This document shows, piece by piece, positions 1-64,000 of a stretch of DNA of 64,000 nt (position 1 is its first letter; each line of letters starts with the position of its first letter). The notes under the pieces are model-generated. The model saw only the letters and a program-made list of their open reading frames with translations, was not told the origin of the DNA and did not search any database. The position numbers were made by a program, and so were the translations under genes. The DNA is taken from the IMG/VR virus record IMGVR_UViG_3300028042_000005, positions 1 through 64,000 of that record. One strand, 5' to 3'. The DNA is from a virus.

Positions 1-160
1 GCTTTTGTGCTTGGCTAAACCCTGAGCTTTATGCTTTTGTGCTTTTGTGCTTGGCTAAACCCTGAGCTTTATGCTTTTGTGCTTTTGTGCTTGGCTAAAC
101 CCTGAGCTTTATGCTTTTGTGCTTGGCTAAGCCCTGAGTTTTATGCTTTTGTGCTTTTTA
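1..160. repeat. Tandem repeat array with a 40-bp unit (gcttttgt + gcttggctaaaccctgagctttatgcttttgt). Three perfect copies plus a degenerate fourth; truncated by the left window edge.
   Basis: Direct reading: 1-40 = 41-80 = 81-120. Positions 121-152 match the unit without its 8-nt leader, with 2 mismatches. Confidence 0.9.
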
Positions 161-301
161 CCCTCAAGCTCTCAAGACTTACGACTCCCAGCATCTCACG
201 CTTGGCTGTCGAAAAGATTGAGCAAGAAGCTAAAAAATTTTCAGAATTTTTTTCTCTGGATTTTAAAGGTTCTAAGTTTTGTGTTCTGTGTTCTGTGTTT
301 T

Positions 302-368
302 GAAGCTTGGCTAAACTCTAAGCTTTGTGTTTTATGTTTTGTGTTCTGAAGCTTGGCTAAACTCTAAG
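302..368. repeat. Two copies of a 21-bp box, gaagcttggctaaactctaag, 46 bp apart. They share the GCTTGGCTAA core with the upstream array.
   Basis: 302-322 and 348-368 are identical. The flanks are GT-rich (gttctgtgttctgtgttttg). Confidence 0.85.
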
Positions 369-377
369 TTCTAAGTC

Positions 378-406
378 TTGACTCCCAGCACCTCACGCTG
401 TAGAAT
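378..406 (+). promoter_or_regulatory. Sigma70-like promoter TTGACT-N17-TAGAAT upstream of the first CDS
   Basis: ttgact at 378-383, a 17-nt spacer, and tagaat at 401-406. It lies about 37 nt upstream of the ATG at 443. The spacer contains the CTCCCAGC octamer. Confidence 0.45.
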
Positions 407-442
407 CTCATCATAAAGAAACGATTTTGAAGAGGGTGAGAA

Positions 443-889
443 ATGAACGAAATGACAAAACGAGAAGTCATCGACGACTTCAAAAAAGAGAGTTCCTCAA
501 GAATGAGCAAAAACAATAAAACTGGCTGGGCAATCGATTTTGATAATGAATCCGAAACGAACGGGTGCAAAACAGGATTCAAGACTCGTGAAGCTGCTGA
601 AAAAGAGCTTGCCAAACTATTCATCAACAGCTATGACCTAGGGCCCAACGCAAGAGTTCGAAAATTCAGGAACGCAGAACTCAAGGATTTTGGACTCGGA
701 GGAGTTCCCGATCTGGAGCGGTTTGTTGAGGATGCTGAGGGAGATGGACTCGAACCAGCCGAGGGCTCTGACATCTTCGCGCGATGGGATGATCAAATTC
801 TAGAGATTGTTGATGAAGAGGCTTTTGTCGAGGGAATTAAAAAAGCAATCCACGTCAACGGCATTGTTCTTTACGATGAGGAGTGGTAA
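443..889 (+). CDS. Hypothetical protein (148 aa, acidic C-terminus)
   Basis: Complete ORF with ATG preceded by gagggtgag (SD-like). No motif recognised. Confidence 0.6.
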   Translation: MNEMTKREVIDDFKKESSSRMSKNNKTGWAIDFDNESETNGCKTGFKTREAAEKELAKLFINSYDLGPNARVRKFRNAELKDFGLGGVPDLERFVEDAEGDGLEPAEGSDIFARWDDQILEIVDEEAFVEGIKKAIHVNGIVLYDEEW

Positions 890-898
890 CATAGGATT

Positions 899-1387
899 AT
901 GAAGGTTGTAGATTTAAGAGTAAGAAAGTCTCAAATGGAGGCTCCAATCCCTATTCACGATGTCATTGGTCCAGCTTGTGTCGAGTCGGAAAGAAGCGGC
1001 AGAGTCTATTTGGTTTTGAGAGATGGATGTATTTTTGATCTTCAAACGTTCGATTGCTTCGCCGACAAAAAGTGGGTCCATAACTTCAATTGTTGCGTGC
1101 CTCTGAACTTTGAGTTCGTTGGCGAAAGTTGGAAATCCAAAATCGAGAACGGAAGGGTTTTGAACGACAAAAAGTCATGCATGTTCCGAGAGCTGTGTCC
1201 TGGAGACGCTTTCACATGTGAACGGTCTAATGAGGTTCGGATTCTTGCTAGGATGCGTGACCATCGTGGAAAAGAGAAGGTCGGAAGAGCCATAAATCTT
1301 TCAACCATGGGATTGTGTCAAAGGGATTACAGCGACTCCGAAAGAGTCACAATCCATAACATGAGGCTGGTGATTCTTGACAGATAA
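899..1387 (+). CDS. Hypothetical protein (162 aa)
   Basis: Complete ORF following the previous stop by 9 nt, with an AGGA upstream. Confidence 0.55.
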   Translation: MKVVDLRVRKSQMEAPIPIHDVIGPACVESERSGRVYLVLRDGCIFDLQTFDCFADKKWVHNFNCCVPLNFEFVGESWKSKIENGRVLNDKKSCMFRELCPGDAFTCERSNEVRILARMRDHRGKEKVGRAINLSTMGLCQRDYSDSERVTIHNMRLVILDR

Positions 1388-1617
1388 AACAACCACAGAC
1401 ATGGAAGATTTTTGGTCCTCGTATATTTTACACAGGTTGAAGTCGAAGGCTTCCAAGGGCCCAATGATGCCGGAGTTTGTGATTTCGGACGCAGACAGCT
1501 CTTGCTCTTCCTGGATAAACGAGTTCTCAATGTTCCATTGGTGCGAGCTATTAATCGGTGACATTGCCTACTCCAAATTCGAAAACACAAAACACAAAAC
1601 AAACGAAACGACTGAAT

Positions 1618-1932
1618 ATGAAAAACACAAAACTAGAAGAACTCAAGAATAAAGCAATTGAAGCAATTGGAAACGAGGCGTTTCAGGATCTGAAAGTAGA
1701 GCTTGAGCGCGCCGCCATTGGTCCGCTTGAAAAACTCAAAGCTCTGAGCGTGACTCTTGTTGGTGGGCTCTTGATTGCCGCAATGACGGCGTTTGGCGTC
1801 TCTGCTGAAAACCAGCTCTCCGCCGTGTCCGACGTTTGCAAAGCAACAATCGAGCAAGCGGAGGAAAACGTCTCGGACACAGACTCCCAGCAGGTTGATA
1901 CGGACGTCGCGGAGAAGGTGGATGTGGGATAA
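1618..1932 (+). CDS. Hypothetical small membrane protein (104 aa)
   Basis: Internal ATG (MKNTKLEEL...) follows a CA-rich leader. One hydrophobic helix, LVGGLLIAAMTAFGV. Confidence 0.5.
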   Translation: MKNTKLEELKNKAIEAIGNEAFQDLKVELERAAIGPLEKLKALSVTLVGGLLIAAMTAFGVSAENQLSAVSDVCKATIEQAEENVSDTDSQQVDTDVAEKVDVG

Positions 1933-2275
1933 TAGAGAGATTCCAGAGATTACGAATGAGGAAAAGGAGTTCCTTGCGGAAGGGCTTGTATACGGTCCCG
2001 GAGCCGGTCTCGATTTTAGGGTTAGACCCATTCATATCGAAGAGATCGGTAGAACCCGATGGATGAGCCGTAAGGTTGCGTATTTTGAAGTCTCTGGCTA
2101 TAAAGGTCTATTCTCTATGGAATATGGAGACGGCTTGACAGAGCTACAGGAAGGCGACTATCCTGGGCTGTACGAGGGAAACCATCACGAATTTCCGATT
2201 AGAAGAGCAGCCGTCACAGAAAAAGTGATCAAGGTCAAGGAATACAAGACCTTGCGGGAAAAGAAATCCGAGTAA
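1922..2275 (+). CDS. Hypothetical protein (117 aa)
   Basis: The ATG at 1922 overlaps the end of the upstream gene (MWDNREIPE...). The longer track ORF from 1793 overlaps the upstream CDS. Confidence 0.5.
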   Translation: MWDNREIPEITNEEKEFLAEGLVYGPGAGLDFRVRPIHIEEIGRTRWMSRKVAYFEVSGYKGLFSMEYGDGLTELQEGDYPGLYEGNHHEFPIRRAAVTEKVIKVKEYKTLREKKSE

Positions 2276-2295
2276 CTCCCAGCTCTCGGTAAAAG

Positions 2296-2327
2296 GCCTC
2301 AGGACCATGCGTTCTGGGGCTTTTTTG
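2296..2327 (+). terminator. Rho-independent terminator
   Basis: Stem GCCTCAG (2296-2302) pairs with CTGGGGC (2314-2320), one G:U pair, followed by TTTTTT. Confidence 0.6.
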
Positions 2328-2360
2328 CGTCCAGCTTTTTGTCTTGAATATGTGAGTCGG

Positions 2361-3002
2361 ATGTTCTATGATCCATCCATGAACAAAGAGACTTTCGAAC
2401 GGATCGTTGAAGAGCACCAAGACTTTCTCGATGGTAAGCCCTGTGGCAAAAGAGCTGAATTTAAAGAGGTGAGCTTGAAGGATATGACGCTGGAGGGTGT
2501 GGATCTCTCGCAAGCCTCTTTTGACTCGGTTGACTTTTCGGAAGTAAATGTTTCAAACGTCAATTTTTCAAATGCAGCGTTCCATAGCTGCAACATGACG
2601 GCTTGTTTTTGTGGGTCCAAATTCAACAAATCGACCTTCAATTTCACATCGATGATTGACTCAGAGTTCTCTTCCTGCGAATTCAAAGGAACAAAATTTT
2701 ACGTAACCCACATTCTATCATCCAATTTGCATGATTTAAAAGTTGAAGGGGGAACTTGGAGCTTTGGATGGCCGCGCGTTTCAACAGAGAACTATGCGGC
2801 CTATATGCTTACCCCTAGAGTTGTTACTATTGGCTGCACAACGATGGGAGTTCGAGATTGGCTTGGTGAAAAAGGCAGGAAGCTTGCCAATAGTGAGTAC
2901 ATTGATGGGTTGGAATACTCCACTTTGCTGCATTGGGTTCGAGAGTTGGATGTGATTCCGGCGGAGGATCTCGGGTATAAGGCTGAGTCTTGCCAGCAGT
3001 AA
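2361..3002 (+). CDS. Pentapeptide-repeat protein, paralog 1 (213 aa), with a conserved C-terminal GTW..GWP...IGC...WL domain
   Basis: Degenerate A(D/N)LxG-type repeats (VDLSQASFDSVDFSEVNVSNVNFSNAAF...). The C-terminus aligns with the two minus-strand paralogs. The start was chosen downstream of the terminator. Confidence 0.75.
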   Translation: MFYDPSMNKETFERIVEEHQDFLDGKPCGKRAEFKEVSLKDMTLEGVDLSQASFDSVDFSEVNVSNVNFSNAAFHSCNMTACFCGSKFNKSTFNFTSMIDSEFSSCEFKGTKFYVTHILSSNLHDLKVEGGTWSFGWPRVSTENYAAYMLTPRVVTIGCTTMGVRDWLGEKGRKLANSEYIDGLEYSTLLHWVRELDVIPAEDLGYKAESCQQ

Positions 3003-3604
3003 GTCTACGCCAGGCGACGGCACGCGGCCTGGCTGTCCAATTCTCCCGTTGTTTTTACCAACATTCTCGTGTTGGAGACGGAATTTGCGGGGAAGAGTTT
3101 CGCGTAACAATTTACAGCCCAAAAATTCTGAAAGCTGCGTTAAAAACCGAAAAAGAGCTTCAAGAATCGATATCGGACAACTCTCAGTACAACCTATATA
3201 GAAGGCCATCGGTTCGGGCGTGTATCTACGGAGTTGTTTGTTGGGACTCGAACCGTAAGATTGGTGATGACTTAAAAAAGTCAAGAGTTAGAAAGTCCAT
3301 GGCAAGAGGTGGATATGGGCCGCTCACATATGAGCTGGCATTCTATCAAGCACAAATCCTTGAAGGTCTCGCGTCCTTGGGTCCAGATACGATCCTGTCA
3401 AAGGCGGCGAAATGTCTCTGGAGAAATTTTCATAAGCGTGACGACTTCGAGACCATCGGCAGAGGTATTTTTTCCTCCAGCTACTTTCATTTGTCTCCAA
3501 AAAGCCCAAAATCCATGGTAAAAAGGAGCGAGGAGATGGGAAGGAGCTACGCGTTTCTGGACGAAATCCTCGTCAACTCCTGTATTGACTTTGTTCTTCC
3601 GTAG
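2990..3604 (+). CDS. Hypothetical protein; start uncertain (TTG at 2990 or ATG at 3299)
   Basis: Long open frame with no recognisable motif. The first in-frame ATG is at 3299. Confidence 0.4.
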   Translation: MPAVSLRQATARGLAVQFSRCFYQHSRVGDGICGEEFRVTIYSPKILKAALKTEKELQESISDNSQYNLYRRPSVRACIYGVVCWDSNRKIGDDLKKSRVRKSMARGGYGPLTYELAFYQAQILEGLASLGPDTILSKAAKCLWRNFHKRDDFETIGRGIFSSSYFHLSPKSPKSMVKRSEEMGRSYAFLDEILVNSCIDFVLP

Positions 3605-3619
3605 AGGCATCATTAATTT

Positions 3620-4387
3620 ATGAAGAGAAAGCCGTTCATCAAAGAAAAGGTTGTTTACCGAACTCCCGGCGGGGTTGAATTTGACAGCAAAAAGGCAGCG
3701 TACAAGAACTGGGCGGCTGTTTTGTGTTACGAAGCTTTGAATTCGCGCGGCTCGGAGAAGATGCGTAAAGCTTGTGAGCGTGGGTTACCAGAAGGTGTTA
3801 CGAGCAAGGTCGCGAATCTCATGATGAAAATTGATGAGACTCCGCTCTCGGATTACAATACAACTGCCAGTGATGTTGAGGCGTATGTTTGGTCTCGGAT
3901 TCCTTCTGTTGATAAGCATTTTGTTGAGAAGTTGGTGTATTACTCGCAAGCTTGGCATTTGGTTTGGGAGGATAAGCCGATGTTCAATGATTGTATTGAG
4001 GCCTCCAGCCGTGGACCCTCCATCCCGTCTCTTTTTATGCAAAATCTTGGGGATCGAGACGTTTTGACTGAGGAGGAACGTCGCACGGTCGATGCTGTGA
4101 TTGAGCGCTACAAAAACAAAACGGGTCAATGGCTAAAAGACCTTTCCAAGAGAGAAAAGCCTTGGGTCGATGTTAGGAACAAGCTCAAGCTTTCTGCTGG
4201 GGAGAGGTGCGAAGAGGTCATTACACACGCCGCTATGGATGATTATTACTCCTCAATCTATCGTTCGGATTCGCTGGGGCCCGCCCAAGAGCTGACTGAC
4301 GACATTCTCCAGCAGATTCGTGAGGAGTCTACGAAGCTTGTTGCTGTGGTAGAAAAGTTGACCGCCTCACTAGATGGATTTCTGTGA
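3620..4387 (+). CDS. Panacea/DUF4065 (PanA, GepA/SocA-like) domain protein, 255 aa
   Basis: The core KLVYYSQAWHLVWEDKPMFNDCIEASSRGPSIPSLF matches the DUF4065 signature (KL.Y.aQ.w.L...g.plF...ieAw..GPv.p.ly) as I recall it. Confidence 0.6.
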   Translation: MKRKPFIKEKVVYRTPGGVEFDSKKAAYKNWAAVLCYEALNSRGSEKMRKACERGLPEGVTSKVANLMMKIDETPLSDYNTTASDVEAYVWSRIPSVDKHFVEKLVYYSQAWHLVWEDKPMFNDCIEASSRGPSIPSLFMQNLGDRDVLTEEERRTVDAVIERYKNKTGQWLKDLSKREKPWVDVRNKLKLSAGERCEEVITHAAMDDYYSSIYRSDSLGPAQELTDDILQQIREESTKLVAVVEKLTASLDGFL

Positions 4388-4698
4388 GCGCACTGACTAA
4401 AAACGCTCTTTCGTGGGGACTTTTAGAGTCCCAAATTTTGTATTACTTTCCACACCTTGCTCATAAATCATGGGGAGAACCAGTTGACGACTCTGTCTAT
4501 GATTTTGTTGAGGACTACTACACAAAAACATTCAACATGCAGCGCCCTGGACCCCCAAACGTTGAGCGTCCTAGCTCCAGGCTCATAGTTAATAAGCTGG
4601 GGAGCCCAAGGAAGTCGTCAAAGCTCATTGTTGATGTCGCGTATAAAGAGCTAACTGGCAAAAAAGCAAAGAGAACTTCAAAGAAGAAAGTTAAATAA
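4384..4698 (+). CDS. Hypothetical protein (104 aa) with a lysine-rich C-terminus, translationally coupled to the Panacea gene
   Basis: The GTG start overlaps the upstream TGA (GTGA). No motif recognised. Confidence 0.5.
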   Translation: MSALTKNALSWGLLESQILYYFPHLAHKSWGEPVDDSVYDFVEDYYTKTFNMQRPGPPNVERPSSRLIVNKLGSPRKSSKLIVDVAYKELTGKKAKRTSKKKVK

Positions 4699-4699
4699 C

Positions 4700-4981
4700 A
4701 TGCAACATCTCAACAATGAACAGCAACACGTCTTCGGCAAGGTGTTTCGCTCTCCCAGCACTTTGGAGCTATTTCGCGCAGCGCTTGGAATTCTGAAACT
4801 CGAATCAACAAAGGGTGGTGAGTTTGAGAATGCATGCGTATCGCGCATGGAGCGGTTAGAAATCCTTGCAAACGGGCCTCTTGTTACAAAACAAGCCATG
4901 GTAGCCTTGGTCAATCGAGCAAAAGATGTTATCTTGTCTCGGATGATTCTTTTTGAAATGACCAAGCAGGTGGCAAAATGA
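4700..4981 (+). CDS. Hypothetical protein (93 aa)
   Basis: Complete ORF, tightly packed against its neighbours (ATGA overlap with the next gene). Confidence 0.5.
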   Translation: MQHLNNEQQHVFGKVFRSPSTLELFRAALGILKLESTKGGEFENACVSRMERLEILANGPLVTKQAMVALVNRAKDVILSRMILFEMTKQVAK

Positions 4982-5415
4982 ACTCCAGGTTTAGAATCCT
5001 CCACATTTTGACCATTCTCTTTGCCGTTGGATGTGAAGAGCCAGAAGAACTTCCTCCTCCAGCTCCCCAGGAGCGTCCAGGTTATCCAGCTTTGGATCCT
5101 GAGCCAGAGCCCCCGAAGCCAATGAAAAGCGGTGACGAGCTTTGTGAGGCGTTCTGGGAGTGTTCCGTAGGGTGTGGGGAGATTGTGTTCGGAAACGCTT
5201 TTCAAACCCAAGACAAAAAGCTGGAGTGTCTTGAATTTTGCAAGCTCCCCAATTTCGTCACACAGGAGACTGGGGAGGAATGGGGACAAGCTTGTTCGAT
5301 TCTCGTTTCTCCAGATGACAAAAGCTTTGCGGCTTTGCAGCTCCAAGTATGTGACGATGGGTTGGAATTCTGCTACCATTTGGGCGACCTCAGCGATGCG
5401 TCTAAAAACGAATAG
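4978..5415 (+). CDS. Putative Cys-rich lipoprotein (145 aa)
   Basis: N-terminal signal MNSRFRILHILTILFAVGC with a lipobox-like AVGC. A Pro/Glu-rich linker is followed by a Cys-rich region. Confidence 0.55.
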   Translation: MNSRFRILHILTILFAVGCEEPEELPPPAPQERPGYPALDPEPEPPKPMKSGDELCEAFWECSVGCGEIVFGNAFQTQDKKLECLEFCKLPNFVTQETGEEWGQACSILVSPDDKSFAALQLQVCDDGLEFCYHLGDLSDASKNE

Positions 5416-5477
5416 TTTTGATTATTTAGTTTGGATTATTTTTTGATTTCGAAACAAAAAACACAAAACACAAAGTC

Positions 5478-6611
5478 ATGAGTACAACAATGAAAAAAAC
5501 AATCACAATTCTGTCCATGAGCCTCGCGCTTTCTTCCACGGCATGCGGTGAAAAGGAGGCTCTGCCCGCACCCCCTCTTCCTGGAGGAGGAGCCGAATCT
5601 GGAGCGAGCGCAACCAGCGGCGCGACTTCTGCGTCTGGCGGTAGCGGTAGCGGTAGCGATGGCTCCTCTGGCGGGCCGACATGCTCGATGCAATGTCCAG
5701 ACGACGAGAGCGGCACATGCGCGGGCCACGCAGAATGGTCTCGTGGCCTTGTCGTTTGGGGCGTGTGGCAATCGACGGATGCAGACGGCGGCTCTAGCGG
5801 CTCGTTTTCGGTGAGCGATGTCCATGGAGATCCAACCTGTGCAACCATTGGAATCTGTCAGGCATACGAATCCCCATCGGACATTGACGCCTACTCGGCA
5901 GATATGCTTGCTGAGCAGATGCAAAAATGCAAAGCATTCACAAACGCCGATTTGAACTCGCTTGGTCTTACCGACAGCAGTGTTGGACAATACGGGCATA
6001 CTCTCGTTCATCACTTTTGCACGACTGGTCGGCTTGACAAGGATTACATGGGGCAGCATTTCAGCGTCAACCTGGATTCGTCTTTGGATTCCTGTGCTGG
6101 AGTTGAGTGGAAATACGAAGGTTCCTGTAGCGGGCCCGATTGTCCGGACAATCCTGGTGGCTCTGGCACCGACACTGGAACGTCGACTGGCTCCGGAGCT
6201 GGGGCTGAGGAGTATGATTGTTCTTCGTTCCATACGAGCAACATCATTACGACAAATGTTGGTGGAAGAAACGTCCACGAAGTTGACGTTGTTATCCGTG
6301 GAGGAATGCCTCTTGCTATCGCCAGCGATCCATACCCGGCGATGTATTACTGTGCAGATGGCATGGTCGATATCACTGGCACAGTGCACAGCATTGGCGG
6401 GCACTCGGTCATGGGGACGTCTGGATTTGGGCTTATGAATCTTGATGAAATTCAAGAGGTCAATGGCGAGACGGATCCGACGCTCTTTGTGAATGAGCTA
6501 TCGGACGACCTGGCTCCGCTCCTTGCGACTCCTCCAGAGGCGGCGCTTGAAAGCGTTGTGAAGGTTCTTCGTGGATCCACTGTGTGGACCTACAACGTGG
6601 AATGGATTTAG
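5478..6611 (+). CDS. Putative Cys-rich lipoprotein (377 aa) with Gly/Ser-rich linkers
   Basis: Signal MKKTITILSMSLALSSTAC (lipobox-like STAC). It has GSGSGS linkers and many Cys residues. A CA-rich leader lies upstream. Confidence 0.55.
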   Translation: MSTTMKKTITILSMSLALSSTACGEKEALPAPPLPGGGAESGASATSGATSASGGSGSGSDGSSGGPTCSMQCPDDESGTCAGHAEWSRGLVVWGVWQSTDADGGSSGSFSVSDVHGDPTCATIGICQAYESPSDIDAYSADMLAEQMQKCKAFTNADLNSLGLTDSSVGQYGHTLVHHFCTTGRLDKDYMGQHFSVNLDSSLDSCAGVEWKYEGSCSGPDCPDNPGGSGTDTGTSTGSGAGAEEYDCSSFHTSNIITTNVGGRNVHEVDVVIRGGMPLAIASDPYPAMYYCADGMVDITGTVHSIGGHSVMGTSGFGLMNLDEIQEVNGETDPTLFVNELSDDLAPLLATPPEAALESVVKVLRGSTVWTYNVEWI

Positions 6612-6674
6612 CTAGCAAATAATGGGCAATACAGCTCGTTCTTCCACGTCTTGTAAAATCCACTAAAGAATCGC

Positions 6675-6704
6675 CTCCAGGACCTTTTCCTGGGGGCTTT
6701 TTTG
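6675..6704 (+). terminator. Rho-independent terminator
   Basis: CTCCAGG...CCTGGGG hairpin followed by CTTTTTTGCG. The sequence resembles the terminator at 2296-2327. Confidence 0.6.
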
Positions 6705-6812
6705 CGTCTTCTCGTTTCGGCCCCTCATCTTCATTCACATTTGCTCGAGAAGGCCCCTCACGTCTCTCCCAGTATTTTACATAGCTGAAACCTTCGGAGA
6801 GCCTGTCTTTTA

Positions 6813-6843
6813 TAAAAAAAACCCCCAGAGCCCTCTCTGGGGG
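6813..6843 (-). terminator. Minus-strand rho-independent terminator with no annotated gene
   Basis: Perfect 9-bp stem CCCCCAGAG (6822-6830) / CTCTGGGGG (6835-6843) with a 4-nt loop. It is preceded on the + strand by 8 A, which is a U-tract on the minus strand. Confidence 0.55.
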
Positions 6844-6946
6844 CTGCTGGGGAAAGTAGGTCCGAAAGACTGCTGGAGGCTTCCTCTCTTTGTTTTGCCT
6901 GGATCCTCGTCTGATCAGGATCTCCATACGTGTTTGTATTGCCAGC

Positions 6947-6965
6947 AAAACTCTTAAGGAGTTTT
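6947..6965. promoter_or_regulatory. Operator-like palindrome AAAACTC-ttaag-GAGTTTT
   Basis: Perfect 7-bp inverted arms. A related palindrome, GAAACTC-ttta-GAGTTTC, lies at 56771-56788. Confidence 0.4.
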
Positions 6966-7001
6966 GTTTAAGTTTTTAAAACAATTGTGATCCAATCACT
7001 T

Positions 7002-7051
7002 ACTTGATCTTAACCTTAATTTAAGTTAAGTTAAAGAAGTGAGCGAAGCGA
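7002..7051. promoter_or_regulatory. Composite intergenic element: ACTTGATCTTAA, an AT-rich TTAA tract, and TGAGCGAAGCGA
   Basis: The 12-mer at 7002-7013 recurs exactly at 56744-56755. The TGAGCG-AAGCGA box (7040-7051) recurs inverted at 56710-56722. GTGAGCGAAG recurs at 49294-49303. Confidence 0.45.
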
Positions 7052-7258
7052 TACTTCTCTCGGCTGCGCCTCGTTAAGTATCTTCTAGAGTACTAGACGT
7101 ATTTCGGAGCAAAGTTCTCTGATTTATTTTCATTTATTTTTCAAGATCCCGGAGAGAGATCTTGGCAAACCTCCCCAGCACCTTGTAATTGTGCAGAGAG
7201 AGGCTTTTTTATCCAATTGTAAACGTTTCGTAAGCGAGATCTTTTCCGGAAAAAAACT

Positions 7259-7627
7259 ATGGCATCACCTATTTGCTTGTTCTGCGGCTCCTACCTCCCA
7301 GCACAATTGACCACATGTAGACAGACTGCGTTGTGCAGAAAGAGCGCGGTCGCCGCGATAGTGAACGAGGTCAAATTTTCTATCCTTTCAAAATCCATGC
7401 GCTACGCGCGCCATTGTGTATCCACCAACATTCCTCCCGACGGAGTCCTTTTCGATTTCGTGCTCAACTCCATTATGTACCTCGGTGCCACAAATATTGC
7501 CCTCGCGATGGACACGTCCGCAGACATGGTTGAGCGTTGGGCGACAGGAAAATGTAGACCACCTCCTATTGACCAACTCAAACTCCTGAGTTATGCTATC
7601 TCTGAAATGGAGAGTTATGAGCTATAG
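7259..7627 (+). CDS. Putative HTH (XRE/Cro-like) regulator with an N-terminal Cys cluster (122 aa)
   Basis: YLGATNIALAMDTSADMVERWATGK resembles a Cro/CI-type helix-turn-helix. It is the first gene after a 650-bp intergenic region. Confidence 0.4.
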   Translation: MASPICLFCGSYLPAQLTTCRQTALCRKSAVAAIVNEVKFSILSKSMRYARHCVSTNIPPDGVLFDFVLNSIMYLGATNIALAMDTSADMVERWATGKCRPPPIDQLKLLSYAISEMESYEL

Positions 7628-7859
7628 CACCGATCACTACTTGACCTTGCGAGATGTGCGGTTTCGAGTAAAAACCACACTCGATAGGCTGGTTATCCAC
7701 CTAGACTCTGAGGAGTGTGTTGTTGGTTTGAGTTTTGTTGGGGGTAGGTGGTATGTCACGGACTATCAGGAATTTGACGCGTATGAGCGCCCTTGTAAAC
7801 CAGCCAAAGGTTTTGAATTGGAAATTCTGAATTTCATTCAGGAAAACGGACCTCCATGA
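7617..7859 (+). CDS. Hypothetical protein (80 aa)
   Basis: The ATG at 7617 overlaps the end of the upstream gene. Confidence 0.45.
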   Translation: MSYSTDHYLTLRDVRFRVKTTLDRLVIHLDSEECVVGLSFVGGRWYVTDYQEFDAYERPCKPAKGFELEILNFIQENGPP

Positions 7860-8959
7860 AGCAGCGTCTAAAAAACATGATCAGAAGCAAGAAATTCAAG
7901 AGAGGTGTGAATTTGTGCTCTGAAATTTTGAACACCGTAGTGGAGTTGCAACAGAATCTAAAACCTGTCAATGTCCTGCATTCTGGGCTCAAAATAGCAG
8001 ATACAGTCCTTTCCCAGCAAGAGGCCTCAAAAACATGGTGCGATGGATTCACACACATATCGGTGGGATTTTTAGAGTCTCAAATTATTGAGTGCCTTGA
8101 GAGTAAAGGTTTGCGAAAATACACAGGAGACTTGAATGACTCTGGGCTCCCAATTTTTGAATTCTCTTGTGGGGAGTTTAGGTTTGTTTGGTCTGAGTCT
8201 GACGATAGGGCCGTTGACGCCATTTATGTAAACAATTCCGACACAAAATTAGCGAAAAAAATACTAAGCGACGTTTTGTGGGAGAGTCTGGAGTCGTGTG
8301 TCATCACCCTTAGAGAAAACCAATCTTGGCCGACTGTGGAGAAGGACTTGTCTGATCAAACCCCATACCATTCCGAAGTCGCAGACGAAGCGTGGAGAAG
8401 ATCGGAGCCGATGATTGAGGCTGGTCATAACACATCCATTCTATTTCACGGACCGCCAGGAACTGGCAAATCTTCGGCGGCAAGGCAAGTCGCGAGTTTG
8501 GTGGGGAAAAGGGTTGTTCGGGTGGGCTCCAAAGTCATTGGCGACCTTACCGTTTTGCAACGTGTTGTTGCATTTTTGAGTCCGGACGCAATCATCGTCG
8601 ACGACATCGACAGAATCTCTGATTCGTTTTTAGAGACGTTCGACGAACTCAAGGTTTTGGCCCCAATTGTTGGGACGCTCAACAGCATGAGCGACATCGA
8701 TCAAGCTCTCCGTCGGCCGGGACGTTTTGATGAAATCGTTTTTGTCGAGTTTTTGGATCAAGGCATTCTCGGCCCCATGCTCAAAAATGTTCCGGAAGAT
8801 GACGCAAAGAGACTTGCCCTCCTCCCAGCAGCCTATATCAAGCGATATCTTGACATTTCGAAGTTTTTGAGCCAAGATGAGGCGACGCTAGAACTCCCAG
8901 CTTTAGAAAGCCGATGTTCTGGAATAAACAAAACTTTTTCCAAGGACGAAGAAGGGTAA
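7856..8959 (+). CDS. AAA+ ATPase (classical AAA clade) with an uncharacterised ~190-aa N-terminal domain
   Basis: Walker A GPPGTGKS, Walker B IIVDDID, and LRRPGRFDEIV (second region of homology). Confidence 0.8.
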   Translation: MKQRLKNMIRSKKFKRGVNLCSEILNTVVELQQNLKPVNVLHSGLKIADTVLSQQEASKTWCDGFTHISVGFLESQIIECLESKGLRKYTGDLNDSGLPIFEFSCGEFRFVWSESDDRAVDAIYVNNSDTKLAKKILSDVLWESLESCVITLRENQSWPTVEKDLSDQTPYHSEVADEAWRRSEPMIEAGHNTSILFHGPPGTGKSSAARQVASLVGKRVVRVGSKVIGDLTVLQRVVAFLSPDAIIVDDIDRISDSFLETFDELKVLAPIVGTLNSMSDIDQALRRPGRFDEIVFVEFLDQGILGPMLKNVPEDDAKRLALLPAAYIKRYLDISKFLSQDEATLELPALESRCSGINKTFSKDEEG

Positions 8960-9570
8960 TGGAGAATTTACGAAAAGTACTAAAGAAGCTTGAGTCAGCC
9001 CTGATAGAGGAGGAGGGTATCGCCGACGAGGGGTTGTTCACTACGCTCGTGAACGAGAGCATGGAGGCACTTCGCCTCGAAGATTCAGACATCGCGGGCA
9101 AGATGTCGGTGAGCCGGTCGGCAATCAGCCGCTGGAGGCGAGGTCTTGACGCCCCTTTGCCAATGATGCGAAAAAACATCTACAGGTTTTTCGCGAAGAA
9201 GATTATCGAACTTTGGGGAATCACCCTACAAAAGAACAAGAAATTTTTGACACATCAGTTTGTTTTTGACATCATCGTTACAGACATTTTGGAACGTGGC
9301 GTTCCCGCGGGAGATGACGTTGGGCATGATGTGCGTGGGAGCGTCTCGGCTCTGTGGGTTAATGACCCCATTGTCCCTGAGCTACAAAAATGCTACGATG
9401 ATACGCTTTCCGAATGTCGTCGGTTTGGGCGTTTTTTGATTTGGACAACCTTGTTTTATACACGCGCCAGCAAGGTCGCCGCAAAACACAAACTATCTAC
9501 GCGTGCCACGGATCTTGTTTATGTCGACTCTCTTTTGGGGTGGGCCGAATCAACAAAGACTACTGCTTGA
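8959..9570 (+). CDS. Putative HTH (XRE-like) DNA-binding protein (203 aa)
   Basis: TAATG overlap with the AAA+ gene. DIAGKMSVSRSAISRWRRGLDAP is HTH-like. Confidence 0.45.
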   Translation: MENLRKVLKKLESALIEEEGIADEGLFTTLVNESMEALRLEDSDIAGKMSVSRSAISRWRRGLDAPLPMMRKNIYRFFAKKIIELWGITLQKNKKFLTHQFVFDIIVTDILERGVPAGDDVGHDVRGSVSALWVNDPIVPELQKCYDDTLSECRRFGRFLIWTTLFYTRASKVAAKHKLSTRATDLVYVDSLLGWAESTKTTA

Positions 9571-9621
9571 CAGGGCGTGCAATGGCGTCTAAATTGCAAA
9601 CAGAAGGCAAGAGGTTTTGAA

Positions 9622-9993
9622 ATGACAAAACAAGAAATTTTTGATACTGCTGTTATCGGCGTCTTGAAACAAGGAGGGCCAAGTCTAGACGTGAAGGGTA
9701 AGTGCGCTTATCGCGGAGAGGACGGGATGAAGTGCGCTGTTGGATTTCTCATTTCCGATAAGGATGGTGCGTTTTACGATTCACTTGACGATTCTGACGT
9801 TTGCAGTCTTGTTGACTTGGGCTATTTGATGGAGCTTGATGAACACAAGAGCATCCTTGCTGTCTTACAAGCCACTCACGACTTCCCTAGGCTCCCAGAA
9901 TTTTTTGTAGAGGGCTTTCTCGCAAGAGCGCGAGAAATCGCAAATCAATTTGGTCTATCTATGGACAAGATTGGCAAAGAGGTTCCAAAATGA
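9622..9993 (+). CDS. Hypothetical protein, tandem paralog A (123 aa)
   Basis: MTKQEIFDTAVIGVLKQG...CAYRGEDGMKCAVGFLISD. Clearly paralogous to the next gene at both protein and DNA level. Confidence 0.6.
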   Translation: MTKQEIFDTAVIGVLKQGGPSLDVKGKCAYRGEDGMKCAVGFLISDKDGAFYDSLDDSDVCSLVDLGYLMELDEHKSILAVLQATHDFPRLPEFFVEGFLARAREIANQFGLSMDKIGKEVPK

Positions 9994-10370
9994 CAGAACA
10001 AGAAATTTTTGATACCGCCGTTATTGGCGTTTTGAAACAGGGAATAGCGTCCGTCCGTGATGGCGGAGCTTGCGCTTATCGAGGAAAAAACGGAACGAAG
10101 TGTGCCGTTGGATTTCTAATCTCTGATGAGGAGGCCGAGAAGTATGATGAATTTGACGAATACGGAGTTCGTGATCTAATTAGTTCCGGGTTTTTGCAGG
10201 GGTTTGTGTACTACAGCGACCTTCTTGCTGATTTACAGAGGGCCCATGATAAAGCTGCTCACGAAGAGGAATTTGTTGGTGCGTTCTATAAAAGAGCTAA
10301 ACGAGTTGCGGCGGCCTATGGTCTGTCCATAAGTTCTCTGGATGACTCGAACGCCGAGGTCGGTACTTGA
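9990..10370 (+). CDS. Hypothetical protein, tandem paralog B (126 aa)
   Basis: MTEQEIFDTAVIGVLKQG...CAYRGKNGTKCAVGFLISD, with an ATGA overlap with paralog A. Confidence 0.6.
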   Translation: MTEQEIFDTAVIGVLKQGIASVRDGGACAYRGKNGTKCAVGFLISDEEAEKYDEFDEYGVRDLISSGFLQGFVYYSDLLADLQRAHDKAAHEEEFVGAFYKRAKRVAAAYGLSISSLDDSNAEVGT

Positions 10371-10771
10371 GCGCCCTAGCTATAGCGACCGCCATCTGGG
10401 GATTTGCGGCTCCATACATCAAAAAAGCTGGATCTTGGATTCTTGAAAAGCTAGCTTTTCATGGAGTTCGTTTTGTTTCAAAACTTTTGAATCGACGAAC
10501 AAAATCCATGAAGCGCCGCATTTTCCGAATGACAAGGAGAATGCTCAAGAAGGGCGACATTCAAAAGCTGGGGAGCCATGCAAAGAGAATCCTTTGGCTT
10601 TCTGAACGCAGAGACACTTACCTCAAACTCTCTTCTTGGTTGGAGAGCAACGCGAAGAAGATTAGTCGCTCTGTGGCTGAGAAACTGTCTCCCCTTGCTT
10701 ACAAAGAGGGAGTGAAGCGTGTTGGAGATATTGAGAGTTTTGAAAGGTGGAAACTAGCCAATGACGGATGA
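10367..10771 (+). CDS. Hypothetical basic protein with a hydrophobic N-terminal segment (134 aa)
   Basis: The TTG start overlaps the upstream TGA. N-terminus ALAIATAIWGFAAPYI. Confidence 0.45.
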   Translation: MSALAIATAIWGFAAPYIKKAGSWILEKLAFHGVRFVSKLLNRRTKSMKRRIFRMTRRMLKKGDIQKLGSHAKRILWLSERRDTYLKLSSWLESNAKKISRSVAEKLSPLAYKEGVKRVGDIESFERWKLANDG

Positions 10772-11216
10772 TAAGATTCTTCAAGTCGGATTCACAGGAA
10801 CCAGAAATGGCATGAACTATCTTCAAAAGAGGGAGGTTTACGCCCAGCTCAAGGCTTTGCAATCCAAAAGTTGTGGGTTGATTGAACTGAGTCACGGAGG
10901 TTGCCTCGGCTCGGATGAGCAGGTTCACGCTATAGCTCAGGGGTTGAAGATTTTTTGCCATGTTCGCCCTGGTTCCGACCCAAAGATGACGATGCACTTG
11001 TCTGGGAATCGCGGGTACCACGTTTACCCTCGCAAATCTTACAAAGTCAGAAACACAACGATTGTGACTAGCACCTCCATTCTGATTGTTGCTCCATACG
11101 AGGAGTGCGAGCAGGTTAGAGGCGGAACGTGGATGACCTATCGTATAGGACTGCGCTACAAATCTGAGGTTAGAACAATTTACCCAAGTGGCGCCGTGTA
11201 TTGTGTTGGTGAGTGA
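10761..11216 (+). CDS. SLOG/DprA-like Rossmann-fold protein (DUF2493-like), 151 aa
   Basis: VGFTGTRNG ... SHGGCLGSDEQVHAIA resembles the GxR...hGGa.GaD signature of the DUF2493/SLOG family. This is from memory. Confidence 0.45.
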   Translation: MTDDKILQVGFTGTRNGMNYLQKREVYAQLKALQSKSCGLIELSHGGCLGSDEQVHAIAQGLKIFCHVRPGSDPKMTMHLSGNRGYHVYPRKSYKVRNTTIVTSTSILIVAPYEECEQVRGGTWMTYRIGLRYKSEVRTIYPSGAVYCVGE

Positions 11217-11665
11217 TGTATGTAGCTGAAAAAAACACATCCAAGGATCTTGGAGAGGAGAATGAAAACACAGAAATGCTTCATGCTTTGGCATTTTCGT
11301 ACTGTCATGGAGAATTGGATGTTAGGGAATTTCCTGATGTGGAAGACGGTTCTGAGTTCAGATTTTGCATCGTTCAACTTGCGTGTGGCTTCCCAGCATG
11401 GATTCCACTAGGAACCAACTCGTTTTCTGCCGCACAAACGATCATCGATATGGCCCCCGATTTTGTTCAAATGTTCCATGACGGGGAGATTGGTCAAATT
11501 GAGTTCGACAACAGGGCCGACGTATACTACGAGATGCAAGCTGAAGAAACCGGCTGGAAGGACGAGGATGTCGATGAGGATATTGCAGCTATAGCTTTGA
11601 ACGAAGAATTGTTGAATTTAAAGCTCGAAACGGCGACGCAAAAACACAAGGTGATGGTGCATTAA
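11213..11665 (+). CDS. Hypothetical acidic protein (150 aa)
   Basis: Complete ORF with a GTGATG overlap with the upstream gene. Confidence 0.5.
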   Translation: MMYVAEKNTSKDLGEENENTEMLHALAFSYCHGELDVREFPDVEDGSEFRFCIVQLACGFPAWIPLGTNSFSAAQTIIDMAPDFVQMFHDGEIGQIEFDNRADVYYEMQAEETGWKDEDVDEDIAAIALNEELLNLKLETATQKHKVMVH

Positions 11666-11666
11666 A

Positions 11667-12398
11667 ATGAGTAATGTAAAGAACGCGATGTCTTCTTTGT
11701 ACGGAGAGGGTCATGTTGAGGCGGAGAAACTCAACAAAACAAGAGCGAGGGAATGCGTTGCGATGCCCGGAACTCGGAATCAAACAATTCTGAGTCCTGA
11801 ATCCATTGCGCAAGGACTCCGAGAGCTTTGGTCGGATGGAGTAGCGTACGATCCATGTTATCCAGATCATGGATCTGAGGGTTATATCATCGACGCAGAG
11901 AAGCGAACTTCAACGCGTGGACTTATGGATAGGTGGATTCATAAAACATACGCGAACCCTCCATATGGAAAAAGTTTGTTTGACGTTGATTCTCAAATTG
12001 ACGATCTTAGGCTTGAAGAAAAACTTCGCGCGGAAGCGAAGGCTGCTGGGAAGAAATCTGTCAAATGGCCTAAGGGCTCTGGACTTCCATTAAAGAAGGC
12101 AGGACTGAAAGATTGGCTCGATATGCAACTCAAAGGCGAAGGAGAATCCGTCCTCCTTTGTCCGAACAGAACCAATCGCAAATGGCTTCGGGAATGGCGA
12201 GCTTCTGTTGATGCGCTTGTTGAACTGAATCCCTTGTCATTCCTTGGCCACGAACAGGCCTTTCCAGCACCTCTCGTTCTTGGTTTTGTTTTGAACCCGG
12301 TGCGTGACGAACCTGTCGATAAAGACTGGAAGGAATACAGAATCGAGAGCTTTTTCTCAGCATTCTCTCATCTTGGGGATCCAGTTATTTATGGATGA
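11667..12398 (+). CDS. Phage Dam-type DNA N6-adenine methyltransferase (243 aa)
   Basis: Catalytic motif IV NPPY (TYANPPYGKS) preceded by DPC...GLMDRW, as in the phage N6-adenine methyltransferase family. Confidence 0.6.
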   Translation: MSNVKNAMSSLYGEGHVEAEKLNKTRARECVAMPGTRNQTILSPESIAQGLRELWSDGVAYDPCYPDHGSEGYIIDAEKRTSTRGLMDRWIHKTYANPPYGKSLFDVDSQIDDLRLEEKLRAEAKAAGKKSVKWPKGSGLPLKKAGLKDWLDMQLKGEGESVLLCPNRTNRKWLREWRASVDALVELNPLSFLGHEQAFPAPLVLGFVLNPVRDEPVDKDWKEYRIESFFSAFSHLGDPVIYG

Positions 12399-12567
12399 AA
12401 GGGGAAAATTGTTTTACTGCTTTGGAATTCCGGAGTTGGCGGAAGCAGCTCTCTCTGGATCGGTGGCCTCGTCGCTTGCAATAGCATCCTCATTCATTCT
12501 TTCAAATCTTATTAAGAAAGTTAGGGCTTATGGCAAAAAATTCAATGCTCGTCAGCGACAAAGTTGA
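12391..12567 (+). CDS. Possible small membrane protein (58 aa)
   Basis: The ATG at 12391 overlaps the methyltransferase stop. It has a hydrophobic stretch, AALSGSVASSLAIASSFILSNLI, and overlaps the next gene by 38 nt. Confidence 0.3.
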   Translation: MDERGKLFYCFGIPELAEAALSGSVASSLAIASSFILSNLIKKVRAYGKKFNARQRQS

Positions 12568-13243
12568 CGCACTTTTGAAAACGAACAAGAAGGGCGATAA
12601 GCAATTCGGACTTCGTGACGCATTCAAAAAGAACGTCAAAACTCTTGGGGAAGATGGTGCCAAATCCTGGCTCCAAGAGCATATAGACACAACAATTCAG
12701 TTTCAAGAACTCCTTTTGAGAGATGATTGGGTTGTTGGGGATACCGAAGCCACCGGCCTTGGAGCTTCCGCAGAGATTTGCGAGATTGCGTTTCAGCCGG
12801 CTTCTGGTGAGGGCTGGGAACAAATCGTTAGGCCGGTCGCTCAATCCATTTCAAAAGGATCTGAGGCCATCCACGGCATCTCCCAGCGTATGGCGAATGA
12901 AGCTCCGACGTTGAAGGATCTTTCTAAGAAAATCAATTCAGGACTTCGACGTTATAGGCTTGCCATTTTTTATAACGGAGATTACGACATTCGAGTCGCC
13001 TCGCAGAGCTGTTATGCGAACGGAATCCCAGAGCTTGAATGGCCAGAGGTCCTTGACATTCTCCCATGGTTTTCTCGTTGGGCTGGAGAATGGAACTCTA
13101 AGCAAATGGGCTGGAAGTATCTAAAGCTTGAAGGCGGGCATAGAGCACTTGGAGATTGTCAAGAGTTGATCTCTCAAATCCGCCGAGCCTCTTCTTCGAA
13201 CGTTGAATATGCTAGACTGCTTCTGAGTGGGGACGAAGGTTAA
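12530..13243 (+). CDS. DnaQ-like DEDDh 3'-5' exonuclease (237 aa)
   Basis: ExoI VVGDTEATGL, ExoII FYNGDYD, ExoIII HRALGDC. Confidence 0.7.
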   Translation: MAKNSMLVSDKVDALLKTNKKGDKQFGLRDAFKKNVKTLGEDGAKSWLQEHIDTTIQFQELLLRDDWVVGDTEATGLGASAEICEIAFQPASGEGWEQIVRPVAQSISKGSEAIHGISQRMANEAPTLKDLSKKINSGLRRYRLAIFYNGDYDIRVASQSCYANGIPELEWPEVLDILPWFSRWAGEWNSKQMGWKYLKLEGGHRALGDCQELISQIRRASSSNVEYARLLLSGDEG

Positions 13244-13247
13244 AAAA

Positions 13248-13496
13248 ATGAGCAAAAAAACACATTACTTTATGCATGGAATTTCGGAGTCCGGAGATAG
13301 ATACCAAATGATGGGGAAGTGGGATCACTTTCCGTTTGATGATGAAATTCTCGAAGCGCTTTGGGATGTTGATATGGAGGAGGCTTACTCCGACGACGAG
13401 AAAGGGCCCGCAGCGTTCCCCGACGGGGAATTCTTTCAAATCCTGAATGGGGTTCGGTATGTAAATTATGTTCATTGGGAGATTGAAGAATGTTGA
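13248..13496 (+). CDS. Hypothetical protein (82 aa)
   Basis: The ATG (MSKKTHYF...) lies just after the upstream stop. Confidence 0.45.
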   Translation: MSKKTHYFMHGISESGDRYQMMGKWDHFPFDDEILEALWDVDMEEAYSDDEKGPAAFPDGEFFQILNGVRYVNYVHWEIEEC

Positions 13497-13556
13497 GGGG
13501 GATTTTCACCATCCTTATAAATCACGCCATATACAGCATTCATACGAGGAGTAAAA

Positions 13557-13715
13557 ATGTTCCATTGTAAAGAACTAGAAGAAACGACAAGAGCCAACAA
13601 ATGGTTTTTGAGAATTCCTGATTTTGTCATTGGCAAGTTGAATGCCAAAGAGGTGGCTGAGATTAGAATGGCATTGCTTAGGATTTCTAGAGAGGTTGGC
13701 GATAATGAGTTTTGA
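13557..13715 (+). CDS. Small hypothetical protein (52 aa), below the ORF-track size cutoff
   Basis: The ATG at 13557 is preceded by gaggag. My translation is MFHCKELEETTRANKWFLRIPDFVIGKLNAKEVAEIRMALLRISREVGDNEF, with the stop at 13713-13715. Confidence 0.4.
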   Translation: MFHCKELEETTRANKWFLRIPDFVIGKLNAKEVAEIRMALLRISREVGDNEF

Positions 13716-13938
13716 TAATTTGTGGAGCCCTTGGGATCCTGAGCCCATTTCGGATACGGACGCGCTAGATTTGGATGAGGCGTACTATGATGGGTACTGC
13801 GCTCATGTTTATGAATTCATGGAGGATCCTGAATGCCCCTATCCAGATGACAGAGAATTTGCCGCCGTTTGGTTGGAAGGCTTTATGGATGCCGTCGCAG
13901 ATGTCGGGTGGAAGATTAAGGAGGAAGATGGAATTTAA
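13705..13938 (+). CDS. Hypothetical acidic protein (77 aa)
   Basis: The ATG at 13705 (MSFDNLW...) overlaps the end of the small ORF upstream. Confidence 0.45.
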   Translation: MSFDNLWSPWDPEPISDTDALDLDEAYYDGYCAHVYEFMEDPECPYPDDREFAAVWLEGFMDAVADVGWKIKEEDGI

Positions 13939-14875
13939 AAACAAGGGAGCTTTGAGTGCGTTGTTTCAGGCGCTAGCGCCCAACAAATCTGAACTCGAAA
14001 AGCTGGGAATCCTCATCAACATTCGTGGAAACAACGTTTTCGTCGTTGGCCCCGAACACGCTGAGAGGTTCGTCTCCGAGCTTTATGAAATGGCGTGCAA
14101 GGGAGAGTGCGTTAGCAAATACGATGTTCTTCGCGCAGAAGCTATCGTTGCGTCTGGAGAAAGTTTGTCGAATTGCTTTGATGCAATATTGATGAAGCCC
14201 CTGGACGGCAAGCCGGTGAAACCAAGATCCATTTCCCAGCGCCATTACATTGGTCAAGTTCAGAACAACTCTGTCGCGTTTGGACTCGGCCCTGCCGGAG
14301 TGGGTAAAACCTGGCTTGCGGTGGCGATGGCGGTGAAGTCGTATGTTCAAAGGGACGTTCGAAAGATTATTCTAACGAGGCCTGCCGTTGAAGCTGGGGA
14401 GAAGTTAGGATTTCTACCAGGAACCCTAGAAGAAAAAATAGCCCCATACCTTCGGCCCTTGTATGATGCGTTGGGAGACATGCTTCCAGCATCTCAGGTT
14501 CAGGAAATGCTTCAGTTTGGGGATATAGAAATTGCCCCTTTGGCTTACATGAGAGGCCGAACTCTTGATAATGCATTCATTCTTCTCGACGAGGCTCAGA
14601 ATACGACGCGAGAGCAAATGAAAATGTTTCTAACTCGGCTTGGTCGAGATAGCAAGATGGTTATCACAGGAGACCCCGATCAGGTGGATCTTCCAAACCT
14701 TAGTCAGAGCGGCCTGCGACATGCAAATTACATTCTTAGAAAGACCGAGGGAATTGGACGGACGGTTTTCACATCAAAGGACGTAATGCGCCATCCTATG
14801 GTAGCAAGGATTGTCGACGCCTACGATCTTGACTATAAAGAAAGAAGAGATAGAAAAGAAAAGAAAGAGAAATAA
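13928..14875 (+). CDS. phoH: PhoH-like ATPase (315 aa)
   Basis: GPAGVGKTWLAV (Walker A), ILTRPAVEAGEKLGFLPG, LRPLYDAL, AYMRGRTL and ILLDEAQN are all classic PhoH blocks. Confidence 0.85.
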   Translation: MEFKNKGALSALFQALAPNKSELEKLGILINIRGNNVFVVGPEHAERFVSELYEMACKGECVSKYDVLRAEAIVASGESLSNCFDAILMKPLDGKPVKPRSISQRHYIGQVQNNSVAFGLGPAGVGKTWLAVAMAVKSYVQRDVRKIILTRPAVEAGEKLGFLPGTLEEKIAPYLRPLYDALGDMLPASQVQEMLQFGDIEIAPLAYMRGRTLDNAFILLDEAQNTTREQMKMFLTRLGRDSKMVITGDPDQVDLPNLSQSGLRHANYILRKTEGIGRTVFTSKDVMRHPMVARIVDAYDLDYKERRDRKEKKEK

Positions 14876-14894
14876 GGAGAGTTTCTGCATGTAG

Positions 14895-14926
14895 AGCCCG
14901 CTATCGAAAGATTGGCGGGCTTTTTG
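14895..14926 (+). terminator. Rho-independent terminator after phoH
   Basis: AGCCCGC (14895-14901) / GCGGGCT (14915-14921) followed by TTTTT. Confidence 0.65.
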
Positions 14927-14962
14927 TGCCTTTGTTTTTTGGAATCCCATACTTTTCTGGAG

Positions 14963-15550
14963 ATGGCAAAGAAACTGTCCAAAAAGGATAAGCAACTCAA
15001 AGAGGTTCAGCAACACCTCAGCGATGGGCTTGAGTACTTTGCCATTCAAGAGAATATGGGACTGGGAGAGTCCGAACTTCGAAGTTTAGTTGGTGAAGTG
15101 CTTGAGAATCTCGCAGGTCACATTCAAGACATGCCAATCGAACACGTCTACGCGCAATTTGTTTTGGACGGACACTCGATTATTCAAAGCCTAAAAAGAA
15201 CGGCGGTTGCTTCGGAAGCCCCTCGCGATGCCATATCGGCCTACAAAGCTATGTGGGAAGTTCGAAAGGACCTTCTGGATACCGGCAAGAAATTCGGAAT
15301 CCTTAAGCCTGACATAAGGCAAATTCAGGAAGGCGCTATTGGGATTAATTTGCAAATAACGAACGACATGAACATCGAGGACCTTATGGTCGCCGCCCGT
15401 GACGTTATTGTTCAAGTTGATCACCTAGAGAAGAAACTCGGTAACAAGCAGCTTTCTATTGTTGAGAATAAAACTCTGTTCTCTGGACCAAGTGTTTTTG
15501 AGTTGGAGAGTTCTGAAGTGAGTGAGAAGGTAGCCAAGGCGCAGGAGTGA
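14963..15550 (+). CDS. Hypothetical protein (195 aa); possible small terminase subunit by position only
   Basis: First gene of the late block after a terminator. It has a basic N-terminus (MAKKLSKKDKQLK) and no diagnostic motif. Confidence 0.3.
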   Translation: MAKKLSKKDKQLKEVQQHLSDGLEYFAIQENMGLGESELRSLVGEVLENLAGHIQDMPIEHVYAQFVLDGHSIIQSLKRTAVASEAPRDAISAYKAMWEVRKDLLDTGKKFGILKPDIRQIQEGAIGINLQITNDMNIEDLMVAARDVIVQVDHLEKKLGNKQLSIVENKTLFSGPSVFELESSEVSEKVAKAQE

Positions 15551-15675
15551 GGATGTTGCGCTCCACGCTTACGCCACCCTCCCCAGCAACGACTTTTGCA
15601 TCGATTTTTTTTAGAGCTTGCTAAAGATACCTTAAGCAAATAGCAACATTCATTGAACAGAAAGAAAAAACTAAC

Positions 15676-16224
15676 ATGGCAAGTGGATCAAATAGAAATT
15701 TTCTAGGATTTTATCGTGGCACAGGCGCCGCACAAACTATCGGCGAATGTGGTTTTTCGCCCCGCTCGGTTAAGGTGACTAGTCACGCAACTGGCGCAAG
15801 CGTTGAGCTTGCAAGAGATGAAGACGCTCTTCTGTCGGGCGCCGGCGGTCTTGCTAGCTCCCCCGCAGATCTAGACTGGAGAACGGGAATTGCAGTCGCC
15901 TCTGACGCAGCTACCCTGACGGCGGCTGGTCCGGTGATGCTTGTTGAGGCCACCGCTGGCGCATCGACCGGCCCTCTTTTGGTTCAGTCCTCGGCTGCGC
16001 CTGCTCAGGGTGCCGTCCGAGTTGTCTACACGGATAACGTCGCTACTCTAACCTTCAACGCCACCGACGCCGTTACTGAATGCGCCGTTATGCTGGGAGA
16101 CCGAAAGGTATTCTTGAGCGCGGCGGAAGGGCTTGTTTTGTCCGACGCTTCTGGGTTCTCTGTTGGAACCGATGACGCCTGCAACGCAGCGGGCGTTAGT
16201 TACAGATTCGAAGCTCAAGACTAA
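15676..16224 (+). CDS. Hypothetical Ala/Gly-rich protein (182 aa)
   Basis: Complete ORF with its own downstream terminator. It looks GC-richer than its flanks by eye. Confidence 0.5.
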   Translation: MASGSNRNFLGFYRGTGAAQTIGECGFSPRSVKVTSHATGASVELARDEDALLSGAGGLASSPADLDWRTGIAVASDAATLTAAGPVMLVEATAGASTGPLLVQSSAAPAQGAVRVVYTDNVATLTFNATDAVTECAVMLGDRKVFLSAAEGLVLSDASGFSVGTDDACNAAGVSYRFEAQD

Positions 16225-16256
16225 CAACTCACCAATTCACAACCAAATAACTCTCA

Positions 16257-16288
16257 AGCCCCGTGCATTTTGGTGTGCGGGGCTTTTC
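16257..16288 (+). terminator. Rho-independent terminator
   Basis: AGCCCCG (16257-16263) / CGGGGCT (16278-16284) followed by TTTT. Confidence 0.6.
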
Positions 16289-16305
16289 CGTTTGGAGCAA
16301 CGAAC

Positions 16306-16668
16306 ATGCCAGTTAAAGAATCCCCCAACTACCATTTCATTAAAACCGTCCTAGAAAGTGACGAATCAACCCCTCCCAGCAAAATGAAGTCTGGATCGAA
16401 CTTTCAAGGTTACGACATTGGGATTTTTCAGATAATTCCAAGCTCTGGTTCTCAGCCAACTATCGAAATTCTTGCTTGGTGCGAAGAACTTTCCACATTC
16501 ATCTCGTCGTCGCCGGCTGCAACGTGGACCGCGTCTGCTGCTGGAGAGCCATTCGAGTTCACGTTCTCCCCGTATGGCAGGGCAGTTTGGGCAAGAGTAA
16601 CGTCGGTTGGTGGCGTTGGAGAGTCCGTGTCCGTTTGGGCGTCTGCTCACGCAATCGGAAAATTCTAA
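16306..16668 (+). CDS. Hypothetical protein (120 aa)
   Basis: The ATG (MPVKESPNYHF...) lies downstream of the terminator. The gene ends 5 nt before terL. Confidence 0.45.
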   Translation: MPVKESPNYHFIKTVLESDESTPPSKMKSGSNFQGYDIGIFQIIPSSGSQPTIEILAWCEELSTFISSSPAATWTASAAGEPFEFTFSPYGRAVWARVTSVGGVGESVSVWASAHAIGKF

Positions 16669-16672
16669 ACGT

Positions 16673-18757
16673 ATGAGCGAAGCTAGTTCGCTTGTTGGGC
16701 GTTCTGAGGCTTTAATTCTCTATGGAACGGCCCGGCAAACATATCTTGAGTATCTTCGTAAACAGATCGTCTTGAATCAAAGAGTTGACGTTCTTGCTAC
16801 CGAAGTCTTGGGTTACAACGTTGAGCCCTTTCATCTTCAAATGCTTCAAGTCCAAAGCCTTCATCCGGACAACCTCCAGCTTGTCGGTCGAGGATTTGGA
16901 AAAGCTCTAAGCCTAAGTACTCCAATTCCAACCTCATCTGGATGGACAACTATGGGAGCCATTTCCGTTGGAGATATGGTCCTGGACGACAGGGGCCTTC
17001 CTTGTCGGGTTATAGGCGAGACGACGGTGCAACATAACAGGGTTTGTTACGAAGTTGTCTTTGATGATGGAACATCTATCACTGCGGACGCGGATCATCG
17101 TTGGTTGACGGCGGAATGGGAGTCTGAACCCACTGTCAAAACAACCAAACAGATTGAAGAGTCTTTGGCCCAAGGGGTAGAACACTATGTGTGCTGGAAG
17201 TTGGAGAAGTCTGGCGAAGAGCGCACGAGATTCATCATCGCCGTCAACTCCGTAGACTCCGTTCCTGTCAAGTGCATTCAGGTGGATTCTCCCTCCAGCT
17301 TGTTTTTGTGCGGAAGGGGAATGATTCCTACACATAATAGCACGATTTGCACAGTCACCAAAGTGATTTGGTATTTGTGTTGTTATCCAAAAGCAAGAAT
17401 CGTTATCGCCTCAAAAACCGTGAAGCAAGCTCAAGCGAGACTTAAGGAGATTGCAGCTCAGCTTGAAACTAACGAACTCTTGATTGAGTTGTTTGGGGAA
17501 TTTTACAATAAAGAGCTTTGGAACGCGAGAGAGTTGGAAATTTCTCAACGGTACGATCCTAAGTTCAAGAATTCTCCAGGAGCAAAAGCGACTGACTCTA
17601 CTCCAACAATAGCCTGTGTTGGAGCCAAAGGATCCATCGCGGGCGCCCACTTTGACATCGAATTTAGCGACGACCTTATCGATAAAACGAACAGCCACTC
17701 GGAGTTGACTCGTGGCGAGGTCAATGACTGGTACAACGGAACCTTTACGCCGATGCTAGATCCAAAGGATCCTGACATTCCATTCAGAAAGCACAGACAC
17801 AGGGTAGGAACCAGATATCACTACCTTGATCAATACGGAACTTGGATCAAGCGCGCTCGCCAAGACTTCAAGGATGGAGTCTCGGACGACGATCGGATGT
17901 GGATTAATGTTGTTCCTGCGTATGACTACAAAAATACGCAAGGAGATCAGTATCTGGATTTGGGACTTGGTGTTTATTCCGGACAAGGAACCGGGATGTC
18001 TCCATGGGCGGATAGATTCGGCATCAAAGAGCTTCTAAAAACAAAACGCCAAATTGGACGACTTGCCTTCGAAGCTCAATATCTCAACGACATCGATTCG
18101 ATGAATGGCGAGATATTTGATTACGATCACTTTGTGGAGACTCCTAGACACGAGGTCGAGGCGATTTACAAAGATATGGACTTCTGGATTGGATGCGATC
18201 TTGCAATCTCCCAGAAAAACACCGCAGATGATTCTGCATTTGTTGTCGTTGGTAGGGTTGGAAGGAAGAAGGATACTGCAAAGTATTTTGTTGTGGATAT
18301 CGTTGCTGGGAAGTTCCGATTTAACCAACAAACAATGCATATCAAGAGACTGTATGACAAGTGGAATGGCATTGGGGCCGGAGTCAAGCAGATTGGCATC
18401 GAGACGGTTGCATACCAGCTTGCTCAATTCCAAAACCTCCAAGACACCTTTCCAGAAATCAAGGAGAAGCTGAAGAAGATTACTCCAAGGAAGGGCACCG
18501 ACAAAGTGTCGAGAGCTTGGAATAGAGCGACTTTGATGGAATCCCGCAGAGTTCACCTCATGTATGAGGACAAGAAGGTTGGCGGCGAAATAATCAGAAG
18601 CACTATTGGCTGGAAGCTGAGAGAGCAAATGGTTTTGTTTCCTAATGGTGACAACGACGACATCTTCGATGCATTCGACCACGCGATTACTAGAGCGGAA
18701 AAACATAGGACCTCCACCAGAAGGTCTGAGCAAGACGAAGAGTACGGAATTATCTAG
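16673..18757 (+). CDS. terL: Terminase large subunit, interrupted by an intein in the Walker A P-loop (694 aa precursor, about 549 aa after splicing)
   Basis: VGRGFGK|intein|STICT reconstitutes the Walker A motif GRGFGKST. Downstream it has a terminase-like ATPase and nuclease architecture, and the portal gene follows immediately. Confidence 0.8.
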   Translation: MSEASSLVGRSEALILYGTARQTYLEYLRKQIVLNQRVDVLATEVLGYNVEPFHLQMLQVQSLHPDNLQLVGRGFGKALSLSTPIPTSSGWTTMGAISVGDMVLDDRGLPCRVIGETTVQHNRVCYEVVFDDGTSITADADHRWLTAEWESEPTVKTTKQIEESLAQGVEHYVCWKLEKSGEERTRFIIAVNSVDSVPVKCIQVDSPSSLFLCGRGMIPTHNSTICTVTKVIWYLCCYPKARIVIASKTVKQAQARLKEIAAQLETNELLIELFGEFYNKELWNARELEISQRYDPKFKNSPGAKATDSTPTIACVGAKGSIAGAHFDIEFSDDLIDKTNSHSELTRGEVNDWYNGTFTPMLDPKDPDIPFRKHRHRVGTRYHYLDQYGTWIKRARQDFKDGVSDDDRMWINVVPAYDYKNTQGDQYLDLGLGVYSGQGTGMSPWADRFGIKELLKTKRQIGRLAFEAQYLNDIDSMNGEIFDYDHFVETPRHEVEAIYKDMDFWIGCDLAISQKNTADDSAFVVVGRVGRKKDTAKYFVVDIVAGKFRFNQQTMHIKRLYDKWNGIGAGVKQIGIETVAYQLAQFQNLQDTFPEIKEKLKKITPRKGTDKVSRAWNRATLMESRRVHLMYEDKKVGGEIIRSTIGWKLREQMVLFPNGDNDDIFDAFDHAITRAEKHRTSTRRSEQDEEYGII
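16904..17338 (+). mobile_element. Class-3 mini-intein (145 aa, no homing-endonuclease domain)
   Basis: Starts with Ala (ALSLSTPIPT..., block A). Block B is ITADADHRWLT, with His and the class-3 Trp. Block F is VKCIQVD (Cys F:4). Block G is IPTHN|S (Thr G:5, terminal HN, +1 Ser). Confidence 0.75.
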
Positions 18758-18771
18758 GAGAAGGAGAAGAT

Positions 18772-20427
18772 ATGGCAACAAAAAACGAAACTCACGAAGA
18801 GAATAATGAGCAAAGAGAGATTGCTCTTTCGAGGCTTGGCGGTTTTGATGTTGTGAAATCTGCGACCCCTCCAGCAAACGAAGAGGCTGATGATGATGAG
18901 TCTCACTCATCAGGTAGGGGTCAGGATGGGCTTATTAAGCCTCTGTATCACCCCCTCGTTTTGGTGCAATATGTTGAGAACTCTGCTGAGTTGCATCAAA
19001 TCATTTCCTGTATGGTCGCTAACACCGTCGGTTATGGGTGGAGAGTCGTTCCTCGTGAACACACCTTAGGCATCCCCGACGAAGAGATGTTGAAGGAGGC
19101 TATCGAGATGGAGAACTTCTTCAACTACGTTAATCCGGATCAGGACATCAAGGACGTCTTGACTGAGATTGGTTGGGACTTTTATTTGACAGGAATGGCC
19201 TATTTCGAAATCACAAGAAGCCCAAGCTCCAAGAAGCCGGATGGACTGTTTCGAATCCCCTCTCATCAAATGTTGATGACAAAGAAGGAGGCCGATGCGT
19301 ACAGATTCTCCATGAAGCAACTTCATCGAAAAGTTGATGGATATGAAGTCAAGAGGCGCCTTGAGTATAAGAGGTTTCGTAGGTTCTCCCAAAGCTCGCT
19401 AATCAAGAGTGCTGCGGGAGTCTCATCGAGGACTAAGGGAACGAAGTCTGTTTGGTTCAAGGAATTCCAAGACAACAGACTCTATAGCAGAGAAACTGGA
19501 GAGCTTTTTAGCAAAAAAGAGTCCAGAAAAAATAAGCTAGCCCACGAGGTCGTCGCCTTGTCCAGTCCTGTGACTAGAGGAGCTTACGGATTCCCAAGGT
19601 TCATTGGGAACATCATCGCTCTAAACGGCGATATCAAGGCTGAGAATATTAACCTGAGCACATTCTCGAATAATAACATTCCCAGCATGGTTATTACGTG
19701 TTCCAGTGGAAAATTCACCAAAGGGAGCGTAAAGCGCCTGACGCAGTTTGCAGAAACCAAGTTTCAAACCGATGACAATAGATCTAGGTTCTTGGTTCTT
19801 GAATCAGAGGCTTTAGGGGATGACGGAGACGAAACTGGCAAGTCCAAAATATCTATCGAGTCTCTGCACGCCACAAGTAAAGAAGAGATGATGTTTCAAA
19901 AGTTCATGGACGAACAAAGAGCATCTGTCAGAAGAGCGTTTCGCCTTCCAGCCATCTTGATTGGCAGAGAGGTTGAGACTTCTGGTGACATTATTTCCGC
20001 GAGCATGAAGCTTGCTGACGAGCAGGTTTTTGGCCAGGACAGAAGCTTCTTCGTTTCCTGGATCAATAGACGTCTACTTCCTGAGCTTGGATTCGTGAAT
20101 CATAAGCTGGAGTTGAATAGCCCCAATGTCAACGACGTGAAAACTCTTGTCGATCTTCTCCGAGCTTCCGAGAAGACTGGTGCCATGACTCCCAAGATTG
20201 CTAGGCAAATCATCGAGGGAATCATGAGCACGAACTATGGAGAGATGCCAGACAGCATCGATTCAAACACTCCGTTTGCCATCACAATGGCAGAAGCCGT
20301 AAAGAAGGTGAATGATGCTGGAGGGAATAATCCCACAGGCGACAATCAACCAGAAAGGGTTATGAACCATGCAGACCCTTCCGAACTCTCCCAGCAACTA
20401 ACGTCTGATCCTACTGGTGGCTCGTAA
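18772..20427 (+). CDS. Portal protein (551 aa)
   Basis: Its size and its position directly after terL fit a portal. It also shows portal-like blocks (YGWRVVP, FYLTGMAYFEI, GFPRFIGNIIALNGD). Confidence 0.7.
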   Translation: MATKNETHEENNEQREIALSRLGGFDVVKSATPPANEEADDDESHSSGRGQDGLIKPLYHPLVLVQYVENSAELHQIISCMVANTVGYGWRVVPREHTLGIPDEEMLKEAIEMENFFNYVNPDQDIKDVLTEIGWDFYLTGMAYFEITRSPSSKKPDGLFRIPSHQMLMTKKEADAYRFSMKQLHRKVDGYEVKRRLEYKRFRRFSQSSLIKSAAGVSSRTKGTKSVWFKEFQDNRLYSRETGELFSKKESRKNKLAHEVVALSSPVTRGAYGFPRFIGNIIALNGDIKAENINLSTFSNNNIPSMVITCSSGKFTKGSVKRLTQFAETKFQTDDNRSRFLVLESEALGDDGDETGKSKISIESLHATSKEEMMFQKFMDEQRASVRRAFRLPAILIGREVETSGDIISASMKLADEQVFGQDRSFFVSWINRRLLPELGFVNHKLELNSPNVNDVKTLVDLLRASEKTGAMTPKIARQIIEGIMSTNYGEMPDSIDSNTPFAITMAEAVKKVNDAGGNNPTGDNQPERVMNHADPSELSQQLTSDPTGGS

Positions 20428-20466
20428 GTTACCGGCTCTATTTGAGAATCCTTTAGCTTTCAAACA

Positions 20467-20988
20467 ATGGTAAAGAGAACGTCAATGTCCAAAGAGAGTT
20501 GGGACAACGGTCTAAGGATCGAAGTCTCGATTACGCCAGAACAAAAGAATACAGCCCCCGTTGGCGATAGTGAGGAGATTTCCAAGAGCCTAAGTAACAC
20601 TGAGTTTCTTGTTTCGAAGTCTCTGAACGACGACAAGCGCGAGCTTACCTGTGTTGCGATGGTGGCGAACCTCAAGGACGCCCATGATGAAGTTTTCACG
20701 GTGGAGGCTGTTAAGGCGGCTTCTGAAGAGTTCTTGACCAATTACAATATCACCAAGAACCTAGGAGTGGATCACTCTGGAGAAACTCCAGACATTGCGC
20801 TCATTGGTTCTTGGTTTTTTGAAGAAGCAGGGTCGGTTGATGGACTCCAATATCCGGAATTTTCGTGGGTTGCGAAAATGAAGGTTCTGGATGATGACGT
20901 TTGGGAAAGCGTGAAGAATTCCGAGAGAACGGGAATTTCCATCGAGGGCGCGGCCTCGGGCTTCTCTCTCGAAGAAGGTGAGGAATAA
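20467..20988 (+). CDS. XkdF-like prohead protease domain protein (173 aa)
   Basis: DAHDEVFTVEAVKAASEEF...DHSGE...GSWFFEE...DDDVWESVKNSERTGISIEG resembles the putative phage serine protease XkdF family. It lies between the portal and scaffold genes. Confidence 0.5.
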   Translation: MVKRTSMSKESWDNGLRIEVSITPEQKNTAPVGDSEEISKSLSNTEFLVSKSLNDDKRELTCVAMVANLKDAHDEVFTVEAVKAASEEFLTNYNITKNLGVDHSGETPDIALIGSWFFEEAGSVDGLQYPEFSWVAKMKVLDDDVWESVKNSERTGISIEGAASGFSLEEGEE

Positions 20989-20991
20989 CGC

Positions 20992-21570
20992 ATGGAATAT
21001 CCCGAGGGAACTAAACGAGTTTTCACAAAGGTGTCTGTAAGAAAGTTAGATATCGTTGACAAGGGTGCCAATTTGCAATTCCTTGTTTATAAGAAAGAGG
21101 ATCCGATGGCAAAAGAAACTAAAGATAAAAAACTAGAAGAAACTAAAGAACTTCCAGAGATTGTTGAGACCGATGCCGTGAAGAGTGTCGAGACCGAGAA
21201 AAGCGACGGCGCCAAGCTGGAGGTCCAAATCGAGACCGAGAGCGGAGAAGAGATCAAGGAAGTCGAGAAGGCGGAGAAAACCCCCTCCGGCATGACTGAT
21301 AGCGACCTTAGTTCTCTCGCGGAGAAGATTGTTAATCTCCAAAAATCTCAGGACGAAGCTAAGGCCGCGGAAGAAGTCAAGAAGTCGAAAGACGCCTCCA
21401 GCATTGCGGAGCTTATCAAGGCCGCCGTCGAAAAGGCCATCTCCCCTCTGTCAGAGAAGGTTGATGCCCTTGATGAGGCTCGCGGAGAGAGTTCCGCTGT
21501 AGAAAGCGAAGATGCTGAGCTTGAGAAAAAGGCCGGAGGCGTATTCCAAAACCTCTTCACCCATAGATAA
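20992..21570 (+). CDS. Scaffolding protein (192 aa, acidic, coiled-coil-like)
   Basis: Glu/Lys/Ala-rich low-complexity sequence. The N-terminal VSVRKLDIVDKGANLQFLV motif is typical of XkdF-type proteins. It sits upstream of the capsid gene. Confidence 0.55.
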   Translation: MEYPEGTKRVFTKVSVRKLDIVDKGANLQFLVYKKEDPMAKETKDKKLEETKELPEIVETDAVKSVETEKSDGAKLEVQIETESGEEIKEVEKAEKTPSGMTDSDLSSLAEKIVNLQKSQDEAKAAEEVKKSKDASSIAELIKAAVEKAISPLSEKVDALDEARGESSAVESEDAELEKKAGGVFQNLFTHR

Positions 21571-21590
21571 GCCGGCAAAGGAACCATTAG

Positions 21591-22037
21591 ATGCCTTATC
21601 CAATTAAGGGAACTATCGGGAAAGATCCCGTTGTTTCCAATAAATACACGTTTCTAATTGATGGCGTTCCGTTGCTTGTGACGGCTATCTCCTCCATTGA
21701 GGAGGAAATTCCTGGAGTAGCGCTTCCTGATGGAACAACCGCATCTTCTGGTCGAACCGAGTCGACAGAATTCACGGTTGACGTTCCGAACCATCACAAC
21801 ACGGAAATCGACTTTTTTAATAGCTGGTGGATTCAATGCCAAGAGCCAGTTAGCCCGACGGCGTATAAGGCCGCGATTATTGAAAAGAGATCCTCTCAGG
21901 GGGAAATCTCTAGAACTACGAACATTTTTGGTTCGTGGATTAGTAAACGAGAAGATGCAGAATTGTCGATGGAGGACGGTGAGACGATGACTGTCACCAG
22001 ATTCACCCTCAAGGTCGACACCGCCTTTCACTCCTAG
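21591..22037 (+). CDS. Tail-tube-like protein (T4 gp19 / contractile-injection-system tube fold), 148 aa, in an atypical position
   Basis: YTFLIDGVP...SSIEEEIPG...GRTESTEFTVDV...FFNSWW...IFGSWISK...TRFTLKVD follows the gp19-family pattern as I recall it. Confidence 0.5.
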   Translation: MPYPIKGTIGKDPVVSNKYTFLIDGVPLLVTAISSIEEEIPGVALPDGTTASSGRTESTEFTVDVPNHHNTEIDFFNSWWIQCQEPVSPTAYKAAIIEKRSSQGEISRTTNIFGSWISKREDAELSMEDGETMTVTRFTLKVDTAFHS

Positions 22038-22067
22038 ACAAAAGAATTCTGAACAGGATATATTACA

Positions 22068-23255
22068 ATGACACAATCGCAAACTGAACTTTCGAAGGCG
22101 ATTCAGACCACCGACAGCATCGTGTCTGCCGGCAAGTTGAATCCTAAACAAGCAGAAACCTTCGTTGATTATGTGTTTGACCAGTCGATGCTCAAGAGTA
22201 ACGTTCGGGTTGAAAAATTCCGTAATGAAACAATGGAGATTGACGAAGTAACCCTTGGCCAGCGCGTTGCGATGGCTCATAAGGAAGCTTCGGATCCTCA
22301 GCGTAGACGTTCCGTTGGTCACTCGAAAATCGCCCTGACCCCGTCTGAGATTACCGTTCCTATCGAAATCTCCGAGAGATACCTGAAGCACAATCTTCAA
22401 GGAGAAACTCAGGAAGAGCGAATCATCAACATGATTGCTCGTCAGTTTTCGAGCGATCAGGAAGAACTTAGCGTTGTCGGCGATACCCTTGGCGTTGCTG
22501 CTCAGGCCTCTGACCTGTTTGGTGGGATGGGCTCTGGTTTCATTAAGGACGAGTATCTCGCTCTTCAAGATGGTTGGGCTAAGCGCGCAGAAGCTGGAAC
22601 GATTGTTGATGCTGGAGGCGCTAATATTTCGCCTTCGATCTTCTCAAGCGCCATTCAGGAGCTTCCGGAAAAGTTCCAAAGAGACCTCTCTTCGATGCGT
22701 TTCTTGCTGCCTCGAAAGCTTGATCACAAGTACGTTGAGAAGATTTCCCAGCGTCTGACTGGTGGTGGCGACGCGGCCCTTCAAAGCGGAACCGCTTCCA
22801 GCTTTGGCATTACAAGGACTCCAGTTCCTCTGTGGAACATGAATCCAACCGTCGTTGAGCACGTTGTACTGAATGGTACGACTGCCGTTGAGCTTTCGAA
22901 CTCTCCCTACGTTGAGATCGTTGCCGTTACCGAAACGACTCTTGCTGGCGTTCCGACTCCTGGTTACATTGCAGGAACTGACTTCACTGTTGACGCAGCA
23001 GCCGGAACCATCGCCAGAGACGGCGCTGGCGCTATCGCTGACGGAGCTACCGTGAAGGTCACGTATAAAGCTCTTCCTCAGATGTTGTTTTGTAACTTGC
23101 AAAACCTCATTCTTGGAGTCGGCCTCGACATCACCATCCTTGAGGGCCGAGAGATCTTCAAGAATGTGTTTCAGTATGCTATGCATATTCGTATTGGCAC
23201 CCAGTTGCAGAACCCTGCAGCAGTGGTGAAGGTCAAGAACATCGGCCAAGGCTAG
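22068..23255 (+). CDS. Major capsid protein (HK97-fold type), 395 aa
   Basis: Size, position after the scaffold gene, and a strong terminator immediately downstream. The N-terminal delta-like region and C-terminal pattern are typical of major capsid proteins. Confidence 0.7.
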   Translation: MTQSQTELSKAIQTTDSIVSAGKLNPKQAETFVDYVFDQSMLKSNVRVEKFRNETMEIDEVTLGQRVAMAHKEASDPQRRRSVGHSKIALTPSEITVPIEISERYLKHNLQGETQEERIINMIARQFSSDQEELSVVGDTLGVAAQASDLFGGMGSGFIKDEYLALQDGWAKRAEAGTIVDAGGANISPSIFSSAIQELPEKFQRDLSSMRFLLPRKLDHKYVEKISQRLTGGGDAALQSGTASSFGITRTPVPLWNMNPTVVEHVVLNGTTAVELSNSPYVEIVAVTETTLAGVPTPGYIAGTDFTVDAAAGTIARDGAGAIADGATVKVTYKALPQMLFCNLQNLILGVGLDITILEGREIFKNVFQYAMHIRIGTQLQNPAAVVKVKNIGQG

Positions 23256-23280
23256 AACTTACTCATAGCTTAACACTTTG

Positions 23281-23314
23281 GGGCGGCATTGTCGATGGCA
23301 TGCCGCCCTTTTTC
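23281..23314 (+). terminator. Strong rho-independent terminator after the capsid gene
   Basis: Perfect 9-bp stem GGGCGGCAT (23281-23289) / ATGCCGCCC (23300-23308) followed by TTTTT. Confidence 0.75.
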
Positions 23315-23346
23315 TTTCTCTAAAACCTTATCCCCGAGGCAAAAAT

Positions 23347-24009
23347 ATGATCGATCCCCGAACTAAAAGCGCAAAGGTAACTCTAATCAAGGGCACTAGC
23401 ATTTTGAATAAGGCTGGTAGATTTCTCCTGCGTAAAACCAAAATTGTTACCGATAAAGAACACATCGCTTGGCTGAAGCCAAAGCCCTCATTTCAAGTTC
23501 AAGAGTTGGATGAGAAGGGAGAGATTGTGTCGGATAGCGGAGAACTTCGTAAGTCGAGAGTTAAGCAAGGTAAGATCGTGAAGCACTCTCAGGTCGGCGA
23601 TGGCTGGGGAGAAACTCGTATGGATGACGAGAAGGCTGAGCTTGGGCGTAAGGAACAAGAAGAGGCCTATAGCAAAATCGAGAAGCAGTGGGCAGACGAA
23701 GAAGAAGCTAAACTAAAGGCCGTTTCGTCGGCGCCTGAGCTAGAAGTTCCTGAGTTGAGTGACGATGACGATGACGATGATGGCGACCTTTTCGCCGATC
23801 TCCGAGACGATGGCGAGCCCCAAAACAAAGATGACTCCAAGATTATGGAAGAGGTCTTTTCAGCTCCAAAACCGAAGGTTGTTGATTGGGATTCTGGAAT
23901 GAAAGTTGGAAAACTCAAAAGCATTCTTGAAGAACTGGGTATTGACCCGTCTGGAATGAAGAAGGCTGAATTGGTCTTGACTCTTGAATCTATCGACGAC
24001 GGAGAGTGA
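23347..24009 (+). CDS. Acidic protein with a C-terminal SAP/HeH (Rho-N-like) motif (220 aa)
   Basis: A poly-Asp tract (DDDDDDDGD). The C-terminal KVGKLKSILEELGIDPSGMKKAELVLTLESI resembles the HeH/SAP DNA-binding motif. Confidence 0.5.
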   Translation: MIDPRTKSAKVTLIKGTSILNKAGRFLLRKTKIVTDKEHIAWLKPKPSFQVQELDEKGEIVSDSGELRKSRVKQGKIVKHSQVGDGWGETRMDDEKAELGRKEQEEAYSKIEKQWADEEEAKLKAVSSAPELEVPELSDDDDDDDGDLFADLRDDGEPQNKDDSKIMEEVFSAPKPKVVDWDSGMKVGKLKSILEELGIDPSGMKKAELVLTLESIDDGE

Positions 24010-24013
24010 GAAA

Positions 24014-24328
24014 ATGAAGAAGTATATTACGCCCGCAAGGTTCACCACATTTTACATCGAGCCCGATGGTAGGGACGGATCTTTGGCTATTTCTGCTAAG
24101 AAAGTGCTCATGCTGTCTGATGAGGATATGGCGGAAATTTGGAAGATGGATGAGAAGGTTGCTGGGAAGATGAAAGAACTTCCAGATGGCATTCGGAGGT
24201 GTGTGTGCGAAACACCTCTGTCAAAAGGTGCTCTGCTTTGCGCAGAGTGTCATGTGGATCTTTTGGAGTCAGAGCCTGAAGATGAAGAAGTATTTGAGTG
24301 GAGCGAGGAGCTTTCTGATGGGGAGTAA
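24014..24328 (+). CDS. Hypothetical protein with a CxC...CxxC cluster (104 aa)
   Basis: ATG at 24014. It contains RRCVCETPLSKGALLCAECH. Confidence 0.45.
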   Translation: MKKYITPARFTTFYIEPDGRDGSLAISAKKVLMLSDEDMAEIWKMDEKVAGKMKELPDGIRRCVCETPLSKGALLCAECHVDLLESEPEDEEVFEWSEELSDGE

Positions 24329-24626
24329 AAAGATAAAAACACAGATCTATAAGTCGTCCATCGATCTCAGAAACGGGGAGACTGTTGACGAGTTTATTGA
24401 CAGCCTCTTCGTCTCTGCTAGAAGCTTGTTCCCAGACTCTGATTGGGTATGGGTTGTGGAAGTTAGATCGTCCGCTGTGGTTGTCTCGGTTAGCGAACAA
24501 GACAGTGGGCTCGTTTATAAAGACAAGTACTTCGAACTCAACTACTCAAGATTGCTTGATGGGGCGTTTGAGTTTTCTGAGCCTGTAGAGGTCGAAAAAT
24601 ACTCATACTGGGTAGAAGTCCGATAA
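24318..24626 (+). CDS. Hypothetical protein (102 aa)
   Basis: The ATG at 24318 overlaps the end of the upstream gene. Confidence 0.45.
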   Translation: MGSKKIKTQIYKSSIDLRNGETVDEFIDSLFVSARSLFPDSDWVWVVEVRSSAVVVSVSEQDSGLVYKDKYFELNYSRLLDGAFEFSEPVEVEKYSYWVEVR

Positions 24627-24638
24627 AGGAACGAGAAA

Positions 24639-25358
24639 ATGCCGATTACCACAATTGCGGATATTAGAGCAGAGGGCATTACGGTCGCAATGATTAGCGA
24701 CGCCCAAGTAACCACGGCTATCGCGTTGTGGGAGTCGGTATTTTCCGAGGCTTGTGGACAATGGTTTGAGCCCATCACCACATCCATCGTTTTTGATGGA
24801 GACAATTCCTCCACTGCGTTCTTTACTGTTCCTATCATTGAAATTACGGAACTTCAGGATTTGGAGTTTTCGTCCATAATCCCTGCGTCGGATTATGTGG
24901 CTTATTCCGGAAGAACGTCTTTGCAGGACGATAGACGGAGCCCAAAGTTGTCAATGAAGAAGGGTCGGGTTTTTGGACTTGGGAGAGCCCGTTACCAAGC
25001 GACTGGAAGCTGGGGGTTTGTTGAGGCGGATGATTCCACTCCCCAGCAGGTTCGGTATGCGATTTTGCGCCTTATCGTTGAAAAATTACTGAGCCCCATC
25101 GTGCCATCTCTTGTCGCGACTCCTTTGCCGGATCTTCCTGGGTTGACTGGGCAGCTCGTGGAAGAAGAGACTGACGAGCACAAGCTTTCTTGGGCGAACC
25201 CCAACAACAGCACAACTCGGCAAGATGTTAACTCAGGATTGACAAAGGACGCATTTATTTTGGAGACCATTCAAAAGTACCAATCTCCTTTGGCGATTGA
25301 TTCTCCAACGACATGGGGCTTTGGATCTGCGAGAAGCATTCTTGACGAGGTGTTTTAG
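24639..25358 (+). CDS. Putative head-tail connector/adaptor protein (239 aa)
   Basis: The call rests on position in the head-completion block. The N-terminus (TIADIRAEGI...DAQVTTAIALWE) is gp6-like. Confidence 0.35.
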   Translation: MPITTIADIRAEGITVAMISDAQVTTAIALWESVFSEACGQWFEPITTSIVFDGDNSSTAFFTVPIIEITELQDLEFSSIIPASDYVAYSGRTSLQDDRRSPKLSMKKGRVFGLGRARYQATGSWGFVEADDSTPQQVRYAILRLIVEKLLSPIVPSLVATPLPDLPGLTGQLVEEETDEHKLSWANPNNSTTRQDVNSGLTKDAFILETIQKYQSPLAIDSPTTWGFGSARSILDEVF

Positions 25359-25784
25359 ATGGCTCAGCCAAGACTTCTTCATCCGTTGTGGTGTGTTATA
25401 GAGCCTCTGGACGCATCCAGTCAGATTGAGGATGAGAACATGAGGGAGGAGATTCAGATTGTTGGTAGGTCTCCTCGGATTTCCATTCCCGCACAGCTTG
25501 AGTATAGGGATAAAGGTAGAAACGCAATTGCGTCGGAGTCGTTTGACGCTCGTGGACTCGTCTCTCATGAGGGGGGCTACTTTCTAGTTAGAGTGCTAGA
25601 CACTCAGCTTAGAGGTTGGACTCCGTCTATTGGAGATAGGCTTGTTGAGATTGGGACCGGAACTACGTTCCCTCAGCAAATGAACTCCATTGTTTTTAAA
25701 ATTTCTCCAAGAGCGCACTATCCTGGCCTTGGAGCTACGCTTCTAAAGTGTCACTTTATGGATAGGGCTCCCAGCCATGGGTAA
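25359..25784 (+). CDS. Putative head-closure / head-tail joining protein (141 aa)
   Basis: Position and size only. Confidence 0.3.
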   Translation: MAQPRLLHPLWCVIEPLDASSQIEDENMREEIQIVGRSPRISIPAQLEYRDKGRNAIASESFDARGLVSHEGGYFLVRVLDTQLRGWTPSIGDRLVEIGTGTTFPQQMNSIVFKISPRAHYPGLGATLLKCHFMDRAPSHG

Positions 25785-26445
25785 AAAAGCCAGGTTCAAA
25801 ACATCGAGTAAATCTAGACGATCTGTTAGGAGTGATGGTTGGAAGTTTACGATGGATAAAGGTTGGAAGAAGTATGGGGATGCCCATGAAATTCGTAAGT
25901 TTCAAAGAAAGCTTCAGCGTCACAGAAAAAGAGCTTTTGACGCAATCGCCAGGTCAATCGTAAAAGAGGTTATAAACAACTCATCCTCGTTTAAAAGCAA
26001 CGCTCCCTTGACATTACTTTTGAAGAGCGGCTCTAGGCCACTATCCGATACTGGAAGAAATCTCTTCAAAGCGATTGGCACTCAGGTTCTGTCGAAAGAT
26101 AAACTTTTTGTTGGGTTACTTAGAACTAACAAATTCTATGCTCAAGCAAAGCTTATTCATGATGGGGGAACTATCGCCGTCACAGAAAAGATGAGAAACA
26201 TGTTTTACATCCTATGGCTTGTGTCTAAGGGTGATATGGATCCATCTAAGCTAACTGGCAGAGCTGCTGAACTTTGGGGAATGAATCAAACTTGGTATCC
26301 ACTTGCAGAAACCACAAAGGCGATTAAAATCCCTAGTAGGCCGTTTATGGAGGAAGTTTTCAGAAACAAGAAGGTCATCGAGATGGCTAGGTTGGAGTTC
26401 AGGAAGGCCGTCAATAAAACCCTAAAGGACATGGTTGGAAGATGA
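25777..26445 (+). CDS. Putative virion morphogenesis / tail-completion protein (Mu gpG / HK97 gp10-like), 222 aa
   Basis: PLSDTGRNLFKAIG...LFVGLLRTNKFYAQAKLIHDGG resembles the L.dTG.L..si...YA..h..G pattern of that family. Confidence 0.4.
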   Translation: MGKKARFKTSSKSRRSVRSDGWKFTMDKGWKKYGDAHEIRKFQRKLQRHRKRAFDAIARSIVKEVINNSSSFKSNAPLTLLLKSGSRPLSDTGRNLFKAIGTQVLSKDKLFVGLLRTNKFYAQAKLIHDGGTIAVTEKMRNMFYILWLVSKGDMDPSKLTGRAAELWGMNQTWYPLAETTKAIKIPSRPFMEEVFRNKKVIEMARLEFRKAVNKTLKDMVGR

Positions 26446-27728
26446 AGAGACTTATTAAAACCTTCGAGTTTGCAGAATCCTGCAGAAACGATTATGACCT
26501 AACTGGGGGGCTTAGAATTTCTGAACTTGGAAGACTTGAAGTTCCAAGAGTTGATGCCCAAGGCGTTCCAGAGCCCCAACCGGCCGAGTATGGAGTCCTA
26601 CAAACATACACCGCCAGAACAAAAAACTTCAATCCAAAGGCGGCCATTAGCTGGGAACTCTTTCAGGTTCGTCACCCACGACCAGCTGTGCATCCGGATC
26701 CGCTCGTTAGCACGCCGCCATATGAGATAAGGTTTCGAGTATCGGATGGCACGACGGATATGTATTGGGATGGAGCCGCGTGGACCGAGGCTACTTTGGA
26801 TACCCATTGGAATTCAGAATCCGAAGTTTCGGCGAACATGAATTCCTTTGCTATTGCGTCTAGAACTATCGCGTTTGTAATCAATATGTGGACGCTGCAC
26901 CCTAGCGTGACCCCCAGCATTAAAACCCTGAAGCTTCTGTATTGGTCAAAACTCTCCGAGGAATATGACCTGATTTATGAATCCCTTATCCCTGAACTTA
27001 GGGAGAATATCAGGGGTAGAGCACGCTTTGCGTATAGAATGCCGTCGGACGCCACGTCCATTGACCTCTCTGATCCCGAAGCTCTTGGTTTTGAAAGCAG
27101 TTACAACATAACGAATGTGCTTGAGGCTTATAACTTCTCTTCTGACTCAGAAAAATCGAGTAACATACTTTTGGGGTACGATCTTGGAACGCAGGTTGTA
27201 TCTTTATCATCGACAGTCGCTACTAATGAGATTTTGTGGATCGAGTTCGAGTATGTTCCTGCTGTAGCTAGACTTACTTCAAGAGATTATTCAGAAGTAT
27301 CGTCAATTCCTGGGTTGGATATTACCAACGTACAGGTGGAGGTTGTTCAGGATCAGGTCAACGACACCGAGGTTGTTATTGACAACGCAACTAACTCTGG
27401 TTGGTCTGTTCCAGGACCCTCACAAAAAGACATCAACTTTTCCATCGAGCTAACATGCGATAAGCAATATGACTTGGAATTCTTGATTGACTCCGTGAGG
27501 AGATGGGCTCAAAAAAAGGTTATCCGAATGAGGGGCTCTGACTCAGAGTACACAATGAGGAAGTTGGGTGGCTTTAGCACATCGTCCAGCACCAACTCGA
27601 AAAACTTTCGCACAGCGAAAGCGAATTTCTCGATCATCTACGTTCCATTCTTTGAGCGGGCAGCCGTTCCAGCTAACAGCCTTCAGGGAATTGACTTCTC
27701 TGGTGGCAACCTACAACTAACACTATAA
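26442..27728 (+). CDS. Hypothetical structural protein (428 aa) immediately upstream of the sheath gene
   Basis: Complete ORF coupled by ATGA and located in the tail module. Confidence 0.45.
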   Translation: MKRLIKTFEFAESCRNDYDLTGGLRISELGRLEVPRVDAQGVPEPQPAEYGVLQTYTARTKNFNPKAAISWELFQVRHPRPAVHPDPLVSTPPYEIRFRVSDGTTDMYWDGAAWTEATLDTHWNSESEVSANMNSFAIASRTIAFVINMWTLHPSVTPSIKTLKLLYWSKLSEEYDLIYESLIPELRENIRGRARFAYRMPSDATSIDLSDPEALGFESSYNITNVLEAYNFSSDSEKSSNILLGYDLGTQVVSLSSTVATNEILWIEFEYVPAVARLTSRDYSEVSSIPGLDITNVQVEVVQDQVNDTEVVIDNATNSGWSVPGPSQKDINFSIELTCDKQYDLEFLIDSVRRWAQKKVIRMRGSDSEYTMRKLGGFSTSSSTNSKNFRTAKANFSIIYVPFFERAAVPANSLQGIDFSGGNLQLTL

Positions 27729-27739
27729 AGGTTTGAAAC

Positions 27740-30034
27740 ATGCCTAGAAAATTTGGTCCAATTCAGGCTGCCGGAACGCAGGTCACAGAGCGTGATGCGC
27801 AGCAGCCCATTCAACCCTCAGCACTCGGATGGTGCGCTTACGCCGGAATGCTCGAAAGGGGCGATCCCGGTGAGCTTATTTGGTGTCTTGATGAGTCGGA
27901 CGCGATCAAGAAGACTGGTGGATACATTTCCGAGTCGCATCTCCCCGATAGTATTAGGCACTATTTCAGACTCGCTGGTGGTGCTGGAGGCCTTCTTCTC
28001 GCGAGAGTCACGGACGGAACTGAAGTTGCATCGACGGTTCCACTGTACATGAGACGTACGTCCAGAACTCGACTTGGAACTTTGGCCGCTAAGAACGGCG
28101 GACGCTGGGGTGGTCGTTCCCAGCGCGCAACTGGCGTTGAGGCAGATGTGTCTCCATTCACAGAAACCACTCTTGATACTGGCATCTCCACGTGGAATAC
28201 GGATCAATGGGCGGGGGCCTATCTTGAACTGTCGGGAGTTTCCAACTCTCGGTATCAAGTCATTTCTAACGATGACGCCGGCGTGCTTACCGTTGCGGCT
28301 GATGCAACGATGGTCACCGATCTTGGAGGGTCGCCCACGGATTTCAGATGGTATCTTGTTTTGGAGACCGCGTCTGGTAAAGGTTTGAAGTTTGAGATTG
28401 GAGACGGCGCCGCAGATCCCACCAATGAATTCTCTCTGAGCGTCTATCTTGACGGAAGCCTTGTGGGAGAGTATGACGATCTTTCTGTGGAAGACGATGC
28501 CGACAGATACTGGGTTGATGTCATTAATGATGATAGTTCGAACCACTATGTCACGGCAACAGATCTTTGGCTTGGTGCTCGTCCAGCAAATATTCGTCCG
28601 GCGAATGTGTATGGAACTGCACTCTCGGTAACTGCTACGATTCTGACCGCAGACCTTGCTGACTTTTCTGTTAGCTCCGCAGGTAGTGGCGACCCGACCT
28701 TCGCTATTGGAACCACAACCTCCAGCCATCTTGAGCAGGTTATCACGATCACAATGGCAGACGCGACGTCTGGTGTTGCCGTATCTGATCTCTTTGGTGC
28801 GCTTGGCACCGTAACTCTCGGTTCTGAGTTCACGTCTACTGTGAAGTGGGTTCCGCCATTCACGGTAACTGCTGGAGGAACGGCCCTTTCTGCCGCTGAT
28901 GTTTTGACCGTCCAGTATAAACCTCTTGGTGCGGTCGATGAGCTTGTTGGTGGGTATTTGCACCCAGACAAAATCGATAACGGAACTAACGTATATCGAA
29001 TTGTGTCGAACACTCATAATACCATCACGGTTGCAGTCGGTTCCCAAATGGCGACAGATATCGCAGGGGGCTCTGACGAGTTCCATGTTGTCGCGAAGCA
29101 AGAGCTTTCTGGTGGCCGAGATGGGCACGCTGGCGTTTCTGACAATGACTACGTTCAGGCGTACGATACAGACACGTCGCTCTTCCTCCAGCTAAACGGA
29201 AAACAACTTGGTCTTGTGAAATTCGCTTGTCCAGGAGTAACGAGTACTGCGGTTCAGAAAGCTGGCGCGGCGTTTGTTTCGAGCGGAAGAGTTGGCGCTC
29301 AGGAGTGGAGATACGAGGTTCCGTCGAGCCTCACTGAGGAGTCTGCTCTTGACGAGCATGTCAACAGAACCCTGGGTCGTTCTGCATGGGGCGATTATGT
29401 CGTCTCAGCTCATAGTTTCGCATATGTCAACGACCCTCAAGTAGATGGTCGCCTGAAACTTGTTTCGACCACAGGAATGATTCATGGACGAGAGACGGGA
29501 ATGGCCGCGACTGTCCTTGGATATCACAAGCCAGGAGCTGGTACTGCGGCAACTCTTCCGGATATTGTAAAACTCGTGACCGGAGAGAGACTCTTGAGCG
29601 AAGAGTTCTTGAACCCTCGCGGTATCAACGTCCTTCGAAAGAAGAACGGCCAGTTTGTCATCTGGGGGAATAGAACCGTCACGTCGAATACTGGCTGGAG
29701 ATTCAAGCACTCACGAGAAACTATGAGCTACTACATTAATGTGCTCAGAGAATCTTTTGACTTCTCCATTTTTGAACTCAACGATCCTTTGCAGTGGGCA
29801 ATCATCCGGAGTTCGTTGCTTGGATTCTTTCAGGCAGAGTATGCAAAGAGGGCCCTTGATAACACATTCCCTCTGTCGGACTCTCTTGTCATCAAGATTG
29901 ATACTGAGAATAACACTGCGTTTACTCAAAGCAATGGAGAGCTAAACGCAGAAGTTACTTTGCGTATCGTGAACTCCGTCGAACAGGTCAAGTTCGGCAT
30001 TGGTAAGGCTGGAGTCATTGACTCCGGAGCATAG
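27740..30034 (+). CDS. Contractile tail sheath protein (764 aa)
   Basis: C-terminal sheath signature: NPRGINVLRKKNGQFVIWGNRTV...WRFKHSRETMSYYINVLRESF... Confidence 0.8.
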   Translation: MPRKFGPIQAAGTQVTERDAQQPIQPSALGWCAYAGMLERGDPGELIWCLDESDAIKKTGGYISESHLPDSIRHYFRLAGGAGGLLLARVTDGTEVASTVPLYMRRTSRTRLGTLAAKNGGRWGGRSQRATGVEADVSPFTETTLDTGISTWNTDQWAGAYLELSGVSNSRYQVISNDDAGVLTVAADATMVTDLGGSPTDFRWYLVLETASGKGLKFEIGDGAADPTNEFSLSVYLDGSLVGEYDDLSVEDDADRYWVDVINDDSSNHYVTATDLWLGARPANIRPANVYGTALSVTATILTADLADFSVSSAGSGDPTFAIGTTTSSHLEQVITITMADATSGVAVSDLFGALGTVTLGSEFTSTVKWVPPFTVTAGGTALSAADVLTVQYKPLGAVDELVGGYLHPDKIDNGTNVYRIVSNTHNTITVAVGSQMATDIAGGSDEFHVVAKQELSGGRDGHAGVSDNDYVQAYDTDTSLFLQLNGKQLGLVKFACPGVTSTAVQKAGAAFVSSGRVGAQEWRYEVPSSLTEESALDEHVNRTLGRSAWGDYVVSAHSFAYVNDPQVDGRLKLVSTTGMIHGRETGMAATVLGYHKPGAGTAATLPDIVKLVTGERLLSEEFLNPRGINVLRKKNGQFVIWGNRTVTSNTGWRFKHSRETMSYYINVLRESFDFSIFELNDPLQWAIIRSSLLGFFQAEYAKRALDNTFPLSDSLVIKIDTENNTAFTQSNGELNAEVTLRIVNSVEQVKFGIGKAGVIDSGA

Positions 30035-30060
30035 AGTTTAGAGTTTAGGAATTTGGTTTT

Positions 30061-30091
30061 GCGGGCGTACCATAAACGCCCGCATTTTTTT
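30061..30091 (+). terminator. Strong rho-independent terminator after the sheath gene
   Basis: GCGGGCGT / ACGCCCGC stem followed by 7 T. Confidence 0.75.
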
Positions 30092-30131
30092 CTCTGGCTC
30101 AATCCAGATACATAAACAAGAGAATCCTAAA

Positions 30132-30992
30132 ATGGAAAAAGAAAAAGAAAAAGAAGCTCCTCCCGTAACTCTCGGTGAGCATAGAGGTCTTTGGCTTTCG
30201 GATAACAAAACCATCGGCTTCAAACCTTGGAAGGGTTTGCAAGAAGATGAGATGTCCGAGATGCTTAGGAAAAACTCTCATAAGCTTGAGGGTACCAAAG
30301 TTTGTAAGAAAATCAGCTTGATGCTGACTTACATGTGCGTGAATATTGCTGGGCACGTCTTCTGGGAAGAGGGAGAGCCTGGCGTGTATGCGGAGAGAAT
30401 GACCCAGGGAGAGAGGGAAAGTATCATCTCTGGAATGTATGAGACCGACATTCTTACTGCATTCGTTCTTATGCGAATGGCCTGTATTGATGAGGAGATT
30501 TCCATGAAGATGGCTTCTCCATATAAAAAAGACAGGTTTTGCAGGTGGTCAGGTAATTTGTCGGACCTTCCGTTTAGTGGAACTCCAGACTCTAGCGTTT
30601 CGACTTGGGAATATAAACTTGACTCCCCAGCAATGGTTAGGGGAAAGCAGGTTCGCTCTTTTCTTGTAGGACCCTCTTTGTGGAGAACTGCTGAACTTCT
30701 TGAGTTTGATAGCCCAAGCGGAACCAACTTGTCTACGATTGCTGGGGCCATCAAAGGCTCTCCAGAGCTGGACGGTGAACAGGGTCATAAAGTCACGGAC
30801 TTTTACACGAGAGATCTTTACGATGTCTCCAAGAAGGACATTTCAAGAATTGGTAAGCTCATGGAAAAGAATCATTCTGGGCTGAACATGGAGATTGAAG
30901 TCCTTGATAAGGAGGAGGGTAGAGACGGAAGAACGTTTGTCACATCCGTTCCTTGGATTTATCCGGATTTTTTCGAAGATTCTTCCCAGTAA
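30132..30992 (+). CDS. Tail assembly chaperone, zero-frame product (286 aa)
   Basis: It lies directly upstream of the tape-measure gene and carries a slippery heptamer near its 3' end, with an overlapping -1 frame ORF. Confidence 0.55.
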   Translation: MEKEKEKEAPPVTLGEHRGLWLSDNKTIGFKPWKGLQEDEMSEMLRKNSHKLEGTKVCKKISLMLTYMCVNIAGHVFWEEGEPGVYAERMTQGERESIISGMYETDILTAFVLMRMACIDEEISMKMASPYKKDRFCRWSGNLSDLPFSGTPDSSVSTWEYKLDSPAMVRGKQVRSFLVGPSLWRTAELLEFDSPSGTNLSTIAGAIKGSPELDGEQGHKVTDFYTRDLYDVSKKDISRIGKLMEKNHSGLNMEIEVLDKEEGRDGRTFVTSVPWIYPDFFEDSSQ

Positions 30993-31168
30993 GATCGAGC
31001 GAGGAGGTCTGGGAAGAAGAGTTCGCCCTAGCCTACTATGGCAAGGGCGGATTCACAATGAGCATGGAAGACCTATCGATCAAGAAGAGAAACTTCCTGC
31101 TAGAGAAGCTTTTGGAGGCTATGGAGCAAGAGGCTCGGCAGTCCGATCCAAAAGGAAAGCCGCTTTGA
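30132..31168 (+). CDS. Tail assembly chaperone, predicted -1 frameshift fusion product (about 345 aa)
   Basis: T TTT TTC at 30968-30974 in the zero frame. The -1 frame continues as ...FFRRFFPVRSSEEVW... to the stop at 31168. The arrangement is analogous to lambda G/GT and P2 E/E'. Confidence 0.5.
30968..30974 (+). other. Candidate -1 programmed ribosomal frameshift slippery site (T TTT TTC)
   Basis: X XXY YYZ heptamer in the correct phase (codons gaT TTT TTC). Confidence 0.5.
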
Positions 31169-31185
31169 ATTAAGGGCATGAGAGT

Positions 31186-33720
31186 ATGGGATTTGAGAGA
31201 ATTGGTCTAGGTGGCGTTTTGGAGTTCAACTCCAGAAATGCCGTTGCTGGAATGCAAAGAACATCCCGTGCCTTTGGCTCCTTGCAAAGTCGAGCCGGAA
31301 AGATGGGCCGGGCCGCTGGAGGAGCTACGATTGCTCTTAGCGGCCTCGGCCTCATAACGGCCCCTTTGGCCCTGGTTGCCAAGGGAGCCGCTGAGGAATA
31401 CTTCAAGTTTGATAATGCCATGGCTAGTCTCGGCTCTGTCTCTGGCTCTACGAGAGTGGAGCTAAAGGCACAGAGGGAGGAGGCGCTTAGACTTGCTTCT
31501 GCCACGAAATTCACGGCAACAGAGGCCGCCGGCGGCTTAGAGGATTTGGCTCGTGCAGGATTCTCTCAGGCTGAACAGATCAGTGCTATTGGGGCCGTTG
31601 CTAGCATGGCTGCCGCAGAAAACTTGAAGTTAGGTCAGTCTGCGAAGATTGTTGCAACAACGCTTAGGACCTTTGGTTTAGACGCGGATAAGGCGGGCAT
31701 GGTTGCAGACACGCTGTCCCATGTTAGTGCGAATGCAACAACCGACATTCTTCAATTAGGTAATGCGTTTAGGTATTCCGCTGGCCAGGCCGCTAGCCTC
31801 GGTATGCCTGTGGATGAGCTTGCCTCGACGTTGGGTATTCTTGCTGATAGGGGTTTAACTGGCTCTATGGCAGGAACGGCCCTGGACAACATGTTCAGAA
31901 CCATCATCAAGCCTACTGAAAAGGCTGGAAAATTCCTAAAGAAGTTCAACATTCAGTTGATGGACACCCAGGGAAACTTTATTGGAACATCTAAGTTGGT
32001 GGGTAAACTGTCGTCGGCATTTGCTCATATCAAGGATCCAAACGATAGATTGAAAATGGAGACGGAGGTTCTTGGTCGTAGGGGATCCAGAGCGTTCGTA
32101 AGGCTTAGAGCCGCCAACGATAGCAGAGCTTCTGGAGGCGGTGGTAGCAATGTCGACTCTTTGCTTTCAGATGTGAGAGAGAATTCCGCGGGCTCTGCGG
32201 CTAGAAGAGCAAAGCTTGCTATGGCGTCGATGATTGGGCAAATCACGCTTCTAAACTCTGCAAGAAGCGTCGCCGTCATTAGTTTCTTGGATCAGTTTCA
32301 AGGGATGGACGGAAGTTTCTTGGCTCCATTCGTCTCCAGCATCCAGGACTTCAACTCCGCTTGGTCTGCGCTGAGCAAGGATCTCGACGAGTCCCCAGAA
32401 GACATCGCGAAAAGACTTGGGCTTAGTAAGAACACAGTACTCTTTGCTCAGGGCGTTAGGGATGGGATTGAATCGATCAAGAATGGGTTCGAGGCTCTAA
32501 GTAATGCCGTTCAGTCCTTCTCTTCTAAATTCAGCTCTGCATTGGGAGAGAGCGGCGCGAGAACTCTTGGCAAGGTGGTTACGATAATGGGCGCGCTAAC
32601 TGTTGCCTCCGTTCCGGTAATTGCGGCACTTTTGGGTATTGCGTTCATTGTGGCTACCGTTGTCATCCCCGCAGTATCCGCGTTGGCCACGGCCGTATCC
32701 GCCGCGTTCTGGCCGGTACTTGTCGCCGTAGGGTTGATTGCCGCTGCGTACTTTGCCATGAGAAACGAGAATGAGTCGTTCATGCAATGGGCCATTCGAA
32801 CATGGGGAGCCATCAAGGTTGCAGCCATGGACGTGTACCAGAACGTTCTTGTTCCGCTGTGGCAGGGTTTGATGTTTGGAGCTTCGGTCATCTGGCCATC
32901 TGTTAGAGATAGTGGGCTCGAAGCGTTCAGCGCCCTTAGAGAGGCTATTAATGAGTTTGGGGCGTTGTGGAACGCCACCTTTGGTGAGTTTAATGGAGAT
33001 TGGCAAATCATAGGCGCTCTAATTATGGTTACGGCAGCTCTTGTCACAAATGTATTTCTGAAGGTCTTGACTACTTCTATCAAAACAGTCTCTGGAACGA
33101 TGAGAGATTTGCGCGGAATTATCCAATCTCTTTTTGCTGGGGACATCCTTTTGGGGCTAGGTAAACTTGCTCAATTCATTGGCAACGCTTTGATTCTCCC
33201 GATTAGGTTGGCTGCGTCGACGATTGCTGCGCTACTCGACTCCATCATGCAAATTCCAGGTATTGAATTCTTGACTGGAGGAGGTGGACTTAGGGATGCT
33301 GCAACGGCCCTTAGGGATTTTGGAGAAAATGGAGTTCAGCTTGATGTACTAAAAACGAAAAAGGCAGGCGATCTCGTTAGTGGCATTGGACCTGGAGCCG
33401 TCAAAGACGCAGCTATTGAGGGCGGGTTGTCTATTTTGGATAAGGTAAAGAGGGCTCAGGAGTTCAAGGATGCGAAGTTTGAACTCGATCGTGAAAATGA
33501 AAATAAAAGAAGAAACGAGGAGTTGGATATACAGAGGGAGTCTAACGCCAGAGGAAAAAGAAAAGAGGATAAGGGCTGTGAGACGAATTTGCATCTTGAT
33601 GGCAAGAAGGTTGCTAGAAATCAAGCCAAACACCAGCAGGACTTGTCGGATAGAATGGGGTTCAAAACACCTCCATTCGTCAGACGTACAGCGGCAGAGC
33701 AGGGAAGGGTAGGTAGCTAA
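31186..33720 (+). CDS. Tail tape-measure protein (844 aa)
   Basis: TP901-type core (ATKFTATEAAGGLEDLARAGFS...NAFRYSAGQAASLGM...LADRGLTGSMAGTAL), hydrophobic central segments, and position after the chaperone genes. Confidence 0.8.
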   Translation: MGFERIGLGGVLEFNSRNAVAGMQRTSRAFGSLQSRAGKMGRAAGGATIALSGLGLITAPLALVAKGAAEEYFKFDNAMASLGSVSGSTRVELKAQREEALRLASATKFTATEAAGGLEDLARAGFSQAEQISAIGAVASMAAAENLKLGQSAKIVATTLRTFGLDADKAGMVADTLSHVSANATTDILQLGNAFRYSAGQAASLGMPVDELASTLGILADRGLTGSMAGTALDNMFRTIIKPTEKAGKFLKKFNIQLMDTQGNFIGTSKLVGKLSSAFAHIKDPNDRLKMETEVLGRRGSRAFVRLRAANDSRASGGGGSNVDSLLSDVRENSAGSAARRAKLAMASMIGQITLLNSARSVAVISFLDQFQGMDGSFLAPFVSSIQDFNSAWSALSKDLDESPEDIAKRLGLSKNTVLFAQGVRDGIESIKNGFEALSNAVQSFSSKFSSALGESGARTLGKVVTIMGALTVASVPVIAALLGIAFIVATVVIPAVSALATAVSAAFWPVLVAVGLIAAAYFAMRNENESFMQWAIRTWGAIKVAAMDVYQNVLVPLWQGLMFGASVIWPSVRDSGLEAFSALREAINEFGALWNATFGEFNGDWQIIGALIMVTAALVTNVFLKVLTTSIKTVSGTMRDLRGIIQSLFAGDILLGLGKLAQFIGNALILPIRLAASTIAALLDSIMQIPGIEFLTGGGGLRDAATALRDFGENGVQLDVLKTKKAGDLVSGIGPGAVKDAAIEGGLSILDKVKRAQEFKDAKFELDRENENKRRNEELDIQRESNARGKRKEDKGCETNLHLDGKKVARNQAKHQQDLSDRMGFKTPPFVRRTAAEQGRVGS

Positions 33721-34626
33721 ATGGCACAAGCAATAGACTTCATTGTTTCGAAGATGCTGAATTCTCTTGCGTTTTCGAATCCAGGGCACCAAGGCAAGAC
33801 GAAGTTCGGAAGCCAAATGGCCTCCCAGCTTCTTGGCAATAGAAAGGTCATTGGGGCACTTCTTCCCAAAACCAAGAGTTGGTTTTTGCTGAACACCGAC
33901 ATCGTTTCAAAAGACGCTATGCTCTATGGACCATGGGAGCCAGAGAACGTAACCGAAACTGTTGGGTCTGTTTACGCAGATGCGTTTGCGTTGAATAAAC
34001 AGGATCCTGTCCGGCAGTTTCTTCATGGTCAGGTTGAGACCATCACGTTTCAAGCTCGCTTCTATGCCGTTTTTGCGTTGATGGAGGTTGAGGCTAAAGT
34101 TCAAACTCTGAAGTCTTGGTGTAGAAAAGATAATGACCTAGGGCGACCTCCAATTTGTTATTTCTGGGTTGGTCTTGATCAACATGCAAAAATGGAAAGT
34201 TGCATCGTCAAGAGCGTATCTGTCGCCTATGATAAACCAGGATTTCTTGGTTCGATGCAGGGGGCGACTGTACAGATCGTTCTTGAAAAGTATGTGCCAT
34301 TTTCTCTGGATGATGTTGATAACTTCGACACGAGATATCACTTCTCGAAAGTCGGAGATACGTTTGAGATGCTTGCGATGAGCGAGTATGGAGATCCAAT
34401 GCTGGGGGTTCACCTGAGGCAAAATCATCCTCAACACTTGCAACTTCAGCCCGGTGACATTGTGAAACTCCCAGCAAGAGGCGGCTCTATTCGGACTGCT
34501 AAAAAACAACCTAGCTCTTTAGCTTTGAAAAACATTCACAAAAGAAGATCTAATCCACAAAAGGTCAACCATGAGCGCGCTCGCTCTGCGCGCAGAGAGC
34601 CCAGCTTGAGGTACACCACAACATAA
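33721..34626 (+). CDS. Baseplate/tail protein with a C-terminal LysM-like domain (301 aa)
   Basis: YHFSKVGDTFEMLAMSEYGDPMLGVHLRQNHPQ...LQPGDIVKLP is LysM-like, as in P2 gpX-type proteins. It lies between the tape-measure and hub genes. Confidence 0.45.
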   Translation: MAQAIDFIVSKMLNSLAFSNPGHQGKTKFGSQMASQLLGNRKVIGALLPKTKSWFLLNTDIVSKDAMLYGPWEPENVTETVGSVYADAFALNKQDPVRQFLHGQVETITFQARFYAVFALMEVEAKVQTLKSWCRKDNDLGRPPICYFWVGLDQHAKMESCIVKSVSVAYDKPGFLGSMQGATVQIVLEKYVPFSLDDVDNFDTRYHFSKVGDTFEMLAMSEYGDPMLGVHLRQNHPQHLQLQPGDIVKLPARGGSIRTAKKQPSSLALKNIHKRRSNPQKVNHERARSARREPSLRYTTT

Positions 34627-34644
34627 AGTTCAGGGTTATAGAAT

Positions 34645-35982
34645 ATGTCAGTATTAGGTTCAGGCGGCTCCGGCTCCGGAGACATGGCTCCAAGCTTTGT
34701 CATCTCCATCAACAATAACAAAATTGATGACAACATAACTCGCCTTATTCAAAGTGTTGAGTATGATTCGGCTGACAACATAGCTGACATGATGAAGTTG
34801 CAGGTTTCAAACCCCAACTCCGTGATTTCTGACCAAAAACTTTTTCAGCCCGGAAACATAATCAAGCTATGGATTGGGTTTGGGGACTTGGAATACATTG
34901 GCGCAGCCATTATTGAGAAGACTAGGCCATACTTTCCCAGCGATGGCATGAGAACGATTGAGGTAGTTGCATACTCTGCCGACAGACTTTTGATGCGTAA
35001 CGCTCCGGACTCGTCTGATGAATTGAAGCCATTTTTGTCGGAGAAAGAGGCTCAAAAGAAGAAGGAGAGGGAGCATAAGAAGAAGGTTCGCGGAGCGCCT
35101 GCATTCAAGGGAAAGTCTTGGGGTGAGGACACGTTTTACTCAGATGTTGTGGCAGATAAGGCTGAGGAATATAGTTTTGGCGTCGATGTTGACGAAACTC
35201 CCAACAACATTATTGGCCCCGCTGGCATTATTCAAAAGGTCGGAATGACTGACTATACGTTTGTTGCAGGAATTGCCAATGAACTTATTTGGCTGTTTTG
35301 GGTTGATATGGAAGAGGACGAAACATATTGGACTCTGCATTTGAAAGATCCTGATTTCATATCCGAAATTCAGGATAGAAAGTACACGTTTAGATATGAC
35401 TCAATTACGGATGGGGAGTCTGAAGTTGGGAAGTGGTCAGGATCCTCAGCCACAACTCTCCTATCGTTTGAGGGAGAGCAGCTCATGGGAGAGGGGCCAA
35501 CAAACCTAAGCGTTCAGGTCAAGAACTACAAAACTGGGAACCTGGAAACGTTCGGTATTGTGGGTGACCCAGCAGAGAGTTCTATGGAATTTACTGGGAT
35601 TGTTGACGACAGCATTGAGCAACCTCCTGGAGACTCTTCTGAAGTTTCCTTGAGCTTTGGAAACGTCGCCGTAAAGGTTATTGCTGATAGGCAGTTTCAG
35701 ACCGCCGCCCACGTCAAGGAGTGGGCTGAGAAGTGGTATCAAGAACATCATAGAGATTATTTCTCAGGAGGCGGTACCGTTAGGGGCCCCGGAGTGGAAA
35801 CTCTTAGAGCTATGCAAGTGCACGGCATGGAGGGTCTTGGGGTGATGTGGAGTGGTGACTATTACTTCACAAATGTAAACCATAAAGTTTCATCCCAGGA
35901 TGGATATGAAGTTCGATGGAGCGGCCGGAAGGTTGTGAAAACGTCTTCGAGTGAATTTACGGTTGGAATCTCCAACCTCTAA
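34645..35982 (+). CDS. Baseplate hub protein (P2 gpD / Mu gp44-like), 445 aa
   Basis: The N-terminus (FVISINNNKIDDNITRLIQSVEYDSADNIADMMKLQV) and C-terminus (GDYYFTNVNHKVSSQDGYEVRWSGRKV) follow the late-control-D family pattern. Confidence 0.6.
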   Translation: MSVLGSGGSGSGDMAPSFVISINNNKIDDNITRLIQSVEYDSADNIADMMKLQVSNPNSVISDQKLFQPGNIIKLWIGFGDLEYIGAAIIEKTRPYFPSDGMRTIEVVAYSADRLLMRNAPDSSDELKPFLSEKEAQKKKEREHKKKVRGAPAFKGKSWGEDTFYSDVVADKAEEYSFGVDVDETPNNIIGPAGIIQKVGMTDYTFVAGIANELIWLFWVDMEEDETYWTLHLKDPDFISEIQDRKYTFRYDSITDGESEVGKWSGSSATTLLSFEGEQLMGEGPTNLSVQVKNYKTGNLETFGIVGDPAESSMEFTGIVDDSIEQPPGDSSEVSLSFGNVAVKVIADRQFQTAAHVKEWAEKWYQEHHRDYFSGGGTVRGPGVETLRAMQVHGMEGLGVMWSGDYYFTNVNHKVSSQDGYEVRWSGRKVVKTSSSEFTVGISNL

Positions 35983-35993
35983 GGAGACTGTCT

Positions 35994-36887
35994 ATGCTTA
36001 GCGCACCAGATGAGAGAACATTTTTTGCTACGGTTTCTAACTCGGATGACCCCGAGAAAAGAGGCCGTATCAAGGTTACCTGCGCTGCCCTACTAGGGGA
36101 CGAACAGCAGGAGTTGCCTGGATGGATTGAGCCGGCGCTTTTGTGGGGATGGTTTGCAATTCCCGATGTAGGGCAGCAGGTAACCGTTTTAGCGACTCTG
36201 GGAACTAGCGAGGATCTCTTCCAGCATCAATCAAGCATCACAAGCTTGCATGTTCGCTGGACGGGAACGACCTTGAACACAGATGAAGACGCCGATAACC
36301 CCAACGCTATTGGCTCTGAGTTCACAGATAAGAACTACGGAAAGAGAAGGGGGTTCAAGACACCGAAGGGTCACGTCATGCTTTTTGACGATACTACGGG
36401 AGACGAGCAGATTCAGATGACTTGGGCTGGAGGGCCTGAGGATGATAAGAAGACTGCATTTTGGAGCTTTGATAAGACGGGAAGTTTTATTTGTCAGGAC
36501 GCCTCTGGAGGGTTGTTTTATATGAACGGAGATAATGGAGAGGTCACAGTGATGAACTCTCACCAGCATCGAGTCGTCCTCTCTGAGGAGGGGATTTCCT
36601 TGGTCGACGCTCATGGCAACGCAATCATCATGAACGAAGCTGGAATCTCGTTTCAGTCTCAGGGACCCATAACATTTATGGGGACGGATCATGTGTTTAA
36701 TAATGGGTTGCACTTTAGTGGTTTGGATCAAATCCCAGTGAATGTCGGAGGCTTGTGCGCAGCGTTCCATGCGGCTACGCCAACGGGTGTGTCGATGACA
36801 AGTATCACGAATGCCAACATCTCAATTCCTGGACTTCCTACATGGCTGGCCCAACTAGGCGTTCTGAACGTCATCGCCGCGACATAG
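35994..36887 (+). CDS. Baseplate central spike protein (gpV/VgrG-like), 297 aa
   Basis: DDPEKRGRIKVTCAALLGD...LPGWIEPAL...PDVGQQVTVL matches the OB-fold motif of gpV-type spikes. Confidence 0.65.
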   Translation: MLSAPDERTFFATVSNSDDPEKRGRIKVTCAALLGDEQQELPGWIEPALLWGWFAIPDVGQQVTVLATLGTSEDLFQHQSSITSLHVRWTGTTLNTDEDADNPNAIGSEFTDKNYGKRRGFKTPKGHVMLFDDTTGDEQIQMTWAGGPEDDKKTAFWSFDKTGSFICQDASGGLFYMNGDNGEVTVMNSHQHRVVLSEEGISLVDAHGNAIIMNEAGISFQSQGPITFMGTDHVFNNGLHFSGLDQIPVNVGGLCAAFHAATPTGVSMTSITNANISIPGLPTWLAQLGVLNVIAAT

Positions 36888-36894
36888 GTTTGAT

Positions 36895-37173
36895 ATGCCA
36901 ACACAACTCTCAGATAAGTATTTAGAAGTTTTTGATGCCATGGAATCCTCGGAGGATGAGGATAAGTCTCAGATGGTTGCAGATGAGTTTGCAAGAGCGA
37001 TTGAAGAAGCGGTAGCGATTGTTCTTGCTGGGGACTTGAGCGTCTCTGGGGACGTCGGATTTGGGGGGAACGCTCCCATACCAGCTCCGGCCGTTGTTTA
37101 TGACGATGGTGACATTCCAGGAACTCTAGAAACGTTAATAACGGCCTTGTCGAATCTTGGTTTGATTAGCTAG
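36895..37173 (+). CDS. Hypothetical protein (92 aa)
   Basis: Complete ORF in the baseplate block. Confidence 0.45.
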   Translation: MPTQLSDKYLEVFDAMESSEDEDKSQMVADEFARAIEEAVAIVLAGDLSVSGDVGFGGNAPIPAPAVVYDDGDIPGTLETLITALSNLGLIS

Positions 37174-37183
37174 GTGGCAGGGG

Positions 37184-37414
37184 ATGTCAAAGTGTAAATT
37201 CCCAAGCCTTCCTCTTTGGCTTCCGCCTCTTCCCGCTCTTCCTCTTCCTGCCCTTCCCAGCATCCCTCTGCCGCCCCTTCCATCTCTTCCGGACCTTCCT
37301 GGCATCCCAAGCCTCCCCCTTTGGCTTCCGCCTCTTCCCGCTCTTCCCCTTCCTGCCCTTCCCAGCATCCCTCTGCCGCCATTGTTTGATATCCCTTCGT
37401 GTCCTCTAGACTAA
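37184..37414 (+). CDS. Leu/Pro-repeat micro-protein (76 aa); coding status uncertain
   Basis: The ATG at 37184 is in the operon orientation. The product is almost entirely LPxLP repeats, and the region is a polypyrimidine tract with ORFs open on both strands. Confidence 0.35.
   Translation: MSKCKFPSLPLWLPPLPALPLPALPSIPLPPLPSLPDLPGIPSLPLWLPPLPALPLPALPSIPLPPLFDIPSCPLD
37201..37380. repeat. Direct duplication of about 75 bp (37201-37275 and 37306-37380, period 105 bp) within a C/T-only tract
   Basis: Direct reading shows the two copies differ at about 3 positions. The + strand here is almost purine-free. Confidence 0.85.
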
Positions 37415-37445
37415 AAAGGGAATCCCGTAACTTGAAAGGTCCCCC

Positions 37446-37877
37446 ATGGCAAGTTTAAAGAAAGAATTCGAAACTGAAGATGTAAGAAAGCCCTCAGAAA
37501 GAAGAGCTGGGCTTGCGCTTCCTATTTCGAGAAACGGCCTTGGGAGGTTGAGTCTTATTTCCGGATCGGAGAATGATTTCAAGATCATATCTCTTGCTGT
37601 GATGTCTAACTCAAACACTAATGCATTCCAGCAACCTAGCGTTGATATTGACGAGGCCATTTTTGAAATGGACGACATCATGTTTAGAGCTTTGGTAAGA
37701 CGAAAGCTGGAGGCAATCTTTAGAGACTTTGATAGACAGCACAGGTATAGGCTAATTCAAGGTTCAATGAATTTTGTTTTCGATGGCTCTGGCTCAGTAA
37801 ACATTAGTTTTTCGTATCACAACATCGAAGCCGACAAGCCTGAGAACATTCAGGTGGAACTCAACACTACTACGTAG
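37446..37877 (+). CDS. Baseplate wedge protein, gp25/GPW-like (143 aa)
   Basis: Size, position before the J-like gene, and a pattern (GLALPISRNG...FEMDD...LEAIFRDFD...VNISFSYHNIE) consistent with the gp25 family. Confidence 0.5.
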   Translation: MASLKKEFETEDVRKPSERRAGLALPISRNGLGRLSLISGSENDFKIISLAVMSNSNTNAFQQPSVDIDEAIFEMDDIMFRALVRRKLEAIFRDFDRQHRYRLIQGSMNFVFDGSGSVNISFSYHNIEADKPENIQVELNTTT

Positions 37878-37884
37878 GAGTATC

Positions 37885-40074
37885 ATGACACAAGAAATCG
37901 TAGAGGTTCCAGACTTCAAGTTCGGTATTTATTACCCAGAGATTCTTGAGGCTCTTTTGGAGTTCAAGAGAGCTAATGTTCCTGAATTATCTGACGAGAG
38001 CGAATTTGAGCCAAGTATACAGCTTCTAAGAGCGTTCGCTATTGCGACTCATGAACATAACGTTCTTTTGGATGTCGTGGCTCAAGAGTCCGTGCTTTCT
38101 ACCGCTAGGCTTGTTGAGTCCGTCCGCGCCCTTTTGAAGAGTCAGGGTTACCAGCTCCGTAGCGCCCAGCCTGCTAAGGCTAGTTTGGTGCTAGAGCTTT
38201 CTGGCCCCATCAACACCCCTAGAGTTATTGCTCCCGCTGGCGCTCAATTCTCTACAGAGAGAGACTCGGTTACTGGAAGTACGTCATATTTCCAAGCAGA
38301 CGATACAGTCTCATCCTCTGAGACGGAACTCTTTAGTTCTGTGTTTTCGACCGAGGACGATATCTGGACGAACAGAACGGCTTCGTGTAACACGCCAACG
38401 ACACCCACAACAGATTGGACTCCATGGGGAACCCCAACGACTGGAGACTCCTTATATTTTTGTCATGACTCAGTCATGTGGGATCGTTTGGACATGTTTG
38501 TCTCGAACGAAACCGTTCCTGACTCTGGGTTTGGAGTTTGGGAGTACTATAACGGGGATACTGTTAGGGCTCGACCTGATACCGCTGTTCATATTGGGTC
38601 CAGAATCAGATTTGTGGTCAACAGCTATCTTGGAGAAGAAAATAGAAACGGCACCATCATTCGGGTACGTTTGAACTCAACTCTCGACTATGAAGACGGA
38701 ACGGTATTCTGGGATGGTCTACAAAATGTTGTTGAGGTTGGGCTTATCGGCCAAGCCTTCCCCAGCCAGGTTGCCAGCGATTATACGGTCGGTTCCGAGT
38801 GGGAACCTCTATCTGGCTTGGTAACATCTAGTGGAGTCGGAGATTTGTATGTTGGTGTTGATGATGAGTTGTCTTGGACGCTTCCTCAATCCTCTAGCCA
38901 AAACTGGGTGAAGACCGAGCTTCAGGGGGTTGAAGGGTACTGGATGAGGTTTCGTTGGATTGAAGCTCCGTCATCCGGACCTACCATGAGATATATTCGG
39001 ATGGTTGAGGGCAAGCAGTACATCAAATGCTCAGTTACTCAGGGTAGGGAGTTTGTCGACTCCCCATTAGGCTCTAGCGATGGAACTTCTAACCAAACAT
39101 TCTCTGGTTCTAAATCCAATTTTATTGATGATGGAAACGACGAGCTTCTTGTTGATGGAGTAGTTTGGGAAAGGGTTTCTGACTTTCTCTCTAGTTCCCC
39201 AACAGATCAACACTATGTTGTTGAGCTTACTGGCGAAGATGCTTCTGGGTTAGTTTTGTTTGGGAATGGAACGACAGGGGCAGTTCCAAACTTCGGAGTT
39301 TCGAACCTTGTTTGGACGTATAGATATGGTGCCTCTGAGGACGGTAACGTTGGTCCATCGTCCATAGTGAAGGATCTAAGTTCTCTGGTTTATGTGAATA
39401 GAACTTGGAACCCTAGGCAGGCTATTGGCTGGAGCGCTCAGGAAGGCGGTACCGAGCAGTCCTTGCAAAGGGCCAAGCAACTTGCCGCAAGGATGAACCA
39501 AACGAAGGGCGTTGCGGTCTCTGCTGATGACCTGCCTCCGCTAACGGTGAGGTATCAAGACTCCGAGGGCTCTAGCCCATTTGCAAGAGCTTTCGCGATT
39601 GAAGAAGCTTATGGCCCAAAAACAATTGGCTTGGTTGTAATGCCTTCTGGAGGATCTGTAGCTACTCAAAATGAGCTTGATGATTTGGCTACGTTTTTCA
39701 ATGGGGACAAGACCGTCTCTCCAGCAATCAAAGCTAGACTGGTCTCTAATCACAGAGTCGTTGCTATAAACTTTGAGCCCAGGAGTATAGATATTGATGC
39801 GATTGTTTATGCGAAGAACGTAACTCGACAGGAGGTTGAGAATAATCTACGAACCATCTTCCAGCCGGATGCGAAAGACTCTAGCGGCAATTGGATTTGG
39901 GAGTTTGCAGATTTGATTTCCGTCTCCAGAATCGATCATGAGATTCATAAGATATCTGCGAACATCAAAACCGTTACCATAAACTCCCCAACTCAAGATT
40001 TGAAGCTTGACGGAAGAGAGCTTCCTGTAATAGGAACTCTAAATATTACTGTCATCGACCCAAGTAAAGGATAA
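37885..40074 (+). CDS. Baseplate J-like (gp6/gpJ family) protein, 729 aa
   Basis: It follows the gp25-like gene. The size fits, and it contains the central motif GNGTTGAVPNFG...EDGNVG. Confidence 0.5.
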   Translation: MTQEIVEVPDFKFGIYYPEILEALLEFKRANVPELSDESEFEPSIQLLRAFAIATHEHNVLLDVVAQESVLSTARLVESVRALLKSQGYQLRSAQPAKASLVLELSGPINTPRVIAPAGAQFSTERDSVTGSTSYFQADDTVSSSETELFSSVFSTEDDIWTNRTASCNTPTTPTTDWTPWGTPTTGDSLYFCHDSVMWDRLDMFVSNETVPDSGFGVWEYYNGDTVRARPDTAVHIGSRIRFVVNSYLGEENRNGTIIRVRLNSTLDYEDGTVFWDGLQNVVEVGLIGQAFPSQVASDYTVGSEWEPLSGLVTSSGVGDLYVGVDDELSWTLPQSSSQNWVKTELQGVEGYWMRFRWIEAPSSGPTMRYIRMVEGKQYIKCSVTQGREFVDSPLGSSDGTSNQTFSGSKSNFIDDGNDELLVDGVVWERVSDFLSSSPTDQHYVVELTGEDASGLVLFGNGTTGAVPNFGVSNLVWTYRYGASEDGNVGPSSIVKDLSSLVYVNRTWNPRQAIGWSAQEGGTEQSLQRAKQLAARMNQTKGVAVSADDLPPLTVRYQDSEGSSPFARAFAIEEAYGPKTIGLVVMPSGGSVATQNELDDLATFFNGDKTVSPAIKARLVSNHRVVAINFEPRSIDIDAIVYAKNVTRQEVENNLRTIFQPDAKDSSGNWIWEFADLISVSRIDHEIHKISANIKTVTINSPTQDLKLDGRELPVIGTLNITVIDPSKG

Positions 40075-40078
40075 GGGA

Positions 40079-41236
40079 ATGTCGCTACCACGAGTACTTT
40101 CGGCATCTTCAGAGAGCAGTACAAGAATTGCCGTTTTGTTTGATCAGGCTATGAACCCTGATGTTGAACTTACCGACATTTCCAACTATTCCGTGTCCCC
40201 AGCAATCCCGAGCTTCTCAAGCTCCACCGTTTCTGTTGTCACTCCATCATCTGTAGAAATCTCCCTTCCGATTAACATGCTGGGAGGGCAAGAGTATGAG
40301 ATTGACGTGTCTCAACAGTTGACTAACGCAGGGCTTGAAGTTCTTAATTTTGAATACACGAGCGCAAGGTTTGTTGGTGTAGGAGACGACCCTTCCATTA
40401 ACTCCGCCGTTGCCACAACAAACTCAACCATTACGATTGTTTTTTCTGAGCCGATGCAATTGCTAGAGTTATCTGATCCAGGTAACTTTTATTCCGCAAG
40501 CAGAAATACAGGAAGAAGAATTCCGATCACATCTTCTAGCCCAGTACAAGATGGTGATGGGTTTTATAGGAGTACAATTCTTGGTATTTCTAGCGCAGGA
40601 AAGATGACTAACTCCGGCCTTCATTTGCTGGAGGCCCGTGGACTTTTCGACGTAGTTGGGAACGGCGGCTCAACGTATGTATCGGAATTTGTTGGTATCG
40701 CAGACCTCCCAACCGTTCTCAGCTCAATGATGTTTGAGGAAGAGAGGGTTTTGCGGGTTACATTCGATTCCGCTATGTCTGAGACATGGGCGACGGCACC
40801 AGGAGCGCTTTCTATAACATCGACCGACCCAGGAGTTCCCTCCAGTTTTTACAGTCGTTCGGAGTTATCTGATGATGGCACGGTCCTTTCGTTGTGGGTC
40901 TCAGAACTCAGAATTGGTGCACCATATATTGTTCGGGCGACAAACGTAGTTCAAGACGAGTATGGCAACGCTGTAAATCCTGGACTAAATTCATTCTCGT
41001 TTACTGGAGTTGGGAACATTCCCGTTTTAGACGGGGCGCTTTCCGTTGGAAGAAACAGGATGAACTTATCCTTTTCTGAAAATATTAGAGACAATCCGCA
41101 ATCTAGGGATGTAACTAGATATACTTCTGATAACGGACTTGTAATTCTGTCCGTTTTAGAAGTTGTGAAAAACGAGGTTTGGCTGGTGACAACCGATCAG
41201 ATTTCTGGACAAACTTACACGATAACGGTGACCTAA
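40079..41236 (+). CDS. Baseplate/fibre-associated protein with about four Ig-like (SbsA/Big-type) repeats, 385 aa
   Basis: A motif recurs four times: STRIAVLFDQAM, STITIVFSEPM, RVLRVTFDSAM, RMNLSFSENI. Confidence 0.45.
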   Translation: MSLPRVLSASSESSTRIAVLFDQAMNPDVELTDISNYSVSPAIPSFSSSTVSVVTPSSVEISLPINMLGGQEYEIDVSQQLTNAGLEVLNFEYTSARFVGVGDDPSINSAVATTNSTITIVFSEPMQLLELSDPGNFYSASRNTGRRIPITSSSPVQDGDGFYRSTILGISSAGKMTNSGLHLLEARGLFDVVGNGGSTYVSEFVGIADLPTVLSSMMFEEERVLRVTFDSAMSETWATAPGALSITSTDPGVPSSFYSRSELSDDGTVLSLWVSELRIGAPYIVRATNVVQDEYGNAVNPGLNSFSFTGVGNIPVLDGALSVGRNRMNLSFSENIRDNPQSRDVTRYTSDNGLVILSVLEVVKNEVWLVTTDQISGQTYTITVT

Positions 41237-42577
41237 ATGCCAAATATTCTAACTGATGGCTCTACAGTTTATGGCGCAGCAGCCGTTTTCTCTGGAGTTA
41301 AAAGCAATGCCGTTGCCAGAACTGCCGCGGAGACTGACACTTATGTAACTTCTCAGTGGGGAGAGGAAGTTGATACAGCCCTTTTGAATGTGGCTGCGTT
41401 CTTTGAGGGGACTGCTGGCGCTGGTCAGCTCGGAACATTCATGTCCATGATTGGCGGGTTTGAATGTGCGGAAAATGCCGGGTTTGCGGGAGCGTCTGGG
41501 TCTGATGTTGTTGGGACTGGTATTGCAGTTGGTGATAGCGCAGTCGATACCAACGACATCCAAATTCAATCGACAGTCTCCAGCAGAGTTCTGTTTGGGT
41601 CTCCAGCGGACGTCGATGTAGGCATTCTTCTATACGAACACTCGACTGAAACTTTTGTTTTGACCGCCGACGCGACGTCGTTTGGCGTTCTTGGAGTATC
41701 TAGTTCTGTGTTTGGAACTGGCGCAGCATCACATATCCTTGGGGTCGATGGAGGATCAACGTCAGGTCTGGAGCCTAGTCTATCTCTTAGACAGGGAGGT
41801 GTCGAAGTTTGTGCCCTCGAAGCCCAAACAGACGGAAGGCTTGAAGTTACCGCAACTGGAGGAATCGATATCCCAACTATTAGAGCTGGGCTCAGAATTG
41901 GAACAAACGATACCGCAAGCGCAAGCCATGGGCTTATGTTTTACAACGGCTCGAGACTTGTTGTTAGAAACGAAGCTAATAGCGCGTACCAGCCGCTACA
42001 AACTAGTGAGCTTTATATTGGATCTGGAATCACGATTAGCTCAGGATCTGGGAGCCCAGAGGGAGTTCTGACGCGAGGTCGAGGTAGTTGGTATATTGAT
42101 GAGTCTGCTGGACAGTCCTATATCAAATCTACAACAACGGGAAATACTGGGTGGTCGGTTCAGGGAGGAGGGGGCTCATCTTTGGTCCACTATGAATCGT
42201 TTTCATTCGATAGGTCGACAAGCTCGACGGATTGCTGGGTTTCATTTGGGGGATTCATCGCAGAGGTCTCTCAATCAAGTACTCCCAGAACGTACTGTGT
42301 TTGGTCTGTACCTTTCACGGGAACGGTCGGGAGCGTCCGTATAACATCTGAATTCAACCCCGGAGTAACTAGTCTCCAATTCTACGAAACAGACAGAGTG
42401 ACGACTATTGGTGTTGCTGGGACTGGTACCGCGACGTTGCTATTTGGCTCCGTCCACGCAATAGATTACACATTCTTGACTCCAGTCGATCTTACGGAGG
42501 GGCAGCGCGTTCTTCTTCGATTCAACATAACTGGGCCAGTCGGAGAAGTCTCCGGAAACATTGAACTCACGGAATAA
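41237..42577 (+). CDS. Tail fibre-like protein (446 aa)
   Basis: Gly/Ser/Thr-rich and located in the fibre block. Its ATG abuts the previous stop. Confidence 0.45.
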   Translation: MPNILTDGSTVYGAAAVFSGVKSNAVARTAAETDTYVTSQWGEEVDTALLNVAAFFEGTAGAGQLGTFMSMIGGFECAENAGFAGASGSDVVGTGIAVGDSAVDTNDIQIQSTVSSRVLFGSPADVDVGILLYEHSTETFVLTADATSFGVLGVSSSVFGTGAASHILGVDGGSTSGLEPSLSLRQGGVEVCALEAQTDGRLEVTATGGIDIPTIRAGLRIGTNDTASASHGLMFYNGSRLVVRNEANSAYQPLQTSELYIGSGITISSGSGSPEGVLTRGRGSWYIDESAGQSYIKSTTTGNTGWSVQGGGGSSLVHYESFSFDRSTSSTDCWVSFGGFIAEVSQSSTPRTYCVWSVPFTGTVGSVRITSEFNPGVTSLQFYETDRVTTIGVAGTGTATLLFGSVHAIDYTFLTPVDLTEGQRVLLRFNITGPVGEVSGNIELTE

Positions 42578-42582
42578 AGAAT

Positions 42583-44583
42583 ATGACAAACGGATTTTCT
42601 TCAGGGGGCGCTGGTTTCGGCGCAGGTGGCGGTTCTGGTGCTGGGGACGGCTCATTCGAATCGATTCTTAGGATTGAGACTCAAACCGCAGGAAGTACAC
42701 TCGCTGCGTTTACGCCCCTTAGGTTGAGTTCTGGCCAATATGTTGCGGCCAATGCCACCACTCAGGCAGACTCTGCAGTACTGGGGCTATCTATTGCTTC
42801 GGTAGTTTCTGGCGCAGAGTTTTCTTTGGTGAAAAACGGCCTCGTTGTTGGTGCCATTTCTAGCGCAACTCCTGGGAGACGGTATTATCTGTCTCCTTCT
42901 GGCGGACTTACCGTTACTGTACCCACTACACCTGGCCAGTACATTGTTGAGGTTGGTCGTGCCGTGTCTTCGACGGACCTATGGGTCGACGTTCAGGCTC
43001 CCAGCCTAATCCCTGTCATTCCTTCGTCTGGAGACGAGAGAACCATTGACTTTGGGCCAATCAACGAAGAGTTCTCGGAAGAGATTGCAAGAGATTTGGG
43101 GCGGATGGGCTCTCAGATTGTTGGGCACCACTTCATTTTAGATTCTACGTATTATGTCTGGTATAGGCATGGCAGCGCAGGCTTTGATCCCGGAACGTCC
43201 GGATATGCTGCAGAGCTTAGTGGATTGACCGGAATCCAAGTCACTCTCCCAGCAGGAAACGTCACCGCAGCGGCCGTCGCTACCGCCACAGCTTCTGCAA
43301 TCGATGGAGTTGGCAGCTATACAGCTGTTGCGACAGGTGGCTCAATCACAGTCCAAGAACTTACGACTGTGGCCGCAGGAGGGACGTCGTACTCTGCGTC
43401 AGGAGCTGCTGGAGTTTTCGGCAACCTAGACAACCGAATGATTGGGTTGAATAGTTTTTCTGGCGCAACGCTTAGAGCTAGCCAGTTTGATTTGACCAGA
43501 CTCCCAGCAACTCCATTCATTATTACTGGACTGCGGCTTGGTATTGGAGACACTCACGCAGGTCAATGCGCTATTGCCATCTACCAGGGCGGCCCCGCTG
43601 ACGGGGACTATAACACCGCGACTTTGCTTGGCACCATTGGCTCTACAACTGGATCTGGAACTGACGAAGAGCAGTTCATCGTTTGCACTGACGGAGTGCT
43701 CGTCGATCCCTCTGCCGGAAGACTTTGGGTTGCATGGGCCCATCAAGCTGGGGCGTTTGAAATGTCGTTTACATGGGGAAGTCAACCTCAAGCTTCTGAC
43801 GTTGATTATCTTTTAACTGGAGGCCAAGGTTCTCATGTCATGACAGCTGGAACCTCATTTTCTGATGTCGCCAGCTTCCCAGGAACCTTGGGGTCTGTGG
43901 CAGCTTCAGAACTCGGAATTCCGTCATTCATGTTCTCTTATGTTTCGACAACCTTCCACAGCGACATGACTCCAGTTGGAAGAATCGGAACAAGAGAACA
44001 AGATGGTTCTTTGTTCTTAGGAGCGTCATCCGCACCGCTGCTTGTTGGTAACTCGTTTACGACGCCAAACTTGCTGGGAATGGAAGTTCTTAGCGCAAGT
44101 GTAAACTATGATACTCACGTCTCCGGATCGGATTATAGACTTGAGATTGCGACCGGAGGAACTGCGGATAACAACTTCAACGGCGCCGTCTGGCAGGATA
44201 TTGGACAAACGACTGGAACATCTTTAGGTTGGGTTGATGTAGACGCGCCGTCTGGCGTTTCGATTGCTCCCAGCTCTAGAGTATTTATCACCATCGAGTT
44301 TGATGGCGGAGCATCTGCGTTGGCGTTTGATGATGATACGGCGCCCGGCGCCTATGGGGATCAAAACATCAACCCCGCCGCATATTACAACGGAGGCTCG
44401 ACGGAATCTGAAGTTGACGATGGATCGCTTGGCGGAACGGCAACAACTACTGTAGACTTTGATCCGTCTACAGCTTTGGTAGGAACTCAGACGTTCGACG
44501 GTACGATATATAACAACGGAAACCATGTTGGTGTGAGAATGCTTTATCACATCCCTGGATTCGTTATTCAACCAGCAGTATAA
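42583..44583 (+). CDS. Tail fibre-like protein (666 aa)
   Basis: Gly-rich N-terminus and Gly/Ser/Thr/Ala-rich body, located in the fibre block. Confidence 0.45.
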   Translation: MTNGFSSGGAGFGAGGGSGAGDGSFESILRIETQTAGSTLAAFTPLRLSSGQYVAANATTQADSAVLGLSIASVVSGAEFSLVKNGLVVGAISSATPGRRYYLSPSGGLTVTVPTTPGQYIVEVGRAVSSTDLWVDVQAPSLIPVIPSSGDERTIDFGPINEEFSEEIARDLGRMGSQIVGHHFILDSTYYVWYRHGSAGFDPGTSGYAAELSGLTGIQVTLPAGNVTAAAVATATASAIDGVGSYTAVATGGSITVQELTTVAAGGTSYSASGAAGVFGNLDNRMIGLNSFSGATLRASQFDLTRLPATPFIITGLRLGIGDTHAGQCAIAIYQGGPADGDYNTATLLGTIGSTTGSGTDEEQFIVCTDGVLVDPSAGRLWVAWAHQAGAFEMSFTWGSQPQASDVDYLLTGGQGSHVMTAGTSFSDVASFPGTLGSVAASELGIPSFMFSYVSTTFHSDMTPVGRIGTREQDGSLFLGASSAPLLVGNSFTTPNLLGMEVLSASVNYDTHVSGSDYRLEIATGGTADNNFNGAVWQDIGQTTGTSLGWVDVDAPSGVSIAPSSRVFITIEFDGGASALAFDDDTAPGAYGDQNINPAAYYNGGSTESEVDDGSLGGTATTTVDFDPSTALVGTQTFDGTIYNNGNHVGVRMLYHIPGFVIQPAV

Positions 44584-44594
44584 GGAGTTTTTGA

Positions 44595-45866
44595 ATGGCT
44601 GATGCAACATGGTCGGTAGAATGGGGCGACGCGACGTGGGGAGAAGGAGAGGCGGCCGCAAGTCTTGGTATCGTCGATATGGCTGGAAACCCCATGACTT
44701 CTGGAAGTCAGGTTTCTTGCGCCGGCTATGTTAGCGACGACTCCGCGTATTCCTCAAATAGAATTTACGACGCTCATATTCAGAGCTTGAGAGATACTGA
44801 TTTCTCTAATGGAGGATTGTTCTGGAAGAGATATTGTGAGGGCCCAGAGCAAGTTAGAATTAATCAGAACTCAAGAATTCTGAGTCTTGGAACTTTGGCA
44901 AATGTCAACAAAATCTCTGACGAAAATGTTGGTATCTTGCCTCTCACATATGGTTGGGATCAGATCTCTGAACGAGAAATTTTGTCTCGAATTGCTCCTG
45001 ACCGCTTACGCTTGGTTATTGCCTCCAGCCACGACCTCTGGGAGCGCAGAGGGGCCTCTGGTTCTATTGTAGAGGTTTTGAACGTAGTGGCCGGCGTAAG
45101 AGCTTTCGAATTCGACTGGTTCGATGACAGGTGGGTCCTTGGCGAAAACAGCCTCAACGACATTATCATGATGTCTGTGGATGGTCGTCGCGAGTCTCAA
45201 ATTCTGATAGACGACCCAACAAAAAAATACGACAGAATCCTTCTGACTAAGATTGTCCAAAAATGGAGAGCTTCTGGAGAGAGGATTACATTAACATGGG
45301 TTGACTTCGTTGACTACTTTAATGATTTGAGTCAAGGATGGCAGGCTCAATCTGGAACGTTCTCGATTGATGCGGGCGCTAGGGTAATGTCGATTCCAGG
45401 AGGGCCAACGTCCAGAATTATGGTTCCGGATGAACGAAGTGACCTTGCGAACAGTATTCTCAAAACTGTGGTGCAATTTACTGGAAACTCAGAGTTCGGA
45501 ATTTTGGCGCGAAGCAATTCTTCCGGCTCTGGTGTTGAGGCTTTAGTTTCTGCTCTTGATACTGCAAGAATCGTGAGTAATGGAGTTACATTAGCGTCGG
45601 GAACTCTTGAATCCCTTGGAATCTTTTTGAACTCCGGGTTTGATGTGGATCTTAGGGTGCATATCCACGAAACAGTTATCGAATTGTTTGTGAATGAACA
45701 AAAGGTTCTTGAAGCGGCGGATCCGTCTATCCAAAACGATGGCCTTTGTGGAATCTATGCGGATACAGGAACAAGCCTTTCCGTTCAAAGCTTCGAAGCC
45801 CTTCCGCTTCCGGGAGACAATATTTACATTGGGCTGAATGGCGAGACAAGAGTCTTCCCAGCATAA
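44595..45866 (+). CDS. P2 gpI-like baseplate/tail protein with a C-terminal lectin-like domain (423 aa)
   Basis: LPLTYGWDQISEREILSRIAP...HDLWERRGASGSIVEVLNVVAGV resembles the gpI pattern (w.e...R....a...y..kGT). Confidence 0.4.
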   Translation: MADATWSVEWGDATWGEGEAAASLGIVDMAGNPMTSGSQVSCAGYVSDDSAYSSNRIYDAHIQSLRDTDFSNGGLFWKRYCEGPEQVRINQNSRILSLGTLANVNKISDENVGILPLTYGWDQISEREILSRIAPDRLRLVIASSHDLWERRGASGSIVEVLNVVAGVRAFEFDWFDDRWVLGENSLNDIIMMSVDGRRESQILIDDPTKKYDRILLTKIVQKWRASGERITLTWVDFVDYFNDLSQGWQAQSGTFSIDAGARVMSIPGGPTSRIMVPDERSDLANSILKTVVQFTGNSEFGILARSNSSGSGVEALVSALDTARIVSNGVTLASGTLESLGIFLNSGFDVDLRVHIHETVIELFVNEQKVLEAADPSIQNDGLCGIYADTGTSLSVQSFEALPLPGDNIYIGLNGETRVFPA

Positions 45867-45874
45867 GGATCACT

Positions 45875-48817
45875 ATGAGCAACACAGGAAAACCATTCGT
45901 CTCATTTACCAACGGCAAGCTACCTGGAGTCGAGGATCTCAAGGATAGATTCTTTGAGTTCTTGGACGACCAGCAAAAAAGCACCATTGCTAGGGTATAT
46001 AACAGTGAGGGAATTTTTGACTCCGCAATTTCGCTGCTGTCTCCTGGCAATGACCAGATTTCCTTGACTGGTTCGAGTCTGGCGACTGATGGGCTAGGGA
46101 ACGTTCTTGACATCAATGGAGACTTTGCCTATTGCCAGAATGTGCAATTCGAAAACTCCTCTGCTGTGAGTTATGAAGTTACCCTGCATGTTGTTGAGGG
46201 CCCAATGCTTCATAGTTCTGACAACACAATTCTTGTCAATGCAAGAACTGGAGCGCCCGAGTACCTTGGTAGAATGAATTATATTGGGGAGTTAGGCTCT
46301 CCAGACTCTGTGGACATTCTTGGCTCGACGATCACTCTTGTTATCGACAGCTTGTGTGAAGCCGGAGTAAGTCATGCTGGGAGGTATGTCGTCCCGTACA
46401 TGAAGTCTCCGAGTGCTGTGCATTCCGATGTTGGGCTACCTATTCTCCAGGTTCAGTGGGTTTCCGGAGAGAACGTTGTTGTTATTGACACAACGCTTCT
46501 TGGTCAAACCGCCGCTAGCACCGACCCTGCCGATTATGAGGTTATTGTTTTCGGCCCGACTGTCAGAAGGAACTCGACGAATGTTGGTGTTTCTGGGTAC
46601 GTGAATGTCGGAACGGCGCTAGGAACTGGCGCAGGAACAACCCCTAGTGTCTTTGGGATTTCTGGCCAAAGCCCTATCACAATCTCATTGTCAGAGATTA
46701 ACAACGCCTTTGCAAACTTCGTGACAACAGAGACCGCTTCTTCAAGTGGAGCTGGAGGAAAGACCTCTCCAGCAACGGCGTTTGGTTATGGAGGATCGGC
46801 CCAGGTCAATAGCAACATTTACGCGTTCGGTGGCATGTCCGGAGTTTCTCCTGGAATCACGTATTACTCTCACACTTTGAGATACGACACGACAACGGAC
46901 ACGTGGTTCACCCTACCCGCCATGAGCGCTACACTTGCGGGATGCGCCTGTGTGGCTCGTGGGGCGATTATTTATGTTGTGGGCGGTACAGACGGAACCT
47001 CCGTATTCAACACTGTCAGAAGATTCGATACAGTCTCTGAGACGTGGCTATCGAATGCGGCGAGTCTCCCAGACGGAGTAGCTTTTGGAACTTTGCTACT
47101 GTCCGAAGACGGACGCTTTTTGTATCATGTTGGAGGGTCGAGAGACGCGTCCTTTACCCCAACGGACAATGTTCATCGATACGACGAAGCTTCGGACGCC
47201 TGGGATTTGCTTACTCAACTTCCAGCAGAGTTTGTTGCGGTCTCAATTCCTAATGCAACAATTGTTGGTGATGACATTTATGTTATGGGAGGCACCAATA
47301 GGCTAGATTCGCACAATCCACCTCTTGTGAGCATGGTGGTTTCTGTTGATTGCCAGAGGTATAATATAACGTCATCTTCCTGGACTATTCTGCAGGACTC
47401 ACCATATCAAAGCCTTCGAGGGAAGCCTGCGTGTTTTTATGAAAATGGACTTATTCATTTGCTCTGTGGGGACTATTGGCGGTTTACTTTCTCAAACGAG
47501 AGGCCGTATATAGGAACCAAACACACAACGTTTTCAATCCATAGTCAGGATTGGACGGCAATGCCAAGAGGAAAGGCTTCTTGTAGAAGAGGAGTCTCCT
47601 GGGGGCTTGTGGGGGGCGTCTTTTATACGTTTGGTGGATATGATGTTGATGTTAATCCACAAACCCAAGCGTATGCGGTTGACTTGTCTGGAGTGCAAAG
47701 CTCTTCGGGGCCAGGCGCCTGCATTTTGTCTTCAAACCCCAAAATTTCTCTTTTGGGGTTTGGAACAAATTCGTCGTATGGGAATTTGATTAACGCAAGA
47801 ACTAGGTTTGGTGCGGCAAGGTTTGCAGATGGCATCATTATTGTTGGGGGAATCGATAACTCTGGAAACTACATGAGTGAGTGTGAGGTTTATTGGCCCC
47901 AAAGCAACACCTCCCAGCCTCTTTTGGATCTTCCAGCTTCAAGGGCGAAGCATAAAGTTATTGTACTTTCCGACAACAAGGGGGAGGAGATGGCATACGT
48001 TCTTCCTGGGGCAGATGATAGTGCATCGCCGAACCAAATAGATTCGCAAATCTACTCCATTGGTAGTCAGCAGGTCCATCATGGAGGAGTTGGGGTTCCT
48101 TGGGGAGTCAGATCTTCTGGGCCGGTGTTGAGAGATTATAACGTTGGAATAAAAGGTTCTCTTATTTATTTTATTGGCGGAACAAACGCGGCCGGAACTA
48201 ATCAGTCGGCGATTCAGGCGATGGACTTGGATACTGGAGTTGTTCATTCCAACGTTGGTCAATTACCATCTGCCCTGACGGATCTATCTGGATATCAGGT
48301 CGGGGCCTCAGTTTATTTGTTTGGAGCCACTTCCTCAACTAAATGGAAGGTCAATCTGGATATTTTGGACGACAACTCTTCAAACACTGGAGAGGTCGTT
48401 TCTGCGTCTTACAACACGGTTTTGGTGCCAGACTTTCCGGCCATTGATTCATGGGATGGAGGGCTGTTTGTAACAGGATCTTCAGGGCTCGATCGTTATG
48501 TTCAGGCGTTTGGTTATTTTGAATTGGCCGGGTCTGCTCCAGCCGCGAGAACTGGAAATGAAATGTTTTGCTTTGGTGGAGTTGCTTACTCACTTGGAGG
48601 CTCGTCCGACACGCTGTTTAATGACTCTCATAGTGGGATTGCCGCTTGGAATCTGCAAAATGAATGGGCCAGAGAATCCTCCGACCCTGGTCCAATTCAA
48701 AACTTCAAAGCTGGAACTATAGGAACAACCGTCGCTTTCAATGCCGGCGATCCGTTTGGTATTATTAGCTATAGCGCATCTGATGAGTTTACATATGTGT
48801 CAATCGGCGCCGTTTAG
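45875..48817 (+). CDS. Large distal tail fibre / receptor-binding candidate with Kelch-type beta-propeller repeats (980 aa)
   Basis: Repeated blades: IYAFGGMSG, IYVVGGTDG...RFD..SETW, LYHVGGSRD...RYDEASDAW, IYVMGGTN. A second set follows: FYTFGGYD, IIVGGIDN, IYFIGGTN, CFGGVAY. Confidence 0.6.
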   Translation: MSNTGKPFVSFTNGKLPGVEDLKDRFFEFLDDQQKSTIARVYNSEGIFDSAISLLSPGNDQISLTGSSLATDGLGNVLDINGDFAYCQNVQFENSSAVSYEVTLHVVEGPMLHSSDNTILVNARTGAPEYLGRMNYIGELGSPDSVDILGSTITLVIDSLCEAGVSHAGRYVVPYMKSPSAVHSDVGLPILQVQWVSGENVVVIDTTLLGQTAASTDPADYEVIVFGPTVRRNSTNVGVSGYVNVGTALGTGAGTTPSVFGISGQSPITISLSEINNAFANFVTTETASSSGAGGKTSPATAFGYGGSAQVNSNIYAFGGMSGVSPGITYYSHTLRYDTTTDTWFTLPAMSATLAGCACVARGAIIYVVGGTDGTSVFNTVRRFDTVSETWLSNAASLPDGVAFGTLLLSEDGRFLYHVGGSRDASFTPTDNVHRYDEASDAWDLLTQLPAEFVAVSIPNATIVGDDIYVMGGTNRLDSHNPPLVSMVVSVDCQRYNITSSSWTILQDSPYQSLRGKPACFYENGLIHLLCGDYWRFTFSNERPYIGTKHTTFSIHSQDWTAMPRGKASCRRGVSWGLVGGVFYTFGGYDVDVNPQTQAYAVDLSGVQSSSGPGACILSSNPKISLLGFGTNSSYGNLINARTRFGAARFADGIIIVGGIDNSGNYMSECEVYWPQSNTSQPLLDLPASRAKHKVIVLSDNKGEEMAYVLPGADDSASPNQIDSQIYSIGSQQVHHGGVGVPWGVRSSGPVLRDYNVGIKGSLIYFIGGTNAAGTNQSAIQAMDLDTGVVHSNVGQLPSALTDLSGYQVGASVYLFGATSSTKWKVNLDILDDNSSNTGEVVSASYNTVLVPDFPAIDSWDGGLFVTGSSGLDRYVQAFGYFELAGSAPAARTGNEMFCFGGVAYSLGGSSDTLFNDSHSGIAAWNLQNEWARESSDPGPIQNFKAGTIGTTVAFNAGDPFGIISYSASDEFTYVSIGAV

Positions 48818-49273
48818 GCAGCTTTGAAGAACAAACGCCCCAGCTCTCATGGTTTTGACCTGATTTATAGTGACTTCGGGATCGACTGGTGGAGCTGGGG
48901 CCATCAGATTCTCTGGATCCTCAGAGTGCTCTGCGCCAAGTGCGTGAGCGATTTCGTGCGCCAGAATGACGGAGTCTCGTGTGGACTCTCCAACTTTGGT
49001 GCATTTGTCGTACGAGTCCAATCTTCCCAGGTATCCCTCATAAATACCAAAGGACATGGAGACAACTCCTGGAGCTGGGAAGGGAGCTTCTTCGATTGAC
49101 ATCCCGATCAAAAACTCTGCGTCGTCAATAATGTCTTGGTCGCCATCCATTTTGTTTTGAAAGAACACGGAAACGACCTCGGAGTATCCAGGCTCTTCCA
49201 TCGATTCTCCAGCAGACTGATCGCATGCTACGCAGATGGAGAGCGTCGCTAGAGCCAGTAGTTTAGAAACCAT
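48800..49273 (-). CDS. Small lipoprotein metzincin-type zinc metalloprotease (157 aa)
   Basis: Signal MVSKLLALATLSICVAC (lipobox-like). HEIAHALGAEH matches HExxHxxGxxH, with a downstream Met (ENLMAP). It overlaps the 3' end of the fibre gene by 18 bp, convergently. Confidence 0.65.
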   Translation of the reverse strand: MVSKLLALATLSICVACDQSAGESMEEPGYSEVVSVFFQNKMDGDQDIIDDAEFLIGMSIEEAPFPAPGVVSMSFGIYEGYLGRLDSYDKCTKVGESTRDSVILAHEIAHALGAEHSEDPENLMAPAPPVDPEVTINQVKTMRAGAFVLQSCLNGAD

Positions 49274-49313
49274 AACTTATTTTATCAATTCGGGTGAGCG
49301 AAGTCAACAACGT

Positions 49314-50018
49314 ATGGGACCAGAGACTATAGCAATTATCATGACGGCAATCGGAACTGCGGTTGGTGCCGCGACCAAGGTCGTATTGTCTTCGAAAAAG
49401 AAAAAGAAAAAAAGGGAACTTGAGGAGTTCGCAGCAGAAGAGAGAAGAAGTTTAGAGGACGCTTCTGAAGATGACTTTAAAGCGTCTGGCTCTTTGATTG
49501 CGTCTGTGGTCCAACACAATGACGTCGTTCAAGCGATGGTGTCTCAGGCCAATATCTACGAGGCTATGCTTGATTGTATGGATAGCATTGGGGCAGCTAG
49601 AATGATTCTGACACATGCAAATAACTGTGGGGATAGAATTCTGTACACAGCAACAAAACTCTATGCAACGGTATTCGCAGAAGTCAGAGAAAACACTCCT
49701 CCAGTACGTCAATTTTGGAACGGAAGAGAGCTAAACGACCCATTCTATGTTTTAATGCTCAGAGATTTGGTTCGTCATGGGAGTACAACTCTTGTCACGA
49801 AGGATCTTGACGATTATGAGTCGAAGGAATTAAAGGGCTCTTACGAAGTTGGTGGCATTGAAATGTCGGAGATTCAGCTTGTTCACGTCCAGCCTGGAAA
49901 GATTTGGTATCTTAGCGCAGGATTCAAAGATACTCCAAAGACAAACCACAAGACTCACTTGACAGATTGCTCCAGCGTTATTGCTAGAGAATTATCCACA
50001 GTTTTTGATGTGGACTAG
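49314..50018 (+). CDS. Hypothetical membrane-anchored protein (234 aa)
   Basis: N-terminal helix IAIIMTAIGTAVGAATKVVL followed by KKKKKKRE. Confidence 0.5.
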   Translation: MGPETIAIIMTAIGTAVGAATKVVLSSKKKKKKRELEEFAAEERRSLEDASEDDFKASGSLIASVVQHNDVVQAMVSQANIYEAMLDCMDSIGAARMILTHANNCGDRILYTATKLYATVFAEVRENTPPVRQFWNGRELNDPFYVLMLRDLVRHGSTTLVTKDLDDYESKELKGSYEVGGIEMSEIQLVHVQPGKIWYLSAGFKDTPKTNHKTHLTDCSSVIARELSTVFDVD

Positions 50019-50027
50019 AAACAAAGA

Positions 50028-50060
50028 AGCCCCGGGCCTTACGGCTTCGGGGCTTTTTTA
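50028..50060. terminator. Hairpin terminator between convergent genes (possibly bidirectional)
   Basis: AAGCCCCG...CGGGGCTT stem followed by TTTTT, with an A/T-rich tract on the other side. Confidence 0.6.
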
Positions 50061-50063
50061 CGT

Positions 50064-50315
50064 CTAGAATTTAGAGCGTTTTGTTTGAAGGGCTTTTGAG
50101 AAGCGTGCGTTGCACACCTTTGTGTTTTGAGATAGAAGGGTTTGGTCCAAAAGCATTTCAACGAATCCATCAGCTTGTTTCTTTGTCAATGGAGGAAATC
50201 CGGCTGCCCAATGCTCGATTTTTGAAGAGATTGCTGGAGAAAATAGGCCAATCGGTTTGGCGGCAGCAATCGCAAAGGACGCCAACAGGCCATGAAAAAA
50301 GCCTCTGCGATTCAT
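50064..50315 (-). CDS. Small protein with a twin-arginine (Tat) signal peptide (83 aa)
   Basis: MNRRGFFHGLLASFAIAAA matches the S/T-RRxFL-type Tat motif plus an h-region ending AxA. Confidence 0.5.
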   Translation of the reverse strand: MNRRGFFHGLLASFAIAAAKPIGLFSPAISSKIEHWAAGFPPLTKKQADGFVEMLLDQTLLSQNTKVCNARFSKALQTKRSKF

Positions 50316-50404
50316 AGTGCCACCCTTAGCAAGTCACGAGCGATGTACCTTGTGTCAAAGGTTGCAGAGTTCGGAATTTCCAAGAACGTTTTTTCATTCA
50401 TAAC

Positions 50405-50644
50405 TTAGCCCTCTTCGTTCCACTTCTCAGAGACCATCTCAATAGCTGATTTCGGTCGTTCGTTCGTTTGATGAATTTTGACGTTCACAACAACAACGTC
50501 AAAGGAAAGAAATTCTCTCTCCAAAGGATTGCCCTCTCTCCATGACTCATAAGAAGGATACCAAAAATATGGCTCCGAAACTTGCTGCGTTCCACAGTAG
50601 AATGTTTTGTAATTCATAGCTGGAGCCGATTTCTTATCGCTCAT
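50405..50644 (-). CDS. Hypothetical protein (79 aa)
   Basis: Complete ORF in the minus-strand block. Confidence 0.4.
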   Translation of the reverse strand: MSDKKSAPAMNYKTFYCGTQQVSEPYFWYPSYESWREGNPLEREFLSFDVVVVNVKIHQTNERPKSAIEMVSEKWNEEG

Positions 50645-50675
50645 ACTTGTGTCCTATCGGAGGGGATTCTCAAAG

Positions 50676-51629
50676 TCAATCATTTTGGGGCACCCAACCA
50701 AGCTCTTCGTTGGTTTGAGCCGCAAGAGAGCGTAGCCAGAAGATGAGAGTTTGGTGTTCGATTGATCCCGCGAAGCCCTCGTCTTCCGCCAACTGCTTAC
50801 CCTCGTTGCCAAGCCAAGCGCCGATTTTGAGTGTTGTGCAACCAATTCGAACCATGCCCGGGTAACGCATCTCCGCATCATAACGACGGCCTTGGATCCA
50901 TGGCCATCCATTTAGCCATGTGCCATTAGACACTTTAGTCCCGTTGAGACTTGTGTAAATGAGACTTACGCCGCGGAGGTTTATGTCGGTGAGAATTGCT
51001 CCCCGAAGGTCTGCTCCCTGGAGGTCTGCTTCCCAAAGGTTTGCTCCCTGGAGGTTTGCTCCCCGAAGGTCTGCTCCCTGGAGGTCTGCTTCACGGAAGT
51101 CTGATTCACGGAGGTTTGTTTTCCGGAGGTCTGCTTCCCAAAGGTCTGCTCCCTGGAGGTTTGCCCCCTGGAGGTTTGCTCCCCGAAGGTCTGCTCCCCA
51201 AAGGTCTGCTTCACGGAAGTCTGCTTCACGGAAGTCTGCTTCACGGAGGTTTGCTCCCCGGAGGTTTGCTCCCCGGAGGTTTGCTCCCCGGAGGTTTGCT
51301 CCCCGGAGGTTTGCTCCCCGGAGGTTTGCTCCCCGGAGGTCTGCTCCCTGGAGGTCTGCTTCCCAAAGGTTTGCTCCCTGGAGGTTTGCTTCCCAAAGGT
51401 TTGCTCCCTGGAGGTTTGCGTAGCTGAGGTTGGTATTTATGAGTCTCGCTTTTCCAAAATCTGAATTCTTAACGTTTGCGCCACGAAAATTTAGACCGCA
51501 AAGATCCAAGTTGTAAAAATTCATGCCCCTAAGGTTCGCTCCGCAAAAATCCGCTTCGGAACCACCCTCCTCCCCTCCCACAAACTTTTGGTGCAAGAGA
51601 ATTTTTTTCTCTACTTCATCGCGTTCCAT
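50676..51629 (-). CDS. Pentapeptide-repeat protein, paralog 3 (317 aa), highly regular A(N/D)L(R/Q/W)(G/E) array plus the conserved C-terminal domain
   Basis: About 40 consecutive pentapeptides, including 6 identical ANLRG. C-terminus NGTWLNGWPWIQGRRYDAEMRYPGMVRIGCTT...WLRSLAAQTNEELGW. Confidence 0.85.
   Translation of the reverse strand: MERDEVEKKILLHQKFVGGEEGGSEADFCGANLRGMNFYNLDLCGLNFRGANVKNSDFGKARLINTNLSYANLQGANLWEANLQGANLWEADLQGADLRGANLRGANLRGANLRGANLRGANLRGANLREADFREADFREADLWGADLRGANLQGANLQGADLWEADLRKTNLRESDFREADLQGADLRGANLQGANLWEADLQGADLRGAILTDINLRGVSLIYTSLNGTKVSNGTWLNGWPWIQGRRYDAEMRYPGMVRIGCTTLKIGAWLGNEGKQLAEDEGFAGSIEHQTLIFWLRSLAAQTNEELGWVPQND
51244..51333. repeat. Six perfect tandem copies of a 15-bp unit (cggaggtttgctccc) inside a degenerate 15-bp periodic array of about 440 bp
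   Basis: Direct reading of lines 51241-51340. The copies encode ANLRG x6 on the minus strand. Confidence 0.9.
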
Positions 51630-51656
51630 GCAACAAGCCTATCAATCGCAAACGCC

Positions 51657-52514
51657 TTAGTCAAGCTTTTTCTCTGGAGTCCAACCAAGTTCTTCGTCAG
51701 TTTGAGCCGCAAGAGAGCGTAGCCAAAAGACAAGAACTTGATGCTCTGTCGTTCCGAGAAAATTCACTTCCCCAGCTAAAGCCTCTCCTCTCTCCCCCAG
51801 CCAGTCAGAAAGCGGCATTGTCATGCATCCAATGCGGACAAGTCTCGGACTTTTCATTTCAGCACTATACCGAAGGCCAGAGATCCATGGCCACCCCTTA
51901 GCCCAAGTGCCACCTTCCGTTTTTGTGTGGTTCGTGTTGGCTCTTAGGAGGTTTGCTCCTAAGAAAAGGGCACCATGAATGAAGGCTCCTTGAAAAGACG
52001 CGTCTCTGAGATCTGTATCTCTGAAATCTGCGTTCTTGAGAACTGCTTTTTTAAAATCCGCGCCTTGAAGATTTGCCTCCCAAAAGTACGCATCGATCAG
52101 AGATGCGGACTCAAACTCCGCGCGATGAAGGGTTGCCTCTCCGAAACCAGCGTTATGGAGATTTGCGTTATGGAATCTTGCGAACGAACAATTTGACTTT
52201 CGAAACGACACACTTTGAAGATCTGCTCCGCAGAGATTTGCGGCCGTAAGGGTTGCCTCCTGGAAATTAGCTCCCGATAGTTTCGCGTTTTTGAAACTTA
52301 CGCCCCGAAGATTTGCGCCAGAAAAATCTACGCCACGAAGATCCATGTCGGAAAAATCCACACCTTCGAGGTTTTCGCCTCGAAAGTCCGCTTTGGCGCC
52401 GTCACTCTCTCCGTCCATGAGCCTTTGATGGAGATGGGTTTTTTCCAAGACTTTAGTGCGTGGCGTTCTGTGTTCCATAGCAACAAGTCTATCAAGCGTA
52501 GGCGTCTTAGTCAA
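51657..52514 (-). CDS. Pentapeptide-repeat protein, paralog 2 (285 aa) with the conserved C-terminal domain
   Basis: ADFRGENLEGVDFSDMDLRGVDFSGANLRGVSFKNAKLSGANF... C-terminus GGTWAKGWPWISGLRYSAEMKSPRLVRIGCMT...WLRSLAAQTDEELGW. Confidence 0.85.
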   Translation of the reverse strand: MTKTPTLDRLVAMEHRTPRTKVLEKTHLHQRLMDGESDGAKADFRGENLEGVDFSDMDLRGVDFSGANLRGVSFKNAKLSGANFQEATLTAANLCGADLQSVSFRKSNCSFARFHNANLHNAGFGEATLHRAEFESASLIDAYFWEANLQGADFKKAVLKNADFRDTDLRDASFQGAFIHGALFLGANLLRANTNHTKTEGGTWAKGWPWISGLRYSAEMKSPRLVRIGCMTMPLSDWLGERGEALAGEVNFLGTTEHQVLVFWLRSLAAQTDEELGWTPEKKLD

Positions 52515-52527
52515 GGCTTTTCAGATT

Positions 52528-53937
52528 TTATTCCATTCCCTCAATCGCAACATCAATGTTTCTTGACGCCATTTGAATCTTCTCTGTAATGAGTCTGTCG
52601 ATTGGATGCGTTGACGTTAGAGTAACATATCGAACGAAATCTCCCGTCGAGTTCAGTCGGTGACATCTGTCCTCTGCCTGCCTATTCTGTGTGATATCCC
52701 AGTCCAGGTCGACAAAAATAGCGTTACTAAAAGATTGTAGATTCAACCCTGTAGCGCCAGCCTTGATAGTAATTCCGATGCCAGACAATTGCTCTTGGCG
52801 TCTGACAACCTCCTGCCTATCTCTGCTGGGAATACCTCCGTGGATCACCTCCCAGCCCTTTCTTTCCGAAAGCGCCTCAATTGGATCGCGATGAGCTGAA
52901 AACACCAGAGTTCTAATACCCTCTTGTTCATAGAGATCGAGCATCTCCAAAAGAGCTGGAATACGAGCCTGAGCTATTTGCTTTCTACACTTAGCAAACT
53001 CAGAGAAGCCGGGTAAATGCTGGAGGCGAGTCAATTGAGACGCTGTTTGCGCTTCTTTGATTCCATCAACAATTTCGCTTGGAATGCCATCAAGAGAAGC
53101 CTGTGTTTTTGCGTTCAACTTTACGGCGATGGTCTGAAACATTTTCTCTGGAAGATCTTTAGCAACTTCGCATTTTGTTTTTCTGAACACGAACGGCTTT
53201 AGCGCCTCGTGAAACCCTGGCTTTACGATGCCAAACTTCCCAGAGTCTGGCCTGTAGTTTGCCAGTTTTAAAAAGTTCGGGTAACTCTCGAATACATCAT
53301 CCTGAATTCTCATCGTTGAAAGAATTCCGTACAGGTCACCGGGATTGCCTCTAGGCATGGGAGTTCCGGTCAGAGCGATTGTTTTTTTGCACAGAGCGAT
53401 AAGCATCTTCGCCCTTTTTGAGCGTGACGCCTTATTGTTCTTTATGGACTGACACTCATCGAACACAACGGTCGTAACTGCGCCATATTGAGCTTGAGAG
53501 TTCATGTATTTGTTGAATGAAGCCTTGTCCGCCTTGCTCTTTTTCCTGGCTCTCTTGGCTTTTTCGCTTTTGTCGGATGATTTGAATCCACATCTATACG
53601 GCGGCGCTTCTAGCCAATCCGGAAGTTGATTGTACCCAACGATGACTAGCTCCCCAGCAGATGGCCATTTGAATCTAGCCAACCCAAGACCCTCCATGAC
53701 AACGGGAGTTAGATCCGTTCTCCACTTTGGGCACTCGTCTTGCCAAGAGTACTTCAGCCCCGGAGGACATACCACGAGCCCTCTGTCTCCAAGAGTCAGT
53801 AGCGCCGCTCCTGTTTTGCCCAGCCCCATATCCAGAGCTAAAATAGATGCCGTTCTTTTCTTTGCGAAGTTTATCGCTTCCTCTTGATGTTGTCGAGGGG
53901 AATAGAGTTTTTTTGAGTTTTGCATCCGGTCCTTCAA
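52528..53937 (-). CDS. SNF2-family helicase/translocase (469 aa)
   Basis: Motif I LDMGLGKTG, motif II VFDECQSIKN, motif III LTGTPMPRG, C-terminal helicase lobe ...KAGATGLNLQ...DLDWD...QAEDRCHRL. Confidence 0.8.
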   Translation of the reverse strand: MKDRMQNSKKLYSPRQHQEEAINFAKKRTASILALDMGLGKTGAALLTLGDRGLVVCPPGLKYSWQDECPKWRTDLTPVVMEGLGLARFKWPSAGELVIVGYNQLPDWLEAPPYRCGFKSSDKSEKAKRARKKSKADKASFNKYMNSQAQYGAVTTVVFDECQSIKNNKASRSKRAKMLIALCKKTIALTGTPMPRGNPGDLYGILSTMRIQDDVFESYPNFLKLANYRPDSGKFGIVKPGFHEALKPFVFRKTKCEVAKDLPEKMFQTIAVKLNAKTQASLDGIPSEIVDGIKEAQTASQLTRLQHLPGFSEFAKCRKQIAQARIPALLEMLDLYEQEGIRTLVFSAHRDPIEALSERKGWEVIHGGIPSRDRQEVVRRQEQLSGIGITIKAGATGLNLQSFSNAIFVDLDWDITQNRQAEDRCHRLNSTGDFVRYVTLTSTHPIDRLITEKIQMASRNIDVAIEGME

Positions 53938-53939
53938 AA

Positions 53940-54596
53940 TTAGACTTCCACAACTATAGATTCATTCGCTGCTTTATATCGTGAAGTGCAAGATGACGCG
54001 TTCACGTATGTCGTTTTGTTTCTCACGATACGGCCATATCCTTCATGAATGTGGCCAAAGACATGGAGCTTTAAATTCTTTGTTTCAAGATCCAAAGTTC
54101 TTTTGTTTAGGAGTTCGCAGCCTACACTCACATTTGCGTTCCTTCGTGTGTAATCTGGGCATTCGTCAAGAACGCCGTAAGGCGGACCGTGAGTAATCAA
54201 AACATCCGTTTCGTCTGGGATACGCTCCCAGAAGTCTCTAAGCTCAGGACCTCTTCTGGGAAGGTTGAAGGCCCAATTGTGAAACTCTGGTTGCCATGGA
54301 GAACCGTAGAATAGTTTACCGTCTATTGTAACAGAACTGTCTTTTAGATAAGTGATGTTCAGATCGGACACCACCTTTAGCATCCAGCGAGCCGGCTGTT
54401 CCATGCAAAAATCATGATTACCAGCAATCATAATCTTGTGTTTGTGAGGAAGACTTCCTAGCCAAGATGTAAACTCATCAAGATCGACTCTTGATCCTCT
54501 TCTAGAAAAGTCCCCAGCGTGAATAAGAACGTCCCCATCCGGAATGGGAATTTGCTCGTGCAACATGTGGGTGTCTGAGATACAAACAATTTTCAT
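53940..54596 (-). CDS. Calcineurin-like metallophosphoesterase (218 aa), MPPED/239FB-like layout
   Basis: All five metallophosphoesterase motifs are present: SDTH, HAGDF, AGNHD, ITHGPP, FGHIHEGYG. Confidence 0.75.
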   Translation of the reverse strand: MKIVCISDTHMLHEQIPIPDGDVLIHAGDFSRRGSRVDLDEFTSWLGSLPHKHKIMIAGNHDFCMEQPARWMLKVVSDLNITYLKDSSVTIDGKLFYGSPWQPEFHNWAFNLPRRGPELRDFWERIPDETDVLITHGPPYGVLDECPDYTRRNANVSVGCELLNKRTLDLETKNLKLHVFGHIHEGYGRIVRNKTTYVNASSCTSRYKAANESIVVEV

Positions 54597-55360
54597 TAGA
54601 ACGTTGATCCTGCTAGATCGTTGATTCCAGCAAGCAACGAGAATTCGTAAAAAACTTCTCGTATAGCTTGTTCGTTTGGCTTCTTTGGCAATGGAGATTT
54701 CGCGGAGAGCTTTGAAATCTCTCTCATGTTGTCCTGAATGATAGACATGGTGTCGTCGTGAGAGACTTCCCCATTTCGAATTTTGGATAGAATGTCTCCA
54801 TTACCAGAGACGGAGAACGCCCCACGCTTGAGCATGGATCGCAGGTTTTCGGACAGCCGAACAATTGTCGAAAGAACCTTCAACGTTTTAGACTTCTCGT
54901 AATTCTCTTTCCCATGCTTCAATCTTTTGAGTTCTGCGTTGATATACCCATGGTAGCAGGACTTTACGTTCATAGTCACGAATAACTGAGCGTTTGTTCT
55001 GATGACTTCGATTGCGTCTTCAGGGACGCTATGGCGTTCTTTCATCAACCCTTCTTCAGCGCCGGCCCCCTCCAGCATCTCCATCAAAAGTTCCATGGCT
55101 TCCGGAGACCCTTTGGTCCAAAGCTTGAACATAGAAGAAACATCATGAACGCAAACATCAAGCTTTTGTGTTTCTAAAAACAGATCTTTGAAATAATCCG
55201 AAGACCGAATCGTTCTAAACTTTGAACGCAGTGGATCGATCATTTCTGAGATTGTCGGAACGTAAAAGCCCCGAATGTCAATATCAGAGTCTGGTGCTGC
55301 ACAACCGTACGCGCGAGAGCCCATAACACGAACATAGGATTCTGTATCTTCGAACTTCAT
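54596..55360 (-). CDS. Pol-beta superfamily nucleotidyltransferase (RlaP/PF10127-like), 254 aa
   Basis: MGSRAYGCAAPDSDIDIRGFYVP matches GSxxYG...DSDxDxxG. Confidence 0.6.
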   Translation of the reverse strand: MKFEDTESYVRVMGSRAYGCAAPDSDIDIRGFYVPTISEMIDPLRSKFRTIRSSDYFKDLFLETQKLDVCVHDVSSMFKLWTKGSPEAMELLMEMLEGAGAEEGLMKERHSVPEDAIEVIRTNAQLFVTMNVKSCYHGYINAELKRLKHGKENYEKSKTLKVLSTIVRLSENLRSMLKRGAFSVSGNGDILSKIRNGEVSHDDTMSIIQDNMREISKLSAKSPLPKKPNEQAIREVFYEFSLLAGINDLAGSTF

Positions 55361-55363
55361 GTG

Positions 55364-55846
55364 CTACGCCTCAAAATTCACAGAGTCAAGGTTATATGTT
55401 TCAAATCCAACAAAGTAGGAGCCATTCTTTTTTGCCGAGTCTTCACGATGGTCCATGTACTTTTTAAGCTCCGACTTCGATAGCAAGCCAAATTCCATCT
55501 CCTCGCCATCAAACGTAATGATGTAATCGTACGACTCCATCTGGAATTGTTCCATGAGACCAAGGTTATTAACAACACGAAGCTCCCAGCTATGCCATTC
55601 ATACTCCTCTGGCTGGTCAATCCCAAACAGACAGTGACCAAGTTCATGAATTAAAGCCGTCGCCTGTGATACAGTTTTTTCATAGAAGATCTTATTATTC
55701 TGAATCATGTAGCTATCGAACGGACAGACCCCAACCTCCCTACGATCGAGAGACCTGTTCGGAACTTCGACGGCTATGATTCCAAGACTTTCTAGCATAG
55801 GGTTCAAAAGTTTATGAACCTCCTGAACGGATATCTTTTTCGTCAT
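55364..55846 (-). CDS. HExxH zinc-metallopeptidase, ImmA/IrrE (DUF955)-like (160 aa)
   Basis: ATALIHELGHCLFG. Small size and a location at the regulatory boundary. Confidence 0.4.
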   Translation of the reverse strand: MTKKISVQEVHKLLNPMLESLGIIAVEVPNRSLDRREVGVCPFDSYMIQNNKIFYEKTVSQATALIHELGHCLFGIDQPEEYEWHSWELRVVNNLGLMEQFQMESYDYIITFDGEEMEFGLLSKSELKKYMDHREDSAKKNGSYFVGFETYNLDSVNFEA

Positions 55847-56064
55847 TCTACTGCCCCAAACCAGACCTGGTCAAAATTCTGAAAAGCTTCTTGTGGGGAG
55901 GCTCCATATCCGCGGACGTCGCCGAATACGGCGATCCAAACGTTTTTGCCTCTTTGAATTTCTGGACGGTAAAGCGTTGACGGAGCAGTTTCGATATCGA
56001 GCCTTTGACGCGCGATGCTGCGCAACGTTGCAGCAAGGCCGCTGGAGTCCGAAGGATTTAGCAT
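55843..56064 (-). CDS. Small protein (73 aa), possibly a HicB-like fold
   Basis: NVWIAVFGDVRGYGASPQEAFQNF resembles the HicB/UPF0150 pattern. It is the first gene of the minus operon and overlaps the peptidase gene by ATGA. Confidence 0.3.
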   Translation of the reverse strand: MLNPSDSSGLAATLRSIARQRLDIETAPSTLYRPEIQRGKNVWIAVFGDVRGYGASPQEAFQNFDQVWFGAVE

Positions 56065-56127
56065 GATCCAACTCTACGAAACTTGAACTTCTTTGTCAAG
56101 GACTCCGTCTTCTATGCTGGGGAAGAA

Positions 56128-56156
56128 TTGACTGCCGAACCCCATTCAGCTAGGTT
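56128..56156 (+). promoter_or_regulatory. Candidate promoter TTGACT-N17-TAGGTT ending 6 nt before the ATG (a leaderless or near-leaderless transcript)
   Basis: ttgact at 56128-56133, a 17-nt spacer, taggtt at 56151-56156, and ATG at 56163. No SD is possible in the remaining 6 nt. Confidence 0.3.
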
Positions 56157-56162
56157 TGTTTC

Positions 56163-56441
56163 ATGGACGCAATCGAAATCGGTCAGGCAACTCAAGAACT
56201 CCGGGACTCAGAACTCCGGGTTTGGTTGCAGTTTCACGCCATCCGCCTTCCGTATCGTGGCAACTACTCAAAACTGGCACGAAAATTGCCTGGGGGGAAA
56301 TGCCGAGTCGCCATCCGTGACTCTGTCGAGGGACTTCGACTCAAAGGGTATCTTGAGTTCGAGAAGGGCCCTGACGGCCGTCCAGTTATTTCTTTAATAA
56401 AAAGGCTTGATGTCTCCCAGGGAGCTTATTCAAGATTCTGA
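56163..56441 (+). CDS. Putative winged-helix DNA-binding regulator (92 aa)
   Basis: NYSKLARKLPGGKCRVAIRDSVEGLRLKGYLEF has a wHTH-like layout. It is divergent from the minus-strand operon. Confidence 0.35.
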   Translation: MDAIEIGQATQELRDSELRVWLQFHAIRLPYRGNYSKLARKLPGGKCRVAIRDSVEGLRLKGYLEFEKGPDGRPVISLIKRLDVSQGAYSRF

Positions 56442-56709
56442 GGAGCCTCTGAGGAGGTCATGTTCAATATCGCTCGTTCTTCCGCGTCTCTCAAGTTATT
56501 TTGATGTGTGTTTGTGTGGGTAAGTTCTGGGAGTTCGATACTCTCCACGAATTTACAATTGCCACAAAACGACCGCCACGGTATGCTGGGAGGTCCTTTA
56601 GGGTGAACAGTCTCAAACCGTGACAAAACCATGACAAAAAAAATCAGAGAAAAAGCGCTCAAAATACGTAATTGTATATGTCACATATGCTGAAACAAAC
56701 ATCTATCCT

Positions 56710-56821
56710 TCGCTTACGCTCAGGTTTAACCAATTTAAATTTAACTTGATCTTAATTAAGTTGGTTAATAGAAACTCTTTAGAGTTTCGTTGGATCCAAA
56801 CACAATTAGATCCAAACACAA
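56710..56821. promoter_or_regulatory. Regulatory/origin-like cluster: inverted TCGCTTACGCTCA box, ACTTGATCTTAA 12-mer, palindrome GAAACTC-ttta-GAGTTTC, and 2x GATCCAAACACAA direct repeats
   Basis: 56710-56722, 56744-56755, 56771-56788, and 56793-56805 plus 56809-56821. The cluster lies upstream of the replication operon. Confidence 0.45.
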
Positions 56822-56908
56822 ATTGCTCAGACGGAGATCTGATGTCGGCGGAGATGTTTTTTGACGAGTTTTCAGATTTCAGTTGAACTTGGGACGGGAT
56901 TGGATAAA

Positions 56909-57625
56909 ATGCCGAGAATGAATTCACTTCAAAAGTTGGACTTTGGCCTGATTCAGTCTGGCTCCAAAAGATTTCCCAGCATTTTCGACTTTTCTCGAAG
57001 TCGTTCAAAAGAGCGTCTTGAGGAGTTGCTTGAAGAACTTAACGACAGCACTCAAACCCAGCTCAAAGCTGGGAAGGGTCCTCTGACATACGAGGAGGCT
57101 CATAGGGTTTATTCGAATTGGAGATACCAGGTTGATTCTGCGAAGGGGCTTCCTGGCAACTTCGCTAGGTTTCGTTCTCCTAAGCACGTGAACGCAATTC
57201 GATCATGGACTTTGGCGCTCCTGAAAGTTGGAGCGACCCCCGTTGAATATCTCCAGCAATTTACCGAACAGATTGCGAGGATGCAAAAACAAAACTCTGG
57301 CTATGGCAATCCATGCTATGCCTTCGCAGATTCAACGTCGAGAGACGTCTTTTTGAAGCTCTCTTCGCGAAAGAAAAAGCTTGCCGGAGCTGGACACTCT
57401 CCCAGCAACTACGAGGCTCCGTCCGGCCTTGACCCAGCGGTTCGAGAAGCCTGCTCACGCGTCCCTGAGTTTCCAATTAAAGATTGGAGCGACAAGGACT
57501 TGCTTTCGATAATTGATTACGCTAGGATGGTCCTAGACGGCTCTCCCATTTTCGTCGAGCATGATTACGTTAGGCGGGCCGCGGAGGAAGTTTCAAAAGT
57601 TTTGAAAGAAGGGAGTCGGGGGTGA
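56909..57625 (+). CDS. Hypothetical protein (238 aa); possible replication initiator/organiser by position
   Basis: It lies directly upstream of, and is coupled to, the DnaC-like loader gene. No motif recognised. Confidence 0.4.
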   Translation: MPRMNSLQKLDFGLIQSGSKRFPSIFDFSRSRSKERLEELLEELNDSTQTQLKAGKGPLTYEEAHRVYSNWRYQVDSAKGLPGNFARFRSPKHVNAIRSWTLALLKVGATPVEYLQQFTEQIARMQKQNSGYGNPCYAFADSTSRDVFLKLSSRKKKLAGAGHSPSNYEAPSGLDPAVREACSRVPEFPIKDWSDKDLLSIIDYARMVLDGSPIFVEHDYVRRAAEEVSKVLKEGSRG

Positions 57626-58392
57626 GATCTATAGAAGATATTCAGGGGTTCAAAGACTCCTTATCGAGAAAACTCGCGAAGTCATGTGAACATGCTGGGC
57701 CTCTCCCAGCGCAAAGAACCCTCTCAGCGAGGGACTCAATGTGCTCTTGTAAAAAGGAGTGGTTAATCCAGTCAAAGGCGTTTGAAGCTTGTGTTCCCAG
57801 AAAATTCTGGAACTCAACAGCAAGGGATATTTTTCACAACGGACCCGTTTACAATGGCGTCATTGTGAAATTTCAGGAGAACTTAAGCACCGCTTTTGAT
57901 ACCGGTGCCGGGTTGTTTCTTCATGGCCCGAACGGATGTGGGAAAACAATGTTCTTGAGTATGCTGATGATGTATTGTATTCGGAACACAAAGCTGTCGT
58001 GCTACTATACGACGGCACTACAACTTGATCATGATATCAAAAGCACGTTCGGGAATTCCAAAGCCGCAGAAGAGAGAGGTCGAAGAATAGAGAGAATGGT
58101 AAAGTCCAGAATTTTTGTGCTTGATGAGCTGGGGAAAGAAAGGTTCAAGGGAGGAGATTCTTACACGAGAACAAAGCTTGAACTCTTCTTGAGGAACAGA
58201 GAGGAAGAGAAGTTTCCGATTCTGATCGCAAGTAACAAAACTCCAAAGTCTCTTCGACAGTCCGTTGAAGATGGTGGATATGGGGAAACTTTTGGATCTA
58301 TAATTGATGGTTCGTGCTTGGCAGTGCCAATGCTTCCTGGAGATCAGAGAGCTAGACAGGGAAAAGAACTGAGAAAGAAGATGGGATACTGA
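57622..58392 (+). CDS. DnaC/IstB-like AAA+ helicase loader (256 aa)
   Basis: Walker A HGPNGCGKT and Walker B IFVLDELGKE. The GTG start overlaps the upstream TGA. Confidence 0.65.
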   Translation: MRSIEDIQGFKDSLSRKLAKSCEHAGPLPAQRTLSARDSMCSCKKEWLIQSKAFEACVPRKFWNSTARDIFHNGPVYNGVIVKFQENLSTAFDTGAGLFLHGPNGCGKTMFLSMLMMYCIRNTKLSCYYTTALQLDHDIKSTFGNSKAAEERGRRIERMVKSRIFVLDELGKERFKGGDSYTRTKLELFLRNREEEKFPILIASNKTPKSLRQSVEDGGYGETFGSIIDGSCLAVPMLPGDQRARQGKELRKKMGY

Positions 58393-58422
58393 TGAGACAA
58401 GAAGCTCAAGAAAAGGTGATTC

Positions 58423-58716
58423 GTGGGGTATAATAAAGAGTACGCATTTTCACTCTCCAGCAATGGAGTTATTTACGATTTTAAAGTTCTTCGATTCGAA
58501 GAGGATCTTGTTCACTTCGCATCTCGCTACGATTCGTTTACACCTATTGAGTGCATAGTAATTCTTTACGAGGGATCGTGGGAAATTTCGTCAGTCGCTC
58601 CGAAGATTGACCAGAGCTTGAGACTAGATATTTTGGAATTCTTCGAAAAGAACGACTCTCCTTGGGATCTGGAAGAAGATCAGATAGAGTATTGTTGTGA
58701 TTGTAATTTTGTTTAG
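58423..58716 (+). CDS. Hypothetical protein (97 aa)
   Basis: GTG start preceded by aaggtga. Confidence 0.45.
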   Translation: MGYNKEYAFSLSSNGVIYDFKVLRFEEDLVHFASRYDSFTPIECIVILYEGSWEISSVAPKIDQSLRLDILEFFEKNDSPWDLEEDQIEYCCDCNFV

Positions 58717-58727
58717 CAGGTAGAGAG

Positions 58728-59069
58728 ATGTATAACGAAGAATACTCATTTTACGTCGATTATGTCATTCAACAACAAACGATGAGCATAGAAAAGTTTT
58801 ATGTTGATCATTTTTCGTATGACCTTCTCGAATTTCATAGCGCCGACTATTGGGGAAAGGCGAAGTTTGTTGATGACACATGGGTTGTTGATTTGAACTG
58901 TGAGCATGATTACGACAAACGCCTCACTCTAATAAAGAAGTCTCTTGTTGAGAAAATTCAGGAGTTTGGAATTCCTAGCGAAGATAATATCCTTCGTTCC
59001 AGAGAGCTTGCTCGTACTCAATTTGAAGATGGAGATAACTGGGAATGTTGCCACGAGAAAAACTCATGA
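58728..59069 (+). CDS. Hypothetical protein (113 aa)
   Basis: Complete ORF with an SD-like ggtagagag. Its layout loosely resembles the previous gene (YSF...DLxxFxS...W.V), so the two may be distant paralogs. Confidence 0.45.
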   Translation: MYNEEYSFYVDYVIQQQTMSIEKFYVDHFSYDLLEFHSADYWGKAKFVDDTWVVDLNCEHDYDKRLTLIKKSLVEKIQEFGIPSEDNILRSRELARTQFEDGDNWECCHEKNS

Positions 59070-59263
59070 TTCGTCCCGTTCAAGAAAATGCACAGACCGG
59101 TGATTTTGTCGTGGAGCTGCAAGAGGAACAGGCAGATTGCACTTGTATAGGAACTCTGGGGGTTCACTCCGAGTTCTTTTACGATCCTGATGGGGGCTTT
59201 TGTGAGTGGTGTGGAGAGAGCCCGAAAGTTCACCTTGTTTTTGAGGCCGCAAAGAACCCATGA
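59066..59263 (+). CDS. Small Cys-containing protein (65 aa)
   Basis: ATGA overlap with the upstream gene. It contains CTC...CEWC. Confidence 0.4.
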   Translation: MIRPVQENAQTGDFVVELQEEQADCTCIGTLGVHSEFFYDPDGGFCEWCGESPKVHLVFEAAKNP

Positions 59264-59706
59264 TTCGCTTCATTCAAAACGGCAACATTTTTGAATCTAA
59301 AGCTGATATTCTACTGAACCCCGTGAACTGCGTCGGCGTTATGGGAAAGGGGTTGGCTTTGGAGTTCAAAAAGAGCTATCCAAGCGTTTTCTCGGAGTAC
59401 AAAAAGCTTTGCGAAAGCAAAAAGATGCGTCTCGGAGATCCGGTTATTGTGGAAAATGTTTGTTTGTTTCCAACTAAGCTTCACTGGAGAGATCCGTCTT
59501 ATTTGAATGACATTGATATCGGTCTCAAAAATCTTGCAGAAGTTTTGCAGGACTGTGGCTTGAAAAGTGTCGCGATCCCAGCGTTGGGATGTGGTCTCGG
59601 AGGACTAAAGTACGAGGAAGTTCTTTCTGTTGTGTTGCTACGAACCTTGCCGCTGAGTCGAGATGGTTTTGATATCGAAATCTACATGCCTCTGGAGAAT
59701 CAATGA
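59260..59706 (+). CDS. Macro-domain protein (ADP-ribose binding/hydrolase), 148 aa
   Basis: ADILLNPVNCVGVMGKGLALEF and IPALGCGLGGL are the two hallmark Macro-domain loops. Confidence 0.7.
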   Translation: MIRFIQNGNIFESKADILLNPVNCVGVMGKGLALEFKKSYPSVFSEYKKLCESKKMRLGDPVIVENVCLFPTKLHWRDPSYLNDIDIGLKNLAEVLQDCGLKSVAIPALGCGLGGLKYEEVLSVVLLRTLPLSRDGFDIEIYMPLENQ

Positions 59707-61064
59707 CAGAAGTAGACTTCGCACCAGAGTTCCAAGCGGATGTGCTTTCTGTCCTCTTGACGAACAAGGAGAGATTTAAGACCGCTCGTTCTTTTGTTTC
59801 GGCCGATACATTCACTATTCCAGAATGCAAATGGATTTACGAACACGCACTGTCTGTGTTTGACTCCTCTGGAGATTTGCCGACGAGCGGCTTGGTTGCT
59901 CAAGAGGCGACGTCGTCTTTTGGAGATGGCGAGTTCGAACATTTGATTGCTGTGCATCATGATTTGATGCAAGGTCGCTCCGCTCCGAAGGAGATTATGT
60001 CCTCGGCCGCAAGGTTCTCCGAGGACGCGAGCTACAGAGCCGTTGCTAGAAAGCACGATAAGCTCGTCGAGCTGGGAAAGTTTTCGGAAGCTAGAGAACT
60101 GATGGAGAGTCAGTCTTGGAAGATTGTCGGACCTTCTCAAGAAGAAAGGCGCGTAATTCTCGGTTATAACGATATAGAAAAGGTCCTCGACAGAGCCAAA
60201 GCTCGCAGAGACGATCCAGAAGCGTTCAAGTTCTCTACAGGGATTAGAGAGCTTGACGCTCTGATGAAGGGTGGCTACAGGCGCCAGCACATGCTCATGA
60301 TTCTGGGATGGACGGGGAGAGGTAAGAGTACTGTATCTGTCAATATGGCTAGTACCAACGTCAAGAGGGGTCATAAGGGCATCTATATCTCTTCGGAAAT
60401 GACGGTTGACGAGATTTTCGTGAAGATGATTGCACGTGAGACGATGACGGCATACGATCTTATTTATGAGTACTCTTTCGATAAAACTCAGGAGGGGGAA
60501 TTTCTGAAACTCCTGAATCATAAAGTTCAGAGTTATAAGGATCTCCTTGTTGTCGAACAAACTGGAATCTATGGAACAAACAGAGCGTCTCTGATAGACG
60601 CTATGGATCGTGCAGCTGACTTTTTCGGAGAAGAAGCCTCTTGGGTTGTGTTCGATACTCTAAGCCATTGTGAGACGGACAAATACAAAGACGCACATAA
60701 AGGGGCCGCTGATAACTTGAACTGGTGTAAGTCACAATTGGAAGAGCGGGACGCGGCTGGGATTGTAACCGCTCAAGCAAACAGAGATGGTGCGGTAAAA
60801 ACTGACGAGAGCAATGTAGCCGACACAATTGAGGGAGCTAGAGTTGCGCAGTGGATTGTTGCTGTAAATGATCCGGATGAGAACAATTTGCCGGACGCAC
60901 ATGCAAGCATCGACGACCTCCTCCAGCCTCCTGACTTCTATCAGGGAAAGGTTCTTTCGCTTTTGAAAGCAAGATTCGGTAGGACAGGGGATGTTCCAGT
61001 ATCCACAAACTTGGAATGCTCCTTTGTTGGAGATCTCTACATTGAAAACAACGTGCGCGGTTGA
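59703..61064 (+). CDS. dnaB: Replicative DNA helicase (DnaB family), 453 aa
   Basis: TGIRELDALMKGGYRRQHMLMILGWTGRGKST (Walker A), YISSEM, VVFDTLSH and TAQANR are DnaB C-terminal RecA-fold blocks. Confidence 0.75.
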   Translation: MTEVDFAPEFQADVLSVLLTNKERFKTARSFVSADTFTIPECKWIYEHALSVFDSSGDLPTSGLVAQEATSSFGDGEFEHLIAVHHDLMQGRSAPKEIMSSAARFSEDASYRAVARKHDKLVELGKFSEARELMESQSWKIVGPSQEERRVILGYNDIEKVLDRAKARRDDPEAFKFSTGIRELDALMKGGYRRQHMLMILGWTGRGKSTVSVNMASTNVKRGHKGIYISSEMTVDEIFVKMIARETMTAYDLIYEYSFDKTQEGEFLKLLNHKVQSYKDLLVVEQTGIYGTNRASLIDAMDRAADFFGEEASWVVFDTLSHCETDKYKDAHKGAADNLNWCKSQLEERDAAGIVTAQANRDGAVKTDESNVADTIEGARVAQWIVAVNDPDENNLPDAHASIDDLLQPPDFYQGKVLSLLKARFGRTGDVPVSTNLECSFVGDLYIENNVRG

Positions 61065-61096
61065 GGGCGCTTACATTGAACTCTTGGGGCGATAGA

Positions 61097-61321
61097 ATGA
61101 AAGACATAGGAATCACAAAAGAGGCTCTCGAAACCATCGTATCCAGAGGTTATGACTTTTACCTCGATGATTCCCTTCCAGAAGATATCGTAGGTCTTTC
61201 AAAGATTTCTAATCTTTTTAAAAACTGGAAAGACTTTGTTGCTGCAAAAGATAAGCTTGATGGTTCCATGGAATCCGCATGCAAACACCATGGTGTCGTA
61301 CTTAGCGACCCCAAGGAATGA
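61097..61321 (+). CDS. Hypothetical protein (74 aa; an alternative TTG start at 61061 overlaps the dnaB stop)
   Basis: Complete ORF. The start is ambiguous. Confidence 0.4.
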   Translation: MKDIGITKEALETIVSRGYDFYLDDSLPEDIVGLSKISNLFKNWKDFVAAKDKLDGSMESACKHHGVVLSDPKE

Positions 61322-61620
61322 AATTTTTGGACTCGATCGAGATTAAAAAAGCCACAATCGTAGAAAAAAACGGATTGGACTATGTTGTGTTAGAGCTTCG
61401 CGAGTCTTTTTCCATGCGGGAGCACGGCATCTCCGAGAAGGAAAATTATGTGACGTTCATTGCGGAATGTGGGTGTGGAGAGAAATGGGTCAACGAGATG
61501 TTGCCCGAAACTTCTTATGATGTGGCTTCTGAAGTTCTTGGATACACAAAGACCGTGAAGAAGACGACGAAACTAGAACACCGTGTTTCAATCAAATTCC
61601 GCAAGGATCGTCCAGCATGA
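61318..61620 (+). CDS. Hypothetical protein (100 aa)
   Basis: ATGA overlap with the upstream gene. Confidence 0.45.
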   Translation: MKFLDSIEIKKATIVEKNGLDYVVLELRESFSMREHGISEKENYVTFIAECGCGEKWVNEMLPETSYDVASEVLGYTKTVKKTTKLEHRVSIKFRKDRPA

Positions 61621-61856
61621 ATGGAAAAGAAATTGCGGCTGAGGCTTTAGAAAAGATTCTAGAAGGAAAGTCAACTTGCTGGGAGGAGGATTACTTCACA
61701 TTCTTTAATTCCCAATTTAGAATCTTCGGTCTTGATAAAAATTCAAAGGCGACCAAGCTTTGGAACGACCTATCTATTGCGTATCAAGACCTCCGCGAAA
61801 CGATTGATGAAGCTTGTGAACTTCACAATATGGATTTTGACGATTTTCGTCCCTAA
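61617..61856 (+). CDS. Hypothetical protein (79 aa)
   Basis: ATGA overlap with the upstream gene. Confidence 0.45.
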   Translation: MNGKEIAAEALEKILEGKSTCWEEDYFTFFNSQFRIFGLDKNSKATKLWNDLSIAYQDLRETIDEACELHNMDFDDFRP

Positions 61857-61892
61857 GCTTGCTCTTCATTCCGCCTTTTTGTATAGTGATTG

Positions 61893-61966
61893 TGTCCCGT
61901 GGCGAAATGGTGAACGCAGCGATCTTATAAGTCGTGCATATGTGGGTTCGAACCCCACCGGGACGA
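61893..61966 (+). tRNA. tRNA with anticodon TAT (would read AUA, Ile); no encoded CCA
   Basis: Manual cloverleaf fold. Acceptor: TGTCCCG / CGGGACG (U1:G72). Also present: U8 and a D-arm GCGA...ACGC. Anticodon stem: GCGAT / GTCGT, with loop CTTATAA. T-arm: GTGGG-TTCGAAC-CCCAC, a perfect match to the canonical form. The variable loop is 6 nt. Confidence 0.6.
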
Positions 61967-62020
61967 TATAACAAAGAGGAAAGTAAATGAAGAAAAAAAA
62001 ACGATGTTTTGGAGTTTCAA

Positions 62021-62632
62021 ATGAATGAACGTGTTTGCCGGGAGCAACAAAGATTTTGGGACTCATATCTTGATGTTGTGGACACCATTTACTTGGACTT
62101 AGACGACACGCTCGTTGATCTCACCGGAGTCCTTCTTCAGAAATTTGGCCACGAAGAGAGCGAAAGGTCAAAAATCACAAGCTACAACCTCGCTCCAGTA
62201 ATTGGCAGGTACAGAAGCGAAGTTCAATTCTGGGAAGACGTTTCAAGGTTTGGAATTGACCTTTGGGCGGACCTGCAGCCAACTACACATGGAAAGGTTC
62301 TTTTGGATTTTTGTAAGACCCTTGAGAAGGAGCGCGGGATCAAATGGCAGATCGTCACGGCTCTCGTGCCACAAGAGCATGGGGAATGCGCGAAGGTCTC
62401 TGCAGCAGGGAAAGTTGCCTGGGCGATTAACCAAAATCTTCTAGACAGGCTCTGTATTTGCACAAACAAAAGCGCCCATGCGGCTCCGACAAAGCTATTG
62501 ATTGATGATCGTCAAGAGAGCGTGGAATCTTTTAGAAAAGCTGGAGGGCTAGCCTTGACATTCCCCCAGCCATGGAATACAGGGACGACTGTAAAGCAGC
62601 TCTATGATGACATCCACGCACCTCGATGGTGA
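62021..62632 (+). CDS. HAD-superfamily 5'(3')-deoxyribonucleotidase-like protein (203 aa)
   Basis: Motif I DLDDTLVDL (DxDxT). Size and layout resemble NT5C-type phage nucleotidases. Confidence 0.5.
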   Translation: MNERVCREQQRFWDSYLDVVDTIYLDLDDTLVDLTGVLLQKFGHEESERSKITSYNLAPVIGRYRSEVQFWEDVSRFGIDLWADLQPTTHGKVLLDFCKTLEKERGIKWQIVTALVPQEHGECAKVSAAGKVAWAINQNLLDRLCICTNKSAHAAPTKLLIDDRQESVESFRKAGGLALTFPQPWNTGTTVKQLYDDIHAPRW

Positions 62633-62639
62633 AGAATGG

Positions 62640-62667
62640 GCCCGCACAGAAATGTGTGGGCTTTTTC
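62640..62667 (+). terminator. Rho-independent terminator
   Basis: GCCCGCACA / TGTGTGGGC stem (one G:U pair) followed by TTTTT. Confidence 0.6.
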
Positions 62668-62694
62668 GTTTTGTAGCCTTGACTACGCTTCCTC

Positions 62695-63624
62695 ATGGTG
62701 CTAAAGTTGCTTATGTTTGATTTTGAATCATGGCTCGACATCCATCTATCTGGAAGGAGAAATGGAAATGAATACTCAGCAGCCTGTCCGTATTGTGGAA
62801 AGGCTAGGAAGTTTTCTGTAAACATCGAACTCAAATTGTTTCGATGCTTTTCTGGCTCTTGTCAGTCAAGCGGAAGAGCTTGGCAGTTGATCAAACATGT
62901 CGAAGGCCTCTCTGGGAAAGAAGCAAGGAAGCTGCTTGGCTCTGAGTACGACTCGACGAAACCAGCTTTCATGAAAAAGAAAGCTATCGAGAACAAGAAG
63001 TGGAACATCGATTTGCCTGAGGAGTTTATTCCTTGTTTGGAAGTCGGTAGAGTCCCAGAATTCAGAAACATTCAATATCTTAAAGACAGGATTCAGAACT
63101 CGACATTAAAAGAGTTTGGAGTTGGGTTTTGTAAAACCGGCCTATGTTGGGATCGTGCCGTGATTCCAGTCTCCTCTCCGTTCGGGCAAGCGTGGACTGC
63201 TCGTGACGCCACCGACAAGTGGAAGGAGGATCCGAAGCGTTCCAAGTATTATAACCCTCGAGGCGGTTGGGCCAACGACTTGTTGTTTGGTTGGCCACAA
63301 TACGAGGCTGGGAGCGACCTGATTTTGGTGGAAGGCCCGTTTGATGTCATGAAGCTCTATGAGTATGGCTTGTCTGCTATGGCCTTGCTGGGGAAGGAGC
63401 TAGGTCAGGGACAAAGGGCCCAACTATTATCTCTCCCAGCAGACACGTATGTAGTGGTACTTATCGATCCAGAAGAAAAGAGGTGGATTATTGATGATAT
63501 TCGTGATAAGTTGTCTTTGAAGTTCAGAAACATGTTCGTGGGAAAACTCCCGATAGGGGTTGATCCTGGCTCGTCCACAAAAAAGCAAGCGATCGATTGC
63601 GTAGACTCAGCAGAAAGAATTTAG
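62695..63624 (+). CDS. DNA primase (zinc-finger + Toprim), 309 aa
   Basis: CPYCGKARKFSV...FRCFSGSC zinc finger. Toprim motifs LILVEGPFDVMKL and VVVLIDPEE. Confidence 0.7.
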   Translation: MVLKLLMFDFESWLDIHLSGRRNGNEYSAACPYCGKARKFSVNIELKLFRCFSGSCQSSGRAWQLIKHVEGLSGKEARKLLGSEYDSTKPAFMKKKAIENKKWNIDLPEEFIPCLEVGRVPEFRNIQYLKDRIQNSTLKEFGVGFCKTGLCWDRAVIPVSSPFGQAWTARDATDKWKEDPKRSKYYNPRGGWANDLLFGWPQYEAGSDLILVEGPFDVMKLYEYGLSAMALLGKELGQGQRAQLLSLPADTYVVVLIDPEEKRWIIDDIRDKLSLKFRNMFVGKLPIGVDPGSSTKKQAIDCVDSAERI

Positions 63625-63625
63625 A

Positions 63626-64000
63626 ATGTATCCAAACGACAAGAGACTCCTAAAATTCAATGAGGCGGAAAAAATTAAACAACTCAAGGCTTCTGTACGT
63701 AGATTTCTCTACGCTGGAGGTAAGATTAAATACCTCAAAAACTGCGACTACGAGCCGGTTGGGGTAGCTCTTATACAAAAGTCTCCAGCGCACAATGACA
63801 AATTGCTTCTCGCCGTTTCGCTTTGTGGCCCTGGGGATAAGTATTCCAAGGTCAAGGGGTTGGAAATTGCCTTTGGTAGACTCAACGCCAAAGATTGTTT
63901 TGTTTTGAATGATAGATTCTTGGATCAAGAACAACTTACTTTGGGCCTTGCGATGCAAGGAGCCTTGCAGTCTAGGCTTGGCCCCGTCCCGGCCCTCTCT
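63626..64000 (+). CDS. Hypothetical protein, 5' partial at the window end (open through 64000)
   Basis: The ATG lies 2 nt after the primase stop, and the frame stays open for 125 codons to the window edge (MYPNDKRLLKFNEAEKIKQL...). I prefer it to the antisense track ORF 63650..63958. Confidence 0.45.
   Translation, partial: MYPNDKRLLKFNEAEKIKQLKASVRRFLYAGGKIKYLKNCDYEPVGVALIQKSPAHNDKLLLAVSLCGPGDKYSKVKGLEIAFGRLNAKDCFVLNDRFLDQEQLTLGLAMQGALQSRLGPVPALS

Follow-up and report, generated by a model that had tools for sequence, protein, structure and literature searches.

An over-represented, strand-oriented octamer in the genome of an uncultured myovirus, possibly a Chi-like site of its host

The DNA analysed here, referred to as the window, is a 64-kb stretch (positions 1 to 64,000, on which the counts are based) of the 96-kb genome of an uncultured tailed phage, a myovirus. 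The G+C content of the window is 47%. The phage encodes its own DnaB, a helicase loader and a DnaG-type primase. Neither a recombinase nor a known RecBCD inhibitor was recognised among the ~60 window proteins scanned (64 of the 96 kb), and the 70 kb examined showed neither an integrase nor any other indication of lysogeny; the phage appears to be lytic.

The top-ranked octamer of the window by frequency is CTCCCAGC, with the complement GCTGGGAG, of which an exact count finds 24 copies on the + strand and six on the − strand (Table 1). The 20 + and four − copies of the original prediction are all in place, but four further copies on the + strand and two on the − strand had been missed, and one of them (25,768) lies in the interval from 20.4 to 33.8 kb that was said to hold no exact copy. 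Dinucleotide shuffles average 2.0 copies on both strands together and never exceed 6, as against the 30 observed. For the 24 copies on the + strand, Markov models predict 0.66 (order 1), 1.84 (order 3; p = 6e-19, the word being ranked first) and 6.9 copies (order 4; p = 3e-7), while at orders 5 and 6 the expectation rises to 17–21 and the signal is absorbed, but only because the 6- and 7-mer sub-words of the octamer itself share the excess. Synonymous-codon shuffling gave a mean of 4.5 copies on the + strand (maximum 9, z = 14) and codon-order shuffling a mean of 2.7 (z = 24), both nulls containing ~3 unshuffled copies. The excess is large and survives composition- and codon-aware nulls. The motif is also sharp: among its single-base variants, TTCCCAGC is clearly enriched (11/11 on the two strands), CTTCCAGC (7/4) and CTCCCAGA (5/4) are mildly so, and the remaining ones are at expectation.

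Table 1. Exact copies of the octamer and the wider family in the window; "new" marks copies missing from the original prediction
Feature	Coordinates	Strand	Context
CTCCCAGC	185..192	+	leader/intergenic, weak 50-aa ORF
CTCCCAGC	382..389	+	intergenic; overlaps −35 hexamer and spacer of sigma-70-like promoter TTGACT-17-TAGAAT, 378–406
CTCCCAGC	1884..1891	+	sense frame 2; new
CTCCCAGC	2276..2283	+	intergenic
CTCCCAGC	4752..4759	+	sense frame 1
CTCCCAGC	7295..7302	+	sense frame 0 (LPA)
CTCCCAGC	8822..8829	+	sense frame 0, AAA ATPase gene
CTCCCAGC	8894..8901	+	sense frame 0
CTCCCAGC	12880..12887	+	sense frame 2, RNase T-like exonuclease gene
CTCCCAGC (GCTGGGAG on +)	16092..16099	−	antisense to + gene
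CTCCCAGC	16373..16380	+	sense frame 1
CTCCCAGC	20388..20395	+	sense frame 2, portal gene
CTCCCAGC	25768..25775	+	sense frame 1; new
CTCCCAGC	33822..33829	+	sense frame 2
CTCCCAGC	34468..34475	+	sense frame 0
CTCCCAGC	40279..40286	−	antisense to + gene; new
CTCCCAGC	42998..43005	+	sense frame 1; new
CTCCCAGC	43246..43253	+	sense frame 0
CTCCCAGC	43501..43508	+	sense frame 0
CTCCCAGC	44267..44274	+	sense frame 1
CTCCCAGC	46376..46383	−	antisense to Kelch-repeat structural gene
CTCCCAGC	47911..47918	+	sense frame 2
CTCCCAGC	52849..52856	+	in minus-strand SNF2 helicase gene, antisense to transcription; new
CTCCCAGC	55583..55590	+	in minus-strand gene, antisense to transcription
CTCCCAGC	56585..56592	−	between called genes
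CTCCCAGC	57399..57406	+	sense frame 1
CTCCCAGC	57703..57710	+	sense frame 0
CTCCCAGC	61678..61685	−	new
CTCCCAGC	63307..63314	−	primase gene
CTCCCAGC	63433..63440	+	sense frame 0, primase gene
GCTGGRRR / YYYCCAGC family (GCTGG, then three purines)	1..64000	both	dispersed

Genes contain 27 of the 30 copies, 20 of them in sense orientation (eight, seven and five in frames 0, 1 and 2) and seven antisense, the other three being intergenic, so the spread over all frames and intergenic DNA described earlier is borne out, as are the peptide readings LPA, SQ and PS. The 24:6 skew is significant against the composition-expected ratio (binomial p = 7e-7) as well as against 0.5 (p = 0.0014), and it opposes base composition, since this C-rich word prefers the + strand, which is G-rich. 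Two + strand copies, not only the one pointed out originally, lie in the minus-strand gene block of the window. In the minus-strand blocks of the window and of the relative L007 taken together, the heptamer TCCCAGC occurs six times on the + strand and twice on the − strand, which fits a DNA-strand model and disagrees with a transcription-linked one (p = 0.011); the polarity is therefore a property of the DNA and not of the mRNA. The top skewed octamers of two further relatives, L010 and L008, used as a negative control, are frame-locked codon artefacts, unlike CTCCCAGC. These results support the earlier view of the octamer as a DNA-level, strand-oriented signal and not a peptide or codon artefact. 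The first 9 kb hold eight of the 24 + strand copies; the 6.2 kb to the left of the window have one copy on the + strand and two on the − strand, and no consistent clustering toward the low-coordinate contig end is seen over the window and these 6.2 kb.

The octamer does not stand alone; it belongs to a previously overlooked family of words, GCTGGRRR / YYYCCAGC, enriched on both strands. The + strand carries 57 G-rich and 77 C-rich forms, with ~20 of each under the synonymous-shuffle null, i.e., 134 copies in total versus ~39 expected, spaced in a Poisson-like manner at ~1 site per 480 bp. The main members, given as the G-rich word on the + and − strands, are GCTGGGAG (6/24), GCTGGAGG (16/12) and GCTGGGAA (11/11), followed by GCTGGGGA (12/9) and GCTGGAGA (4/10); CTCCCAGC/GCTGGGAG is the sole skewed one. 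The non-polar part of the family is read as either a general oligonucleotide signature of the host or a set of weak partial sites.

Relatives (L001, L004, L006, L007, L008, L010 and L011) were compared as partial loci. The closest ones, L001, L004 and L006, with protein identities of 62, 59 and 49%, lack the motif, and two that are more distant have it. L007 (45.5% protein identity, 52% G+C) has 12 copies of TCCCAGC on the + strand and one on the − strand, where the codon-aware null predicts 3.0 and 1.2, and the word ranks third of all 7-mers; in L011 (30% G+C) it is present in small numbers and is not polar (3/4). Against the codon-aware null TCCCAGC ranks first to third of all 7-mers in L011, the window and L007. 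The distribution of the motif does not follow phage phylogeny. Moreover, in orthologous genes only one position is shared between nine CCCAGC sites of the window and 18 of L007; the sites are thus not conserved in position and were acquired independently rather than inherited. In both genomes it is the terminase-sense strand that bears the C-rich form.

This pattern is best explained by selection that keeps adding CTCCCAGC to the phage genome with a preference for one orientation. The reader of the word would most likely be a host end-processing helicase-nuclease of the RecBCD or AddAB type, in which case the word would be the Chi site of the host or a close equivalent. We consider it possible, with a probability of roughly 0.45, that CTCCCAGC/GCTGGGAG is such a Chi-like site. 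Double-strand ends may arise at the injected end, at a rolling-circle tail, at the packaging cut, or at a break made by restriction or CRISPR; the enzyme would enter the phage DNA there, meet a correctly oriented site and switch from degradation to RecA loading. The phage DNA would be spared and could feed recombination-dependent replication yielding concatemers. The form that is read may be either the G-rich GCTGGGAG or the C-rich CTCCCAGC.

On the Chi reading the word would also be enriched in the host chromosome, the defining property of Chi. The large and robust excess, the spread over all frames and intergenic DNA, the DNA-strand polarity, the contrast with the frame-locked control words, the non-phylogenetic distribution and the independent gain of sites all count for the Chi reading, as does the lack of a recognisable recombinase or RecBCD inhibitor among the ~60 window proteins. 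So does the architecture of GCTGGGAG, GCTGG followed by NNN. The RecBCD Chi sites of E. coli (GCTGGTGG) and Pseudomonas syringae (GCTGGCGC) differ in the last three bases only, in the same way as GCTGGGAG differs from each, and weak recognition of 7+1-mers is known (PMC5959072). Like these, GCTGGGAG is G-rich, eight bases long and, in its distribution, orientation-dependent; unlike them, its partial (7+1) variants are enriched without polarity. A close precedent, also counting in favour, is provided by Chi-rich phages, LLS of E. coli with a 20:3 orientation and MD8 of Pseudomonas with 32:0, Chi being the most frequent octamer of the latter (PMC12315714). Chi richness has been tied to a missing phage recombination module, in these and ~60 other lambdoid phages (Genome Res 2025, PMC12315714); Bobay et al. 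2013 (PMC3784561) give earlier statistics on Chi in phages. As in LLS and MD8, one octamer is the commonest or nearly the commonest word of the genome, at ~1 copy per 2–3 kb, its copies lie overwhelmingly in one orientation across genes whatever the frame, and the part of the genome examined is likewise without a recognisable recombinase or RecBCD inhibitor.

The likeness has its limits. The Chi of LLS and MD8 has been established by experiment for hosts that are known, whereas here it is a putative one, and those phages are of the lambdoid siphovirus type, unlike this myovirus, which has a 96-kb genome and encodes DnaB and a primase. The terminase-sense (top) strand is the one that carries Chi in lambda, LLS and MD8, whereas here the G-rich Chi-like form is on the strand opposite both the terminase-gene sense strand and the G-rich strand, which counts against the Chi reading; this requires either entry of the enzyme at the low-coordinate side or reading of the C-rich CTCCCAGC, and the latter would be unlike any Chi known to us. 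The 4:1 skew, which is not absolute, also speaks against it, as does the absence of consistent end clustering, since in Chi-rich phages the sites concentrate near the RecBCD entry end. The same is true of the non-polar enrichment of TTCCCAGC and other family members, which a pure Chi would not predict and which is a further difference from LLS and MD8. The earlier Chi-like proposal is partly supported, by architecture and precedent; the strand geometry is not in its favour.

The occurrence of the same heptamer among the top three in phages of 30, 47 and 52% G+C implies either one Chi shared by hosts over a wide G+C range or a reader borne by the phages themselves. The latter, a horizontally exchanged phage protein, with polarity imposed by a one-directional process such as replication or packaging, is a serious rival to the Chi reading, if rather unlikely. 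Candidates would be an endonuclease that nicks one specific strand, as happens in T5-type interrupted genomes, a loading preference in replication or of a primase-helicase, and a DNA-modification enzyme, and the absence of the motif from closer relatives has the patchiness typical of a mobile phage gene. The C-rich form on the terminase-sense strand in the window and L007, the phage's own DnaB, helicase loader and DnaG-type primase, and several HNH endonucleases in the relatives are in keeping with it. Nevertheless, no candidate gene is common to the motif-bearing genomes in the partial loci compared, nothing in the window matches the non-structural genes of the L007 locus compared, and L011, at small counts, shows no polarity of the word. 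A genome-wide ~20-fold excess is explained neither by known primases, which read 3–5 bases, nor by nicking, given the small number of known phage nick sites. That the octamer and its family have no dedicated function, and the phage has drifted toward a host oligonucleotide signature left by mutation and repair bias, is quite unlikely. Enterobacteria are known for signatures rich in GCTGG/CCAGC on both strands, a phage and its host tend to converge in signature, and GCTGGAGG, GCTGGGAA, GCTGGGGA and CTGGAG/CTCCAG are indeed about equal on both strands and evenly spread. Such drift accounts badly for the sharpness of the enrichment, in which most words one base away do not exceed expectation, for the 4:1 skew of the octamer against base composition and independent of transcription, and for the 12:1 skew in L007; nor is there the depletion of transition neighbours that very-short-patch repair leaves (CTAGC ratio 1.03).

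An orienting cue for a DNA translocase, whether host FtsK, the packaging motor or the handling of replicating DNA, is very unlikely, even though an eight-base, polar, evenly dispersed and transcription-independent word has the formal properties of KOPS and other architecture-imparting FtsK octamers. KOPS operate on dif-bearing chromosomes, and an apparently lytic phage without a sign of integrase or lysogeny in 70 kb offers no reason for FtsK guidance; CTCCCAGC also resembles neither GGGNAGGG nor GAAGAAG, and the non-polar family would be left unexplained. To our knowledge, the direction of terminases is set by the initial cut and they have no guide words. KOPS are described as co-evolving with FtsK (PMC3384302). 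The asymmetry and strand bias of the word recall the EcoP15I sites of T7, all in one orientation, by which that phage evades a Type III enzyme needing two inversely oriented sites. Strong avoidance of GAGCTC, GTTAAC and CTCGAG could be taken as a further hint of restriction. Such an escape is highly improbable here, since it predicts purity of orientation and, if anything, depletion, as in T7, where the sites are not over-represented, and not a ~20-fold excess; with six inverted copies remaining, the phage would still be cut. A role as an operator or promoter element, also raised originally, is the least probable of all. It suits one or two sites, namely the copy overlapping the good promoter at 378–406 and a related CCCCAGCACCT in a weaker promoter-like context near 7162–7195. 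It does not suit the others, which lie mostly inside genes in every frame with Poisson-like spacing; no family word is found close upstream of a start codon, two chance cases excepted, and a promoter scan yields no more sites than shuffled sequence.

As for restriction-type avoidance in the genome, GAGCTC occurs 0 times versus 19 expected, GTTAAC once versus 16, and CTCGAG three times versus 18.

An exhaustive count found 24 copies of the C-rich octamer CTCCCAGC on the + strand of the window and six on the - strand; it is the commonest octamer of this DNA. All the copies listed in the original prediction are present, and six had been missed (1884, 25768, 42998 and 52849 on +, 40279 and 61678 on -). 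The supposed lack of copies between 20.4 and 33.8 kb was an error, as shown by the one at 25768 on +. Dinucleotide shuffles gave 2.0 copies on both strands combined, with a maximum of 6. The expectation for the + strand is 0.66 copies under a Markov model of order 1, 1.84 under order 3 (p = 6e-19, rank 1), and 6.9 under order 4 (p = 3e-7). Orders 5 and 6 bring the prediction to 17-21 copies, but only through their conditioning on sub-words of CTCCCAGC showing the same excess, such as TCCCAGC (36 copies) and CTCCCAG (31 copies). For codon-aware nulls, genes were called with a codon-usage score. Shuffling of synonymous codons within each gene left 4.5 +/- 1.4 copies (maximum 9) and shuffling of codon order 2.7 +/- 0.9, versus the 24 observed; in both these nulls ca. 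three of the copies lie outside the shuffled codons. The proposed excess thus stands against Markov and codon-aware nulls alike.

The copies are spread over sense frames 0, 1, and 2 (eight, seven, and five, respectively), antisense positions (seven), and intergenic DNA (three), and the flanks of the 30 copies show no relation to one another, which rules out a repeat element as their source. Since all the frames are used, the flanks are unrelated, and the excess survives the codon-aware nulls, the abundance of CTCCCAGC is a DNA-level property and not a codon, peptide, or repeat artefact, as the original prediction had held with regard to codons and peptides. The 24:6 skew opposes the base composition of the + strand, which is G-rich (binomial p = 7e-7 versus the composition-expected ratio). 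Most of the window genes lie on the + strand, and the polarity of DNA can be separated from that of mRNA in the minus-strand blocks. The block of the window has two copies of CTCCCAGC on + and none on -, and the first 7.7 kb of L007, a locus of a related uncultured phage, which is transcribed leftward, has four copies of the heptamer TCCCAGC on + and one on -. The pooled minus-strand blocks of the two genomes give 6 on + versus 2 on -, with p = 0.011 under a transcription model. The DNA-strand model fits; this evidence is modest in size and consistent in two genomes. The predicted strand orientation is therefore upheld, one orientation predominating irrespective of gene direction (24:6 in the window, 12:1 for TCCCAGC in L007). 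The signal is real, strong, and strand-polar at the DNA level.

Only one single-base variant of CTCCCAGC is clearly enriched, TTCCCAGC, with 11 copies on each strand; CTTCCAGC (7 on +, 4 on -) and CTCCCAGA (5 on +, 4 on -) are mildly enriched and all the others occur at expectation. The base 3' of the octamer is A in 13 of the 24 copies, and there is no other flank constraint. The top words of five to eight bases in comparison with the synonymous-shuffle null, i.e., CCAGC, CCCAGC, CTGGAG/CTCCAG, TCCCAGC, CTCCAGC, CCTCCAGC, and CTCCCAGC, have the core CCAGC/GCTGG in common at every length. On the G-rich strand the family reads GCTGG followed by three purines and has 134 copies versus ca. 39 expected. 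It comprises GCTGGGAG, the complement of CTCCCAGC (6 on +, 24 on -), GCTGGAGG (16 on +, 12 on -), GCTGGGAA (11 on +, 11 on -), GCTGGGGA (12 on +, 9 on -), and GCTGGAGA (4 on +, 10 on -), with strong polarity limited to the octamer CTCCCAGC. The family sites are evenly spaced, ca. one per 480 bp, with Poisson-like gaps, and the E. coli Chi sequence GCTGGTGG is found in the window only twice. Pairing of + and - copies in inverted repeats or hairpins was rejected, as close opposite-strand pairs are not in excess, and so were ribosome-binding sites for the GGAGG-containing members (none within 15 nt upstream of any start codon) and a repair signature of the very-short-patch type (no depletion of transition neighbours). 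Other strongly skewed words, AGGTTTGC (17/1), TTGCTCCC (14/1), and GGTCTGCT (11/0), are unrelated to the motif and come from a 15-bp tandem repeat in a pentapeptide-repeat gene.

The window belongs to an uncultured tailed phage with a genome of ca. 96 kb; on an ENA contig of 96,079 bp that is nearly identical to it, it spans about 6.2-70.2 kb. The sequence examined, ca. 70 kb, comprises the window and the 6.2 kb to its left taken from that contig. No match to the window was found by megablast among cultured phages. The best identity of TerL, sheath, and capsid proteins to known phages in substantial alignments is at most 31%, and the sheath has one match of 37% at 12% coverage. Genes for the large terminase, the portal, the tail sheath, the tape measure, and the baseplate all lie on the + strand, as does a replication block comprising a helicase-loader-like ATPase together with a helicase and a primase of the DnaB and DnaG types, respectively. 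The ca. 70 kb showed neither an integrase nor any other indication of lysogeny, and no recombinase or known RecBCD inhibitor was recognised among the ca. 60 window proteins, mostly ORFans (64 of ca. 96 kb). The coordinates are listed in the table.

Features of the window, with positions in nucleotides unless stated otherwise
Feature	Position	Strand	Remarks
Non-coding leader	1-440		three and a half 40-bp tandem units
Leader unit starts	9, 49, 89		each unit a hairpin GCTTGGCTAAACCCTGAGC followed by a T-run
Further hairpins	~301, ~345		related to GCTTGGCTAAACCCTGAGC
Strong sigma-70-like promoter	378-406		TTGACT-17-TAGAAT; downstream of the hairpins
Pentapeptide-repeat protein	2307-3002
SocA/Panacea-domain protein	3620-4387		auxiliary gene
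Palindrome GCTATAGC	7621, 10379, 10929, 11588, 48768		5 copies versus 0.55 expected
PhoH	13775-14875		auxiliary gene; N-terminal extension of ~147 aa
Large terminase	16607-18757	+	716 aa
Minus-strand gene block	~50.0-56.1 kb	-	SNF2 helicase, metallophosphoesterase, two pentapeptide-repeat proteins
Pentapeptide-repeat protein	50676-51629	-	contains the 15-bp tandem repeat
15-bp tandem repeat	50996-51430		~28 copies of AGGT[TC]TGCTCCC[CT]NG (as on +)
Pentapeptide-repeat protein	51657-52514
Macro-domain protein	59260-59706		auxiliary gene
tRNA-Ile	61893-61966		anticodon TAT (reads ATA); among replication genes
5'-3' deoxyribonucleotidase	62009-62632		auxiliary gene

The large terminase is longer than that of most relatives (ca. 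545 aa). The extra segment of ca. 170 aa on its N-terminal side is probably an intein, since it matches intein/LAGLIDADG-bearing DnaB helicases and terminases with 40-67% identity. A similar insert is present in the terminase of L001, another related phage locus, which has HNH endonuclease genes on its flanks. The window departs from the ENA contig (L005, 6242-6306) in its first 65 bases and is otherwise identical to it, suggesting that the copy number of the leader repeat differs between the two assemblies; the repeat region may act as an origin or a regulatory array.

Loci of eleven related uncultured phages were obtained through terminase homologues, and the idea that the word should recur in related phages proved true of two of them. 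There is no enrichment of the motif in L001, L004, L006, and L008 (62, 59, 49, and 46% protein identity to the window, respectively) or in L010 and L013, and in L009 it is not significant. In L007 (45.5% identity; ENA ERZ27271364 k119_1389574) the 12 + and one - copies of TCCCAGC, compared with 3.0 and 1.2 under the null, give it rank 3 of 16,384 heptamers. In L011, of 30% GC, TCCCAGC ranks first and GCTGGGA fifth (three and four copies versus 0.2 and 0.5) with no polarity; the TerL proteins of L011 and of the relative P0003 share 53% identity. Of the CCCAGC sites in nine orthologous genes, 9 in the window and 18 in L007, only one is common to both; the sites were therefore acquired separately by the individual genomes. 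Nor does the motif follow the phage phylogeny in its distribution, and together these two features indicate selection from outside the core phage lineage, exerted either by a host factor or by a mobile gene of the phages. The octamers of greatest skew in L010 (CCGAGGTC, 16/2) and L008 (GCTCGAAG, 11/2) served as a control and resembled polar motifs under the Markov null. They are locked to one frame (11 of 14 copies in L010 and 7 of 11 in L008) and lost under the codon-aware null, and were thus rejected as codon artefacts, a caution for skewed-oligomer screens of GC-rich phages.

The best explanation is probably that the phage belongs with the recently described Chi-loaded phages, and the polar octamer CTCCCAGC/GCTGGGAG may be the Chi of a host with RecBCD or AddAB, to which we assign a probability of about 0.45. 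The biochemically defined RecBCD Chi sites of E. coli and Pseudomonas, GCTGGTGG and GCTGGCGC, differ in the last three bases only, and 7+1 variants of Chi are weakly recognised (PMC5959072). GCTGGGAG is an exact fit to this architecture of GCTGG plus three bases, but it lies on the strand opposite to the G-rich one, which is the sense strand of the terminase. Chi-rich phages without their own recombination functions accumulate oriented host Chi: of the 23 Chi sites in E. coli phage LLS, 20 share one orientation, and in Pseudomonas phage MD8 this is true of all 32 copies of GCTGGCGC, the commonest octamer of that phage (PMC12315714). Ca. 60 further lambdoid phages are similar to these two, and the hosts of the published Chi-rich phages range from Providencia to E. 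coli (PMC12315714; for earlier statistics see PMC3784561). The window resembles LLS and MD8 in its DNA-level excess (24 versus 4.5 and 2.7) and dominant orientation (24:6), and MD8 also in that the word is the top octamer. It differs from them in the type of phage and in the word itself, for which there is no earlier report as a Chi. The Chi of lambda, LLS, and MD8 is carried by the terminase-sense strand, where RecBCD encounters it on entering from the far end (PMC12315714), whereas in the window the G-rich form is on the opposite strand; this geometry would imply either entry from the low-coordinate side or the C-rich CTCCCAGC as the read strand. In LLS and MD8 the sites are denser towards the end where the enzyme enters (PMC12315714). 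Of the 24 + copies, 8 fall in the first 9 kb of the window, and the 6.2 kb to its left, up to the contig end, contain one copy on + and two on -. The non-polar family would be an oligonucleotide signature of the same host or a set of weak partial sites.

Besides the strand geometry, two findings weaken the case for a host Chi, namely the enrichment of near-variants without polarity and the presence of the same heptamer in relatives of 30-52% GC. This GC range is possibly compatible with hosts of one order sharing a Chi, and is equally expected if the word is read by a horizontally exchanged, phage-encoded protein, an explanation that we regard as rather unlikely. A host signature devoid of function would leave the polarity of the word unexplained, and is improbable. 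KOPS-type words are polar and converge on dif or the terminus of a replicon handled by FtsK or SpoIIIE. A translocase guide of this type, put forward in the original prediction, has little probability: the polarity does not switch within the 70 kb examined, neither an integrase nor another lysogeny sign was seen there, the word is unlike known KOPS or SRS, and the replicon logic is absent in a phage that appears lytic.

Evasion of Type III restriction by site orientation would produce orientation purity without excess, and with six inverted copies and a ca. 20-fold excess here it is very improbable. Least probable is a regulator site. Promoter or operator elements would be expected in non-coding DNA ahead of genes, with a constant spacing to the starts. 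This suggestion of the original prediction fits only the copy within the promoter-like sequence at 378-406 and perhaps a variant near 7171, and 27 of the 30 copies are intragenic, only one overlapping a good promoter-like site. There is also a small but appreciable chance of a previously unknown polar recognition sequence. It would be the Chi of an uncultured host lineage, possibly read on the C-rich CTCCCAGC, unlike every known Chi, or else the target of a DNA-processing system that is strand-specific, encoded by the phages, exchanged horizontally, and common to distant relatives (30-52% GC). What leaves this chance is that no host was traced, that the strand being read is ambiguous, and that the motif occurs patchily in relatives of very different GC content.

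Host Chi is by definition over-represented in the chromosome and usually co-oriented with replication, and the helicase-nuclease of the host is attenuated, or nicks, at Chi when it arrives from one side only. A search of 185,579 species genomes with a TerL profile gave no match, and a genome-wide scan for pairs of motif copies no more than 30 bases apart picked up tandem repeats and taxa unrelated to one another; the only dispersed occurrence, in a Lachnoclostridium locus, did not reach significance. PhoH homologues show ca. 50% identity throughout and are uninformative on the host. The nearest bacterial one (51% identity, with the same N-terminal extension) belongs to a phoH-ybeY neighbourhood; its contig (L137) has a GC content of 69% and shows no enrichment of the motif. 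The source samples are ENA ERZ27262682 and ERZ27271364. Homologues of the Kelch-repeat structural protein are confined to the phage clade, no mention of the sample accessions was found in the literature, and a literature search for CTCCCAGC returned only primer noise.

To our knowledge, fewer than ten Chi sequences have been established experimentally. If the word is a host Chi, metagenomic phage genomes could reveal the Chi of uncultured bacteria. The borrowing of host RecBCD by means of a Chi-loaded genome, so far described for lambdoid phages, would then extend to a large virulent-type myovirus with its own replication genes. If the reader is phage-encoded, its patchy spread among the relatives would indicate a mobile, sequence- and strand-specific DNA-processing function, as yet undescribed. 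Under either reading the sites are a concrete target for synonymous recoding.

Four of the five copies of the palindrome GCTATAGC lie within 4 kb of the early region, each of them intragenic. Several other palindromes are strongly avoided in comparison with the synonymous-shuffle null (GAGCTC, 0 versus 19.4; GTTAAC, 1 versus 16; CTCGAG, 3 versus 18.2; CTTAAG, 5 versus 19.2), and all TTAA-containing pentamers are depleted 3-4 fold in the window. L007 is enriched in CGATC/GATCG and in the palindrome CGATCG (30 versus 12 under the codon-aware null) and, unlike the window, is rich in GAGCTC-containing words; hence, L007 and the window phage probably differ in host or restriction environment. The depletion of palindromes in the window looks like restriction-site avoidance, and the avoided palindromes may aid in narrowing the choice of host.

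Follow-up and report, generated by a model that had tools for sequence, protein, structure and literature searches.

Three phage pentapeptide-repeat paralogs end in a domain that recurs in other phages behind several kinds of beta-solenoid

What do three related pentapeptide-repeat proteins, each ending in the same uncharacterised domain, do for a phage? The question is raised by a stretch of 64,000 nucleotides from a virus record (IMGVR_UViG_3300028042_000005; this whole stretch is called the window below), in which a preliminary description had picked out two adjacent genes, here p1 and p2, and a third about 48 kb away, p3, and had suggested that their products mimic DNA and inhibit host nucleases, topoisomerases or defence sensors. 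That the genome belongs to a phage was borne out. Phage genomes often carry pentapeptide-repeat genes. Our literature searches found no functional study of any phage-encoded pentapeptide-repeat protein, and no functional paper on phage pentapeptide proteins with this C-terminal domain (the tail), on DUF5758 or on YdcK-type phage proteins; for DUF5758, a full-text search returned no paper that mentions the name.

Genes, rods and common architecture

All three open reading frames are present and follow one plan, in which an N-terminal cap helix leads into a pentapeptide-repeat beta-helix and then into a tail of approximately 85 residues (Table 1). The proteins pass the Pfam gathering cut-off for PF00805 (20.2) with bit scores of 233 (p1), 163 (p2) and 46.5 (p3), and even the most distant pair of tails, those of p1 and p3, match far beyond chance (BLASTP E = 1e-22), confirming three paralogs of one architecture. 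A six-frame HMM scan detected exactly three tail copies within the window; the 96-kb contig (ENA ERZ27262682, k141_1234779) may carry more beyond the window and locus L019. At the N-terminus, the H, the Q and both G residues of the motif H-Q-x-[FL]-x-x-G-x-x-x-G are invariant in p1, p2 and p3. Neighbouring phage pentapeptide proteins without the tail have the motif too, which marks it as a cap common to pentapeptide proteins in general.

Table 1. Coordinates of the features within the window.
Feature	Position	Strand	Basis and remarks
p1, 317-aa pentapeptide-repeat protein with tail domain	50676..51629	-	ORF; PF00805 E = 9.8e-71; A3-profile tail match E = 1.3e-32
p1 tail domain, residues 228-317	50679..50948	-	alignments A1-A3, HMM match
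p1 pentapeptide array, about 41 pentads (about 10 coils), no interrupting loops	50949..51554	-	register analysis, 78/82 inward positions canonical
15-bp DNA tandem array beneath the p1 repeats, 28.3 copies, 82% matches	50996..51419	-	Tandem Repeats Finder and sequence
36-nt block immediately upstream of the p1 ATG, overlapping the p2 stop codon; contains TTGACT-17-TAGGCT	51630..51665	-	pattern match and alignment
p2, 273-aa pentapeptide-repeat protein with tail domain (most likely start)	51657..52478	-	ORF; PF00805 E = 8.1e-49; AlphaFold2 and Foldseek
p2 tail domain, residues 182-273 of the 273-aa form	51660..51935	-	AlphaFold2 with alignment A3
p2 pentapeptide array, about 31 pentads (about 8 coils)	51936..52391	-	register analysis, 59/62; pLDDT >90 throughout
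second copy of the 36-nt block, before the p2 ATG; contains TTGACT-17-TAGACT with TG extension	52480..52515	-	pattern match and alignment
p3, pentapeptide-repeat protein with tail domain (from the first of two probable starts)	2361..3002	+	ORF; PF00805 E = 2.5e-12; A3-profile match E = 3.4e-30
p3 pentapeptide array, about 19 pentads (about 5 coils), degenerate	2454..2726	+	register analysis, 27/38
p3 tail domain	2727..2999	+	BLASTP against p1 tail E = 1e-22; alignment A2

The bounds first proposed for p1 stand, but those for p2 need correction. The p2 reading frame reaches back to a TTG at 52514 (285 aa), which had been taken as the start; translation most likely begins at the ATG at 52478, because the 36-nt block upstream of it recurs upstream of the p1 ATG. 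The pattern of this block has matches only at these two places, where 0 would be expected by chance. For p3, the frame opens at 2307, and since the ATG there is enclosed by a hairpin and T-run (read by eye), the start is probably either 2361, as originally placed and still plausible, or 2379, giving 213 or 207 aa, respectively.

The tails of p1 and p2 are 58-60% identical and that of p3 is 39-43% identical to both, with 30 invariant positions in the three-way alignment. Judged by this divergence, p1 and p2 are sisters that form one old tandem pair (dS approximately 1.9), and p3 is an older lineage, as distant from the pair as are homologs in other phages. The phage does keep three copies, as had been noted, but they are really an old pair plus an older line. 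The dN/dS of approximately 0.19 between the p1 and p2 tails indicates that the tail is under purifying selection.

The arrays had been read as beta-helix-type, and the PF00805 matches, a model of p2 and its PDB matches together make this a genuine pentapeptide fold. When p2 was modelled with AlphaFold2 from its single sequence, pLDDT exceeded 90 across the array, and Foldseek matched the model to 52 PDB chains at E <=1e-3, the best 50 of the 52 all being pentapeptide-repeat or designed solenoid proteins; as modelled for p2, the fold is the right-handed quadrilateral pentapeptide beta-helix. The closest structures are NP275/NP276 (2j8k; E = 2.8e-11, TMt 0.85) and HetL (E = 4.1e-11), which have the same regular A(D/N)LxG consensus. 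These are, however, cellular proteins without this tail, and with the NCBIfam HetL model, whose cut-off is 260, the score is 148. Six consecutive units of the 15-bp tandem array beneath the p1 repeats are identical, and these DNA repeats fit an evolvable p1 rod with rapid array expansion.

A tail domain with relatives in many phages

Profile searches and structure prediction, proposed at the outset as the way to identify the tail, returned a confident model and no match to any named family, so that the domain is as uncharacterised as first described. With the tails and the whole proteins as queries, Pfam, NCBIfam, PHROG and PADLOC gave pentapeptide-repeat models only and left the tails unmatched; the window tails have no PHROG match at E up to 1. 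Among PDB sequences, neither a single tail nor the A3 profile gave a real match, a dynein docking protein at E = 0.63 being noise. With alignment A3, AlphaFold2 predicts the p2 tail (pLDDT 94.1, pTM 0.83) as a short-stranded beta-meander followed by four helices. Foldseek found no structural neighbour of this model in the PDB (best E = 1.0, TM 0.37), and a hit to AcrF2 at E = 1.8 was likewise dismissed as noise. The position of the tail relative to the rod is left unfixed by the full-length p2 model. Invariance or near-invariance in the tail is confined to I, G, C, W, L, G and A, with no conserved catalytic-type residues in the family alignment; the near-invariant cysteine, which is an arginine in the relative P0016, could be functional.

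Is the tail private to this phage, as had been supposed? An exhaustive HMMER search of 1.84 billion (1.84e9) representative proteins recovered 21 true close relatives, after P0011 and P0019 had been set aside as repeat artefacts. Such a search was needed, word-indexed database searches with alignments A2 and A3 having given 0 and 2 matches. The fusion partners of the tail in the close relatives are pentapeptide, YdcK-type or hexapeptide repeats or Gly/Ser/Tyr-rich regions, and some relatives have no repeats at all; GGxFx repeats also precede it in the larger family. A distant-branch profile added 50 more clusters of 63-137 aa, and the window tails (A2) align with this branch (A6) at an hhalign probability of 98.6% (E = 6.8e-16). 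The pattern of the superfamily, G-x-W-x3-P ... [VI]-x-I-G-C-x7-W-L ... helix, is present in the window tails as well (alignments A3 and A6). The tail ends no more than 12 aa from the C-terminus in 52 of 71 members, and about 8 members are stand-alone tails, among them P0022, P0051 and the 78-aa P0032, which is encoded on a 9-kb contig. By these profile comparisons the window tails belong to an unnamed domain superfamily of small phage proteins, found in many other phages after several kinds of beta-solenoid or alone, and the claim of a private domain has to be abandoned. Across the alignments, the tail is the conserved, selected part, with a solenoid that varies in type and length.

Several known groups resemble the window proteins. 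Structural neighbours of the tail in BFVD (probabilities 0.9-1.0) are phage "pentapeptide", "beta solenoid repeat" and "polymer-forming cytoskeletal" proteins. PHROG 5353, 7964, 20532 and 32789, all of "unknown function", combine a YdcK-type or hexapeptide solenoid with the tail and are matched by P0022-P0024 across the tail region; the window proteins differ from them in their much longer pentapeptide arrays and in an extra conserved C-terminal LGW-x-P strand. Phage DUF5758 (PF19062) proteins have a like plan, in which an N-terminal H-x-x-W-L cap helix precedes a pentapeptide array and a small, functionally uncharacterised C-terminal domain; on phage contig L003, the gene for one of them lies 3 kb from that of a tail-bearing homolog. 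Identity of the two C-terminal domains was rejected (hhalign probability 0.1%; no PF19062 match on the tails at E up to 10).

Within GenBank phages, the window subfamily has no significant tail match, and three records match the distant branch. Vibrio phage 1.081.O, with gene NVP1081O_188, is a cultured relative. A degenerate DNA pattern for the strict core motif of the window subfamily gave three matches in 596 Gb of prokaryotic genomes, none of them real, and five in metagenomes, of which one was real. By this strict core motif, the window subfamily appears phage-restricted, as the whole superfamily may be. What emerges is a compact, confidently modelled domain of approximately 85 aa, shared by unrelated phages, absent from Pfam and without a neighbour among solved structures, that could be proposed as a new domain family.

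Genomic context and possible function

At every locus read, gene annotation places the tail-bearing genes in early, replication or accessory regions. In the window, the neighbours are an SNF2 helicase, a metallophosphoesterase, a nucleotidyltransferase and a DnaC-like loader; elsewhere they are Dam, DnaB and SSB (L003), ThyA and a resolvase (L005), RecT and a C5-methyltransferase (L002), NinG, a polymerase exonuclease, a methyltransferase and HicB/Arc (L020 and L022), and a T4-like block of small genes (L008). Gene position suggests early expression, and leaderless transcription is predicted. No conserved neighbouring partner gene was found across the loci compared. The early or replication context and the rapid array expansion would fit a role in interaction with the host.

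We tentatively favour, with a probability of about 0.4, the reading that p1, p2 and p3 are cytoplasmic, non-enzymatic binding proteins of the phage, each with the tail as docking module and a variable rod. Each is predicted to be a rigid, right-handed rod of about 10, 8 or 5 coils, with the generic cap helix first and the tail last. The proteins would act stoichiometrically, through binding and not catalysis; the lack of conserved catalytic-type residues counts towards this. The tail would dock onto a conserved partner, the candidates being a host or phage DNA-transaction or takeover protein or another copy of the tail, and the rod would provide an interaction or steric surface of variable length, so that the paralogs would present rods differing in length and surface on one docking module. 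Fusion to varied repeats, together with the stand-alone forms, counts towards the tail as an autonomous conserved module. Three natural rod lengths and a tail separable from the rod offer a concrete experimental handle, and identification of a host defence or DNA enzyme as the partner would allow dozens of phage genes now labelled "hypothetical" to be annotated. A bolder version, which we consider rather unlikely, holds that the tail is a new fold that defines a large, hitherto unnamed phage host-interference family, with one docking domain on interchangeable beta-solenoid rods inhibiting a conserved DNA-handling or immune component of the host, and the three length variants forming an arms-race panel against variants of the target.

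DNA mimicry, the function originally suggested, would be one special case of the docking-module model. Taken on its own, it holds that the rods imitate B-form DNA, as MfpA, Qnr and AlbG do, and titrate host gyrase, RecBCD, restriction enzymes or DNA-sensing defence proteins, to which the tail adds specificity. The p2 model does match QnrB1, AlbG and MfpA (Foldseek E approximately 1e-8), and the window proteins share with these and with EfsQnr the quadrilateral right-handed beta-helix, a similar monomer size, a mild acidity and a C-terminal element past the helix. All three are net acidic (-9, -4 and -11 for p1, p2 and p3; pI 4.9-6.2), their genes adjoin replication genes, and gene duplication with repeat expansion is compatible with an arms race. 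Known pentapeptide DNA mimics dimerise via their C-termini. However, register analysis shows outward-facing charge that alternates from -3 to +4 per coil, with one all-arginine ring in the p1 array, a pattern that disfavours the continuous electronegative surface, spaced like DNA phosphates, expected of a DNA mimic. In QnrB1, two loops interrupt the helix and are required for gyrase protection; the pentad register of p1 and p2 is uninterrupted, with no Qnr-type loops. The window proteins further differ from the MfpA/Qnr group in being phage-encoded and in ending in an alpha/beta domain of approximately 85 aa instead of a short dimerisation helix. For p1, p2 and p3, the Qnr model NF033086 scores 83.8, 55.1 and 16.5 bits against a cut-off of 240, and the MfpA model NF000349 93.5, 36.8 and 22.6 bits against 360. 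The best structural matches, the cyanobacterial NP275/NP276 and HetL, are not DNA mimics, and the tail also occurs on triangular hexapeptide or YdcK solenoids and on very short arrays of a length that cannot mimic a DNA duplex. The proteins have no PADLOC match and no similarity to known anti-defence proteins in Pfam, PHROG or the PDB, and the literature search gave no support. T7 Ocr and ArdA, acidic DNA-mimic anti-restriction proteins of phages or mobile elements that bind DNA enzymes stoichiometrically, offer a functional analogy only: their fold is different, no sequence or structural similarity was found, and they are far more acidic. We consider DNA mimicry for counter-defence or topoisomerase modulation quite unlikely.

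A plainer alternative makes the tail a mere structural C-cap, a dimerisation module or both, replacing the dimerising C-terminal helix of MfpA and Qnr and leaving all specificity to the rod. Classical pentapeptide proteins dimerise via C-terminal helices (PMC10886550). The tail is C-terminal to the solenoid in most members, its conserved residues are hydrophobic or glycine, as expected of a fold or interface core, and its conserved G-x-W-x3-P segment directly adjoins the last repeat. Such a role is nevertheless improbable given the repeat-free stand-alone tails, the tails that follow Gly/Ser/Tyr-rich low-complexity regions and no solenoid, and the need for a single cap to suit quadrilateral pentapeptide, hexapeptide and YdcK-type solenoids alike; were it correct, it would still yield a useful rule for the annotation and design of solenoids. 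The proteins might instead serve exclusion of or defence against competing phages or mobile elements, and not act against the host. The adjacent metallophosphoesterase matches the PADLOC candidate defence family PDC-S10 (E = 6.4e-85), the SNF2 helicase shows similarity to the ZorD, DpdE and DrmD cores, and 600 bp separate p3 from a gene with a SocA/Panacea domain, but p1, p2 and p3 themselves match no PADLOC model, the helicase similarity is limited to the generic core, and the neighbours differ in every other locus, making this a very unlikely explanation. Tail fibres and spikes often contain beta-solenoids, and a virion-associated or ejected structural protein would be in keeping with weak matches of the solenoid regions to tail-fibre and baseplate PHROG families and with the location of p1 and p2 approximately 2 kb past the end of the structural module. 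We regard this as highly improbable: the proteins are small and have no significant structural PHROG match, p1 and p2 are encoded on the strand opposite to the structural module, where they form an operon-like run together with the helicase, phosphoesterase and nucleotidyltransferase genes, and homologs sit in replication or early regions.

A common tail on three rods of different length

Located on a 96-kb contig from an uncultured tailed phage, the window carries genes for a large terminase, a portal and virion structural proteins; no GenBank phage has a terminase more than 25% identical to this one. The preliminary description had placed three genes of one architecture here, and all are present at those loci: p1 and p2 (adjacent, minus strand) and p3 (plus strand) each encode a pentapeptide array followed by a conserved C-terminal tail of about 85 residues. 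PF00805 matches all three (E = 9.8e-71, 8.1e-49 and 2.5e-12 for p1, p2 and p3, respectively), the tails share 30 invariant positions in a three-way alignment, and the p1 and p3 tails match each other with E = 1e-22 (BLASTP). A six-frame profile scan finds exactly three tail copies in the window.

Coordinates of features in the window and in loci carrying tail homologs
Feature	Position (nt)	Strand	Details
p1	50676-51629	-	317 aa; about 41 pentads, about 10 coils
p2 ORF	51657-52514	-	about 31 pentads, about 8 coils
p3 ORF	2307-3002	+	probable start 2361 or 2379; about 19 pentads, about 5 coils
15-bp tandem unit under p1 array	50996-51419		28.3 copies
36-nt block, p1 copy	51630-51665	-	
36-nt block, p2 copy	52480-52515	-	
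Nucleotidyltransferase, RlaP-like / DNA polymerase beta family	54596-55360	-	PF10127; PHROG 388; heads p2-p1 run
Metallophosphoesterase	53940-54596	-	two genes upstream of p2, SNF2 helicase between
SocA/Panacea antitoxin-type protein	3620-4387	+	255 aa; PF13274, E = 6.6e-13; about 600 bp downstream of p3
Matrixin-like protein	48800-49273	-	PF00413, E = 1.3e-6
tRNA-Ile	61893-61966	+	anticodon TAT
L002 (IMG/VR UViG_3300048837_000263), tail core on low-complexity regions	4271-4804		
L003, pentapeptide + DUF5758	4814-5476		
L003, pentapeptide + tail	8001-8723		
L005, pentapeptide + tail	868-1764		
L005, second pentapeptide gene	1780-2535		
L008, NVP1081O_188	4671-5207		

The arrays run without interruptions, and a single-sequence AlphaFold2 model of p2 has pLDDT above 90 across the repeat region. 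Among solved pentapeptide proteins, Foldseek ranks NP275/276 best against this model (E = 2.8e-11, TMt 0.85), with HetL also matched and QnrB1, AlbG and MfpA at E about 1e-8. Six consecutive 15-bp units under the p1 array are identical (GGAGCAAACCTCCGG), so that the length of the p1 rod appears to be still changing, expanding through recent slippage.

p1 and p2 arose by tandem duplication and pair as sisters in the tree of tails, in which p3 forms a separate lineage as far from them as the homologs of other phages. Synonymous sites between p1 and p2 are near saturation (dS about 1.9) and dN/dS is about 0.19, which indicates an old duplication with the tail under purifying selection. Directly upstream of both ATGs lies a 36-nt block (CTTGACTAAGRCGYYTRCGMTTGATAGRCTTGTTGC) with no other copy in the window (0 expected by chance), and its conservation exceeds that of synonymous sites in p1/p2. 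Since the distance between block and ATG differs by one base in the two copies, coding constraint cannot explain this conservation. Within the block, TTGACT-17-TAGRCT ends 6-7 nt ahead of the ATG, and neither start is preceded by a recognisable Shine-Dalgarno sequence. This suggests that p1 and p2 each have their own promoter, with transcripts that are leaderless or nearly so. The block probably also sets the start of p2: the reading frame does extend to 52514, as described previously, but the ATG at 52478 is the more likely start and would make p2 273 aa long.

The tail domain and its distribution

The C-terminal domain is indeed uncharacterised: the tail has no match in Pfam (E up to 10), in PHROG (E up to 1) or among PDB sequences with single-sequence or profile queries. 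In NCBIfam the whole proteins match pentapeptide-repeat models and no others, and in PADLOC they match nothing. Structure prediction, which the preliminary description had proposed, gave a confident AlphaFold2 model (24-sequence alignment; pLDDT 94.1, pTM 0.83) with a short-strand meander (residues 4-41), four helices and a final strand, for which Foldseek found no neighbour in the PDB (best E = 1.0, TM 0.37). The best BFVD matches (probability 0.9-1.0, TM about 0.5, weak E-values) come from phages and carry the annotations 'pentapeptide repeat', 'beta solenoid repeat protein' or 'polymer-forming cytoskeletal protein'. No acidic, His or Ser/Thr position is conserved in the alignment, whose invariant or near-invariant residues are I, G, C, W, L, G and A, the Cys being Arg in one member. 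Tail pI ranges from 4 to 10 across the family (median about 6.7) and charge is not conserved, and there is therefore no consistent nucleic-acid-binding signature.

Rather than being private to this phage, as had been thought, the domain belongs to a broader unnamed phage superfamily. Exhaustive HMMER searching of 1.84 billion representative proteins gave 23 matches, 2 of them repeat artefacts. The majority of the true matches join a pentapeptide array to the tail; others carry it on a YdcK-type or hexapeptide solenoid, or have the tail core, single or duplicated, on a Gly/Ser/Tyr-rich region, and one is a stand-alone 87-aa protein. A profile search with a distant branch of small phage proteins added 50 clusters (63-137 aa), all 'hypothetical' or named after repeats only. 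In distant members the tail is covered by matches to PHROGs 5353, 7964, 20532 and 32789, all four of unknown function. On profile evidence (hhalign probability 98.6%, E = 6.8e-16), the window tails and the distant branch are homologous. In 52 of 71 members the tail ends no more than 12 aa from the C-terminus, and about 8 members are stand-alone tails. Degenerate DNA scans for the core motif covered 596 Gb of prokaryotic genomes, without a true match, and metagenome contigs, where they added a single one; the window subfamily therefore appears to be rare and, within the reach of these scans, phage-restricted. In the L002 gene and in P0015 the tail core is joined to long Gly/Ser/Tyr/Asp-rich low-complexity regions and not to a solenoid; P0015 has it in duplicate.

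Genomic settings of the tail genes

On the minus strand, the genes for the nucleotidyltransferase, metallophosphoesterase, SNF2 helicase, p2 and p1 follow one another closely in that order, p2 and p1 coming last, with a DnaC/IstB-like ATPase nearby; p3 belongs to an extended series of small genes on the plus strand that lack Pfam matches. Homologs neighbour Dam, DnaB and SSB (L003), ThyA, a resolvase and a second pentapeptide gene with a Cys-rich C-terminus (L005), RecT and a C5-methyltransferase (L002), an HNH endonuclease (L007), NinG and a polymerase exonuclease (L020), or a methyltransferase and HicB/Arc (L022). No neighbour is common to the window and these loci, and the setting is early, replication or accessory each time and never structural.

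The metallophosphoesterase is a full-length match to the PADLOC candidate defence family PDC-S10 (E = 6.4e-85). That it sits in a phage replication operon casts doubt on the defence label, or at the least makes it less straightforward. The small matrixin-like protein, encoded at the junction of the structural and replication modules, has an HExxH zinc-protease motif and a hydrophobic, lipoprotein- or signal-sequence-like N-terminus. The tRNA-Ile gene is the only tRNA gene in the window.

The two L003 pentapeptide proteins, encoded 3 kb apart on a 42-kb phage contig, have the same N-terminal 'H-x-x-W-L' cap and different C-termini, which suggests that pentapeptide cassettes may have swappable C-terminal domains. 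DUF5758 was rejected as an identity for the tail (hhalign probability 0.1%). The tail-bearing gene in L005 is followed directly by the second pentapeptide gene, whose C-terminus differs from the tail and is Cys-rich (C-x9-C ... C-x15-C), possibly a zinc-binding module.

Possible functions

These proteins combine a rigid rod, which varies in length and type, with a conserved, selected and autonomous C-terminal module that is apparently non-catalytic. We tentatively propose (probability about 0.4) that p1, p2 and p3 are stoichiometric binding proteins, in which the tail would be a constant docking or assembly element and the solenoid a variable surface. For such proteins, host takeover or modulation of DNA-transaction machinery would fit both the genomic setting and the repeat expansion that is apparently still under way. 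One tail occurs on quadrilateral pentapeptide, hexapeptide and YdcK-type solenoids and, we argue, therefore carries a common function. A tail acting purely as a folding cap for the solenoid is unlikely: it would fit the predominantly C-terminal position, but tails also stand alone and are fused to non-solenoid regions.

Still more doubtful is the original proposal that the three proteins are DNA mimics or act in counter-defence. The Qnr, AlbG and MfpA matches of the p2 model are in its favour, but the rod is structurally nearest to cyanobacterial proteins, which do not mimic DNA, and NCBIfam scores fall far under the Qnr and MfpA cut-offs. The arrays have no Qnr-type loops, net charge is only -9, -4 and -11 for p1, p2 and p3, and outward charge per coil alternates between -3 and +4, while one ring of p1 consists entirely of arginine. 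In addition, the repeat regions of many family members, at just two to six repeats, are not long enough to pass for a DNA duplex.

Pentapeptide-repeat proteins as such are not new, and phage versions ending in a small C-terminal domain are likewise known, though unstudied; a search of the accessible literature found no paper on the tail-bearing family. New are the tail itself, with neither Pfam entry nor PDB structural neighbour, the unnamed phage superfamily that it defines, and three rod-length variants within one genome. Identification of a partner would make the family much more interesting. The relative best suited to experiments is the cultured, T4-like Vibrio phage 1.081.O (Schizotequatrovirus), in which the distant member NVP1081O_188 carries the tail after 'GGxFx' five-residue repeats.
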